Source of the DNA: Candidatus Lindowbacteria bacterium RIFCSPLOWO2_12_FULL_62_27
Lineage (GTDB): Bacteria; Lindowbacteria; 2-12-FULL-62-27
Reading direction: 5' to 3'
Length of the DNA stretch: 44,954 nucleotides
NCBI GenBank assembly: GCA_001784175.1
Contig: MFPR01000040.1
Span: forward strand, 1 to 44,954
Below the pieces are notes generated by a model. It was not told the DNA's origin, did not search any database, and was given only the letters and a program-made list of their open reading frames with translations. A program made the position numbers and the translations under genes. Positions 1 to 44,954 of the stretch are shown in pieces (position 1 is the stretch's first letter; every line of letters starts with the position of its first letter).

Positions 1-3000
1 TATTACGATCGTGTCCTCGACGCCCCCGCCTCGCACGATCACCGTCGTACGCGTGTCCACGTTCGAGCCGCGCACGATCAGGACGACCTTCGAAGATCGT
101 GGCAGCACCGTGTCGCCGCCGGCGGCTACCGCGATTGCCTTGCCTGCCGTGTCGGCGCCGTTCACGCTCACCTGCCCGCCGCTGCGCACGCTCTTGTTGC
201 CGACGGCGTCTGTCGCCGTCGCGTAGATCACATTGTCGCCCTGCGACAGAGTCACGGTCGTCGTCCATTCGCCTGTCGTCGCGCTCGCCGTCACTGTGCC
301 CTTGTCCGTGCCGTTCACGTTCACCGTTACGGTCGCGCCCAGTTCCGCAATGCCGGCCACGGTCTGCGTCGTGGCGGACACCGCAAGGTTGTCCGGGCTG
401 GTAATGCGTGGCGTCGGCGGCGCCGTCAGGTCCGCGACCACCGTCAGTTCCGCCGATACGACGTCGTTGACGGTCGGGTCCTGCGCGATCAACTTCACTT
501 TGTACGTCCCCTCCGTCGCGTAGGAGCCCGTGTCGGTCCGGCCGTTCCACGTGAAGGTGTAGGTGTCGGCGGCGCTGGGTTTGGTCACGTCCGAATCGGC
601 CCGGATCGTCCGGACGATCGAGTCGGACGAATTCAATACCTGCAGCGTCAGGAGGGCCGCCTTGGTCGTGCTGAATGACACGATTGTCTCGTCCTTCACG
701 CCGTCCCCGTTCGGGCTGATCCGCGTCTCCGTTACGGCGAAATTGACGATCTGAAGCACCGCGCTCTGCGCGCGCAACGCCGCTGTCTTGATCTCCAGAT
801 TGCCCGACAGGTCCTGCACGGTGACCTTCACGTCGTAATCGCCGTCGGCAATGCCGCTGGGGCCGGCCGTCGCCGTGTAGTCGCCCGAGCCGGCAAAGGG
901 CGGCTGGTAGACCAGGTCCTGAACTTTCGCGCCGTCTTTCTTGAACAACTCCACCCGCATGTTGCCGCCGGGCTTGGTCCGCAATTCAAAATCGAAGTTC
1001 GAGGCCAGCGCGGCGTTCGAAAACTGGCCGCTGACGCCGGTCACGGTCGCGAATTCCGTGTTCACGTCGTATACCGTGTTGACCGGGTCCGACGACGACA
1101 GCGTGACGGGCGCCGACTGGATGGTGGCGCCGGTGGCGTCCGTGCCGTTGACCTGCAGCGTCAGGCTCTGGTTGCTGATCTTCGTCTTGACGAACTGCAG
1201 CTTCGACGGTTTCGACGGGTTCACCGGCCCGAAGAGCGGCGTCATGCTTCCAAAGGCGTCCCCGGCGTTGTGGAAGAAGTTGATCCGCTCGAGGAGTTCG
1301 GAGCTTTCGACGTTTGACACGGTGACGGTGATGGTCGCGATGTCGTTGAGGTTGTCGTTGTTGGGGGAAAACGGGTTCGGCGTGACGCCGGTGATGACCA
1401 CCGTCGGCAGGATCGTGTCGAGAATGACCTGGCCCAGCTTCTGTTTCGTCTGATTCCCGCTTACGTCCGTTGCCGTGATCCAGACATCGTAGGTGTTGTC
1501 CGCCACGCCGCCGTCCCACTCGAATTTCACCTGGCCGCCGATGCGCAGCGCGCCCACCGACACCGTGTCCAGCGCGTTCTCGGGACCCGCCGCGCCCGCC
1601 GACGTGATTACGATGGTGCAGTAGGCGTTCTCCGACAAAAGAAACAGGATGTGGGCTGTGTCGTTCACGCCGTCGCCGTTGGGCGAGAAGGGATTCGGCA
1701 TGATTGAAGCGTCCGAAACGTTGGGCGAGATGATGTCGGTCGCGCCGGTGTCGTACAAGACCGTGATCGTGTCCATGGCTACGGAAACGTTTCCGGCCGA
1801 ATCGATCGCGCGCGATACGATGTAGACCACGGTCTCGCCGTACGCGCCGCTCACGCCGAGCTTGGTCCAGTTGATGTAATAGGACCACGCGGTCGTCCCG
1901 GTGGCCGTGTCAAAGGACAGCGCGCCGCCCGCGCCGCCGGTGTCCAGGCCGATTTCGACCCGCACCACGCTGGAGGTCGTGTCGCTTGATTTGCCGGACA
2001 TCGTGAAGTTCAAGTTGAACTGCTTGTTCGTGGCCGGGAACAGGATCAAGGCACTCGGCGGGGTGGTGTCGAAGGTGAATTTCCGGGTGAAGGTCCCCGA
2101 ATTGCCGGCTTTGTCCTTGCGCGTCACGCTGATCTCGTACTGGCCGTCCTCGGAGGCCGTGTCCAGGGGGTTCGACAGCGTCAGAATCACCGAATCGCCG
2201 CTCGAAGTCTGCGTGGCCGAGATCAACGCCACGCCCTTCGTCAAGGTCACGATCGACGACACGCCGTCCACGCCGGAAAAACTGTCCACCAGCGCCACCA
2301 CGAAACTGTCGATCCGTACGTTGAAGAGTTCGGCCTCGGTGATGTTGTCGGTCGTGCCGTTCCGCAGGATGTTCGCCACCAGGGGTGCGGTCGCGTCGAA
2401 GACGATGGCCGTCGTCTCCTCCGTCATCACGTTGCCGCCCTTGTCCCCCGCGCGGATGTTTACGCGGTAGACGCCGTCCGATCCGCCCGTCTTGGTCAGC
2501 GGGCTGATCAGCGTGAGGGTGGCGGCGGACACGCCGTCGTTGGTCATCGTGCCCTGCAGCACATTGCCGCCGGCGTCCAACAGTCGGATGAGAACGCTGT
2601 CAAAACTGATCCCCGCGCCCACTTCGGTGAACGTCGCCTGGATCTGCGTCACCGTGTCGGTCACTGTCGTGTCCACGGCGGTGACGGTGTCGGCGCCTGC
2701 CAAAAGCGTCGTGCGCGCCGGCGCCTGCTGGTCGAAGACGAATCCGCGGCGCTCCACTTTCTGGTTGCCGGCCGCGTCCAGGGCGGCTACGGTGATGTCG
2801 TAGGCGCCGGATGCGGGCGTCGAATCGGTGAGCCGGAAGACCAGGAGAGAATCGCCGGCGTTGCTGAGCGAGCCGCCGATGGTCTGGCCGGTCGTCAGGT
2901 TCGTCAGCGTGATGACGCTGGCGCCCAGGCTGACGCCGCCGCGGTACTTGAATCCCAGCTCGCCCGCCGTCTGGCTCGAGGAATCCGTCATCTGTACGGC

Positions 3001-3920
3001 CACGGTCTCGATCGTCGCGCCGGCGCCGAAGAGCCGGCCCTCCGAGATCGAGTCGCCGCCGCCCTGGTTGTTCACCCAGAAAAATCCGTCGATGACGCTC
3101 GGGCCTACGCTGTCCACCACAAAAGAGTCCGTCAGCGTTGTCGTGTTGCCCGCGTTGTCCTGCGCCACCACATAGATGCCGTACACGCCGTCCTTCTTGC
3201 CGTCCCCCACGACGTCCAGCACCAGGTCCATCGTGATCTGGTCGCCCGGCGTCGGGCCGTTGTTGGTCAGCGTGACGCCCTGATTGACGGCCTCGGGATT
3301 GACGAGGCGCGCGCCGCCGGTGGTCGCGTTGATGTTCAGGCCGGCGTTCTGCCCGGTTGTGCCCGGATCGACCAGCTTGACCTTGACCTTGCCGATGCCT
3401 GTCCTGACCGTCGAATCAAAACTCGAGATGATCTTCGTCGTCGCCGCCTGGCCGGGCTTTGTGTCTGATTCGACCGACAGCCAGTCCGTCGTCGTGAAGG
3501 CTGGCGGCGTGGCGTCGTAGACGAATTTGTCCGTTGTGCCGACGGCCTGCGTGTTGCCGGCGTTGTCCACGGCGGACGCCGAGATCGTGTATTCGCCCTC
3601 GCCGCCGCCCACGAGCGTGCTGTTCGGAATCCGCACCTGCCACGTGTCGAACCCGCCGCCCGATACGGAGGTGTCGATCGAGCCGCCGGCGTCCGTCGTC
3701 TTCGCCGTCGTCACCGACCCGTTCGGCGCTGTCACCTGCACGTCCACCCGAACGAGACCCCCGGTCTTGCCGGCCGGCGTGCTTCGGCCGATCACCACGA
3801 GGTTCTCCGAGGCGCTCTGCACGCTCTTGCCGTTGAACGGCTTCGCCTGGCTGCTCAGCTCCTCCTTGACCGTCGTGATCGTCGTCACGGGCGCGGCGTT
3901 GTCCAGCCGGAAAAAGACGA
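1..3920 (-). repeat. Tandem unit A2 of the giant gene (cut by the window edge)
   Basis: Begins at the 'QFVFFRLDNAAP' anchor (~3900-3925). Contains PNPFSPNGDGVND (~1660-1700), PNPFSPNNDNLND (~1345-1380) and ISPNGDGVKD (~690-720). Homologous along its length to 7745-11815. Boundaries are approximate. Confidence 0.85.
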
Positions 3921-6900
3921 ATTGATCGTCCGCACGGACCTCCAGCGACAGGCCGGTCGCGTCGCTGTCGCCGGACTTGACGCCGATCGTGTCCAGCCGC
4001 GTGAAATCGATCGGTCCGACCACGGACTGGCCGATCAGCGTTCCTGTATCTATGACGATCGTGTCCTCAAGACCGCCGCCCCGCACGATCACCGTCGTCC
4101 GCGTGTCCACGTTCGAACCGCGCACGATCAGCGCGACTTTGCTCGCGCGCGGCAGTACTGTGTCGCCGCCGGCGGACACCGCGATCGCCTTGCCCGCCGT
4201 GTCGACGCCGTTCACGCCGACCTCCCCGCCGCTCCGCACGCTCTTGTTACCGACCGCGTCCGTCGCCGTGGCGTAGACGACGTTGTCGCCCTGCACGATC
4301 CCCACGGTCGCGCTCCACGCGCCGGTCGTCGCGTTCGACGTGACGGTGGCGACGTCCGATCCGTTGACGTTGACGGTGACAAGCGCGCCGGCTTCGACCG
4401 AACCGCTGATGGTCTGGCCGGCGGCGGAAGTCGCGAGGTTGTCGGGCGTGAAAATCTGCGGGGGCGCGGGGCGCTCATTGTCGAGGGTGACGTTGCCGCT
4501 GGCGGTCAGGATCTGGCCGTTGCCGCCGTCGATGGCCGTGACTTTCCAGTAGTATGTCTTCGTCGCGTTCGGGCTTAGGATGCCGCCGGTGTCGGTCTTG
4601 CCCCGGAAGATGAACGACTTCGACGCCGGAAAGACGTTGACGGTCACGCTGTCGTTGAAGACCGCGGTCGTGTCGCTCGGGTTCGCAAAGACTTGGAACA
4701 GCACCGTCGCGCTGTCCTTCGCGCCGTCCGACGTGAACCGGATGGTCGTGAAATCGTTCTGCGCGTCGCCGTTCTCGGGGCTGATGGTCGCCGGGGTGAT
4801 CGAAACGCCGGTCAGCGAGAACGGTGTGATGTCGATCTGCACTTCACTCGAGGCCTCCGACGTCAGGCCGTGCCCGTCCACCGCGGTCACCACGATCCGG
4901 TACAACCCGTCTGGAGGCGTCGGCGCGCCGGAACCGGTCCACGTCACGAGCGAGTCGGTCACGTCGCCCGGCACGTTGACCAGCGTCGCGATCAGCGCGC
5001 CCGTCGTCTTCGCGTAGACCTCCACCCGGCTGCTCACGGCGCTCACGGTCGTGTAGCGGATCGTCGTCACGTCGTCCTGGCCCGGGGTGGCGGGCGAGGG
5101 ACTGAACGGATTCGGAATGGGCGACTGCGTCAGCGTCAGCACGGGCGGCAGAACGTCCTTGATGCCTTTTACCGTCACGCTCGTCTTGTTGCCGCTCCGG
5201 TCGGTCACTCGTATTTCAAATGAGTAGGTGTCGTCCAGCACCAGGTTGCCGTTCACATCTTTTCCGTCCCACACGATCGCGTTCTGGCCCGCGCCCTGAG
5301 TCACACCGTTGGTCGGGACCGTGTCGATGAAGGTCCCGTCGCTGGACTTGATCACCACGAGCGCGGTGTCGACGGTTTCGTTCAATACATATTTGATGGC
5401 CGCGCCGGCCGCGCCGAACACCCCGGGATCGACCACGGCGTCGCTGATCTGCGGCGCCGTCACGTCGGTGATGCCGGTGTCGTACCGGATCGTCAGCGTG
5501 TCGCTGAGCGCGCCGGTGTTGCCGGCGGCGTCCACGGCGTAGGCGACGATCTTCCAGTCGCCCAGCGTGTCGCCGAGGAGCGTGAAGTTGATGGTGCCGA
5601 TCCAGGAGGCCGCGCCGGAGGCCTGGCTGTCCTGCTTCAGCTTCGTGATCTGGCCCATGTCGGTGTCCGGAACGTAGACCCGCACGAATACCTTCGCGAC
5701 GCTGCCGGTCGTGTCGCTCGCGGCGCCGGTCACGGCGATCGGCCCGATGTTGAACTGCGTGTTTTGCGCCGGCGTCACGATCCGAGCCTGCGGCAGGTCC
5801 TTGTCGAACACGAACGTCGCGGTTTCGCTCATGTAGTTGCCTGCCGCGTCAGCCGCCGTCACCACGATCGTACAGACGCCGACCTCCGACGCAAGGTCGA
5901 GGATGTTGCCCCCGCTCAGTTGCCGGCCCAGCGTGTCGGCGCCGGCCTCAAAGACCAACGTGCCGACTTTCTGGTTGGCCGCGTTGTAGAAGGTGAGGGT
6001 CGTGGTGTCGTTGTAGCCGGTGACGTCGGTGACCCGGCCGTTCGGGCTTGTCACGGTGTCCACGAGGTCGACGCCGGCGAACACGACGCTGTCATTGTAG
6101 GCCCGTGTCGCCACGTGGACGGTCTGCAGGCCCGATCCGGTCTTTGTCACCGGGATCGTTTCGGTCACGCTCGCGCTCGAGCCGTGGACCAGCACGAAAT
6201 CCTGCAGGGTGGGTTTCACCGTGTCATAGCGGAGAATGCGCGTGTCTTCTAGAATGTTGCCGGCGCGGTCTGTCACCCGCACCCACAGGGCATAATCGCC
6301 GTCCTGCGTGCCGCCGGTCGCGCGGCCCAAGCTGAGCGAGCTCACGTCGATCTGCGCGGCGACGCCGCTCGCGTTGAGGGACAGGGTCGTGGCCGGCTCG
6401 GTGAAGGCGCTGTCGCCGTTTTCATCCCAGATCCATTTGAGTTCCGGCGGCGTGTCGGAGCTGACGCCCGTGACCGTGTCGCCCACCCGGACGGTGATGC
6501 TGTCCAAGCGGTTCATCTTCGCGCCGGTGTCGGGCGAGATCGTGAAGAACGGCAGTTGCGCATCATATTTGAACGTCCGTTTCTCCGTCCGCTGGTTGCC
6601 CGACTGGTCAAAGGCCGTCACCTGCACCTCGAGGTCGCCGCTGATCGGGGTCGAGTCGGTCAGCCAGAAAATCACCAGCGAATCGCCGGCGCTGCTCACC
6701 ACGCCCGATACGCTCTGGCCCGTGGTCTTGTTCGTCGCGCTGATGGAACTGCCGGAGAGGTTGACGCCGCCGTTGAATTTGAAACCGAGGTCGGTCGTGA
6801 CCTGGCTCGACGAATCGGTGATCTGGACGACGATCGAGTCGATGACCTGCGTCGCGCCGAAAATCTGGCCCTCCGAGATGGTCGCGCCGCTGCCGCGCTC

Positions 6901-9900
6901 GTTCAGGTAAAAATTGCTCCCGACCACGGTCGGGCCCACGCTGTCGATCACGAAGGAGTCCCGCAGGGTCGCCGTGTTGCCCGCGTTGTCCGACACCACC
7001 ACCTGCACGCCGTAGACGCCGTCCTTCTTGCCGTCGCCCGCCACGTCGAACACCAGGTCCAGCGTGACTTCGTCGCCCGGCGTCGGGCCGTTGTTGCTCC
7101 GCACGATGCCGACGTTCGCGCCGGCCGGATCGATCAGACGCGCGCCGCTCGTCGTCGTGTTGATGTCGACGCCCGCGTTGTTCTGAGTCGTCACGGGCGG
7201 CGCGGGGTCGGCGAATTTCAGCTTCACCTTGCCCACGGCCGTGCGGACGGACGTGTCAAAACTCGTCAGCGTTTTTGAGCCGGCGGCCGTGTCGAGCACC
7301 ACGATCGCGGCGGTCGAGGCGAAGGCGGGGGCGGTCTGGTCCAGCGTGAAGGTGGACACGGTGGAACTGTCCAGGTTTCCGGCGTTGTCAATCGCCACCG
7401 CCACCACCTGATAATCTCCGTCGCCGCCCGCCACCAGCGTCGAGTTCAAAATCCGCGCTACCCATGTGTCAAACACCGCGCCCGCGTTCGTGTCCGGATT
7501 GTTGATCCCCGGAAACTCCGTCGTCTTCACCGTCACCGTCGTCTTGTTCGGCAGGGTCACCGTCACGTCGAGCCGGGCCAGCCCCCCCGTCACGCCGGCC
7601 GGATTGCTCCGGCCGATCACGAGGACGTCCTCCGTCGCGTCCAGCGTGCTCTTGCCGTTGAAGGGACTCACCTGGCCCGACGCCTCCTCCCGGATCGTCG
7701 TGATGCTCGGTTTCGGCGCCACATTGTCCAGCCGGAAAAATACGTATTGATCCTCTGCGCGCACCTCCACCTGCAGGCCGCTGGCGTCGCTGTCGCCTGA
7801 CTTCACCACAATCGTGTCCAGCCGCGAGAACTCGACGGTCCCCACCACTCGCTGGCCGATCGTCGTCCCCGTGTCGAGCACGATCGTGTCCTCCTGAGCG
7901 CCGCCCTTCACCACGACCACGGTCCGCGTGTCCACGGTCGACGCGCGCACGATCAGCACGACCTTGCTCGCGCGCGGCAGAACCGTGTCCGCGCCCGATT
8001 CGAGACCGATCCCCACGCCTACGGTGTCGCTCACACCCGCCAGATTCACCTGCCGGCCGCTCCGGACGCTCTTGTTGCCTACCGCGTCCGTCGCGGTCGC
8101 ATAGATCACGTTGTCCCCCTGCGCGTTCGACACCGTCGCGCTCCATAACCCGGTCGACGCGTTCGCCGTCACGGTCCCCACGTCCGTCCCGTTCAGGTTC
8201 AGCGTCACGCTCGCGCCCGGATCCGCCGATCCGCTCACCGCCTGATTCGCCACGGACACCGCCAGATTGTCGGACGTGAAAATTTGCGGAGGCGCCGGCT
8301 TCGTAAAATCAACCACGATCGTGGTGTCGGACGTCACCACGTCGTTCAGCGTCGGATCCAGCGCGCTCAGCTTCGCCCGGTACGTTCCTTCCGTCACCAC
8401 AAGGCCGGCATCGCTCTTGCCGTTCCACGTAAACGCGTACGGCCCCGCCGCGCTTGGCTGGGTGGCGAGGGTGTCGGATTTCAGCGTGCGGACCACGGAA
8501 TCGGCCGCATTGAGGATCTGGAGCGTCAGGAGCGCCGGTTTCGTCGTCGTAAACGATATGATCGATTCGTCCTTGATGAAATCGCCGTTCGGGCTGATCC
8601 GGCCTTCCGTGACGGCGAAAAAGTTGATCTGCAGCCGGGACGAGGCGGCCGTCACATCGGCCTTCTCCACGGTCACGTTCCCGCTGTTGTCCTGCGCACG
8701 CACCACCAGCACGTAGACCCCGTCCGACAGCGTGGTGGAGCCTTGCGGGAAGGTCACAAAATACGTTCCGTCGCCTTTGAAGACGGGACTGAACGTCAGA
8801 TTGTCCTGTCCGGAAATTACATTTCCGGACGGATCCTCCGCGCGGACGGTCACGGCGCCTTCCGATGAAAACACGATGATGGGAATGCCGGTTTTGCCGT
8901 CCCAGGCGGTCTGGCTGGCGCCCGTGACGGACGCGACGGAGATGGCGTCGATTTTGGAGAATTTCTGGCTCGTCGAAATCGTGCCGTTCGCCGGCAGGGA
9001 CACCGTCGGGTTGATGCTGTTGCCGTTTTCATCAATGCCGACCACCTGGATGTTCACATCTCCGTTGGCGGGCATCTGCCCGGACCCTACAAAAAAGACG
9101 CGGGCCGGCGAAACCAGCGTCCGGGGCAGGGTGAAATTGCCGGTGGTTCCGAGGTTGGTCGAACCTTGCTGGGTGGCCAGATCGGACACGGACAGCGTTC
9201 CGATATCCTCGCCCTGGACGCCGGCGACGGAAAACGTCATGGTGGTCGCGTCGTTGATGTTGTCGTTGTTGGGCGAAAACGGGCTGGGCGAAATGCTCGT
9301 GATGGTCACGACGGGCAGAATCGTGTCGAGCCGGATCCGGCCCAGTTTTTGCGTGATCTGATTGCGGCTCGCGTCCACCGTCACGATCCAGATGTCATAC
9401 GTGTTGTCGAGCAGCCCGCCGTCCCAGGAGAACTTGACCAGGCCCGCGGATTTGGACACGTTGACGGCAATCGTATCGAGGGCGTTTTTGAGGTCGGTGG
9501 AGAGCGTGCTCAGGACCAGCAGGGTGCAGGAGGCGTTTTCGGACAGGACAAAGACAATATCCGCGGTGTCGTTGACGCCGTCGCCGTTCGGAGAGAACGG
9601 GTTGGGGGTAATGGAGACATTCGACACATAGGGAGGCGTGATGTCCGAGGCGCCGGTGTCGTAGAAGATCGTGAGGGTGTCGGCGGGAACCTCCGCATTG
9701 CCGGCCGCATCGACCGCACGGGTGACAAGGATGACAAAGGTTTCTCCGTATTGCGACTTCACGCCCAGTTTGGACCAGTCGATGAAGTACGACCAGTTCT
9801 GCGCGCCGGTGGCGGTGTCAAACTGCAGGACACCGCCGGCGCCGCCCGTATCAAACCCGATTTCGACCCGGCTGATCGATGAGGTCGTGTCCCGCGCGGT

Positions 9901-12900
9901 TCCCGAAATGGTGATGTTGGAGTTGAATTTCTGGTTGCTCGATGGATAGACGAACGCGGAGGAAGGCGCGGTCGTGTCAAACGTGAATGTGCGCGTGAAG
10001 GTGCCGGAATTGCCGGCGCGGTCCTTCCGCGTGATGCTGAGGATATAGGGGCCGTCCTCGGGGGTGGTGTCCAGCGGGTTGCTCAACGCCAGGATCACGG
10101 AATCGCCGGCCGTCGTCTGCGTGGCCGTGAGCGTCGTCACGCCTTTCGTGAGCGTCACGATGGCCGACAGGCCGTCCACGCCGGAAAAACTGTCGACGAG
10201 CTGGACGACAAAACTGTCCACCCGGACGTTCAGGATCCGGCTGTCCGTGATGTCGTCCGGCTGGCCGTTGCGCAGAATGCTTAAAACCGCCGGCGGCGTC
10301 ACGTCGTACATGATCGTCGTCGTCTCCTCCGTCATCACGTTGTTCGCCTGGTCGGCGGCCCGGATGTTCACGCGGTAAATGCCGTCCGAGCCGCCGGTTT
10401 TCGAAAGCGTGGTGACCAGCGTGAGGGTCGCGGCGGACACGCCGTCGTTGGACATCGTGCCCTGCAGGGCGTTGTTGTTCGCGTCAACCAGCCGGATCAC
10501 CACGCTGTCGAAACTCAGGCCGGAACCGACTTCGGTGAAGGTCACTTTCACCGCCGACACCGTGTCCGTCACGATGGTGTCCGAAACGGTGACCGTCTCC
10601 GATCCCACGATCAGGGCGGTCCGGGACGGCGCCTGCTGGTCGAAGGTGAAGCCTCGCTTTTCCGTCTTCTGATTGCCGGCCAGATCGAACGCGGCCACCA
10701 GAATCTCGTAGACGCCGGAGGCGGGGGTCGAATCGGCCAATTGGAAAATCAAGAGCGAATCGGTCACGCTCGACAGCGTCCCGCCGGCGCTCTGGTTCGT
10801 CGTCTTGTTCGTCAGCGTGATCAAACTGGCGGCCAGACTCACGCCGCCGCGGTATTTGAATCCCAGATCGCCCGCCACCTGGCTCGACGAATCGGTGAGC
10901 TGGACCGCGATTGTCTCGATCGTCGCGCCCGGGCCGAACAGCCGGCCCTCCGCGATCGAGTCGCCGCCGCCCTGGTTGTTCACCCAGAAAAACCCGCCAA
11001 CCACGCTCGGTCCCACGCTGTCCACCACAAACGAGTCCGTCAGCGTCGTCGTGTTCCCCGCGTTGTCTTGCGCCACGACGTACACGCCGTACACGCCGTC
11101 CTTGCGGCCGTCGCCCGCTACGTCGAACACCAGGTCCATCGTCACTTCGTCCACCGCGTTGTTGCTCAAGGTCGATCCGATGTTCGACCCCGCCGGGTCC
11201 ACCAGCCGGGCGCCGGTCGTCGTCGCGCTGATACTGAGCTGCGAAACCTGCACGGTGCCCGGGTCCGTCATCTTCACCTTGACCTTCCCGACCCCCGTCC
11301 GCACGGTCGTGTCAAAGCTGGAGAGGGTCTTGGACGGGATGGCGCCGACCCCCGTGTCCGCCGTGACGTCGATCGCCCCCACGCTGACGAAGGCCGGCGG
11401 GGTGGCGTCATAAATGAATTTGTCCGAGGCCGGGAGCGGCTGCGTGTTGCCTGCGTTGTCCACGGCCGCGGCGGTGATCGTGTATTCCCCCTCGCCGCCG
11501 CCTTGCAGCGTGCTGTTCGGAATCCGGACCTGCCACGTGTCGTAGCCGCCGCCGGAGACGCTGGTGTCGATGGACCCGCCCGCGTCTGTCGTCTTGACGG
11601 TCGTCACCGATCCGTTCGGCGCGGTCACGGTCACGTCGACGCGCACGAGGCCGCCGGTCTTGCCGGCCGGAGTGCTCCGGCCAAGAACGAGTATGTTTTC
11701 AGACGCGCTCTGCACGCTCTTGGCGTTGAACGGCCGGACTTGCCCGGAGAGTTCCTCTTTCTGCGTCGTGATCGTCGTCACGGGCGCGGCGTTGTCCAGC
11801 CGGAAAAAGACGAATTGATCGTCCGCGCGGACCTCCAGCGAAAGACCGGTCGCGTCGCTGTCGCCGGACTTGACGCCGATCGTGTCCAGCCGCGTGAAAT
11901 CGACCGATCCGACCACCGACTGGCCGATCAGCGTTCCTGTATCTATGACGATCGTGTCCTCGACGCCCCCGCCTCGCACGATCACGGTCGTCCGCGTGTC
12001 CACGTTCGAACCGCGCACGATCAGAACGACTTTCGAAGCACGCGGCAGCACCGTGTCCCCGTTCGATTCGATGCCGATCTGCACGCCCGTGTCGCTCACG
12101 CCTGCCATGCTCACCTGCCGGCCGCTCCGAACGCTCCGGTTTCCGACCGTGTCCACCGTTATTCCATATATAATGTTGTCCCCCTGGGACAGGCTCACGG
12201 TCGCCGTCCACAGGCCGTTGATCAGGTTCGCTGTCACTGTGCCCGCGTCCACGCCGTTTACGTTCAGAACCACCTGCGACCCCGGCTCCGCCTGGCCGGT
12301 CACCGTCTGGAGTCCCGCCGACACCGCCGCGTTGTCCGACGTGAAAATCTGCGGCGCGGCCGGACGCAGGTTGTCGATCTCCACGCTGCCGCCGGCCGTC
12401 AGGACATGCCCGTTGCCGTCCACCGCCGTGACTTTCCAGTAATGGGTCTTCGTCGCCTTCACGCTCAAAACCGCGCCGGTGTCGGTCTTGCCCCGGAACG
12501 TGAACGTCTTGACGGCCGGAAAGACGTTGACGGTCACGCTGTCGTTGAATACCGCGATCGTGTCGCTCGGGTTCGCGAATACCTGGAACCGGATCGTCGC
12601 GCTGTCCTTTGCGCCGTTCGCCGTGAAGCTGATGATCGAAAAATCGCTCAGGCCGTCCGCGTTCTCCGGGCTGATCACCGTCGGGCTGATCGCGACGCCC
12701 GTCAGTGTGAACGGCGTGCGGTCGATCTCCACTTCGCTCGATACCTCCGACGTCAGGCCATGCCCGTCCACGGCGGTCACCACCAGCCGGTACAGACCGT
12801 CCGACTGGCCGCTGCCGTCCCATACGACCTGCGTGTCCGTCGCGTCACCCGACACCGTCGCGCCCGTGATGCCTGCCGGCACGAGCGTCGCCACGAGTAT

Positions 12901-15900
12901 CCCCGACGACTTCGCAAATACATCCACCCGGCTGCTTACGGCGCCTACGGTCGTGTACCGGATCGTCGTTACGTCGTCTTCGCCGGGCGTCACACCGGGA
13001 CTGAATGGGTTCGGAATCGCCGATTGGGTGAGCGTCAGGATCGGCGGAAGAACGTCCTTGATCCCGCTCACCGTCACAATAGACTTGTTGCCGCTCCGGT
13101 CCGTTACGGTGATCGCAAACGTGTAGGTGTCGTCCAGCACAAGATTGCCGTTCACATCTTTTCCGTCCCACCCAACCGCGTTCTGGCCCGCGCCCTGCGC
13201 GATCCCCACGAACGGGACGGTGTCCACGGCCGCGCCGGCGCTGGTCTTGATCACCACGAACGCGGTGTCCGCGCTTTCGCTCAATACATATTTGATGGTC
13301 GCGCCGTTCGCGCCGAATACCCCCGGATCGACCGTCGCGTCGCTGATGACCGGCGGCGTCACGTCCGTGATCGACGTGTCGTACCGGATCGTCAGCGTGT
13401 CCGCCAGCACGCTCGTGTTGCCCGCCGCGTCCACTGCATACGCCACGATCTGCCAGTCGCCCAGCGTGTCGCCAAGCTGCGTGAAGTTCACCGTGCCGAC
13501 CCAGCTCGCGGTCCCGGTCACGGCGCTGTCCTGTTTCTGTTTCCGGACCTGCCCGAAGGCCGTGTCCGGCACGTACACGCGCATGTAGACCCGCGCCACG
13601 CTCCCCGTCGTGTCGCTGGCTGCGCCCGTCACCGCGATGGGGCCGATGTTGAACTGCGCGTTCTGCGCCGGCGACTGGATCTTCACCTGCGGGTTGTCCT
13701 TGTCGAAGACGAAGGTCGCGGTCTCGCTCATGAAATTCCCCACGGCGTCTACGGCGGTCACCACGATCGTGCACACGCCTGCCTCGATCGCGGCGTCCAG
13801 AATGTTGCCGCCCACGAGACGCCGCCCCATCGTGTCGGCGATCGCTTCGAATTCGAACGTGCCGACCTTCTGGTTCGACGCGTTGTAGAAGGTCACGGTG
13901 GTCGTCTCGTTGTACGCCGCAACGTCCGTCACACGGCCGTTCGGGCTGGGCGAGCTGTCCGCAAGGTCCACGCCGACGAAGATGACGCTGTCGCTGTAGG
14001 CGCGCGTCGCCACAAAAACCGTGCGGCCCTGCGTGTCGGTCACGGCGGTGACCGGCATCGTTTCCGTGATGCTCGCGCTCGTGCCGTGCACGATCAGAAA
14101 ATCGATCCGCGTCGGCTTCACCGTGTCGTACCGCACGATCCGCGTGTCCTCCACGACGTTGCCGGCCTTGTCCACCACGCGCACCCACAGCGCATAGTCG
14201 CCGTCCTGCGTGCCGTTCGTGACCCGGCCCAGCGATGTGACGCTGGTGTCGATCTGGCCGGCCGTCCCGCTCGCGTTCAGCGTGATTGGTGTCGCCGGCT
14301 CGGTGAAGAGGCTGTCGCCGTTTTCGTCCCAGATCCACCGAAGCTGCGGCGGCGTGTCCGTACTCACGCCCGTGATCGTGTCCCCCACGCTCACGAGGAT
14401 GTTGTCCAGCCGGCTGGTCTTTGCGCCGGTGTCCGGCGCGATCGTGAAGAACGGCGCCTGCGCGTCGTATTTGAAGGTCCGCTTCTCCGTCCGCTGGTTG
14501 CCGCCCTGGTCAAAGGCCGTCACCTGGACCTCGAACTCGCCGCTCACCGGCGTCGAATCTGTCAGCCAGAAAATCAGAAGAGAATCGCCGGCGGAACTCA
14601 CCAGTCCCGCCACGCTCTGGCCGGTCGTCTTGTTCGTCATCGCTATGGAAGTCGCGGGCAGATTCACGCCGCCGCTGAAGCCGAATCCGAGATCGCTCGA
14701 CACCTGGCTCGACGAGTCCGTGAGCTGCACCACAATCGAGTCGATGGCGCTGGTCGCGTTGAATATCTGGCCCTCCGAGATCGTCGAACCGCCGCCTCGA
14801 TTGTTCAGATAATAATTGCTCCCGACTACCGCCGGGCCCACGCTGTCGATCACGAAAGAATCGGTCAGGACCGCCGTGTTGCCCGCGTTGTCCGACGCCG
14901 CGATGTAGACGCCGTAGACCCCGTCCTTCCGGCCGTCCGTCGCAACGTCGAAGACCAGGTCCATCGTGATCTGGTCGCCCGGCGTCGGCGCGTTGTTGCT
15001 CCGCACAATCCCCACGTTCGCGCCCTTCGGGTCCACCAGGCGGGATCCGCCGGTCGTCACGTTCAGGTCCAGGCCCGCGTTCTTCTGACTGGCATCCGGC
15101 GCCGCCGGATCGCTCAACGTCACCCGCACGGCGCCGACCGCCGTCCGCACGGTCGTGTCGAAATTCGTCAGCGTCTTCGAGCCTGTGCCGGTGTCGAGCA
15201 CGATGATTTTTCCGGTGGTCGCGAACGTCGGCGAGGTCTGGTCCAGCGTGAAGGTGAATGCCGCCGCGGTGGCCTTGTTGCCGGCGCCGTCGAACGCGTC
15301 GGCCACGAGCGTGTAATCGCCGTCGCCGCCGGCCAGAAGCGTCGAGTTCGGGATGCGCACGATCCACGTGTCGTATGCGCCGCCCGATACGGCCGTGTCC
15401 GGATTGCCGGCCCCGGTGAAATCGGTCGTGCTCACCTTCGTGGTCGTCGCCTGGTTCGGATACGTGATCGTCACGTCCACACGCGCGAGACCGCCGGTCG
15501 CGCCCGCCGGGGTGCTTCGGCCCGTCACCAGCACGTTCTCCGACGCGCTCTGCGCGCTCTTGCCGTTGAAGGGACTCGACTGGCCCGACAGCTCCTCCTT
15601 CGCGCTTACGATGGTCGGGACCGGCGCGACGTTGTCAAGACGGTAAAACACGAACTGGTCGTCCGCGCGGACCTCCACACTCAGCCCGATCGCGTCGCTG
15701 TCGCCGCTCTTGACGCTGATCGTGTCCAGCCGCGCAAATTCGACGCTGCCGGCCACCCGCTGGCCGACCTGCGTGCCCGTGTCGATCACGATCGTGTCCT
15801 CCAGCGCGCCGCTGCGCACGATCACCGTCGTCCGCGTGTCCACGGTCGAGCCGCGCACGATCAGGACGGCCTTCGAAGGACGCGGCAACACCGAGTCGCC

Positions 15901-18900
15901 GCCCGATTCGATCCCGATCGACACGCCGCCTGTGTCGCCCACGCCCGTCAGCGTCACCTGCCGGCCGCTTCGCACGCTCTTGTTGCCCGCCGAGTCGGAG
16001 GCCGTCGCGTAGATCACGTTGTCGCCCTGCGCAAGCTGCGCCAGCGTGACGGCCGCGGTCCACAGGCCGGTCTGCAAATTGGCCGTGACCGGCGGCTGAA
16101 GGTCCGTGCCGTTCAGGTTCAGCGTGATCTGCGCGCCGGGCTCCGCGGAGCCGCTCACGGCCTGGTTCGTGGTGGTGACCGCCAGATTGTCCGACGTGAA
16201 AATCTGCGGGGGCGCGGGCCGGCTGTTGTCGATGTCCAGGTTGCCGCTCGCGGTCAGGATCTGGCCGTTGCCGCCGTCCACCGCCGTCAGTTTCCAGGAG
16301 TATGTTTTCGTCGCGCCGCCGCTCAGGATGCCGCCGGTGTCGCTCTTGCCGCGGAACGTGAACGTCTTCGTCGCCGGAAAGACGTTGACGGTCACACTGT
16401 CCGTAAAGACGGCGGTGGTGTCGGTCGGATTTGCGAACACCTGAAACCGCATCGTCGCGCTGTCCTTCGCGCCGTTGACCACGTAGCTGAGCGTCGCAAA
16501 ATCCGAAACGCCGTCGGCGTTCTCGGGACTGAGCAGCGTCGGCACGAGAAGCACGTTCGTCAGGGAAAACGGCGTGACGTCGATCTCGACTTCGCTCGAG
16601 ACCTCCGCCGTCAGGCCGTTGACGTCCACCGCCGTCACTACGATCCGGTACAACCCGTCCGGCGGCGTCGGCGCGCCCGCGCCGTCCCACGTGACCGGCG
16701 TGTCCGCGATGTCCCCGAACCGCGCCGCGATCTGCCGCACGAATGCCCCGGTCGACTTCGCGTATACGTCCACTCGGCTCGTCACGGCGCCGATCGTCGT
16801 GTACCGCAGCGTCGTTGCGTCGTCCTCGCCGGGCGTCACCGGCGCCGGGCTGAAGGGGTTCGGGATCGGGGACTGCGACAGCGTCACCACGGGAGGCACC
16901 ACGTCCCGCACGCCGCTGACCGTGATCGTGGCGCGATTCCGGTTCCGGTCCGTCACTTGGATCTCGAAAAAGTAGGTGTCGTCCGCCACGAGGTTGCCGC
17001 TCGCATCTTTTCCGTCCCACACGATCGCGTTCTGGCCCGCGCTCTGAGGCGTGCCGTTGGTCGGCGCGGTGTCGACGAAGACGCCGCCGCTCGTCTTGAT
17101 CACCACGAGCCCCGTGTCGATCGGCTCATTCACGACATATCGTATCGTTGCGCCGCCCGCGCCGAACACGCCCGGGTCCACCGTCGCGTCGCTGATCTGC
17201 GGCGCCGTTACGTCCGTGATCGTCGTGTCGTACCGGATCGTCCGCGTGTCCGACAGCGCGCTCGTGTTGCCGGCGTCGTCCACGGCGTAGGCCACGACCT
17301 GCCAGTCGCCCGGCGTGTCGCCGAGAAGGACGAAATTCACCGAGCCGACCCAGCTCGCGGACCCGATCGCCAGGCTGTCCTGTTTCTGTTTCCGGATCTG
17401 CCCGAAGGCCGTGTCCGGGACGTACACGCGCATGAACACCCGCGCCACCTTGCCGGTCGTGTCGCTTGCCACGCCCGTGATGGCGATGGGGCCCACGTTG
17501 AACTGTGCGTTTTGCGCCGGGGTCACGATCCGGATCTGCGGGGCGTCCTTATCGAATATGAAGGTCGCGGTCTCGGCCATGAAGTTCCCTGCGGCGTCGA
17601 CCGCCATCACCACGATCGTGCAGACGCCCGCCTCGGCGGCGGCGTCCAGAATGTTGCCGCCCACGAGTCGCCTCCCCATCGTGTCTGTCGCGGTGTCGAA
17701 TTCGAATGTGCCGATGGCTTGGCCGGCGGCGTTGACGAAGACCACCCGCGTCGTGTCATTGTAGGCCGAAACGTCCGTCACCTTCCCGTTCGGGCTTGGC
17801 GCGCTGTCCAGAAGGTCCACGCCCACGAAAGTGACGCTGTCGCCGAAGGTCTTCGTCGCCACAAATACCGTCCGGCCCTGCGTGTCGGTCAACGCCGTCA
17901 CCGGCAGCGTCTCCATCACGCTCGCGGACGCGCCGTGCTCGACCAGAAAATTCACCCGGGTCGGCCGGACCGTGTCGTACTTCACGATCTTCGTGTCCTC
18001 CGTTACGTTGCCCGCCTTGTCCACCACGCGCACCCACAGGAGGTAGTCGCCGTCCTGCGTTCCGTTCGTGACGCGGCCCAAGGACAGCGTGTTCGTGTCG
18101 ATCTGGCCCGCAACGCCGCTGGCGTTCAGCGTGATGAGCGTCGCCGGCTCATTGAATATGTTGTCGCCGTTTTCGTCCCAGATCCACCGAAGCTGCGCTG
18201 CGCTCACGCCCGTGATTGTGTCGCCCACACGCACCACCACGTTGTCCAGGCGGTTCACGATCGCGCCGGTCTCCGGTGACTGCGCGTAAAAAGGACCCTG
18301 CGCGTCGTATTTGAAAGACCGCTTCGTGATCCGCTGGTTGCCCGACCGGTCGAAGGCCGTGACTTGGATTTCGATGTCGCCGCTGACCGGGGTCGAGTCC
18401 GTGAGCTGGAACATCAGGAGCGAATCGCTCACCGTCCGGATCACGCCGCCGATGCTCTGCAGGGTCGTCTTGTTCGTCATGTTGAGCGAGCTGGCCGTCA
18501 GATTCACGCCGCCGTTGTAGAGGAATCCCAGATCGCCCGCCGTCTGGCTCGAGGAATCCGTCAGATACACGGCCACGGAATCGAAGAAGTCCGAGCCGCT
18601 GAAAACTTGGCCCTCCGTGATCACTGTGAAACCGCCCGGATTGTTGATCCGGTAAAAATTGTCGCCGATCACGCTCGGTCCCACGGCGTCGATCACGAAG
18701 GAATCGACGGCCGTGTCGCTGTTGCCCGCCTTGTCGCTCACCACCACATAGATGCCGTAAACGCCGTCACGCTTGCCGTCCGACGTGATGTCGAATACCA
18801 GGTCCATCGTGACCTCGTCGACGTTGTTGTTCGCGCGTACGATGCCGACGTCCGCGCCCTGCGGGTCCACCAGGCGCGCGCCCGACGTCGTCAGGTTCAG

Positions 18901-21900
18901 GTCCAGTCCCGAGTTTGACTGGCCCGAAACCGGCGCGGCCGGGTCGGTGAACCGCACTTTCACTTTCCCGACGCCGGTCCTCACCGCCGTGTCGAACGTG
19001 GTCAGCGTCTTCGTCGGCAGGTTGGTGGCGCTCGGGCCTGTATCCGCTTCGACCACGATTTTGTTGGTGGCCGAAAATTGCGGCGAGGTCTGGTCGAAGG
19101 TGAACGTCAGGGCCGGCGACGTATCCTGGTTGCCCGCGTTGTCGATCGTCGTCGCCTCCAGCTTGTAGTCGCCGTCGCCGCCCGCGATCAGCGTTGCGTT
19201 CGGGATGCGCACAATCCACGTGTCAAACGCGCCGGCGTTCGTGTCCGGATTGCCCTTCGTCGCGGGAAAATCCGTCGTGCTGACCTTCGACTTCGTGCCG
19301 TTCGGCAGCGTGATCGTCAGGTCCACGCGCACAAGGCCGCCGGTCACGCCGGGCGGGGAACTGCGGCCGATCACCAGAACGTCCTCCGTCGGGTCCTGCG
19401 CGCTCTTGCCGTTGATCGGACTTTGCTGGCCGCTCGCCTCTTCCCGCACGGTCGTGATCGTCGCGTCGGGCGCCGAGACGTCCAGCCGGAAAAAGAGGTA
19501 TTGATCCTCGGCGCGGATTTCAACGCTCAGGCCCGCCGGGTCGCTGTCCCCCGTCTTCACGCCGATCGTGTCCAGCCGCGTCATGTCGAGGTTGCCTACG
19601 ACCCGCTGGCCCACGAGTGTGCCGGTGTCCAGCGTGATCGTGTCGTCCAGCCCGCCCCCGCGGAGGATGACGGCCATCTGTGAGTCCACGTTCGAACCGC
19701 GGATGATCAACACGGCCTTGCTCGCGCGCGGCAATGCCGGGTCCCCGTTCGATTCCACGCCGATCGACACGCCGTTCTGACCCACACCGTTCAGGCTCAC
19801 CTGCTGGCCGCTCCGGACGCTCCGGTTGCCCGTCGAGTCGACGGCCGTCGCGTAGATGATGTTGTCGCCCTGCACGATGTTCACCGTCGTCGTCCACTGG
19901 CCGGTCGCCGGGTTGGAGGTTACCGGCGCCAGGTCCACGCCGTTGACGGTCAACACCACCTGGGCGCCCGGCTCCGCCGAGCCGTTCACGGTCTGCGTCG
20001 CCACCGATACCGCAAGGTTGTCCGGCGTCACGATCTGCGGCGGGACCGGCCGCAGGTTGTCGATGGTCACGTTGCCGCTCGCCGTAAGAACCTGGCCGTT
20101 TGTGCCGTCGATGCCCGTGACTTTCCAGTAATAGGTGCGCACGGCCTTCGAACTCAAAATCCCGCCGGTGTCGGTCTTGCCCCGGAACGTGAATGTTTTG
20201 GAGGCCGGAAAGACGTTCACCACCAGGCTGTCGTTGTAGACGGCGGCGGTGTCCGACGGGTTGGTGAACACCTGAAAGAGGACCGTCGCCGAATCCTTGA
20301 CGCCGTCCACCCGGTAGCTGATGACTGTGAAATCGTTCACGCCGTCGCCGTTTTCCGGGCTGATCACCGTCGGGTTGATCGCAACGCCCGTCAGCGTGAA
20401 CGGCGTCACGTCGATCTCGACCTCGTTGGAGACCTGCGCCGTCAGGCCATTTCCATCCACGGCCGTCACCACGATGCGGTACAAGCCGTCCGGAGGCGTC
20501 GGCGCGCCGCCGCCGTTCCACTGCACGATCGTGTCGGTGACGTCGCCCAGCACCGTGGCCGAAATCGACACGAGGGCGCCCGTGGTCTTGGCGTATATTT
20601 CCACCCGGCTGTTCGCGGCGCCCACGGTCGTGTACCGGATCGTCGTCACATCGTCCTGGCCCGGGGTCGTGGGCGCGGGGCTGAACGGATTGGGAATCGG
20701 CGATTGCGTGAGCGTGATGACCGGCGGCACCTGGTCCTTGATGCCCTTCACTGTCACGTTCGCCTTGTTGCCGCTCTTGTCTGTCACGCGAATCTCGAAA
20801 CTGTAGGTGTCGTCAAGAACAATATTGCCGCTCGCGTCCCGGCCGTCCCACACGATCGCGTTCTGGCCGGCGCCCTGCGGCAGGCCCGCCGAGGTCGGAA
20901 TGGTGTCGACCGCGGCGCCGCCGCTCGTCGTGATCACCACGAACGCGGTGTCGACGGCTTCGCTTAATACATATTTTATGGCGGCCCCGTTCGCGCCGAA
21001 CACGGCGGGATCGACCACGGCGTCGCTGATCACCGGCGCCGTCACGTCCGTGATCCCCGTGTCGTACCGGATCGTCAGCGTGTCGCTGAGCGCGCCCGTG
21101 TTGCCGGCGGCGTCCACGGCATAGGCCACGATCTTCCAGTCGCCCAGCGTGTCCCCCAGTTGGGCGAAATTGAGCGTTCCCAGCCAGGAGGCCGCGCCGG
21201 ACGCCAGACTGTCCATCCGCGCCACCGCTTCCGAAGCGCCGAAGTCGGTCCCCGGAACGTATACCCGCATGTAGACCCGCGCCACGCTTCCCGTCGTGTC
21301 GCTCGCGGTGCCGGTCACCGCGATCGGGCCGATGTTGAACTGCGACCCCTGGGGCGGCGTCACGATCTTGACCTGCGGGTTGTCCTTGTCGAACACGAAC
21401 GTCGCGGTCTCCGCCATGAAGTTCCCCGCGGCGTCCACGGCCGTCACCACGATCGTGCATACGCCGGCTTCGTTCGCCGCGTCCAGAATGTTGCCGCCCA
21501 CCAGCCGCCGGCCCATCGTGTCGGCCACGGGCTCGAATTCGAATGAGCCGACTTTCTGGTTCGACGCGTTGTAGAAAAATACGACGGTCGTCTCGTTGTA
21601 TTTGGCGATGTCGCTCACTCGGCCGTTTGGATTCAGCACGGTGTCGAACATGTCCACGCCGGCAAACACGATGCTGTCGCTGATCGCGCTCGTCGCCACG
21701 AAAATCGTCTGGCCCTGCGCGTTGAGCGTGGCGGTCACCGGAATCGTCGAGAAAACGCCCCCGGAGCCGCGCTGCACCAGAAAATCCTGGCGCGTCGGTT
21801 TCACCGTGTCGTACCGCACGATCTTCGTGTCCTCAAAGACGTTGCCGCCCTTGTCCACCACCCGCACCCACAGCGCGTAGTCCCCGTCGGCCGAACCGTT

Positions 21901-24900
21901 CGTCGGCCGGCCCAGGCTGAGGTTGCTCGTGTCGATCTGGCCGGGATTGCCGCTCGCGTTCAGGGAGAGGAGCGTCACCGCCTCCGTGAACTGGCTGTCC
22001 CCGTTGTCGTCCCAGATCCACCGGAGTTCCGCGCTGGTCAGGCCGGTCACCGTGTCGCCCACACGAACCACGATGTTGTCCAGGCGGTTCACCACGGCGC
22101 CGGTGTCGGGCGTGATCGAGAAAAACGGCGCCTGCGCGTCGTACCGGAACGTCCGCTTCTCCGTGCGCTGGTTGCCGAACTGGTCGAAGGCCGATACCTG
22201 GACCTCGAAATCGCCGCTGCTGGCCGGGGTCGAATCGCTCAGCCAGAAGATCAAGAGCGAGTCGCCGGCGGAACTTACCACGCCCGCGATGCTCTGGAGC
22301 GTCGTCTTGTTCGTTACGCTGATGGAACTCGCCGCCATGTTCACGCCGCCGCTGAACCGGAATCCGATGTCGCTCGAGTTCTGGCTCGAGGAGTCCGTCA
22401 ACAGAACTGCGATGGTGTCGATGAAGGTCGTCGCGTTGAAGACTTGGCCCTCGGCGATGACCTCGGTGCCGCCCCGGTTGTTCACATAAAATACGCCGCC
22501 GATTACGCTCGGGCCGACGTTGTCCACTACGAAGGAATCCGTCAGCGTCGTCGTGTTGCCCGCGTTGTCCTGGGCCACGAGATAGACGCCGTACACCCCG
22601 TCCCGCTTGCCGTCACTGCCCACCTTGAACACCAGATCCATCGCCACTTCGTCCACGCCGTTGTTGCTCCGCACGATTCCCACCGCCGCGCCTGCCGGGT
22701 CCGCCAGGCGCGCGCCGATCGTCGTCTGGTTCAGGTTCAGGCCCGCGATCTGGTTCGCGGTCCCCGGATCCTGCGTCCGCACGCGCACCTTGCCCACCGA
22801 CGACCGCACCGAGGTGTCGAAGGCCGACAGGACCTTGGAACCGGCCGCGGTGTCGTCCACCGTGATCGCGCCGGCCGCGATGAATTGCGGCGGGGACACG
22901 TCATAGATGAAACTGGATGCAATGGACTGCGAATTGCCCGCGTTGTCCGCCGTCGCTACCGTGAGCTGGTAAATCCCCTCGCCGCCGCCCACGAGAACGG
23001 AATTCACAATACGCACCTGCCACGTGTCAAACGTCGAACTTGAGGTCGTGTCCAGAAGCCCCCCGGCGTCGGCGGTCGTTACGGTCGTCACCGCTCCGTT
23101 CGGCGCGCGCACCGTCACGTCCACACGCACGAGGCCCGCCGCCGCGCCCGCCGGCGCGCTCCGGCCCGATACCTGCACGTCCTCCGCCGATACGCCCGGG
23201 CTACGGCCGTTCAACGGGCTGACCTGGCCGCTCACTTCCTCCTTGATCGACGTGATGCTCGGCGCCGGCGCCGAAACGTCCACGTTGTACTGCACAAATT
23301 CCTCGTCCGCGCGCAGCGTCACCTCGATCGCCGAGTCGACGCCGTAGCCGGAAACGCCGCCCAGAAAGACCGTGTCGAACCGGTCGAACGTCTGGCCGCT
23401 CTGGGCCGCGATGAGACGGTTCACGGCCGCCTTTGTGTCCACCACCACGCTGTCCCGCACGATGCTGCCCGCAAGCGACCCCCACACCTGCAGGACGGTC
23501 TGGGTGTCGGGCGCCTTGTTGATGAATATGTTTATCTTCGACACGCGCGGCAGCTTCAGATGCGTCGTGTCGGCGGAGATGCCCTTCGAATCGGTCGAGG
23601 TCCACGTGATCTTCGATCCGCTCGGCGTGGAAACGTTTCCGACGCCGTCCTTCGACTTCGCGTAGATGTTGTTGTAGCCCTGGACCAGCGGGACGGTCGC
23701 AAACGAAAACGTGCCGTTCGGCGAGGTCGCGATCGTCGTCAGGCCGAGGCTCGTCGCGTCCCGGAACAGCTCCACGGTCGAGCCGGCTTCCGCAATCCCG
23801 CTGATCGACGTCTGCGACACGTTCTGCGTCTTGTCCGCCTCCGTGATCCGCGGCGCGTCCGGCGACACCAAGTCGATCGTCGCCTTCGTGTCGAACGCGA
23901 TCGTCAGGTTGTCGTTCGGGTCGTAGGCCGTGATCTTGATGACGTAGTCCCGGCTCGTCACGAATACCCCCGAGTCGTTCTTGCCGTCCCACGTGACCGT
24001 GTAGGTGCCGGCGGCCCGCACCGACGTGTCGGCCACGATGGTGCGCACCGGAATGGTGTCGTCGGAGGTCTGGAAAATCTTGATGGCCAGTTGGGCCGAC
24101 TTCGTCGTCGTCGCCGCGATGAACAGCTCGTCCACCACGAAATCGCCGTTCGGGGAAATCGTCCCGTTCGTCGGCGTGAGCTGCACGTTCGTCACCTGCA
24201 ATATCGCCGTCTGGACGGTCACGGTCGTCTGGCTCTGCACGAAATTGCCGGCGTCGTCCACCACCTGCACCACGATGGTGTAGTCGCCGTCGGGGGTCGT
24301 TCCCGCGGCCGGCGCCCACTGCGAGGTGTAACTGCCGTTGCCCGTGAAGGCCGGGACGGTCGTCAGCGAACCCACCGAGGCGCCGGAGGCGTTCCGGACG
24401 TTGATCGCGATCTCGCCGGTCTTCGTGTACAGATCAAAGGATAAATCAAAACTCGTCGTCGAGGTGCCGCCCGGGCCCGTTACGCCCGTCACGCTGCCCC
24501 ACGTGCTCAGGATCGCGAGGATGTCGTTCGGCTGCGTCGTCGCCGGGATCGACACGGCATTGCCCGTCTGCGACGTGCCGTTCGCCGCCGTGCCCTGCAA
24601 CGACAGCGTGATCGCCGCGCTCCCCGAGGCCTGCTTCGCGATCCACACAAGCTCCGTCGGGCTCGGGATCGTGAACGGGCCCGACGTGAATACCGGCGCG
24701 TTCACGGTGAACGGCGACTGCGCGCCCGTGGCCGTGATCCGTACCGTGCCGATGAACGTGCTCGTCGGCAGGTTGCTCACCGAAAAGGACAGCGTCGTGC
24801 GGTCGTTCAGGTTGTCGCCGTTCGGCGAAAACGGGTTGGGACTGAGACCCGTGATGTTGACCAGTCCCGGCGTGAGATCCACGCGGACCGACGTCGTCTC

Positions 24901-27900
24901 CGTCGTCGTGTTGCTCTGGTAGTCCGTCACCTGCAGCCGGATGACGTAGATGCCCTCCGCCACCACCGCGTTGCCGTTGTCCTTGCCGTCCCACGACACC
25001 TTGTTCGCCCCCGCCGTCTGGCTGTCCGCCACCAGCGTCCGCACCAGATTCTTCGCCGGCGAAAAAATGTCCACAACCACGGTGTCGGTGTTCTCCGACA
25101 GGCTGTAGCTGATGAACGTCAGGTCGTTCTGGTTGTCGCCGTTCGGTGAAAAAGGGTTCGGCGAGGCCGAGAGATTCCCGATCACCGGGGCCTGAATGTC
25201 GGTCAGGCCCGTGTCGTACGTGATCTCGATGGTGTCGCCATAGCCCGAGTTGTTGCTCGCGCGGTCCTGCGCGCGTATCAGAATCCTGTACCGGCCCGTG
25301 TCCGAGCTGTTCGTGAACTTCGAATTCACCAGCGCCGTCGGGTCCAGCACGAAACTCCACGAACTGTACGGCTGCTGGCCCGCCGTCGTGTCGGATTCGC
25401 TCCTCACCGGCGAGTCCGTCACCAGCGGCGTCAGGTTGTAGCTGTTGCCGGTGCCGCTCGAGTCGAACCAGATCTGCAGATAGACCGCCGACAGGTTCGA
25501 GGCCTGGATGCCCGAAATGAACGTGTTGCCGTCCGGGTCGACCGCCGTGCCCAGCACGGTGATGGGCTTCGAGTTGAATTTCGTCCCGGTATTCGGAAGC
25601 GTGACGTCCGCTGTGGGCTTGGTGTTGTCCAGATTCACCACGGCCGAGTCCGGCCAGGTCGACGTGTTGCCCGCCTTGTCCTTCAAGGTGACGGGCAGTT
25701 TCAGGTTCACGTTGTCTTGAATGGCGTTCGTCGGCGCGATCGTGTGCGCCGTCCGGATGAAGGTCGCGGTCGTGACGCCGAGGTTGATCGTGCCGGTGTC
25801 GGTGTTGATCGAGTCCAGCGAGCTGTAGTTCACGCTCGTCACGATCGTGTCCGTGCCCACCTGGTCGGTCACGGTGAGGTCCAGCGTCACGACGTCGCCG
25901 TCCTTGAAGTTCGTGTCCGACGGGACCACGGCCGAGATCAGAATCGGGCCCTGGTTGTCCAGAACGATCGTGAAGGAGTCCCCGACGTTGGTGGTGTCGT
26001 TCGAACCGTCCGTGATCGTGATCGGGACGGTGCCGCTGTAATTTTCGAAGGTGTTCGAACTGTTGAGCGTGTACCTCACCGAAAACGAACAGCCGATGTT
26101 GTTGGCCGTGAACGGCCCCTGGATCGTGTAGCCGCCGCCGCTGAATTTCGAGTCGATCACCCCGAAATTCGGCGTGATCCGAACGTTCAGCGTGTCGTTG
26201 TCCTGCGGATTCACGTACACGTCGAAGTTGATGACTTCGCCCGCGTTCGCCACCGCGCCGCCGCCACGGTAGATCGTGTCCGGGTCCCGGCTCACGATGA
26301 ACCGGAAGGACGGCTTGATCGTGTCCAGCTCGATCGGGACTGTCTCGTAGGCTTCGTTGCCGACGTCGTCCTTGAAATACAGAACCACCCGCGCCGGGTC
26401 GGTGTTGCCGCTGTTGCCCGAATAGGGCACGTAGGTCATCCGGTAGGTCGTGGAGGTGTTCGCGCTGATCACGATCGTGTTGCCGTTCTGGGCCTGGAAA
26501 CTGTCCTGCAAAAAGCCGGCCTGCGGGGTGGGGTCGAAATTGTAAAAGTTCACTTCAAAGGTCGGCACGTTCGACACCGGCTCGTCCAGCGTGACCAGCA
26601 TCCGCACCGATTCGCCCGACGTGTAGGTCGTGTCGGTCACCGGCGCAAAGGCCGAGTCGGTCTGCTGCACGGTCGCCAGGGGCTTGCGCGTGTCGGCGAT
26701 GATCGGCTGCTTCTGCGTCAGGTTCTGCGTGGTCGAGATGTTCGCGTTGTTGTTCAGCGTCTCCGTGTACACGACGTCGTCCGTGTCGACCGAATAGCCG
26801 AACCGGTCGTTCACGTTCGACGTCCGGTCCACCGCGTTGCCCTGCCACGTCGTGCTCGTGGCCGTCCGGATCACCACGAAAAAGTCCGCGCCGGCCGAGT
26901 CGCTCGTGTTCACGTTCGGGACGTCTGCCACGTTGCCGATGCCGCTGCGCGGCGTCAGTTTCACCTTCAGGCCCTGCGGATTGGTGACGTCGCAGGGGAT
27001 CGGTGTGTCCGGGGCGTCGAAAACGCCCGGAATGCCCTTGTCCAGCCACAACGATATCCCGCTCGAACCGTCCGTGTCCGTGTAGCCGGCGCCGATGGTC
27101 CGCCGGAAATCGTCCAGACCGAAATTGTTCACGTCGATGAAATTCACGGTCACCGACGCCAGCCGCGCGCCGCTGTCCTTGTCGAAGGCGTCGATCCCGA
27201 TGATCGCGCGCGTTTCGGAATTCGCCGGTAAATATATGGAGGAGGTCTCCGTGACCAGATTCGTGATCAAGGTCGGGACGCGGGCGCGGAACGTGTTCGA
27301 AAGCTGGGTCTGCTTGGCGGTGTTCGAACTGTACTGAATGCCGGTCGCGGGGATCTCGAACTGGAACTGGTCGTTGAACCGCAGGCCGGTGTCGCCGTAG
27401 CCGGAGGTTTTGAACGTGATGTAAAAGTCGTTCCCGTTGTTCGTGCCGACGTCGTCGTTCGGAAGGTCCACGGGAGAGGCCGGGGTCAGGATGATCTGCA
27501 GGCCGCCGGAGATCGCCAGAAAGGACTGCGTGCCGCTGAGCTGGATCAGGCCGTTGGCGATGTCCGAGGCGTCAAAGGTCCCGTTGCCGTTGATCTCACG
27601 GTACAGCGCCATGCCGCTCGCGTTCGACACCGACGCGAACCAGTTCGCGGACACGGAGCCGTTGTAGTCCTTCACGTTGACGGTGACGCTGTTGAGCTTG
27701 ATGCCCTTGTTGGCGTCGCTCACGTTGACGCCGAAAAACGCGGTCGAGAGGCTGTTGATGTCGATCCGCTGGTCGGTCGTGGTCAGGTCCTGGATGCCGG
27801 TCGTGTTGATGTCGCCGCCTTCGATGGTCTTCGTCGCGACGGTCGTCTTGTTGTAGCCGTTCGACAGCACGATGCCGTTTTTCTCGATCGAAACCTGAAA

Positions 27901-30900
27901 GTCGTCCCCCAGATTGATCGTTACGCTCGGGCGCAGGACCACGAAGAAATCCGTCAGGTTGTCCTTCGTGTCCGGCAGGTCCGTGTCCTTGATGCCGCTG
28001 AATACGAATTTCACCACGTTGTTCGCGTACGTCACCGACTGCGCCGACAGCGCCGTGTCCTTGTCCTGCTCGAACACGCCGTCCCCGTCGTCCCGCCAGA
28101 TCGATACGCCGCTGCGCGAGTCGCCCGTCAGGTCCGCCAGGTCCGAAATGTTGAAATTCGTGGTGAGGGTGTCTGTGAGCTTTACGTTCACTTCCTTCAA
28201 AAATTCGTAGGAAAGCCCGCTGTCCGACATCCGGATCCCGATTACGGGCAGAGGCGAGTTGTTCTCCTTGAGAAGCTGGCCGGTCACCGTCAGGTCCGTG
28301 AATTCGACCGGAATGCCGAGCGTCAGAAAGTTCGTGGCGATCGCCAGGTCGCTGTCCGATTTGCCGACCCGGAACTTCAGGGCGCCCCCGATGATCCGCG
28401 CGTAAAAGGTGTCGCCGAAATTCGCCTTGGAACTTGTCCGGACCACCACGAAAAAGTCGTCCTTGCCGTCTGAAGCGTCCGGGATCGCCTCCGGCGTCAC
28501 CGGGATCAGTTTCACCGTGTCGCCGGTCCACGACGGCTGGATGATGCTGATGATCGGGTCCACGTTCGCGTCGAAAAGTCCGTCCCCGTTGCCGTCCTTG
28601 TACAGCGACACGCCGCTGGCGGTCGTCGTCGTCAGCGTCGCCAGAACGTTCGAGTCCGCGCGGCCCGGATACACGAAATTCACCGCCACCTCCTCCAGCG
28701 TCTGCGAACCGCCCGAACCGTCCGACACGTTGATCCCGATCATGTTCACAGGGTCCGACAGCGCGTCCACCAACTGGCCGGGCGTCGTCCAGTCCGTGTA
28801 GGACAGAGACGTGATCGACCGCACCGTGATGTTCTTGGTGTAGAACCGCTCGGTGTTGTTGCCCGCGGTGCCCGTGGTCCAGATGCGGCTCCGAAGGGTC
28901 TGGCCCGTGTCGTAGAACTCGATGTTCGGCGGGAAGGCCGGCAGCGCCGGAATGCCGTCGCCTTCCGGATCGATCAGCACGTTCCCGAACGTCACCTGGA
29001 AGGAATCCCCGTTGTCGGCTGTCAGCGAGGTCCGGACCACGAGGAAGAAGTCGTCGCCGAGATTTTCGGATGTGTCGTTGTCCGGCACCTGCGTGTCGAG
29101 CGATCGCTCGAAATTTAATACCGCGTATGGATCGTCCGTGCCGCCCCACCCCGGCCACACGGATTTGGCCATGTTGAGCGGTACCAGCGTGTCAATGCCG
29201 GGGTCGAATACGCCGTTGGTGTTGTCCGGATGGCCGTCGTTGTCCCGGTAGAGCGCTAGACCGCTCGCGGTCGTCGCCGCCAGGGAATTGAGGTCTGTGG
29301 TCGTGAACGACGTCCCGGCGCGCTCCAGGAAAAAGGACAGTTGATTCAGCGTCACCGGCTCGTTCCCGCCCCGGTCCGTCACGTTGAGGCCCACCACCGC
29401 CAGGGGGTCGCTCGCCTCCGGGACCTCCTGGCCGCTCAAGGTCACGTCTGACAGGAACGTCAGCACCTGCTGGCGGTAGGAGCCGACAGTCCCGGAACCG
29501 CTCGTGACGGCCGGGCGGACGCTCTTGCCGTGGCCGAAAATCACGCCGCGATCCGGAATCCCCAGATGAAACGTGTCTTCAAAATCGATCGTCTTCGACG
29601 TGAGAATCGCCACCCAGAAGCTGTAATCCGCCGGGGGCGGGGTGCCGTCCACGTCCATCGTCTTCGTCGAACGTAGCGTGTAGCCGTTCTGCAGGAAGAT
29701 GGTACAGCTCGTGGCGCCCGGGCCCCACACGGTCTGCGCGGGGGACAGCGGCAGAAGCACGTCGGCCCCCTGGCTGAACGTCAGGCCGCCGTCACCGGAA
29801 TTGTTCTCCCAGATCGATATGCCGCTGAACTGGTCGCCCGTGATCGGGCGAAGATCCGTGCGCGGATCGAACCCCTGCGAGTCGGGAAACTGGATCACGA
29901 GTCCGTCCATCGTCGTCGCCAGGTGATTGCCGTCCGTCGGGCCGCCGATGATGCGCATCGCGAATACCAGCGTCGGATTGAAATCGAGGGACGTCAGGTC
30001 CGTCATCAGCGATACCGGGCTGCCGAAAAAGGCGTCGACGTTCCGCTCCAGGGCCCCCGTCAAACTCCCCGGCGTCAGCGAACGCGGCGTTTCCATGACC
30101 TCCTTGATCTGGCCGCCTTGGTTGTTGCTCGGCGCTACCTGCGCGCTCGGACCGATCACGGCGGAGTCGTCGTTGGAACCCGGGGGGTTCGCGAAAACAT
30201 TCGGAATCTTGAACCCCACGCCCGTCGGCGGGATCGTGCATATCCACTCGTCGCCGTATCCCACAAGGCCGGTGTCCCAGCCGCCGCCGGTCTTGACGGC
30301 GACGAAGTAATTGTTGTTCCCGGACGCGTTTCCGGCGTAGGTGGTCGGCAAATCGCGCGTGGCCGAGCCGCTTAACTGAAAGATCATCGTACACGACTGG
30401 CTCGCGTCCAGCGGCGTCGACAATGTCGGATGGCCGCACAGGTACCGCGTGCCGTCCCGGTCAAATTCCTGGATGAAGGTGTCAGTGCCGAAATCGAACG
30501 ATCCGTTGCCGTTCGCGTCCCGGTACAGGCGAACCCACTCGAAATCCCAGTAAGGTTGAAAATCGCCCACGAGTCGCTGGAAGACCACCGTGACCGAATC
30601 GATCTGGCCTGTGCCGGCGGCGTTGAGACCCACCAACGAAAATTCCGAGTTCGCGCCTGCAATGTCCGGTACTTGGCCGTCCGTCAGGCCATCGATGGTA
30701 AAGGCCACGCTCACCGTGTTGGTCGCGTTGGCTGCAAAAACGGAGTTGCCGCCGCCGGAAGTGCCTCCCGTCCAGTTGACATCCACAGCCGTGATGGTGA
30801 ACTGGTCGTCCTGGTCCGCCAGACCGGCAACATAAATCCACGAGCCCAGCGTCAGGCTTCCGTTGACCGGAATCGTGTTGCCGCCCACCAGCGTCACTGT

Positions 30901-31317
30901 CACGTTCCCGGGGCCGCTGCGCGTGTTCGACCCGTTGTTCGTCGTGTTGTTGGCGTCGGTGATGACAAACGTGTAGACTTCGCCCGCCGCCACGTTGTTC
31001 ACGCTGGTAAGAGTAAACTGAATGTCGGTTACGGTCACGGGGTTCGTGCCGCTGCTGTTGTTCAACGTGATCGTGCCCCACCGGAATGCCTCCCCGGGCA
31101 TCGCCGCCTGGTTCGAGATCACCAGACTCGTGATCGACCCGCTGCTCAGATTCGCCGCCGCCGGCCCCGCCAGGATCGCCTGTACGAGAAGAATGCACCC
31201 GATCAGAACGCAACCGAATTCTCCTCCTGCCTTTCTCACTGCCTTTCTCCCCCCTCCCCCCTTGTGGGGGAGGCTGGGTGGGGGGTTTTTGGGGTGTCTT
31301 TCATTGGGCTGTCTCAT
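1..31317 (-). CDS. Giant secreted/surface repeat protein (>=10,400 aa; Ig-like and FlgD-Ig-like domains), 3' end beyond the window
   Basis: Manual translation of the minus frame with codons at 3k-2..3k reads MRQPNERHPKNPPPSLPHKGGGGRKAVRKAGGEFGCVLIGCILLVQAILAGPAAA|NLSSGS... (Sec signal, AxA site) and is still in frame at position 1 (...GGGVEDTIVI). No minus ORF in the track uses this frame between 1 and 31317, as expected if it has no stop. Possible starts are ATG 31317 (ATGA overlap with the upstream stop) or GTG 31239. The protein is T/S/G/V/D-rich with many 'D.AGN' Ig-like strand motifs and 'PNPFSPNGDG.ND' FlgD-Ig-like motifs. Confidence 0.93.
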   Translation of the reverse strand, partial: MRQPNERHPKNPPPSLPHKGGGGRKAVRKAGGEFGCVLIGCILLVQAILAGPAAANLSSGSITSLVISNQAAMPGEAFRWGTITLNNSSGTNPVTVTDIQFTLTSVNNVAAGEVYTFVITDANNTTNNGSNTRSGPGNVTVTLVGGNTIPVNGSLTLGSWIYVAGLADQDDQFTITAVDVNWTGGTSGGGNSVFAANATNTVSVAFTIDGLTDGQVPDIAGANSEFSLVGLNAAGTGQIDSVTVVFQRLVGDFQPYWDFEWVRLYRDANGNGSFDFGTDTFIQEFDRDGTRYLCGHPTLSTPLDASQSCTMIFQLSGSATRDLPTTYAGNASGNNNYFVAVKTGGGWDTGLVGYGDEWICTIPPTGVGFKIPNVFANPPGSNDDSAVIGPSAQVAPSNNQGGQIKEVMETPRSLTPGSLTGALERNVDAFFGSPVSLMTDLTSLDFNPTLVFAMRIIGGPTDGNHLATTMDGLVIQFPDSQGFDPRTDLRPITGDQFSGISIWENNSGDGGLTFSQGADVLLPLSPAQTVWGPGATSCTIFLQNGYTLRSTKTMDVDGTPPPADYSFWVAILTSKTIDFEDTFHLGIPDRGVIFGHGKSVRPAVTSGSGTVGSYRQQVLTFLSDVTLSGQEVPEASDPLAVVGLNVTDRGGNEPVTLNQLSFFLERAGTSFTTTDLNSLAATTASGLALYRDNDGHPDNTNGVFDPGIDTLVPLNMAKSVWPGWGGTDDPYAVLNFERSLDTQVPDNDTSENLGDDFFLVVRTSLTADNGDSFQVTFGNVLIDPEGDGIPALPAFPPNIEFYDTGQTLRSRIWTTGTAGNNTERFYTKNITVRSITSLSYTDWTTPGQLVDALSDPVNMIGINVSDGSGGSQTLEEVAVNFVYPGRADSNVLATLTTTTASGVSLYKDGNGDGLFDANVDPIISIIQPSWTGDTVKLIPVTPEAIPDASDGKDDFFVVVRTSSKANFGDTFYARIIGGALKFRVGKSDSDLAIATNFLTLGIPVEFTDLTVTGQLLKENNSPLPVIGIRMSDSGLSYEFLKEVNVKLTDTLTTNFNISDLADLTGDSRSGVSIWRDDGDGVFEQDKDTALSAQSVTYANNVVKFVFSGIKDTDLPDTKDNLTDFFVVLRPSVTINLGDDFQVSIEKNGIVLSNGYNKTTVATKTIEGGDINTTGIQDLTTTDQRIDINSLSTAFFGVNVSDANKGIKLNSVTVNVKDYNGSVSANWFASVSNASGMALYREINGNGTFDASDIANGLIQLSGTQSFLAISGGLQIILTPASPVDLPNDDVGTNNGNDFYITFKTSGYGDTGLRFNDQFQFEIPATGIQYSSNTAKQTQLSNTFRARVPTLITNLVTETSSIYLPANSETRAIIGIDAFDKDSGARLASVTVNFIDVNNFGLDDFRRTIGAGYTDTDGSSGISLWLDKGIPGVFDAPDTPIPCDVTNPQGLKVKLTPRSGIGNVADVPNVNTSDSAGADFFVVIRTATSTTWQGNAVDRTSNVNDRFGYSVDTDDVVYTETLNNNANISTTQNLTQKQPIIADTRKPLATVQQTDSAFAPVTDTTYTSGESVRMLVTLDEPVSNVPTFEVNFYNFDPTPQAGFLQDSFQAQNGNTIVISANTSTTYRMTYVPYSGNSGNTDPARVVLYFKDDVGNEAYETVPIELDTIKPSFRFIVSRDPDTIYRGGGAVANAGEVINFDVYVNPQDNDTLNVRITPNFGVIDSKFSGGGYTIQGPFTANNIGCSFSVRYTLNSSNTFENYSGTVPITITDGSNDTTNVGDSFTIVLDNQGPILISAVVPSDTNFKDGDVVTLDLTVTDQVGTDTIVTSVNYSSLDSINTDTGTINLGVTTATFIRTAHTIAPTNAIQDNVNLKLPVTLKDKAGNTSTWPDSAVVNLDNTKPTADVTLPNTGTKFNSKPITVLGTAVDPDGNTFISGIQASNLSAVYLQIWFDSSGTGNSYNLTPLVTDSPVRSESDTTAGQQPYSSWSFVLDPTALVNSKFTNSSDTGRYRILIRAQDRASNNSGYGDTIEITYDTGLTDIQAPVIGNLSASPNPFSPNGDNQNDLTFISYSLSENTDTVVVDIFSPAKNLVRTLVADSQTAGANKVSWDGKDNGNAVVAEGIYVIRLQVTDYQSNTTTETTSVRVDLTPGLVNITGLSPNPFSPNGDNLNDRTTLSFSVSNLPTSTFIGTVRITATGAQSPFTVNAPVFTSGPFTIPSPTELVWIAKQASGSAAITLSLQGTAANGTSQTGNAVSIPATTQPNDILAILSTWGSVTGVTGPGGTSTTSFDLSFDLYTKTGEIAINVRNASGASVGSLTTVPAFTGNGSYTSQWAPAAGTTPDGDYTIVVQVVDDAGNFVQSQTTVTVQTAILQVTNVQLTPTNGTISPNGDFVVDELFIAATTTKSAQLAIKIFQTSDDTIPVRTIVADTSVRAAGTYTVTWDGKNDSGVFVTSRDYVIKITAYDPNDNLTIAFDTKATIDLVSPDAPRITEADKTQNVSQTSISGIAEAGSTVELFRDATSLGLTTIATSPNGTFSFATVPLVQGYNNIYAKSKDGVGNVSTPSGSKITWTSTDSKGISADTTHLKLPRVSKINIFINKAPDTQTVLQVWGSLAGSIVRDSVVVDTKAAVNRLIAAQSGQTFDRFDTVFLGGVSGYGVDSAIEVTLRADEEFVQYNVDVSAPAPSITSIKEEVSGQVSPLNGRSPGVSAEDVQVSGRSAPAGAAAGLVRVDVTVRAPNGAVTTVTTADAGGLLDTTSSSTFDTWQVRIVNSVLVGGGEGIYQLTVATADNAGNSQSIASSFIYDVSPPQFIAAGAITVDDTAAGSKVLSAFDTSVRSSVGKVRVRTQDPGTANQIAGLNLNQTTIGARLADPAGAAVGIVRSNNGVDEVAMDLVFKVGSDGKRDGVYGVYLVAQDNAGNTTTLTDSFVVDNVGPSVIGGVFYVNNRGGTEVIAEGQVFNATTFIDTIAVLLTDSSSQNSSDIGFRFSGGVNMAASSISVTNKTTLQSIAGVVSSAGDSLLIFWLSDSTPASSGDFEVQVSAFDQFGNQRTEKRTFRYDAQAPFFSITPDTGAVVNRLDNIVVRVGDTVTGLTSAELRWIWDDNGDSQFTEAVTLLSLNASGNPGQIDTSNLSLGRPTNGSADGDYALWVRVVDKGGNVFEDTKIVRYDTVKPTRQDFLVQRGSGGVFSTIPVTATLNAQGQTIFVATSAISDSIVFAGVDMFDTVLNPNGRVSDIAKYNETTVVFFYNASNQKVGSFEFEPVADTMGRRLVGGNILDAANEAGVCTIVVTAVDAAGNFMAETATFVFDKDNPQVKIVTPPQGSQFNIGPIAVTGTASDTTGSVARVYMRVYVPGTDFGASEAVARMDSLASGAASWLGTLNFAQLGDTLGDWKIVAYAVDAAGNTGALSDTLTIRYDTGITDVTAPVISDAVVDPAVFGANGAAIKYVLSEAVDTAFVVITTSGGAAVDTIPTSAGLPQGAGQNAIVWDGRDASGNIVLDDTYSFEIRVTDKSGNKANVTVKGIKDQVPPVITLTQSPIPNPFSPAPTTPGQDDVTTIRYTTVGAANSRVEIYAKTTGALVSISATVLGDVTDTIVQWNGGGAPTPPDGLYRIVVTAVDGNGLTAQVSNEVEIDVTPFTLTGVAINPTVISPENGDGVNDFTVISYRVDGVKDSATVLFQVFTNPSDTAAVYNDSLVVNVFPASKTFTFRGKTDTGGILSSKAVRTYYWKVTGIDGTNGQVLTASGNVTIDNLRPVPPQIVTPDNLAVSVATQTVNGSAEPGAQVVLTVNGVDLAPVTSNPATGQWTTTVNIVQGDNIIYATAVDSTGNRSVRSGQQVSLNGVGQNGVSIGVESNGDPALPRASKAVLIIRGSNVDSQMAVILRGGGLDDTITLDTGTLVGQRVVGNLDMTRLDTIGVKTGDSDPAGLSVEIRAEDQYLFFRLDVSAPDATITTVREEASGQQSPINGKSAQDPTEDVLVIGRSSPPGVTGGLVRVDLTITLPNGTKSKVSTTDFPATKGNPDTNAGAFDTWIVRIPNATLIAGGDGDYKLEATTIDNAGNQDTSPALTFTFDQTSPQFSATNKIVVEADTGPSATNLPTKTLTTFDTAVRTGVGKVKVRFTDPAAPVSGQSNSGLDLNLTTSGARLVDPQGADVGIVRANNNVDEVTMDLVFDITSDGKRDGVYGIYVVVSDKAGNSDTAVDSFVIDAVGPSVIGDNFYRINNPGGFTVITEGQVFSGSDFFDSVAVYLTDSSSQTAGDLGFLYNGGVNLTASSLNMTNKTTLQSIGGVIRTVSDSLLMFQLTDSTPVSGDIEIQVTAFDRSGNQRITKRSFKYDAQGPFYAQSPETGAIVNRLDNVVVRVGDTITGVSAAQLRWIWDENGDNIFNEPATLITLNASGVAGQIDTNTLSLGRVTNGTQDGDYLLWVRVVDKAGNVTEDTKIVKYDTVRPTRVNFLVEHGASASVMETLPVTALTDTQGRTVFVATKTFGDSVTFVGVDLLDSAPSPNGKVTDVSAYNDTTRVVFVNAAGQAIGTFEFDTATDTMGRRLVGGNILDAAAEAGVCTIVVMAVDAAGNFMAETATFIFDKDAPQIRIVTPAQNAQFNVGPIAITGVASDTTGKVARVFMRVYVPDTAFGQIRKQKQDSLAIGSASWVGSVNFVLLGDTPGDWQVVAYAVDDAGNTSALSDTRTIRYDTTITDVTAPQISDATVDPGVFGAGGATIRYVVNEPIDTGLVVIKTSGGVFVDTAPTNGTPQSAGQNAIVWDGKDASGNLVADDTYFFEIQVTDRNRNRATITVSGVRDVVPPVVTLSQSPIPNPFSPAPVTPGEDDATTLRYTTIGAVTSRVDVYAKSTGAFVRQIAARFGDIADTPVTWDGAGAPTPPDGLYRIVVTAVDVNGLTAEVSSEVEIDVTPFSLTNVLLVPTLLSPENADGVSDFATLSYVVNGAKDSATMRFQVFANPTDTTAVFTDSVTVNVFPATKTFTFRGKSDTGGILSGGATKTYSWKLTAVDGGNGQILTASGNLDIDNSRPAPPQIFTSDNLAVTTTNQAVSGSAEPGAQITLNLNGTDLQPPVTANLQTGLWTAAVTLAQLAQGDNVIYATASDSAGNKSVRSGRQVTLTGVGDTGGVSIGIESGGDSVLPRPSKAVLIVRGSTVDTRTTVIVRSGALEDTIVIDTGTQVGQRVAGSVEFARLDTISVKSGDSDAIGLSVEVRADDQFVFYRLDNVAPVPTIVSAKEELSGQSSPFNGKSAQSASENVLVTGRSTPAGATGGLARVDVTITYPNQATTTKVSTTDFTGAGNPDTAVSGGAYDTWIVRIPNSTLLAGGDGDYTLVADAFDGAGNKATAAAFTFTLDQTSPTFATTGKIIVLDTGTGSKTLTNFDTTVRTAVGAVRVTLSDPAAPDASQKNAGLDLNVTTGGSRLVDPKGANVGIVRSNNAPTPGDQITMDLVFDVATDGRKDGVYGVYIAASDNAGNTAVLTDSFVIDSVGPAVVGSNYYLNNRGGGSTISEGQIFNATSAIDSIVVQLTDSSSQVSSDLGFGFSGGVNLPATSIAMTNKTTGQSVAGLVSSAGDSLLIFWLTDSTPVSGEFEVQVTAFDQGGNQRTEKRTFKYDAQAPFFTIAPDTGAKTSRLDNILVSVGDTITGVSTDTPPQLRWIWDENGDSLFTEPATPITLNASGTAGQIDTSVTSLGRVTNGTQDGDYALWVRVVDKAGNVVEDTRIVRYDTVKPTRIDFLIVHGTSASITETMPVTAVTDTQGRTVFVATRAYSDSVIFVGVDLADSSPSPNGRVTDVAAYNETTTVTFYNASNQKVGTFEFEAIADTMGRRLVGGNILDAAIEAGVCTIVVTAVDAVGNFMSETATFVFDKDNPQVKIQSPAQNAQFNIGPIAVTGAASDTTGSVARVYMRVYVPDTAFGQVRKQKQDSAVTGTASWVGTVNFTQLGDTLGDWQIVAYAVDAAGNTSVLADTLTIRYDTSITDVTPPVISDATVDPGVFGANGATIKYVLSESADTAFVVIKTSAGAAVDTVPFVGIAQGAGQNAVGWDGKDVNGNLVLDDTYTFAITVTDRSGNKSIVTVSGIKDVLPPILTLTQSAIPNPFSPGVTPGEDDVTTIRYTTVGAVSSRVDVFAKSSGILVATLVPAGITGATVSGDATDTQVVWDGSGQSDGLYRLVVTAVDGHGLTSEVSSEVEIDRTPFTLTGVAISPTVISPENADGLSDFSIISFTANGAKDSATIRFQVFANPSDTIAVFNDSVTVNVFPAVKTFTFRGKTDTGAVLSVKATKTHYWKVTAVDGNGHVLTAGGSVEIDNLRPAAPQIFTSDNAAVSAGLQTVTGQAEPGSQVVLNVNGVDAGTVTANLINGLWTATVSLSQGDNIIYGITVDTVGNRSVRSGRQVSMAGVSDTGVQIGIESNGDTVLPRASKVVLIVRGSNVDTRTTVIVRGGGVEDTIVIDTGTLIGQSVVGSVDFTRLDTIGVKSGDSDATGLSLEVRADDQFVFFRLDNAAPVTTITTQKEELSGQVRPFNAKSVQSASENILVLGRSTPAGKTGGLVRVDVTVTAPNGSVTTVKTTDAGGSIDTSVSGGGYDTWQVRIPNSTLQGGGEGEYTITAAAVDNAGNTQPLPASDKFIYDATPPAFVSVGAIDVTADTGVGAIPSKTLSSFDTTVRTGVGKVKVKMTDPGTVQVSQLSISATTTGARLVDPAGSNIGSTLSNNAVDEVTMDLVFDVAGDGRKDGVYGVYVVAQDNAGNTTTLTDSFVVDSVGPSVVGGFFWVNNQGGGDSIAEGRLFGPGATIETIAVQLTDSSSQVAGDLGFKYRGGVSLAASLITLTNKTTNQSAGGTLSSVTDSLLIFQLADSTPASGVYEILVAAFDLAGNQKTEKRGFTFDQQAPSRTALIVGSETVTVSDTIVTDTVSAVKVTFTEVGSGLSFDSVVIRLVDANNNALQGTMSNDGVSAATLTLVTTLSKTGGSDGIYRVNIRAADQANNVMTEETTTIMYDVTPPAVLSILRNGQPDDITDSRILNVRVDSFVVQLVDSFSGVDGLSAIVTLTKGVTTLTATQTTAGDSVILALSNPLDTTPEDGPYILSITRKDRAGNSGTFTRTFTFDTTAPSSAFVYPSSNQKFNSNITISGTARDTTSSISRVEIGFDTGGAGGVLQFDTATGAQNWSYFIDWSKLGVKSQYGETFVILVTRAVDAAGNAEVPADTLTIFYDTGASDITPPYVSNVSITPNPFSPNGDGVNDTADIVFVLSENASCTLLVLSTLSTDLKNALDTIAVNVSKSAGLVKFSWDGGLLDNTYDIWIVTVDASRNQITQKLGRIRLDTILPVVTITSISPSPFSPNNDNINDATTMTFSVAGVQGEDIGTLSVSDLATQQGSTNLGTTGNFTLPRTLVSPARVFFVGSGQMPANGDVNIQVVGIDENGNSINPTVSLPANGTISTSQKFSKIDAISVASVTGASQTAWDGKTGIPIIVFSSEGAVTVRAEDPSGNVISGQDNLTFSPVFKGDGTYFVTFPQGSTTLSDGVYVLVVRAQDNSGNVTVEKADVTAASSRLQINFFAVTEGRISPNGDFIKDESIISFTTTKPALLTLQILNAADSVVRTLKSDTLATQPSAAGPYAFTWNGKSDAGLVVTEGTYRAKLSALDPTLNDVVTSDTTIVVDFTKPAPPQIFTSDNLAVSVANQAVSGSADPGASVTLNLNGTDVGTVTANASTGLWSATVSNAQGDNVIYATATDAVGNKSVRSGRQVNLAGVSDTVGVGIGLESGADTVLPRASKVVLIVRASTVDTRTVVVVKGGAQEDTIVLDTGTTIGQRVVGTVEFSRLDTIVVKSGDSDASGLQVEVRAEDQYVFFRLDNVAPKPSITTIREEASGQVSPFNGKSTLDATEDVLVIGRSNPAGVTGGLARLDVTVTLPNKTTVTVKTTEFPGINNPDTNAGAVFDTWVARILNSTLVAGGDGDYQVVAVAIDNAGNLDSSTVSTFTLDQTAPAFASTAAIVVLDTAAGSKTLTSFDTSVRTAVGKVKLKFADPAPPVTTQNNAGVDINTTTSGARLIDPAGANVGIVRSNNGPTPGDEVTLDLVFDVAGDGKKDGVYGVQVVVSDNAGNTATLRDSFVIDSVGPTVVGSNFYLNERGSGATISEGQIFGATQVIDSIVVQITDSSSQVTTDLGFKFNGGVNLSGSSISATNKTTGQSVSGVVSSAGDSLVIFWLTDSTPISGDLEVQVTAFDQSGNQRTEKRTFKYDAQLPFFTISPDTGAKMNRLDSITVRVGDTVTGVSSDTPPELKWIWDENGDSAFTEPATTLSLNASGVAAQIDVSSLSLGRATGGTQDGDYALWVRVTDRAGNILEDTRILRYDTVKPTLQDFVLVHGSSASVTETIPVTKTGSGLQTVHVATRAYNDSVVFAGVDLVDTVTSPNGRVTDVTGYNDTTTLTFYNAANQKVGTLVFEAGADTLGRQLSGGNILDLASEVGVCTIVVTAADAAGNYMSETATFVFDKDLPQARIVTPAQNTQFNIGPIAVTGAASDTTGSVAKVFVRVYVPDTDMGQITKLKQDSQASGAASWIGTINFTLLGDTLGDWKIVAYAVDAAGNTGALSDTLTIRYDTGITDVTAPQISDAVVDPGVFGAAGAAIKYVLNETVDTALVVIKSSDGTFIDTVPTNGVTQGAGQNAIVWDGKDVNGNLVLDDTYSFEIRVTDRSGNKTSVTVKGIKDVLPPVLTLTQSPIPNPFSPSPATPGQDDVTTIRYTTVSAVSSRVEVYAKTTGALIATLVNVPGDVTDSLVTWTGSGAPTPPDGLYRIVVTAVDGHGLTSEASSEVQIDITPFSLTGVSITPATISPENGDAQNDFTTIRFTSDGAKDSATVLFQVFANPSDTTAVFNDSVTVNVFPASKSFIFRGKTDTGGILSPNATKTYYWKVTAIDGGNGQILTASGNVTLDNERPAPPQIFTPDNLATSAAGQTISGSVEAGALVTVNVNGSDVATVTSNATTGAWSATVGIVQGDNVVYATATDAVGNKSVRSGGEVGVNGVDTAGKAIAVSAGGDTVLPRASKVALIVRGSNVDTRTTVIVRGGGLEDTIVIDTGTLIGQSVVGPIDFTRLDTIGVKSGDSDATGLSLEVRADDQFVFFRLDNAAPVTTITTVKEELSSQAKPFNGKSVQSASENLVVIGRSTPAGKTGGLVRVDVQVTAPNGSVTTAKTTDAGGSIDTSVSGGGFDTWQVRIPNSTLVGGGEGEYTISASAVDNAGNTQAVGTTDKFVYDATPPAFTTTDWLSVESDTKPGQAATTKIISSFDSTVRTGIGKVKVKLVDPGTTGQNAGLNINATTGGARLVNPEAVNQGVTLTNNGPTPGDQITMDLVLDVVGDGKKDGVYGIYVVAQDNAGNTTTLTDSFVVDSVGPSVIDGFFWVNNQGGGDSISEGRLFGAGATIETVAVQMTDSSSQTAGELGFKYRGGVSLGASVITLTNLTTGQTIGGSLSNAGDSLLVFRLTDSTPASGAYDITVAALDAAGNQKVERRGFVFDQQAPARTTLLAGADTVTAVDTTVTDTVTQIQATFTEVGAGISFDSVLIRLLDAGGNVLQGTMTNDGVSAATLTLISPLTKTGGSDGVYRVNIRAGDKGGNVMTEETTAIVFDATAPLVANILRNGTTDNITEAELFNVRIDSFVVALVDSFSGVDGVSSIVTLTKGVALISATQTSSGDSVILTLSNPLDTASEDGQYEISVTRKDKAGNSGTFTRKFTFDTTPPSALILFPATNKQFNLNFTMSGKSSDTTSSVVRVEIGLDTGGAGGALSFDTATGTTAWSYYINWTKLGVSGAYGETVVYIVSRAIDSAGNVSVAMDTITVLYDTGATDIISPNVSDASIMPNPFSPNGDGVNDTAHILFLLSENAYCTIVITSAGAAGPENALDTVSVGALRIGGQVKFEWDGGVADNTYDVWITATDVSGNQTKQKLGQVILDTILPTVVITGVTPNPFSPNNDNLNDIATITVTVSNVESSELLERINFFHNAGDAFGSMTPLFGPVNPSKPSKLQFVKTKISNQSLTLQVNGTDATGATIQSAPVTLSSSDPVNTVYDVNTEFATVTGVSGQFSNAALASNFDFELRTKPGGNMRVELFKKDGAKVQDLVYQPPFAGSGDYTATAGPSGIADGDYDVKVTVQDLSGNLEIKTAALRAQSAVLQIVNFAVTETRISPNGDGVKDETIVSFSTTKAALLTLQVLNSSDSIVRTIRADSDVTKPSAADTYTFTWNGRTDTGSYATEGTYKVKLIAQDPTVNDVVSAELTVVADLTAPPTPRITSPDNLAVSATTQTVAGIAELGATVTVNVNGTDKGTVTASATTGEWTTTVTLSQGDNVIYATATDAVGNKSVRSGGQVSVNGADTAGKAIAVAAGGDTVLPRSSKVVLIVRGSNVDTRTTVIVRGGGVEDTIVI
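3921..7745 (-). repeat. Tandem unit B4 of the giant gene (~3.83 kb)
   Basis: Anchor QYVFFRLDNVAP at ~7715-7750. B-specific motifs WIWDENGDSAFTE (~6400-6435), PIPNPFSPSPATPGQDD (~5070-5120) and ISPENGDAQND (~4755-4785). Confidence 0.85.
7746..11815 (-). repeat. Tandem unit A1 of the giant gene (~4.07 kb)
   Basis: Anchor QFVFFRLDNAAP at ~11785-11820. A-specific motifs PNPFSPNGDGVND (~9570-9610), SPSPFSPNNDNIND (~9255-9290) and ISPNGDFIKD (~8570-8600). Confidence 0.85.
11816..15650 (-). repeat. Tandem unit B3 of the giant gene (~3.83 kb)
   Basis: Anchor QFVFYRLDNVAP at ~15620-15660. Motifs WIWDENGDSLFTE (~14300-14340), PIPNPFSPGVTPGEDD (~12975-13020) and ISPENADGLSD (~12645-12675). Confidence 0.85.
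15651..19500 (-). repeat. Tandem unit B2 of the giant gene (~3.85 kb)
   Basis: Anchor QYLFFRLDVSAP at ~19470-19505. Motifs WIWDENGDNIFNE (~18150-18187) and PIPNPFSPAPVTPGEDD (~16820-16870). Confidence 0.85.
19501..23300 (-). repeat. Tandem unit B1 of the giant gene (~3.8 kb)
   Basis: Divergent anchor EFVQYNVDVSAP at ~23265-23302. Motifs WIWDDNGDSQFTE (~21983-22020), PIPNPFSPAPTTPGQDD (~20650-20700) and ISPENGDGVND (~20333-20365). Confidence 0.82.
26700..30660 (-). repeat. Seven degenerate ~150-190 aa repeats in the N-terminal region of the giant protein (SG.S[LI][YW]RD.NG[DN]G.FD ... DFFVV.RT)
   Basis: Core motifs: LYRDANGNGSFD (~30490-30528), SGISIWENNSGDG (~29790-29826), SGLALYRDNDGHPDNTNGVFD (~29205-29265), SGVSLYKDGNGDGLFD (~28572-28617), SGVSIWRDDGDGVFE (~28068-28113), SGMALYREINGNGTFD (~27570-27617), SGISLWLDKGIPGVFD (~27017-27063). 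Each is followed by an [DN]-aromatic-aromatic strand such as DFFVVVRT. Confidence 0.8.
31249..31286. repeat. REP-like C-run/G-run palindromic element
   Basis: CCTCCCCC (31253-31260), CTTGT loop, GGGGGAGG (31266-31273) form a perfect 8-bp stem, followed by CTGGGTGGGGGG. This resembles widespread bacterial 'CCCTCCCCC..GGGGAGGG..GGGTGGGG' dispersed palindromes. It reads PPPSLPHKGGGG in the giant-gene frame. Confidence 0.6.
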
Positions 31318-34300
31318 GGCTGGTCCATATACTGGAGAAATGCCGTGCGGTTTTTCTGGTCTTCACTCGGCAGCGCCCGGATGAAAATCACGCCTGCCGT
31401 CGTCGGCGCCTGCGGCGACGTCGCCACAATGAAGTAATTGTCGTCCGCGGCCGTCGGCCACACCGTGATCGTCGCCTTGCCGAACGCGTTGCTCACCGCC
31501 GACTTGCTCATCACGCCCGGCGCGTCGATCCCGCCGGCCTCCGCGCGCAGCGTGAAATCGACCGGCTGGCCGGACCATGGCTGACCCTCCATGTCCCACA
31601 ACTTTACGGTCACGGTCACCGGCTGGCCCGCCACCACCGCCATGGAACGCTTGCCCTCCACCGTCAACACCGGATCCAGCGACGCGCCGCGTTTGATGAT
31701 CCGGTCCGACGCCTGCCACGCTTCGTGGCCCGCCTGGTCCACCGTCGCGATGTTTACGTAATAGTGGCCGCTCGCGCTCACGGAAAACGTCTGGTTGCTC
31801 GCGCTGATGTTGCCAAGAATGGATTTATTGTATTTGTCCAGATACGTCCACGTCCCCGAGGTGCTGGGCCGGTACCGAATTCGATAAGTGCTGAAATCCG
31901 ACATGCTCGCGGGGCTCCACACCGCCGTCAACGACGGGCCGTTGTCGATCACGTTCACGCCTGCAAGCGGCGCCGGCGGGGTCGCGTCGATCTTGAACTT
32001 GAAGTCCACTCCGTTGTTGTCGAACTTGATCCCGTCCGCCCACAACGCATACTGAACCACGGCGCCGTCCGCGATCAGGGCGTCGCTCGCGCCCGCAATC
32101 ACGCCGTCGTAGACCAGCGGGTTCCACGGACGCGCCGTCATCGCAACCGCACGGCTCTGGCCCTCGCCCGCGGCGCCGCCGACGTTCCATTTCAGCGCTA
32201 CCGTCGTCACGTCCATCGGCGACGACGTGAACTCGAACGTCACCGTGATGTCCGCCTTCATCAGCCACTCCGTGCCGTCCAGCGCGTGCGCCACGTTCAC
32301 GCCGTCCGTCGCCGGGTCCGTGAACGGCACCGCGTTGATCGTCGCCACTCGGAACGTGTCCGACACCGCCGTCTGGTTGCCCACGCCGTCCACCCACATG
32401 ATCGCCATCGTGTAGGTCTCGTTCGCCGTCAGATTCTGGACCGCCGTGCCGCTCGCGCGGATGTCCTTCAATATCGGCGCCTTCGCCGGGCCCCACACGT
32501 TCGCCGTCGCGGCGCTTACCGTGTCTCCCTTCTGATAGAGGATGCGGTACTCCACAAAATCCGAAACAGCCGACGAAACCGGCGCCCACGTCACCGCCAC
32601 CGAGGTGTTCCGGTTCGGGCCCACGTCAAAATAACCGCCGAATTTGAACTGCGTTACCGTGTCGCCCGCCACGCCGTCCACCTTGTACGAAAAGGTCGCG
32701 GCGCCGTTGCGGATCACGCCGGCGTCGGTGTTGAATACGAAAAAGACCGTCGAGTCGTTCGACAGCGACGGCAGCGTGCACGAATACTGGTTCGACGCGA
32801 CCGCCGTCATGGTCACGGTCGAGTCTGAACTGCCGCCCGGGCCGTCTGCCGGCGCCGCCGAAATTGTGTTCCAGTACAGCACCGGGTTCGCCACGCTCCG
32901 GTCAAACGTCACCGAGATTGTGTGCACCGCCTGCCGAAGACGCGCCGCGCCGGAGAAAATGTCGATGGTGTTCGCGCCGTCCGCCGCCGTTACGTAGTTC
33001 GCCTTCACCGGCGCCACCGTCGTCTCCGATACGGTGTCCGACAGGCCCGAGATGTTTCCGAGCAGGTCCACCGCCGCCACGCGCAGGTTGTAATAAAGAT
33101 TGGCGCCGAGCCCCGCAAGTTGCGTGGCGTTGGCCCCGACGTTGGACAGGCCCGGGTCCTGGGAGTTGGACCAGGACTTGGAGGACACCGTGACGGCGCC
33201 TGTGTCGTAGAATACCGCGTAATTGGAAAAATCGCCCGGGTTCGCAATCGGCGTCCACGCCAGCTTGAAGCCGTTCAGCGTCTTGTCGAGGATCCGCACG
33301 CCTGTCGGCGTGTCGGGGCCTACGATGTCCACGGAAAACCGGTAGGGCAGGCCGCCCCGCGTCATCAGAATCTCGTCCTGCGCGTCGGGATTGGTCGGAT
33401 CGTTTTCGGAGGATAAAATGAAACGTATTTCTTTGAGATGCTTCGCCTCCGGGATCGCCACGTCCGTGTCCACGGCCTTCGATCCGGCCGGTATCGAGAT
33501 CGACACGGCGGCGTCCGTCGCCACACCCGCCGACCGGCCGTCCGGCGTATTGTCGGTGTCGTACCAGAATTTCAACCCGCCGCTCACCGCCGGAATCTGC
33601 GTCAGCGTCAGCTTCAGCCGGTAAGGACCGGTCTTCAGTTTGTCCAGGCCCGACAGGTCCGTCGCCGTCCGTACCGTTGTGAGATTGGTCGTGTCGCTGA
33701 TCGAAACGCCCGAATGCGACAGGAACTGGTTGAGACCGCCCGGCGTCGTGTCCGTCACCACCGACCAGTCCGTCCGGGCGTTCACGTCCGACAGCTTCGA
33801 GCCGCTCACGTCCCGCTTGCGCGCGATCGAGGGCGTACGCTGGTAGGCCACCGTCGTGAAGGCGCGCACGGCGCCCGCTGAATCCGTCCCGGCCCAGTGC
33901 GTCGGTGTCAGCGCTGCCAGGTCCGTCGCGTTGATGTTGTCCAGCTTCGTGCCGCGATACACGACCGCGTCGATCGTGTCGCCCGCCGCCGACAAGAGCG
34001 CCACCTCGTCCGTCGCCGGCTCCAGGATCGGGCCGGCGACGTACAGGTCCCGGATGCCGTTGCCGTTCGCGTCGCCCGCCGCGTCCGTCTCGTCCGCGCC
34101 CGCCGTCAGCCACACCACGACGCGGGCGCCTTTTTGCAGCGTCACCGCCGACCCCGCCAGCGTCACCGGCGCAACGTCCAGATCGGTGATCTGAAAGGCC
34201 GAAATGTCGACCGGGCCGGTCACCGCCTCAAGCTCGATGAATTCCGGGCTCTCATTGATTCCCAATTCCGTGATCAACACCGAACCCCGCACGCCCGTCG

Positions 34301-37300
34301 TGCCTACGACTTGATTCGACAGCGGTCCCACGTTCCCGAGTCCGTCCACGCCTGCGATCCGCATCTTGTAGCTCGTGTTCGGCGCCATCTCCGTGATCGT
34401 CGTGATGTACGTCGACGCGAAATACAGCGCCAGATCGTCGTTCCGGTCCCACGTCAGGGAGGAGGAGGTCACGGTGTCGGTCGCGTAATAGATGACGTAG
34501 CCGGAAAAATTCTTCTGCATCCCCAGCGGGTTCCAGGTCAGCGTGAAACCCGTGCCCAGCGTGTCCGTGATCTGCAGGTTCGTCGGCGCCACCGTGATGC
34601 CCTCCACCACCTTGAAGAGATACGGAACGCCCGTATTATTGATGACCTGGCCGGAAATCACAAACACGAATTTAATCAGCGCGCCGTCCTGAATCTCACC
34701 GTCCGTGCCCGGAATCACCGCCTGCCACTGCGCGCCTGAGCCCGCCGCGAATACCTGCCGGTCCTGGCTGTTGATGCCGCCCGGGCCGTCCGGATTGTCC
34801 CCCACGTCGAACCAGATCTGAACGTTCGACGCGCTCGCCGGAACCTTGTCCAGCGTGAACGACACTGTGATCGCGTTGTCGGTCAGTGTGCCTGATCCGT
34901 CGAATTGCGTGATCTGCAGAATCCCGTCCGATGCGTTGCTCACGCTCACCAGCGTGCCGGTCTGCGTCGCGCCCGAAACCTGCGACGACAGCCCGCTGAC
35001 GTTTCCCAGCACATCCCGCGCCTGAATCGCGAAATAGTACGTCGTCGACAGCGTCAGCCCCGTGATCTGCGCGCTCGTCTGCGTCCGGCTGGACACCGTC
35101 AGGCTCGGCGACGCCGTCGTCACCGGACTTGAAGCCGAATAAAAAATATCGTACTGGAGAAAATCCGTGTCCGGAATCGCCGTCCAGCCTACCGTGATGT
35201 CGCTGTAACTCGTCGTCTGAACCGCAAAGCCGCCCGGTAGCGTCACGGAATCGTCGATCGTGTATCTGTAGTAACTGCCGCCCTTCGTGTCCAGAATGTT
35301 GTCGATCTGCACCAGAAACCGCACCTCGCGGCCGTTCGAGATGTTCGCGTCCGTCGAACCCGGAATGATCGCCGAATAATTGACCCCGCCGCCCGAACTC
35401 GTCACCTGCTGGTCCGCGCCCGATCCCCCCGGACCGTCCGGGTTCGCGTCCACGGCGTACCAGATCGACGTGCCGGTGTTCGGCGCTGTCTGCACCGCGT
35501 AGGTCACCGTGTGGTTGGTCTGCAGAAGTTTCTCCCCCCCGGTCAAAAGCGTCGCCGCGTTGTTGTTCGCGTCCGTCACCGAAATCGACGTCACCCCGTT
35601 CGACCCCGGCGCCGGCGGGGGCGCGGGCGCCGCCACCAGCGTCACGAAGCCCGCGCTCAGGCCGCTGATTGTGGCGTTGTTGTTGTCCGTCGTCGATACG
35701 AAAATCGTAGCGCTTGGGCCCGTGTTCGGCGAGTTCGTCACCGCGATCGTGAATACCAGCGTCTCTCCCGCGTCGATGTAGGCCGGCACCGAGGCCGTCG
35801 TGTAGGTCAATATGTTGCCGCTCTTGCTCACCGACCAGTTCGCCGGCGCCGCCTGCGCCGCGCTCGCCGTCTCGCTGCTCACCGACGAGCCCAAATCCAC
35901 CACCACGGTCGTGATCGGCCGCGCGCCCGCGATGTCGTTGCCGACCGACAGCGCCAGCGAGGACGGCGTGTTGACGACGTCCGCCGGAACCGGCGTGTCA
36001 AACACCACGCTCGCGGCGGGCTTCGCGCCCGGCAGCGCCGGCAGGCTCTGGGCCGTCACCACCGACAGCGGGCCTTCGTTGCCGTGCTTGTCCACCGCCA
36101 CCACCGCGATGTAGTAGGTGATGTTGTCCTGAAGCTGGTCCCCGGCGTTGACGGTCGAGATCGTCGTCGTCACAACCGCGCCCGCCGTCTGGTTCTTCAC
36201 CTGCGCCTCCGGATACATCCACGGGTCCTCGTCCGTCTGGCCGTCCGCGTCGTCGTTGTTCGACGTGAGACTCCCCGACCCGCTCGCGAATCCGTCCGCA
36301 TCGCCCACGGGGTCCTCATCCAGATAACCGTCCGCGTCGTTGTCCAGACCGTCCCCGATGTCTCGCTGGGTCGAAATCGCCGACGTCGACACAAAAATAA
36401 AATACCGGGATAGATCCGTATTGTTCGGCGCCGTCCAGCTTACCGATATCTGGTTCGACGCGCCTGAAACGTCCGTCGCCGTCAAGCCCGTTACCGCGCC
36501 CGGCGCCGTGTTGTCGAAACTGTCCGGCTGGCCGACGCTCTCGCTCGCCGGAAGCGCCATCGACCGCCGGTATTCCAGGGTGAATCTGCGGGCCAGACGG
36601 AAATCATAAACCACCAGGAAGTTCTCCACGTTCGCGCTGCCACTGGTGCTCCGCATCGACGCATAGGTGTGGTTTGCCGACCCGAAGGCGACTTTGTCCA
36701 TGTCGAAAATCATGACCTTGTGGTGGCCCTGGGCCGTAGTGAACGCGCCCCAGTCCCGGCAGGTGTGGCTCGATTGCAGGGAAGGGAGGTTCGCGAAATT
36801 GTCCACGTCCAACCAGCCCTCCACCAGCTTCGAGCCGGCCGCCGAGTTCAGCGCGTTGGCCAGCTCCGAGCTCATTCCGAACTGGTTGATCATGTAAAAA
36901 ACCGATTCGTTGCTGTTCGAAATGTGGTACATAATCACGTCCTTGAGCGCGCTGTTCGACGAATACGGCGACAGGTTGATGTTCCCGTTGTCGTCCGGAG
37001 CGAAAAACAGTTCGATCCGGTCGCCGTTCGGCGCCGTGAACAGGTTCTGGGGGGATTTCGTGTTTTCAACAAAGGCGCCGTTCACGAACTGGTCGTCCAG
37101 CTCCGTCAGATACGCCTGGGCAATCGACGGAATCCGGATGATCACCATGTTGTTCGGCTGCTCCGAATAGGCCCCGGCCGTCAAATTCATCGACCCCGTC
37201 ATCACCATCTTGGCGCCGATCGTGATGACCTTGTTGTGCGTGTTGGAGGAACTGGAGGGCGAGGCGATCATCGGAATTTGAGAACTTTTCGTTGCGTTGA

Positions 37301-37751
37301 TGTCTGTCAGATCGTCCCCGTCCGCAATGACCCGGATCGGCGCCGCGCCCGATTGGCCCGACCGGGTCGAAAATATGTTGTTGATGCCCCACGTCCCGTT
37401 AATGATGTCGTTCGTTCCCGACCCCCAGGAAAACGATGCGACGTAGATCGTGTCGGAATTCTGGGCCGAATACGCAAATTGCGATAGGTACCGCTCCATG
37501 TTGGAGCTGGTGGAAAAACTCGTCCCATTCCCGTTCGAGAATACCGCCCACCACCACGGCGCCCCCCACGCGCCGGACACACCCACTCCCAGGACCAAAA
37601 ACAAGCCCAGACAGACCGCCGCCATCCTCTGTCCGGGCCTCCTCTGCGCGGTTCGGGTTCGTATGATTTCTAAGCTACCCCGCACTCCGTATGCGTTGCA
37701 ACGCCCACTGCCGTCTTCACTTTTTACCTTCCAAAGAACGTCGTTATCCAT
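31314..37751 (-). CDS. Secreted multidomain protein: phospholipase D-superfamily (HKD, probably nuclease) domain + FN3 repeats + lamin-tail domain + C-terminal Ig-like domain
   Basis: Track ORF of 2145 aa. Signal-like AVCLGLFLVLGVGVSGAWG-A. Motif 1 HNKVITIG...TGSMN (~37185-37238) and motif 2 HHKVMIFD...FGSAN (~36670-36725). FN3 repeats such as 'ITVGWTAIPDTDFLQYDIFY...ITGLTLSTTYYFAIQARDVLGN'. LTD-like 'VLITELGINESPEFIELEAVTGPVDISAFQITD' (~34280). The start is uncertain: ATG 37625 has AGGAGG ~12 nt upstream and would give 2103 aa. Confidence 0.9.
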   Translation of the reverse strand: MDNDVLWKVKSEDGSGRCNAYGVRGSLEIIRTRTAQRRPGQRMAAVCLGLFLVLGVGVSGAWGAPWWWAVFSNGNGTSFSTSSNMERYLSQFAYSAQNSDTIYVASFSWGSGTNDIINGTWGINNIFSTRSGQSGAAPIRVIADGDDLTDINATKSSQIPMIASPSSSSNTHNKVITIGAKMVMTGSMNLTAGAYSEQPNNMVIIRIPSIAQAYLTELDDQFVNGAFVENTKSPQNLFTAPNGDRIELFFAPDDNGNINLSPYSSNSALKDVIMYHISNSNESVFYMINQFGMSSELANALNSAAGSKLVEGWLDVDNFANLPSLQSSHTCRDWGAFTTAQGHHKVMIFDMDKVAFGSANHTYASMRSTSGSANVENFLVVYDFRLARRFTLEYRRSMALPASESVGQPDSFDNTAPGAVTGLTATDVSGASNQISVSWTAPNNTDLSRYFIFVSTSAISTQRDIGDGLDNDADGYLDEDPVGDADGFASGSGSLTSNNDDADGQTDEDPWMYPEAQVKNQTAGAVVTTTISTVNAGDQLQDNITYYIAVVAVDKHGNEGPLSVVTAQSLPALPGAKPAASVVFDTPVPADVVNTPSSLALSVGNDIAGARPITTVVVDLGSSVSSETASAAQAAPANWSVSKSGNILTYTTASVPAYIDAGETLVFTIAVTNSPNTGPSATIFVSTTDNNNATISGLSAGFVTLVAAPAPPPAPGSNGVTSISVTDANNNAATLLTGGEKLLQTNHTVTYAVQTAPNTGTSIWYAVDANPDGPGGSGADQQVTSSGGGVNYSAIIPGSTDANISNGREVRFLVQIDNILDTKGGSYYRYTIDDSVTLPGGFAVQTTSYSDITVGWTAIPDTDFLQYDIFYSASSPVTTASPSLTVSSRTQTSAQITGLTLSTTYYFAIQARDVLGNVSGLSSQVSGATQTGTLVSVSNASDGILQITQFDGSGTLTDNAITVSFTLDKVPASASNVQIWFDVGDNPDGPGGINSQDRQVFAAGSGAQWQAVIPGTDGEIQDGALIKFVFVISGQVINNTGVPYLFKVVEGITVAPTNLQITDTLGTGFTLTWNPLGMQKNFSGYVIYYATDTVTSSSLTWDRNDDLALYFASTYITTITEMAPNTSYKMRIAGVDGLGNVGPLSNQVVGTTGVRGSVLITELGINESPEFIELEAVTGPVDISAFQITDLDVAPVTLAGSAVTLQKGARVVVWLTAGADETDAAGDANGNGIRDLYVAGPILEPATDEVALLSAAGDTIDAVVYRGTKLDNINATDLAALTPTHWAGTDSAGAVRAFTTVAYQRTPSIARKRDVSGSKLSDVNARTDWSVVTDTTPGGLNQFLSHSGVSISDTTNLTTVRTATDLSGLDKLKTGPYRLKLTLTQIPAVSGGLKFWYDTDNTPDGRSAGVATDAAVSISIPAGSKAVDTDVAIPEAKHLKEIRFILSSENDPTNPDAQDEILMTRGGLPYRFSVDIVGPDTPTGVRILDKTLNGFKLAWTPIANPGDFSNYAVFYDTGAVTVSSKSWSNSQDPGLSNVGANATQLAGLGANLYYNLRVAAVDLLGNISGLSDTVSETTVAPVKANYVTAADGANTIDIFSGAARLRQAVHTISVTFDRSVANPVLYWNTISAAPADGPGGSSDSTVTMTAVASNQYSCTLPSLSNDSTVFFVFNTDAGVIRNGAATFSYKVDGVAGDTVTQFKFGGYFDVGPNRNTSVAVTWAPVSSAVSDFVEYRILYQKGDTVSAATANVWGPAKAPILKDIRASGTAVQNLTANETYTMAIMWVDGVGNQTAVSDTFRVATINAVPFTDPATDGVNVAHALDGTEWLMKADITVTFEFTSSPMDVTTVALKWNVGGAAGEGQSRAVAMTARPWNPLVYDGVIAGASDALIADGAVVQYALWADGIKFDNNGVDFKFKIDATPPAPLAGVNVIDNGPSLTAVWSPASMSDFSTYRIRYRPSTSGTWTYLDKYNKSILGNISASNQTFSVSASGHYYVNIATVDQAGHEAWQASDRIIKRGASLDPVLTVEGKRSMAVVAGQPVTVTVKLWDMEGQPWSGQPVDFTLRAEAGGIDAPGVMSKSAVSNAFGKATITVWPTAADDNYFIVATSPQAPTTAGVIFIRALPSEDQKNRTAFLQYMDQP

Positions 37752-37801
37752 GAGACGAGATTATGTAGCGCCCAGAACAAGATACCACGGCCCCCAATTA
37801 T

Positions 37802-37831
37802 ATTATAATAATGTATATTTATATTAAGCAA
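37802..37831 (-). promoter_or_regulatory. Candidate sigma70-type promoter for the PLD/giant-gene operon
   Basis: Minus strand TTGCTT (37831-37826), N18, TATAAT (37807-37802) in AT-rich intergenic DNA upstream of the PLD gene. Confidence 0.5.
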
Positions 37832-37881
37832 TTTTAGGACCACTGGCGGGAATTGCGCTATTCAAAAAGGGATTTTTAGTG

Positions 37882-37896
37882 ACTTTAAGTTAAAGT
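37882..37896. promoter_or_regulatory. Perfect 7-1-7 inverted repeat, possible transcription-factor operator
   Basis: ACTTTAA-G-TTAAAGT, ~50 bp upstream of the candidate -35 above. The AT-rich context makes chance occurrence possible. Confidence 0.3.
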
Positions 37897-38129
37897 TGGT
37901 GGGTTGTTATATTTGAATTGTCAATAGGTTATATGTGAAGTACATCCAGCCTGTTTAATGCAGTGAAATTTTTGGTTATCGATGTGAGCGCCATCACTGA
38001 TTGCCACTGTATGCCAGTTTACTCAACATTACGCTTTCTATGTTGTTGTTTTTTCCACCATAGTGTTATGGTTTTCTATATATCTTTCCGTATTGTCTGT
38101 ATGTATTTTTACTGCACTTTCTCTCCTAC

Positions 38130-38840
38130 CTACAGCCCCGATTCCCTCTTCACCGCCTTCTCCACCATCTCCCTCACTCCTTTGTCGACCGCGAACACCA
38201 AATCCTCGTACTCGTCGCCCTTCTTCACGCTCGGCCACGCCATCCATATCCCATCCTTCCCATCAATCAGCTTGCATCCCTTGATCGTCACCGCATTGTT
38301 CAGCGTCACATCCGCAAATCCCTTCACTTTGCTGTGCCCATCCAGCTCCTTCCACCTGACTTCCGTCACCTTCAACGACCCAGGCTCCGCTCTCCCCTTC
38401 GCCCTCCCGTCTTTTATCGCATCCTTGATCTGCTTGGCTATGCTCTTATCCTCTAGAAACACAATATTATACTCCCTGCCGCCCTTCCCCGGACTCTTCG
38501 GAAAAAACAATAGCTCTCTTCCATCCTCCTCTCGTATCTCCAAGCCCTTGAAAACAATAGCCCTGTTTAGCGTTGCCGAATATTTGCCGCCCTTTTCCTT
38601 ACGAACCTCCGTAACCGCCAACTCACTCACCGGCTCATCCGATTTCGACTCCTTGCCCGCCGGCTCCCCCGCTTCCTCCTTGGCCTCCGGCTCTGCCGCC
38701 GGCTCCTCCGCAACGATTGTTTCTTTCTTGGCTGCCTGTTCTGTTTTACCGCAGGAAACCACAAACGGGACCAGACCGAAAGTTATTACAGTTATCGCTA
38801 CGACTGGTGAAAATTTCTTCAGCACGGAAAATTTTTTCAA
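38130..38840 (-). CDS. Lipoprotein with two tandem SpoVG-like domains (236 aa)
   Basis: TTG start at 38840 with SD AAGGAGGT 7 nt upstream. MKKFSVLKKFSPVVAITVITFGLVPFVVS-C is a lipoprotein signal, followed by an E/K/A/P-rich linker. The C-terminal domain LKVTEVRWKELDGHSKVKGFADVTLNNAVTIKGCKLIDGKDGIWMAWPSVKKGDEYEDLVFAVDKGVREMVEKAV follows the SpoVG pattern (xVTDVR...A.ITL....V..I.VIDG..GLFVAMPS.....GEY.D). The upstream domain LAVTEVR...ATLNRAIVFKGLEIRE...LLFFPKS...GREYNIVF...IAKQIKDAI is a degenerate copy. Confidence 0.85.
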   Translation of the reverse strand: MKKFSVLKKFSPVVAITVITFGLVPFVVSCGKTEQAAKKETIVAEEPAAEPEAKEEAGEPAGKESKSDEPVSELAVTEVRKEKGGKYSATLNRAIVFKGLEIREEDGRELLFFPKSPGKGGREYNIVFLEDKSIAKQIKDAIKDGRAKGRAEPGSLKVTEVRWKELDGHSKVKGFADVTLNNAVTIKGCKLIDGKDGIWMAWPSVKKGDEYEDLVFAVDKGVREMVEKAVKRESGL

Positions 38841-38847
38841 GGGACGG

Positions 38848-38855
38848 ACCTCCTT
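38848..38855 (-). promoter_or_regulatory. Shine-Dalgarno site of the SpoVG-like lipoprotein
   Basis: AAGGAGGT on the minus strand, 7 nt before TTG 38840. Confidence 0.75.
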
Positions 38856-38880
38856 TTGTTGTATAATGGTACAGACCCCG

Positions 38881-38909
38881 ATTCTGATTCTTCTCCCTAA
38901 TAATGTCAA
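38881..38909 (-). promoter_or_regulatory. Candidate sigma70 promoter of the SpoVG-like lipoprotein
   Basis: TTGACA (38909-38904), N17, CAGAAT (38886-38881). It lies downstream of the track's ATG 38933, which supports the TTG 38840 start. Confidence 0.6.
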
Positions 38910-38944
38910 GCTCTTTCGATTAAGAAATTCCATATACCTTTCCC

Positions 38945-38973
38945 TTGTTTCCAGCCCGCTTTTTGCATATAAT
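38945..38973 (+). promoter_or_regulatory. Candidate sigma70 promoter (divergent), directly before ATG 38984
   Basis: TTGTTT (38945-38950), N17, TATAAT (38968-38973). Confidence 0.55.
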
Positions 38974-38983
38974 CCCAGTATCT

Positions 38984-40285
38984 ATGAACGATCGAACAGG
39001 AATCAGGATCGCGATTGCGTTTGTGGCGCTCGCCTCATGTCTCTTGCCTTGCGCCTACGCCGCGGCCGACAACACCAACATGGACATCCTGCATTTTGCC
39101 ACGCGGCTGCAGCGGTTCGATGAACTCGTGTTCAAACTCGAGCCCGGCGACAACAAACAGGCGCGCCTCATTCTCAAGGGTCTCGATGTCCTTTCCGGCG
39201 AGATCGCCGATTACAGGATTCGCAACAAGGTCAGCGCCGACCCCACGCTCGAATCCATTTCCCAGCGCATCAACAAACTCCGGCAGGACATTCTCAGAAT
39301 CGAGTCGGCCACGCCCGAAGAGGTCGAGAACGCTACGGCGCGCCAGGTCGAAGTCCTCAAAACGGTGTCATGGGACGTCGGGAATCTCGAAGACAAAGTT
39401 GCCCGGCTCGCCGGCGCCGGATACCGGCAGGAGGAAAAAACACGGATCCTTTCCGGTAAGACCCTCCCGGCCGTGGCGGAGGACATCGGCAAACATATGG
39501 AATTGATCGCGGACGGCCTGGCCCGCGTTTCCGAAGGCAACGCCATGATGTCCCAGATCCAGGAACGGCTCCTCGCCAATCCCGGCATCTACGGGTTCGA
39601 CGCCAAGCTCATCGACCGCCTCAACACCGACCGCCGGTCCCTCGACGACCTTCAGGCGATCCTGTCCCAGCGCCAGCATGAGTACACGTCCGTTCGGTCC
39701 GCCATCGAGGAACTGACATCGATTGATGACGAAATCCAGCTCTACCCCGCCAACTACGCACAGGCCATCGCCGATTTCCGCTCGCATCTCTATCTTTCCA
39801 GCCCCGAAGCCTTCTCGGCCGAAATGCGCCATGCGCATGGTAAACTTCAGCAGGCGGAAAAGATGATCGAAGAAGGCCGCCGGACCGAAGCCACCGTCCT
39901 TTTGGTCGAGTCCCGGGAGGCCTACGACAAATGGGCGCCGACGTACCAGAGAGCGGAGGAACTTTACCTCAATGCCAAGGGCGAGCATGACCGCACCGAC
40001 GCCTTGGGCGCCCGGCGCACGGCCCTCTACGCGTTCCTCTTCCAGACCCTCGCCGGCACCCTCCGCGACCCCTCGGCCCTCGAGCAGTCCGAATCCAAAG
40101 GCATGCGCAAATACCTCCGGGCGGTCGAGCCTCTCCACGACGATTTTGCGTTCCTCGTGGACCGCTACCAGACCGTCGCCGAAACCTGGGCCTACGTAGG
40201 AGGCGCCGGCCTCAAACAGCGCCTCCAGGCGCTCCTCCTCGACGCCCCGGCGGGCCTCGGTAAAACGCGCGTCGTCCAGAAATAA
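38984..40285 (+). CDS. Secreted alpha-helical/coiled-coil protein of unknown function (433 aa)
   Basis: Same frame as track ORF 38945..40285. ATG 38984 gives MNDRTGIRIAIAFVALASCLLPCAYA|AA (signal peptide). The body is L/E/A/R/Q-rich with amphipathic helices and GC-ending codons. No family recognised. Confidence 0.8.
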   Translation: MNDRTGIRIAIAFVALASCLLPCAYAAADNTNMDILHFATRLQRFDELVFKLEPGDNKQARLILKGLDVLSGEIADYRIRNKVSADPTLESISQRINKLRQDILRIESATPEEVENATARQVEVLKTVSWDVGNLEDKVARLAGAGYRQEEKTRILSGKTLPAVAEDIGKHMELIADGLARVSEGNAMMSQIQERLLANPGIYGFDAKLIDRLNTDRRSLDDLQAILSQRQHEYTSVRSAIEELTSIDDEIQLYPANYAQAIADFRSHLYLSSPEAFSAEMRHAHGKLQQAEKMIEEGRRTEATVLLVESREAYDKWAPTYQRAEELYLNAKGEHDRTDALGARRTALYAFLFQTLAGTLRDPSALEQSESKGMRKYLRAVEPLHDDFAFLVDRYQTVAETWAYVGGAGLKQRLQALLLDAPAGLGKTRVVQK

Positions 40286-40288
40286 AGG

Positions 40289-40308
40289 AATGTGACCAAG
40301 ATCACAAT
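40289..40308. promoter_or_regulatory. CRP/FNR-family-type operator (TGTGA-N6-TCACA)
   Basis: AA-TGTGA-CCAAGA-TCACA-AT (40291-40306). Both half-sites match the canonical CRP box exactly. It sits in the intergenic region upstream of 40438. Confidence 0.55.
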
Positions 40309-40316
40309 CTTTTCCC

Positions 40317-40344
40317 TTGCCTTGTCCCGGAAATAACTTAAAAT
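40317..40344 (+). promoter_or_regulatory. Candidate sigma70 promoter for the 40438 lipoprotein
   Basis: TTGCCT (40317-40322), N16, TAAAAT (40339-40344). Confidence 0.45.
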
Positions 40345-40437
40345 AAGGAAGGTAAACCTCGTTTCTCGTAAATATGGGATAGCATCAAGCTGATCGTTTT
40401 CGTCCAGAGGGGGCAACCGGGGTTTTGGGGATCGGTC

Positions 40438-41514
40438 ATGAATGCGCCGGGATTGAAAATCGATTGGCGCTTTGGGGTGGTTGGGGTACTTCTATCCGTG
40501 ACGGCCGCGTGTAGTCCTCTGTCCATGGGCTATACCCAGCGGCTCAAGCCTCTCCACATCGTCACCTATGCGACCACCGACAACAAGGTGCTCAAGAAAC
40601 GCGCCTATTTCGAGGACAATTACTCGAATGTCATCACGCTGACCGACTATGTCAAAGACGGGCTTCTTCCGTACGACGACCGCGATGGGATGGTCGATCA
40701 GATCAGCCTGGAGGTCTACAACCGCGGCCTTTTGATGGATTTCTTCGTTCAGGACGGGTCCATCTACTCGGACCATCTCCTGTTGCAGAAGGAGAAGTCC
40801 ATGGATGGCGTGAACATGGACGCCATCCGGGTACTGACTGAGAAGTTCGTGCATCAGAACGATTATGTGAAGACGGCCTCCGTCAAGACCGAATATGAAA
40901 TCGCGCTCCACCGGATCATCCCCGAACAGGCCCAGGCGGTCGTCGAAGTCGACGGGCAGCAGGAGAAGCTCCGGCAGGGCGTGCTGCAGAAAGTCGGCGG
41001 CGTCTATGTGCTGCTCGACAGGATCACGCGGTATGGCATCAAGGAATTCGACGACCGGCTCGATTCCGGGTTCGTCGTGGTCCGTATCGGCAACCAGGGC
41101 GTGCTCCTCCAGGCGGGCCAGCGGTCCAGGATCAGCATCGACCCCGCCCAGGCCGGCCGCAAGAAACTTCTCAAGACGGAGAAAACCAATTTCGTCTTCG
41201 TCGTCCACCGGCACGACGCTCCGGACCGCGCGCAGAGCGAACTCGAAGACATCTTCCACACGTTCCTGGTCGATCAGCCGGGCCACGAGCACGTCTGCTA
41301 CGACCGGATCGTCCGGGAGATGGACGCCGCATTTTCGTCAGACTCGAGCGCCGTCTCCGGATACAAGGTCGTCGAGGACCCCTTCGCCAAAGACCGCCCG
41401 GCCGGGTTTGCGGCCCAGGTCAAGGACCAGATCAAAACCCGCATGGGCGAACTCTACCAGTTCCTCTCCTCCCTCACCGGCCCCACCCTCGCCATCCGCG
41501 GCTTCGTTCGGTAG
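40438..41514 (+). CDS. Putative lipoprotein of unknown function (358 aa)
   Basis: Track ORF. N-terminus ...KIDWRFGVVGVLLSVTAA-C has a lipobox-like motif. Typical codon usage. No family recognised. Confidence 0.8.
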   Translation: MNAPGLKIDWRFGVVGVLLSVTAACSPLSMGYTQRLKPLHIVTYATTDNKVLKKRAYFEDNYSNVITLTDYVKDGLLPYDDRDGMVDQISLEVYNRGLLMDFFVQDGSIYSDHLLLQKEKSMDGVNMDAIRVLTEKFVHQNDYVKTASVKTEYEIALHRIIPEQAQAVVEVDGQQEKLRQGVLQKVGGVYVLLDRITRYGIKEFDDRLDSGFVVVRIGNQGVLLQAGQRSRISIDPAQAGRKKLLKTEKTNFVFVVHRHDAPDRAQSELEDIFHTFLVDQPGHEHVCYDRIVREMDAAFSSDSSAVSGYKVVEDPFAKDRPAGFAAQVKDQIKTRMGELYQFLSSLTGPTLAIRGFVR

Positions 41515-41527
41515 CGTGTAAGTTATT

Positions 41528-41560
41528 TCCCCCATTGAAAAGGGGGGATGAAGGGGGGTT
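41528..41560. repeat. Second REP-like C-run/G-run hairpin (could also act as a terminator or RNA stabiliser)
   Basis: TCCCCC-ATTGAAAAG-GGGGGA stem-loop followed by TGAAGGGGGGTT, 14 bp after the stop of 40438..41514. Same architecture and orientation as 31249-31286. Confidence 0.5.
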
Positions 41561-41621
41561 CAAGCTCGCTATTGCCCCCGCCGGGGTTTGCTGTCATGAT
41601 GCGCCGAAACGGAGGTTGTCC

Positions 41622-44600
41622 ATGTGGAGCCGCGCTGCCATTCGGTCGTTCATCCTGTGTGCGTTGATGTCCCTCGCGCCGCCTGTGTGGGCGGCCGAGG
41701 CGAAAATGTCGGTCATCGAGAAGTTCGAGACGGCGGAGGGCTGGACCAAATTCCAGGGCGACGGCGTGGGATTCGACATCGGTTCCGAGGAGGGCGTCGA
41801 AGGCCGCGCGCTGGCCCTCCGGTTTGATTTCACCGGCAACAAGGCCTTCGCCGTCGCCGGGAAAAAGATGCCGGTTCGGCTGCCTGAAAATTACAAGCTC
41901 ACCTTTTATGTCCGCGGGGACGCGCCCGACAACCATCTGGAGTTGAAGCTGGTGGACGCAGCCGGCAATGTCTTCTGGAAAAAATTTTCCGATTTTGCGT
42001 TTCCCAAAGACTGGAGGAAAATCTCCATTCTGAAGCGGGACATCACGTTCGCATGGGGACCTTCGAAATATGACGACCTCCGGGAGGTCGACCGGATGGA
42101 AGTCGGCGTTTCCTGCGGGAGCGGCGGGACGGGCGCCGTCTGGTTTGACGAGCTGACCCTGGTTGAACTGCCGGCGTCCCCGCCCGAACCGAAACCGGAC
42201 CTGCAGCGCGCCCGCGTCACGGCGTCGAGCGTTCAGGAGGACCGGTTCGGCGCGAAGGCCGCCATGGACGGTGATTTCGGCACGCGGTGGTCAAGCGGGT
42301 TCAACGACGCCGAATGGCTCGTCATCGATCTGGGCGAAATCCGCGATCTGGCGGGACTCACGATCTTCTGGGAAGCCGCCTTCGGCGAGGCGTACGATGT
42401 GCTGCTTTCGGAGGACGGCGATGTCTATCGAACCGTCCACACGGAAGCGCGGGGCGACGGAAACCGCGATCTCATCTTTTTCCGGAAACAGAACGCGAGA
42501 TTCATCAAAATCGCCGGCCGCCGGCGCGGGACGGCATGGGGATACTCGATCTTCGAGGTCCAGCCGGTATTTGGCGCGGTCGCGCCCGACATCACGGCGT
42601 CGTCCAATCCCCATGATGCCCCGGCCGCACTGGACGGCGACCCGCAAACCGTTTGGGCGGCCGGCAAAGGCGCCCGGCAGAGCCTGACGATCGATTTCAA
42701 AAAAAGTATGTCCCTCGGCGGTTTTTTCATCCGGCTGGGATCATCGCCCGTCGTCCGTCGGGTCGTATCGGTGTCGGACGACGGCGAATCCTGGGAGGAG
42801 GTCGTGTCCTCCAACCGCAGAGCGGCCGGGACCGATTACATTTTCATGCCCGCGACGGATGGGCGGTACTTCAAACTTGATCTCACTGCGACCGGTGGGC
42901 CGCCGGCCGTCGCCGACATCACGCTCAAAGGGCCGGAGGAGAAAAGCACGCCCCAGCGGATCCTCGAAATCGCGGCGCTGGAATCTCCCAGAGGCTCATA
43001 CCCGCGATGGCTCAGCAAACAACAGGAGTACTGGACGGTCGTGGGCGCCGTGGACGACGACCAGGAGAGCCTTCTGTCGGAGGACGGCGTGCTCGAACCG
43101 TGGCACCGGAGCCACACCGTCGCGCCGTTTCTGAAAATCAACGGGCGACTGCGGACGTACGCGGATGTCGAAACGGAACAAGAGCTCGCCGACGGGTATC
43201 TCCCGCTGCCCCGCGTTGTCTGGAAAAGCGTCGAGTGCGATTTGATCATCGAGGCCTTTGCGGCGGGCAGCGCCCAGAAAACGTCCACGTATCTGACGTA
43301 TACGGTCGTCAACAAAACGGCCGCGCCGCTCGCGGGGCAATTCTATCTCGCCATCCGGCCCCTGCAGGTCAATCCGCCCTGGATGCACGGCGGGCTGGCC
43401 GAAATCAGAACGATCGAATACGATCGCCTCAAGCCCGGATTCATGAGCCTGAACGGCCGCCCTGCTCTGTTCGTTCCGCGTCCCCCGGACACCTATGGGA
43501 CTGCGGCCTTCAAGAGCGCCGACCAGTACGGCGACATTGTCGAGGACATTCGAGCCGGCGCCCTGTCCGTGGGCGCCGACACGTTCAGCGATCCGCAGGG
43601 CTTGGGATCGGCCGCGCTCGAGTATGCGTTCAACATCGAACCGGGCGCGCGGGCGCAGTGGAATTTTGCGGTCCCGCTGCACGAGGAAAGCGAGATCGAT
43701 CCGGCCGGCGTCAGAGACGCCGGCACTTGGGGCGCCGGAGGCGCTGATCCGGCCGGCGATGTGGAGGCCGGACGGTCCGCCGTCCTGGAATTCTGGAGGG
43801 ACAAACTGAGCCGGATCCGGATCGAGTTGCCCGATACGGAATTCGTCCGGACACTTCAATCGAACATCGCCTACATCCTCATCAACGACGACCGGTTCCG
43901 GCTGCAGCCCGGATCGAGAAACTACGAAGCCTCCTGGATGCGCGATGGGTCGATCGCGGCCCAGGCGCTCCTCGCCATGGGTTACACCTCGGAGGTGGAA
44001 CGGTACCTGAACTGGATTTCCGGGTTTGTCGGCGCCGACGGATGGGTCCCGTTCATCGTCAGCAACACCGACAAGATCGAAACGCACGGCTGGAAGGAAT
44101 TCGACAGCCAGGGCCAGTACATCTTTGCGCTCCTTCAATATTATCTGTATACAAAGGACGAGCCGTTCCTGCGCGACAAGGCCGGCCGTATCGACAGCGA
44201 CGTCCAATTCATCAGGAACCTGCGGGCGGAGCGAAAGACGGCGGACTATGAGAAGCCGGACCAGCGCGAATTTTTCGGCCTGTTTCCGGAATCGGTCAGC
44301 CATGAGGGATACATCGATCCGCCGCGCCACAGTTACTGGGATTGCTTCTGGGGCGTGAGGGGACTGGAGGACGCGGCCCGGATTTTCCGGATTCTCGGGG
44401 ACGGCGAAAAAAGCAAACGGGCCGAGGAGGAGCGGCGTGACTTTCAAACCTGTTTGTACGAATCAATCGGGCGGGTGGTCGAGAAGAAGAAGATCGATTA
44501 CATGCCCGGCTGCGCGGAATTGGGCGATCCAGATCCTACCGCGTCGGCCGCCGCCCTCTGGCCCTGCGGCCAGCTTGGAAACCTCCCGCGGCCGCTGGCG

Positions 44601-44954
44601 CTCGCGACGTTCGAGCGGTACTGGACCGATCTTCAGAAGAGAGGCGATCCGAACTGGAAGGGCGGATTCACGCCCTACGAAATCCGGAACGCCAACGCCT
44701 ATCTGTTAACCGGGCAGGCGGACCGGGCGCACGCCATGCTGAAGAGATATTTCGAATGGAAGCGGCCGAGGGCGTGGAACCACTGGGCCGAGGTCGTCGT
44801 GTCGGACTACCGGCTCGCGCAGTATCTCGGCGACATGCCGCACACGTGGATCGGCGCGGAATTCGTCAACGGGGTCCGGAACATGCTGGTGATGGAGTCG
44901 GGGGACGCCCTGTATCTCGGCAAAGGCATTTGCAGAGAATGGGTCGAGCCGGGT
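41622..44954 (+). CDS. Secreted carbohydrate-active protein: CBM11/CIA30-like domain + two F5/8 type C (discoidin/CBM32-like) domains + six-hairpin (alpha/alpha)6 glycosidase-like domain; 3' end beyond the window
   Basis: GGAGGT SD at 41611-41616 and ATG 41622 give MWSRAAIRSFILCALMSLAPPVWA|AE. The frame is open for 1111 codons to the window end and is absent from the track. Domain motifs: 'GRALALRFDF...LTFYVRGDAPDNHLELKLVD...VWFDEL'; F5/8 motifs 'TASS...AAMDGDFGTRWSS...EWLVIDLG' and 'TASS...AALDGDPQTVW...LTIDF'; catalytic-type 'LQPGSRNYEASWMRDG', 'EFDSQGQY', 'PESVSHEGY...HSYWD', 'YLGDMPHTWIGAEF'. Confidence 0.88.
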   Translation, partial: MWSRAAIRSFILCALMSLAPPVWAAEAKMSVIEKFETAEGWTKFQGDGVGFDIGSEEGVEGRALALRFDFTGNKAFAVAGKKMPVRLPENYKLTFYVRGDAPDNHLELKLVDAAGNVFWKKFSDFAFPKDWRKISILKRDITFAWGPSKYDDLREVDRMEVGVSCGSGGTGAVWFDELTLVELPASPPEPKPDLQRARVTASSVQEDRFGAKAAMDGDFGTRWSSGFNDAEWLVIDLGEIRDLAGLTIFWEAAFGEAYDVLLSEDGDVYRTVHTEARGDGNRDLIFFRKQNARFIKIAGRRRGTAWGYSIFEVQPVFGAVAPDITASSNPHDAPAALDGDPQTVWAAGKGARQSLTIDFKKSMSLGGFFIRLGSSPVVRRVVSVSDDGESWEEVVSSNRRAAGTDYIFMPATDGRYFKLDLTATGGPPAVADITLKGPEEKSTPQRILEIAALESPRGSYPRWLSKQQEYWTVVGAVDDDQESLLSEDGVLEPWHRSHTVAPFLKINGRLRTYADVETEQELADGYLPLPRVVWKSVECDLIIEAFAAGSAQKTSTYLTYTVVNKTAAPLAGQFYLAIRPLQVNPPWMHGGLAEIRTIEYDRLKPGFMSLNGRPALFVPRPPDTYGTAAFKSADQYGDIVEDIRAGALSVGADTFSDPQGLGSAALEYAFNIEPGARAQWNFAVPLHEESEIDPAGVRDAGTWGAGGADPAGDVEAGRSAVLEFWRDKLSRIRIELPDTEFVRTLQSNIAYILINDDRFRLQPGSRNYEASWMRDGSIAAQALLAMGYTSEVERYLNWISGFVGADGWVPFIVSNTDKIETHGWKEFDSQGQYIFALLQYYLYTKDEPFLRDKAGRIDSDVQFIRNLRAERKTADYEKPDQREFFGLFPESVSHEGYIDPPRHSYWDCFWGVRGLEDAARIFRILGDGEKSKRAEEERRDFQTCLYESIGRVVEKKKIDYMPGCAELGDPDPTASAAALWPCGQLGNLPRPLALATFERYWTDLQKRGDPNWKGGFTPYEIRNANAYLLTGQADRAHAMLKRYFEWKRPRAWNHWAEVVVSDYRLAQYLGDMPHTWIGAEFVNGVRNMLVMESGDALYLGKGICREWVEPG

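Follow-up and report, generated by a model that had tools for sequence, protein, structure and literature searches.

A giant immunoglobulin-repeat gene in a Lindowbacteria genome, cut at a contig end and probably continued on a second contig to a type 9-like C-terminal domain

Contig MFPR01000040.1 of Candidatus Lindowbacteria bacterium RIFCSPLOWO2_12_FULL_62_27 (44,954 nucleotides, analysed as a whole and referred to as the window; contig C40 of genome G000) raises the question of what is encoded by a minus-strand reading frame that runs off its end, where that frame stops and how its product might be exported. The frame is free of stops for 10,454 codons (positions 31362..1), with no in-frame TAA, TAG or TGA in 1..31317, and translation from the ATG at 31317 yields 10,439 residues with a calculated mass of 1.086 MDa and a pI of 4.3, in keeping with the uninterrupted frame of at least 10,400 codons and the product above 1 MDa that the first-pass annotation had proposed. 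It was missing from the track of open reading frames because it is listed only if open ends are allowed. Position 1 of the window coincides with the end of C40, so that the gene is cut by the assembly, and not by the window alone; the earlier size holds as a lower bound, but the gene is probably three times as long. The rarity that had been assigned to such genes was overstated, since a 2026 preprint (10.64898/2026.06.07.730766) counts, in its available text, 3,650 predicted proteins with 10,000 or more residues, 348 of them with 30,000 or more.

1..31317, minus strand: 5' part of the giant gene, 10,439 codons, open at the contig end; probable continuation G000:C2:110683..43824 (minus strand)

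Whether such a frame is genuine has to be asked, as high GC does generate long shadow frames in this region (2,664 codons in one case on the plus strand), and an assembly of repeats may be faulty. A 2,512-residue plus-strand frame at 10741-18279 was itself rejected as an antisense shadow. The five remaining frames contain 498, 57, 29, 154 and 449 stops across the same stretch, and approximately 281 would be expected from the base composition (P approx. 1e-124 for none). The GC content at codon positions 1, 2 and 3 is 0.57, 0.48 and 0.88. Whether the frame is set against the orthologue in genome G003 or repeat copies against each other (three pairs), position 3 differs most often and position 2 least often (e.g. 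0.26/0.18/0.47 for positions 1/2/3), as expected for a protein under purifying selection. It is thus confirmed that the minus frame 31317..1 evolves as a protein. Mis-assembly is made unlikely by the absence of exact repeats longer than 63 bp within the frame. Furthermore, contigs from four of ten listed public runs were compared with window positions 1-20000: the contigs of all four covered all 30 bins, and long pieces (e.g. 70-2989 and 7652-10983) showed no differences, an agreement that is not fully independent because one of the runs may be the source sample. With orthologues and Pfam domains also speaking against it, the artefactual reading has already been largely refuted, and next to no likelihood is left to it. 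The short variant contigs that were checked (nine clusters) are accounted for by other repeat copies, either on C40 or on contig C2 of the same genome; an unassembled extra copy, considered for the variants at 4011-4024, 5592-5601 and 5911-5959, was rejected, all of these tracing to known copies. A depth peak at 5337-6003 is not readable as copy number. Scanning for promoters and terminators gave results at chance level.

At the 5' end of the gene, the following features are recognized.

31153..31317, minus strand: Sec-type signal region, residues 1-55, identified by eye and hydropathy, with predicted cleavage after P-A-A-A
31248..31295, minus strand: G/C-rich hairpin repeat (−23.7 kcal/mol) in the first 26 codons
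31314..37751, minus strand: upstream coupled gene, 2,145 residues, with a signal-like N-terminus and PLD-like, lamin-tail and fn3 domains

The signal peptide expected at approximately 31317-31150 is thus found as a signal-like segment, in which the sole hydrophobic window of the protein scoring above 1.9 begins at residue 30 and A-x-A occupies residues 53-55 (by eye). The odd Pro/Gly-rich N-terminus is explained by the hairpin repeat, which has 18 matches in the genome when up to 7 mismatches in 35 bases are allowed. If translation began instead at a GTG at 31239, the signal peptide would be a conventional one of 29 residues, like that of the G003 orthologue. Signal-like N-termini were likewise recognized (by eye or hydropathy) in the G003 protein and in the distant homologues P0015 and P0017. 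The ATG at 31317 overlaps the stop of the upstream gene (ATGA), which also lies ahead of the giant gene in G003 (66%) and, split into two genes, in G016.

The remainder of the frame is composed of three blocks, the last of which includes the youngest repeat.

26719..30702, minus strand: seven tandem modules of approximately 165 residues (residues 206-1533), with no Pfam match and a predicted CBM93/PF14873-like fold
23848..26700, minus strand: Ig-like region (residues approx. 1540-2490) with FlgD_ig/CHU_C-like and Big domains
1..23847, minus strand: tandem array of approximately six units of 1,280-1,355 residues, each with approximately 10-11 beta-sandwich domains
4318..8157, minus strand: youngest repeat unit (residues 7721-9000), 89% identical to the copy at C2:104859-108692

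Pfam domains in the window frame are Big_13, FlgD_ig, Big_3/6/7 and CHU_C-like, and the repeat unit is predicted to fold into a chain of beta-sandwiches, which supports the Ig-domain filament suggested by the first-pass annotation. The copies of the array unit share 60-80% protein identity, and the array reaches position 1 and goes on in C2, so the gene is indeed still mid-repeat at the window edge. The array was not detected by Tandem Repeats Finder because its period is approximately 3.8 kb. Residues 1501-2000 have no second copy in the genome and share 70% identity with G003. The youngest unit is closer to its C2 copy than to its best counterpart within the window (73%).

Contig C2 carries a minus frame of approximately 22,280 codons, open at its 5' end. 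The first 149 ‘residues’ of the full 22,286-codon frame are out of frame, owing to a shift caused by a scaffold gap of 18 Ns whose flanks overlap, and the true start piece is 148 residues long. Several lines of evidence connect this frame with that of the window. Among the 44 contigs of the genome, all 33 matches of the repeat unit and all 14 matches of the N-terminal module query fall on C40 or C2. In the repeat tree, window copy 8481 groups with C2 copies 2 and 1268 in the youngest clade (98/95 support). The G003 contig with the upstream gene and the signal peptide ends in a sequence 74% identical to the first 148 residues of C2 (the next-best copy reaches 54%), and the G003 orthologue provides a 519-residue template spanning the gap between the two contigs. 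The giant C-terminus followed by a barrel gene is conserved in G003 and G002 at 73-74%. Finally, in both P0015 (3,910 residues) and P0017 (3,971 residues), a single chain contains the N-block of the window (30% identity over 2,217 columns) together with the vWA block and this C-terminal domain. Since no read or contig of the four runs crosses window position 1 and the ends of C40 and C2 share no exact overlap, the join is one that we infer, from the repeat phylogeny, the G003 template, the conserved flanks and the single-chain homologues of approximately 3,900 residues: C40 and C2 probably hold one gene with an unassembled gap of approximately 1.55 kb, encoding at least approximately 33,230 residues (approx. 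3.5 MDa).

The missing bridge would equally be found if C40 and C2 carried two paralogous giant genes, each deprived of its other end, the window gene then being of at least 10,439 residues; the genome is 94% complete, and many of its contigs are broken inside giant genes. However, two further unique ends would have to be missing, G000 contains one N-terminus and one C-terminus of the family, G003 likewise has a single N-block and a single C-block, and the checked variant contigs, repeat tree, G003 template and single-chain homologues are all consistent with one gene, so that two paralogues appear quite unlikely. A search with the C-terminal 667 residues found no longer orthologues, which is weak evidence, and the scan of genome contigs returned one locus, on a G002 contig.

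The joined chain would contain hundreds of Ig-like domains, 21 of the 165-residue modules (seven in the window and 14 on C2) and five vWA domains, all on the C2 half, with 28 cysteines in 32,570 residues. Pfam scans, which covered both halves with the exception of approximately 325 residues of C2 and the gap, identified no lytic domain, no peptidase domain and no catalytic family above cut-off save one short repeated His-Me match of 30 residues, taken as spurious; matches to His_Me_b4a2, DUF4625, Y_Y_Y and Ret2_MD fall on short repeated stretches, and no function was read from them. In the same scans FlgD_ig/CHU_C-like domains recur internally throughout the chain. The hydropathy of both halves revealed no window above 1.9 past the signal, and hence no membrane helix. 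The RTX nonapeptide (as a GGxGxDxL-type motif) has no match in either half, agreeing with the earlier view that a Sec-type signal, rather than RTX/T1SS repeats, is present, and neither LPXTG nor a C-terminal membrane helix is found in the last 200 residues.

For the 165-residue module, the AF2 model (pLDDT 88) is nearest, among 48,161 chains, to the N-terminal domain of Bacteroidetes sialidases, 6MNJ 24-187 (Z 11.9, rmsd 2.7, 138 residues aligned), with a Z of 9.5 for the chain next in rank. In one Atlas cluster, PF14873 is present in 13% of the members. The predicted fold is therefore like that of CBM93/PF14873 (BNR_assoc_N; Tannerella NanH-type sialidases; PMC9472817; PDB 6MNJ, 8GN6), whereas the modules have no match to the PF14873 profile at E up to 0.1, only 20% identity to the CBM93 structure, an extra Asp/Gly-rich loop and a tandem arrangement of many copies with no sialidase. 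Foldseek with a two-module model returned generic Ig adhesins only, and a search of the literature on BNR_assoc_N gave nothing relevant. The likeness to CBM93 is one of fold alone, and glycan binding is putative.

The first-pass annotation placed the anchor or secretion route beyond the window. The C2 frame, the most likely place for it, closes with a T9SS-like C-terminal domain, and a PorV-family barrel gene comes next. The terminus scores 15.6 bits with TIGR04183 (cut-off 23, E 0.012) and E 7e-4 with FlgD_ig; CHU_C, run on the last 2,285 residues, gives 17.6 bits (cut-off 27) with its best stretch at the terminus, and no match on the last 107 residues alone, while TIGR04131 is not among the matches listed. 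The barrel gene overlaps the stop of the giant gene (PorV_fam, E 1e-12, 48 bits, cut-off 90), and its product has an added periplasmic domain and no Cys outside the signal region. A profile built from the terminal domains identified 36 open reading frames ending in a sorting-like domain, which in 35 of them runs right up to the stop. Of 18 PorV-like barrels, 15 begin no more than 400 nt past such a stop. The modelled complex of the C-terminal domain with the barrel scored 0.73 against 0.00 for the best control; the runs shared at least 65% of contacts, and the partner pLDDT was at least 63. The mark it passes is reached by 116 of 157 solved pairs and 2 of 215 mismatched pairs, and the pass may reflect likeness only, PorV-CTD complexes having already been solved. 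These data bear on whether the protein is exported whole. The C-terminal domain might be just another FlgD-type Ig domain of a protein that is made and stays periplasmic, forms a sheath or is cut up, as such domains recur internally along the chain, the sorting-domain scores are below cut-off and no motor was found (in a GldLMN search with no working positive control). However, the flush ends picked by the terminal profile, the barrels that follow them, the passing complex model and the lack of a detectable peptidase domain argue against it, and only a small likelihood is assigned to this alternative.

The host belongs to a four-species phylum of its own and not to the Bacteroidota; for RpoB, three relatives are at 79-87%, and the other 116 rows among the matches listed, of mixed phyla, are at 59% or below. 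Motifs in the genome that we take to be of the LpxA, LpxC and BamA type point to a diderm. A SprA-like gene of 1,826 residues (G000:C20:84307-89784; TIGR04189, 69 bits, cut-off 200, E 1e-19) is present in three of four family genomes, SprA_N (PF14349) was not found in G000-G003, and phmmer against the PDB identified no solved relative for either the SprA-like protein or the barrel. Of the motor components, GldL was found in none of 5 genomes and GldN in none of 151, with no positive control ringing in either search, and GldM in none of 151 and none of 61, its own positive control having failed; a partial GldK match is below cut-off and equally present in three control genomes. SprA-like genes occur in 63 of the 151 sampled genomes, so that, by these sequence searches, in which GldM and GldN lacked a positive control, a motor-less SprA-like set appears widespread. 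In the Bacteroidota T9SS translocon, the motor is, in the sources available, required to release cargo. That a motor-less SprA/PorV-type pore exports the whole helix-free chain of at least 33,000 residues in a phylum outside the Bacteroidota is a tentative and rather doubtful proposal. If true, with the export signal made last, a folded Ig chain of approximately 1 µm would have to be kept in the periplasm until it is threaded out. We know of no precedent for a chain of approximately 3.5 MDa with a C-terminal signal being held almost whole in the periplasm before recognition.

As for function, the reading that we favour, with somewhat better than even confidence, is that the joined chain of at least approximately 33,230 residues is an anchored adhesive surface filament of roughly 1.0-1.35 µm, a length scaled from the available descriptions of SprB (6,497 residues, approx. 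200 nm) and GhpA of Aureispira (5,898 residues, 240 nm; bioRxiv 10.1101/2024.01.29.577165). Sec would take the chain across the inner membrane with the N-terminus leading, and folding of the Ig domains would follow in the periplasm. The last approximately 85 residues would then bind loops of the dedicated PorV-family barrel inside the SprA-like pore, as in Bacteroidota type 9 secretion; the barrel would leave the pore with the chain and stay as its outer-membrane anchor, like SprF/PorP, held in the envelope by its periplasmic C-terminal domain. The N-terminal CBM93-like cluster may form a distal glycan-binding tip, with vWA and more CBM93-like modules along the shaft, and reach would be set by tandem duplication of the 1,280-residue unit. 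Given the CBM93-like fold, the five vWA domains and the lack of a catalytic family above cut-off, the protein likely serves for static attachment to surfaces or cells with a polysaccharide coat.

The same filament could instead be a GhpA-like appendage, possibly multimeric, for catching prey or host cells. GhpA, as described in the available text (PDB 9FLP, 9FLY), shares the layout of signal peptide, distal adhesin module, Ig stem, T9SS sorting domain and downstream barrel, and its gene is likewise split over two contigs; GhpA fragments lead the Foldseek list for the repeat unit, and Omnitrophota giant proteins have been linked to predation. However, the structural match to GhpA is generic (TM 0.16-0.19, rmsd >90), the heptameric GhpA has a disulfide-braced stem at variance with the few cysteines found here, no CBM93-like or vWA blocks are named in that description, and a lytic domain is lacking among the domains identified, which makes a grappling function improbable. 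A scaffold for extracellular DNA foraging would fit the upstream gene, which is translationally coupled and has PLD-like as well as lamin-tail domains, and the ComEA- and ComEC-like genes (so named by eye) that lie beyond the barrel, in the same orientation, in both G000 and G003. However, the chain is acidic and has no DNA-binding family, an inverted gene lies between the barrel and comEA in G003, the PLD-like domain has one H-x-K-x4-D and a second HKD motif with no Asp, and gene adjacency may be plain synteny, so that foraging has but a slight probability. No C-terminal sorting domain was found in the upstream protein.

The adhesive filament can be compared with SprB/SprF of Flavobacterium johnsoniae, in which, in the available accounts (PMC12618676, PMC10994853, PMC9870892), a very large type B cargo with a signal peptide and a C-terminal sorting domain likewise has a barrel of its own, which is encoded by the next gene downstream and remains attached as its anchor. 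At its joined length, the chain would exceed SprB, the largest characterized type 9 cargo found in print, about fivefold. Its sorting domain scores nearer to type A/FlgD than to type B, below both cut-offs, and its carrier is of the PorV/PorQ family rather than PorP/SprF; the twin-cysteine link of SprF to the track (in the available text of PMC12635249) is absent from the barrel, and GldLMN were not found in this non-Bacteroidota host by the searches with no positive control described above.

In giant adhesins of the RTX/T1SS and LPXTG-anchored types, ligand-binding and vWA domains sit distally on a long extender of Ig repeats. The present chain is alike in these respects and differs from them in its Sec signal and in lacking their RTX nonapeptide, LPXTG or C-terminal membrane helix.

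The Omnitrophota giants of at least 30,000 residues (10.1101/2023.11.21.568195; 10.64898/2026.06.07.730766) are of the same size class and, in the available texts, also come from uncultured groundwater hosts with genes broken by short-read assembly. In the former text, numerous membrane helices are described for every full-length giant and SecA DEAD domains for the majority; in contrast, the chain described here has no membrane helices, SecA DEAD or peptidase domains and ends in a T9SS-like signal. The latter names, as far as its available text goes, a tandem-repeat scaffold class of giants. The terms ‘type IX’, ‘FlgD’ and ‘immunoglobulin’ do not occur in the text of the former, nor ‘T9SS’, ‘type IX’ and ‘PorV’ in that of the latter.

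Surprise is tempered by the fact that giant genes are now counted in hundreds and that pairs of cargo and carrier are established in the Bacteroidota. Yet, if C40 and C2 are indeed joined, the bacterial protein is of titin size and built unlike the described Omnitrophota giants, being a pure fibre of Ig and lectin-like domains with a C-terminal export tag, no membrane helices and no enzymes. It would also be an extreme test of type 9-like secretion, with 3.5 MDa to be exported, the signal last and no known motor seen. With distant homologues of approximately 3,900 residues, at least 7,740 in G003 and, on the inferred join, approximately 33,000 here, the family would offer a natural series for the lengthening of one gene by repeat duplication between fixed ends.

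The minus-strand frame that opens with the ATG at 31317 runs to position 1 as 10,439 codons with zero stops, bearing out the uninterrupted ORF of at least 10,400 codons proposed by the first-pass annotation; an in-frame minus-strand stop within 1..31317 was looked for and none was found. The other five frames contain 29 to 498 stops over the same bases (about 281 expected by composition), and GC by codon position in the ORF is 0.57/0.48/0.88. Third codon positions hold most differences in all four comparisons made (with the orthologue of the same-family genome G003, and of repeat copies among themselves). Every bin of window positions 1-20000 is covered by contigs from the four runs compared, which belong to three studies and one of which may be the source sample, and the long pieces show no difference. 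Exact repeats reach at most 63 bp within the ORF, and the longest one that it shares with C2, the contig of the same genome with the probable C-terminal half (110683..43824, minus), has 110 bp. The giant gene is real and, since window position 1 coincides with the end of its contig (C40), it is cut by the assembly. A plus-strand frame of 2,664 codons (window 10285-18276) is its antisense shadow and prone to being mis-called as a gene. In the source genome 40 coding-like frames reach 2,000 codons or more (together 11.6% of the genome), many contigs break inside such frames, and the other end of C40 also lies inside an open gene, a separate one of 6,091 aa.

Features of the giant protein (window 1-31317, minus strand)
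Residues 1-55: signal region
Residues 206-1533: seven modules of ~165 aa
From about residue 2490: roughly six tandem repeat units, 1,280-1,355 aa each

The signal region agrees with the Sec-type signal reported earlier, as does the failure to find an RTX repeat. The first 26 codons are unusual and contain a hairpin repeat (window 31248-31295, minus; in frame in the signal region) with 18 similar copies in the genome; GTG at 31239 is an alternative, shorter and conventional start. The ~165-aa modules have no Pfam or NCBIfam match. The best match of a two-module model (pLDDT 88) is the N-terminal domain of the Bacteroidetes sialidase 6MNJ (Z 11.9, rmsd 2.7, 138 aligned), a domain type that in NanH is the glycan-binding CBM93 (Pfam PF14873), according to PMC9472817. 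Among 1.84 billion representatives, 445 proteins match the module profile at E up to 0.001. The CBM93-like module is widespread among large secreted proteins whose C-termini vary (homologues P0014-P0163, 13 of 150 with the giant gene's sorting domain as C-terminus), and its named carriers include Hydrogenedentota and Omnitrophota. The model of one repeat unit (1,200 aa, pLDDT 70, first 105 residues poor) is all-beta with roughly ten sandwiches, in agreement with the Pfam Big and FlgD_ig matches, so that the Ig-domain filament suggested at first is supported. The chain is acidic and almost without Cys; Thr, Val, Gly, Ala, Ser and Asp are abundant. The O-glycosylation sequon of Bacteroidota, D-(S/T)-(A/I/L/V/M/T), is ~2.2-fold enriched (169 versus 78 expected in window 1-31317; 377 versus 166 on C2), the repeat copies not being independent.

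The C40 and C2 frames are very probably one gene. C2 opens with a 5'-open frame of 148 aa, followed by an 18-N gap with overlapping flanks and by 22,131 aa up to the stop. Matches to the repeat unit (33/33) and to the N-module query (14/14) are confined to these two contigs. When 21 repeat segments are placed in a tree, window copy 8481 groups with C2 copies 2 and 1268 in the youngest clade (support 98/95), so that the most similar copies lie across the break. In G003 the upstream gene (66%) shares a contig with 3,280 aa from the N-terminal half, which are collinear with the window chain (56-75% for about residues 400 to 2,600, 32-41% before); a second contig has the barrel gene together with 4,462 aa from the C-terminal half. 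The end of the first of these contigs matches the opening 148 aa of C2 at 74% identity (next-best copy, 54%). The gap would measure 519 residues by the G003 template and 517 by repeat register; it was bridged neither by contigs of the four runs compared nor by exact contig-end overlaps. In two complete, distant homologues of ~3,900 aa (P0015 and P0017), a single chain unites the window N-block with the vWA block and terminal domain found on C2. The joined chain would reach at minimum 10,439 + about 518 + 148 + 22,131 - 3 = about 33,230 aa, a mass of 3.5 MDa.

C2 contributes further repeat units, 14 additional CBM93-like modules and five vWA domains; neither half contains a membrane helix, RTX repeat or LPXTG. 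The anchor or export route predicted to lie outside the window probably resides here: the terminal ~85 residues show a likeness, below cut-off, to FlgD_ig and to the T9SS sorting domain of type A, and the 518-codon gene for a PorV/PorQ-family barrel, with a periplasmic tail, begins in overlap with the stop; this barrel has eight close orthologues (56-75%). The initial interpretation is, overall, supported and extended. Genome-wide, 36 ORFs end with a terminal domain of this type, and 15 of 18 PorV-like barrels start at most 400 nt from the stop of such an ORF. The complex model of terminal domain and barrel reached 0.73, and the best of three controls 0.00; its runs shared 65% or more of the contacts, and partner pLDDT was 63 or higher. 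Of 157 solved pairs 116 attain the score mark, as do 2 of 215 mismatched ones, and the value may owe something to solved PorV-cargo complexes. A SprA-like gene (1,826 aa; 69 bits, cut-off 200) is present in three of four family genomes, and SprA-like matches occur in 63 of 151 sampled genomes (34 over cut-off). The GldL, GldM and GldN profiles found no match, and those of GldM and GldN none in the 151 genomes; no positive control matched, even in 61 further genomes, and therefore absence of GldLMN is not established. Behind the barrel gene come ComEA- and ComEC-like genes (L004:8835-11541 on C2; L026:16559-19296 in G003, with an inverted transporter-like gene between).

Neighbouring features
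Window 31314-37751, minus: PLD/lamin-tail/fn3 protein, coupled to the giant gene
Window 38130-38933, minus: 267-codon ORF with a signal-like stretch ahead of its C-terminal SpoVG domain (E 5e-17)
Window 41535-44954, plus, and C40:45000-103000: extended series of secreted proteins bearing F5/8 type C carbohydrate-binding and glycosidase-like domains

The PLD/lamin-tail/fn3 protein has a signal and lacks a sorting domain, as does (by eye) its G003 counterpart; in G016, another genome with a giant-gene homologue, the homologous region forms two genes, the second with a terminal sorting domain, followed by that homologue. One idea is that this protein might ride on the giant chain to the surface. 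A 10/12 sigma-70-like site (38909-38881) falls within the first codons of the SpoVG-domain ORF, in a region of lower GC. The secreted-protein run suggests that a polysaccharide-use region adjoins the giant gene.

The host belongs to a four-species phylum outside Bacteroidota, and T9SS genes are reported in PMC11285876 to be absent outside the FCB phyla, a wider group that may include this host. Among the papers returned by literature searches, no title or abstract opening describes a motor-less SprA/PorV system in such lineages. The size is no record, as 10.64898/2026.06.07.730766 counts 348 proteins that reach 30,000 aa or more; for Omnitrophota, 10.1101/2023.11.21.568195 reports 46 genes over 90 kb, every full-length one with numerous membrane helices. 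Preprint supplements aside, we did not find described a helix-free Ig fibre of such length with a C-terminal export tag.

The likeness to the Flavobacterium johnsoniae cargo-carrier pair SprB-SprF and to GhpA-GhpB of the Aureispira grappling hook concerns the way of working, derived here throughout from sequence and models, whereas the giant-gene set fails or merely approaches the formal T9SS profile tests. By analogy with PMC10994853 and PMC12618676, the chain would cross by Sec and then fold, its last domain would dock on its own carrier within the pore, and the carrier would keep it tethered with the N-terminal lectin-like cluster outermost. Export of the whole 3.5-MDa chain by a motor-less type-9-like pore is a tentative proposal and rather unlikely. 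Scaling from SprB (6,497 aa, about 200 nm) and GhpA (5,898 aa, 240 nm), the filament would be 1.0-1.35 micrometres long. The carrier is without the SprF cysteines and flagellin-like genes are present in the genome, which makes a gliding role unlikely and favours static adhesion, the best reading of what the filament would do for this organism.
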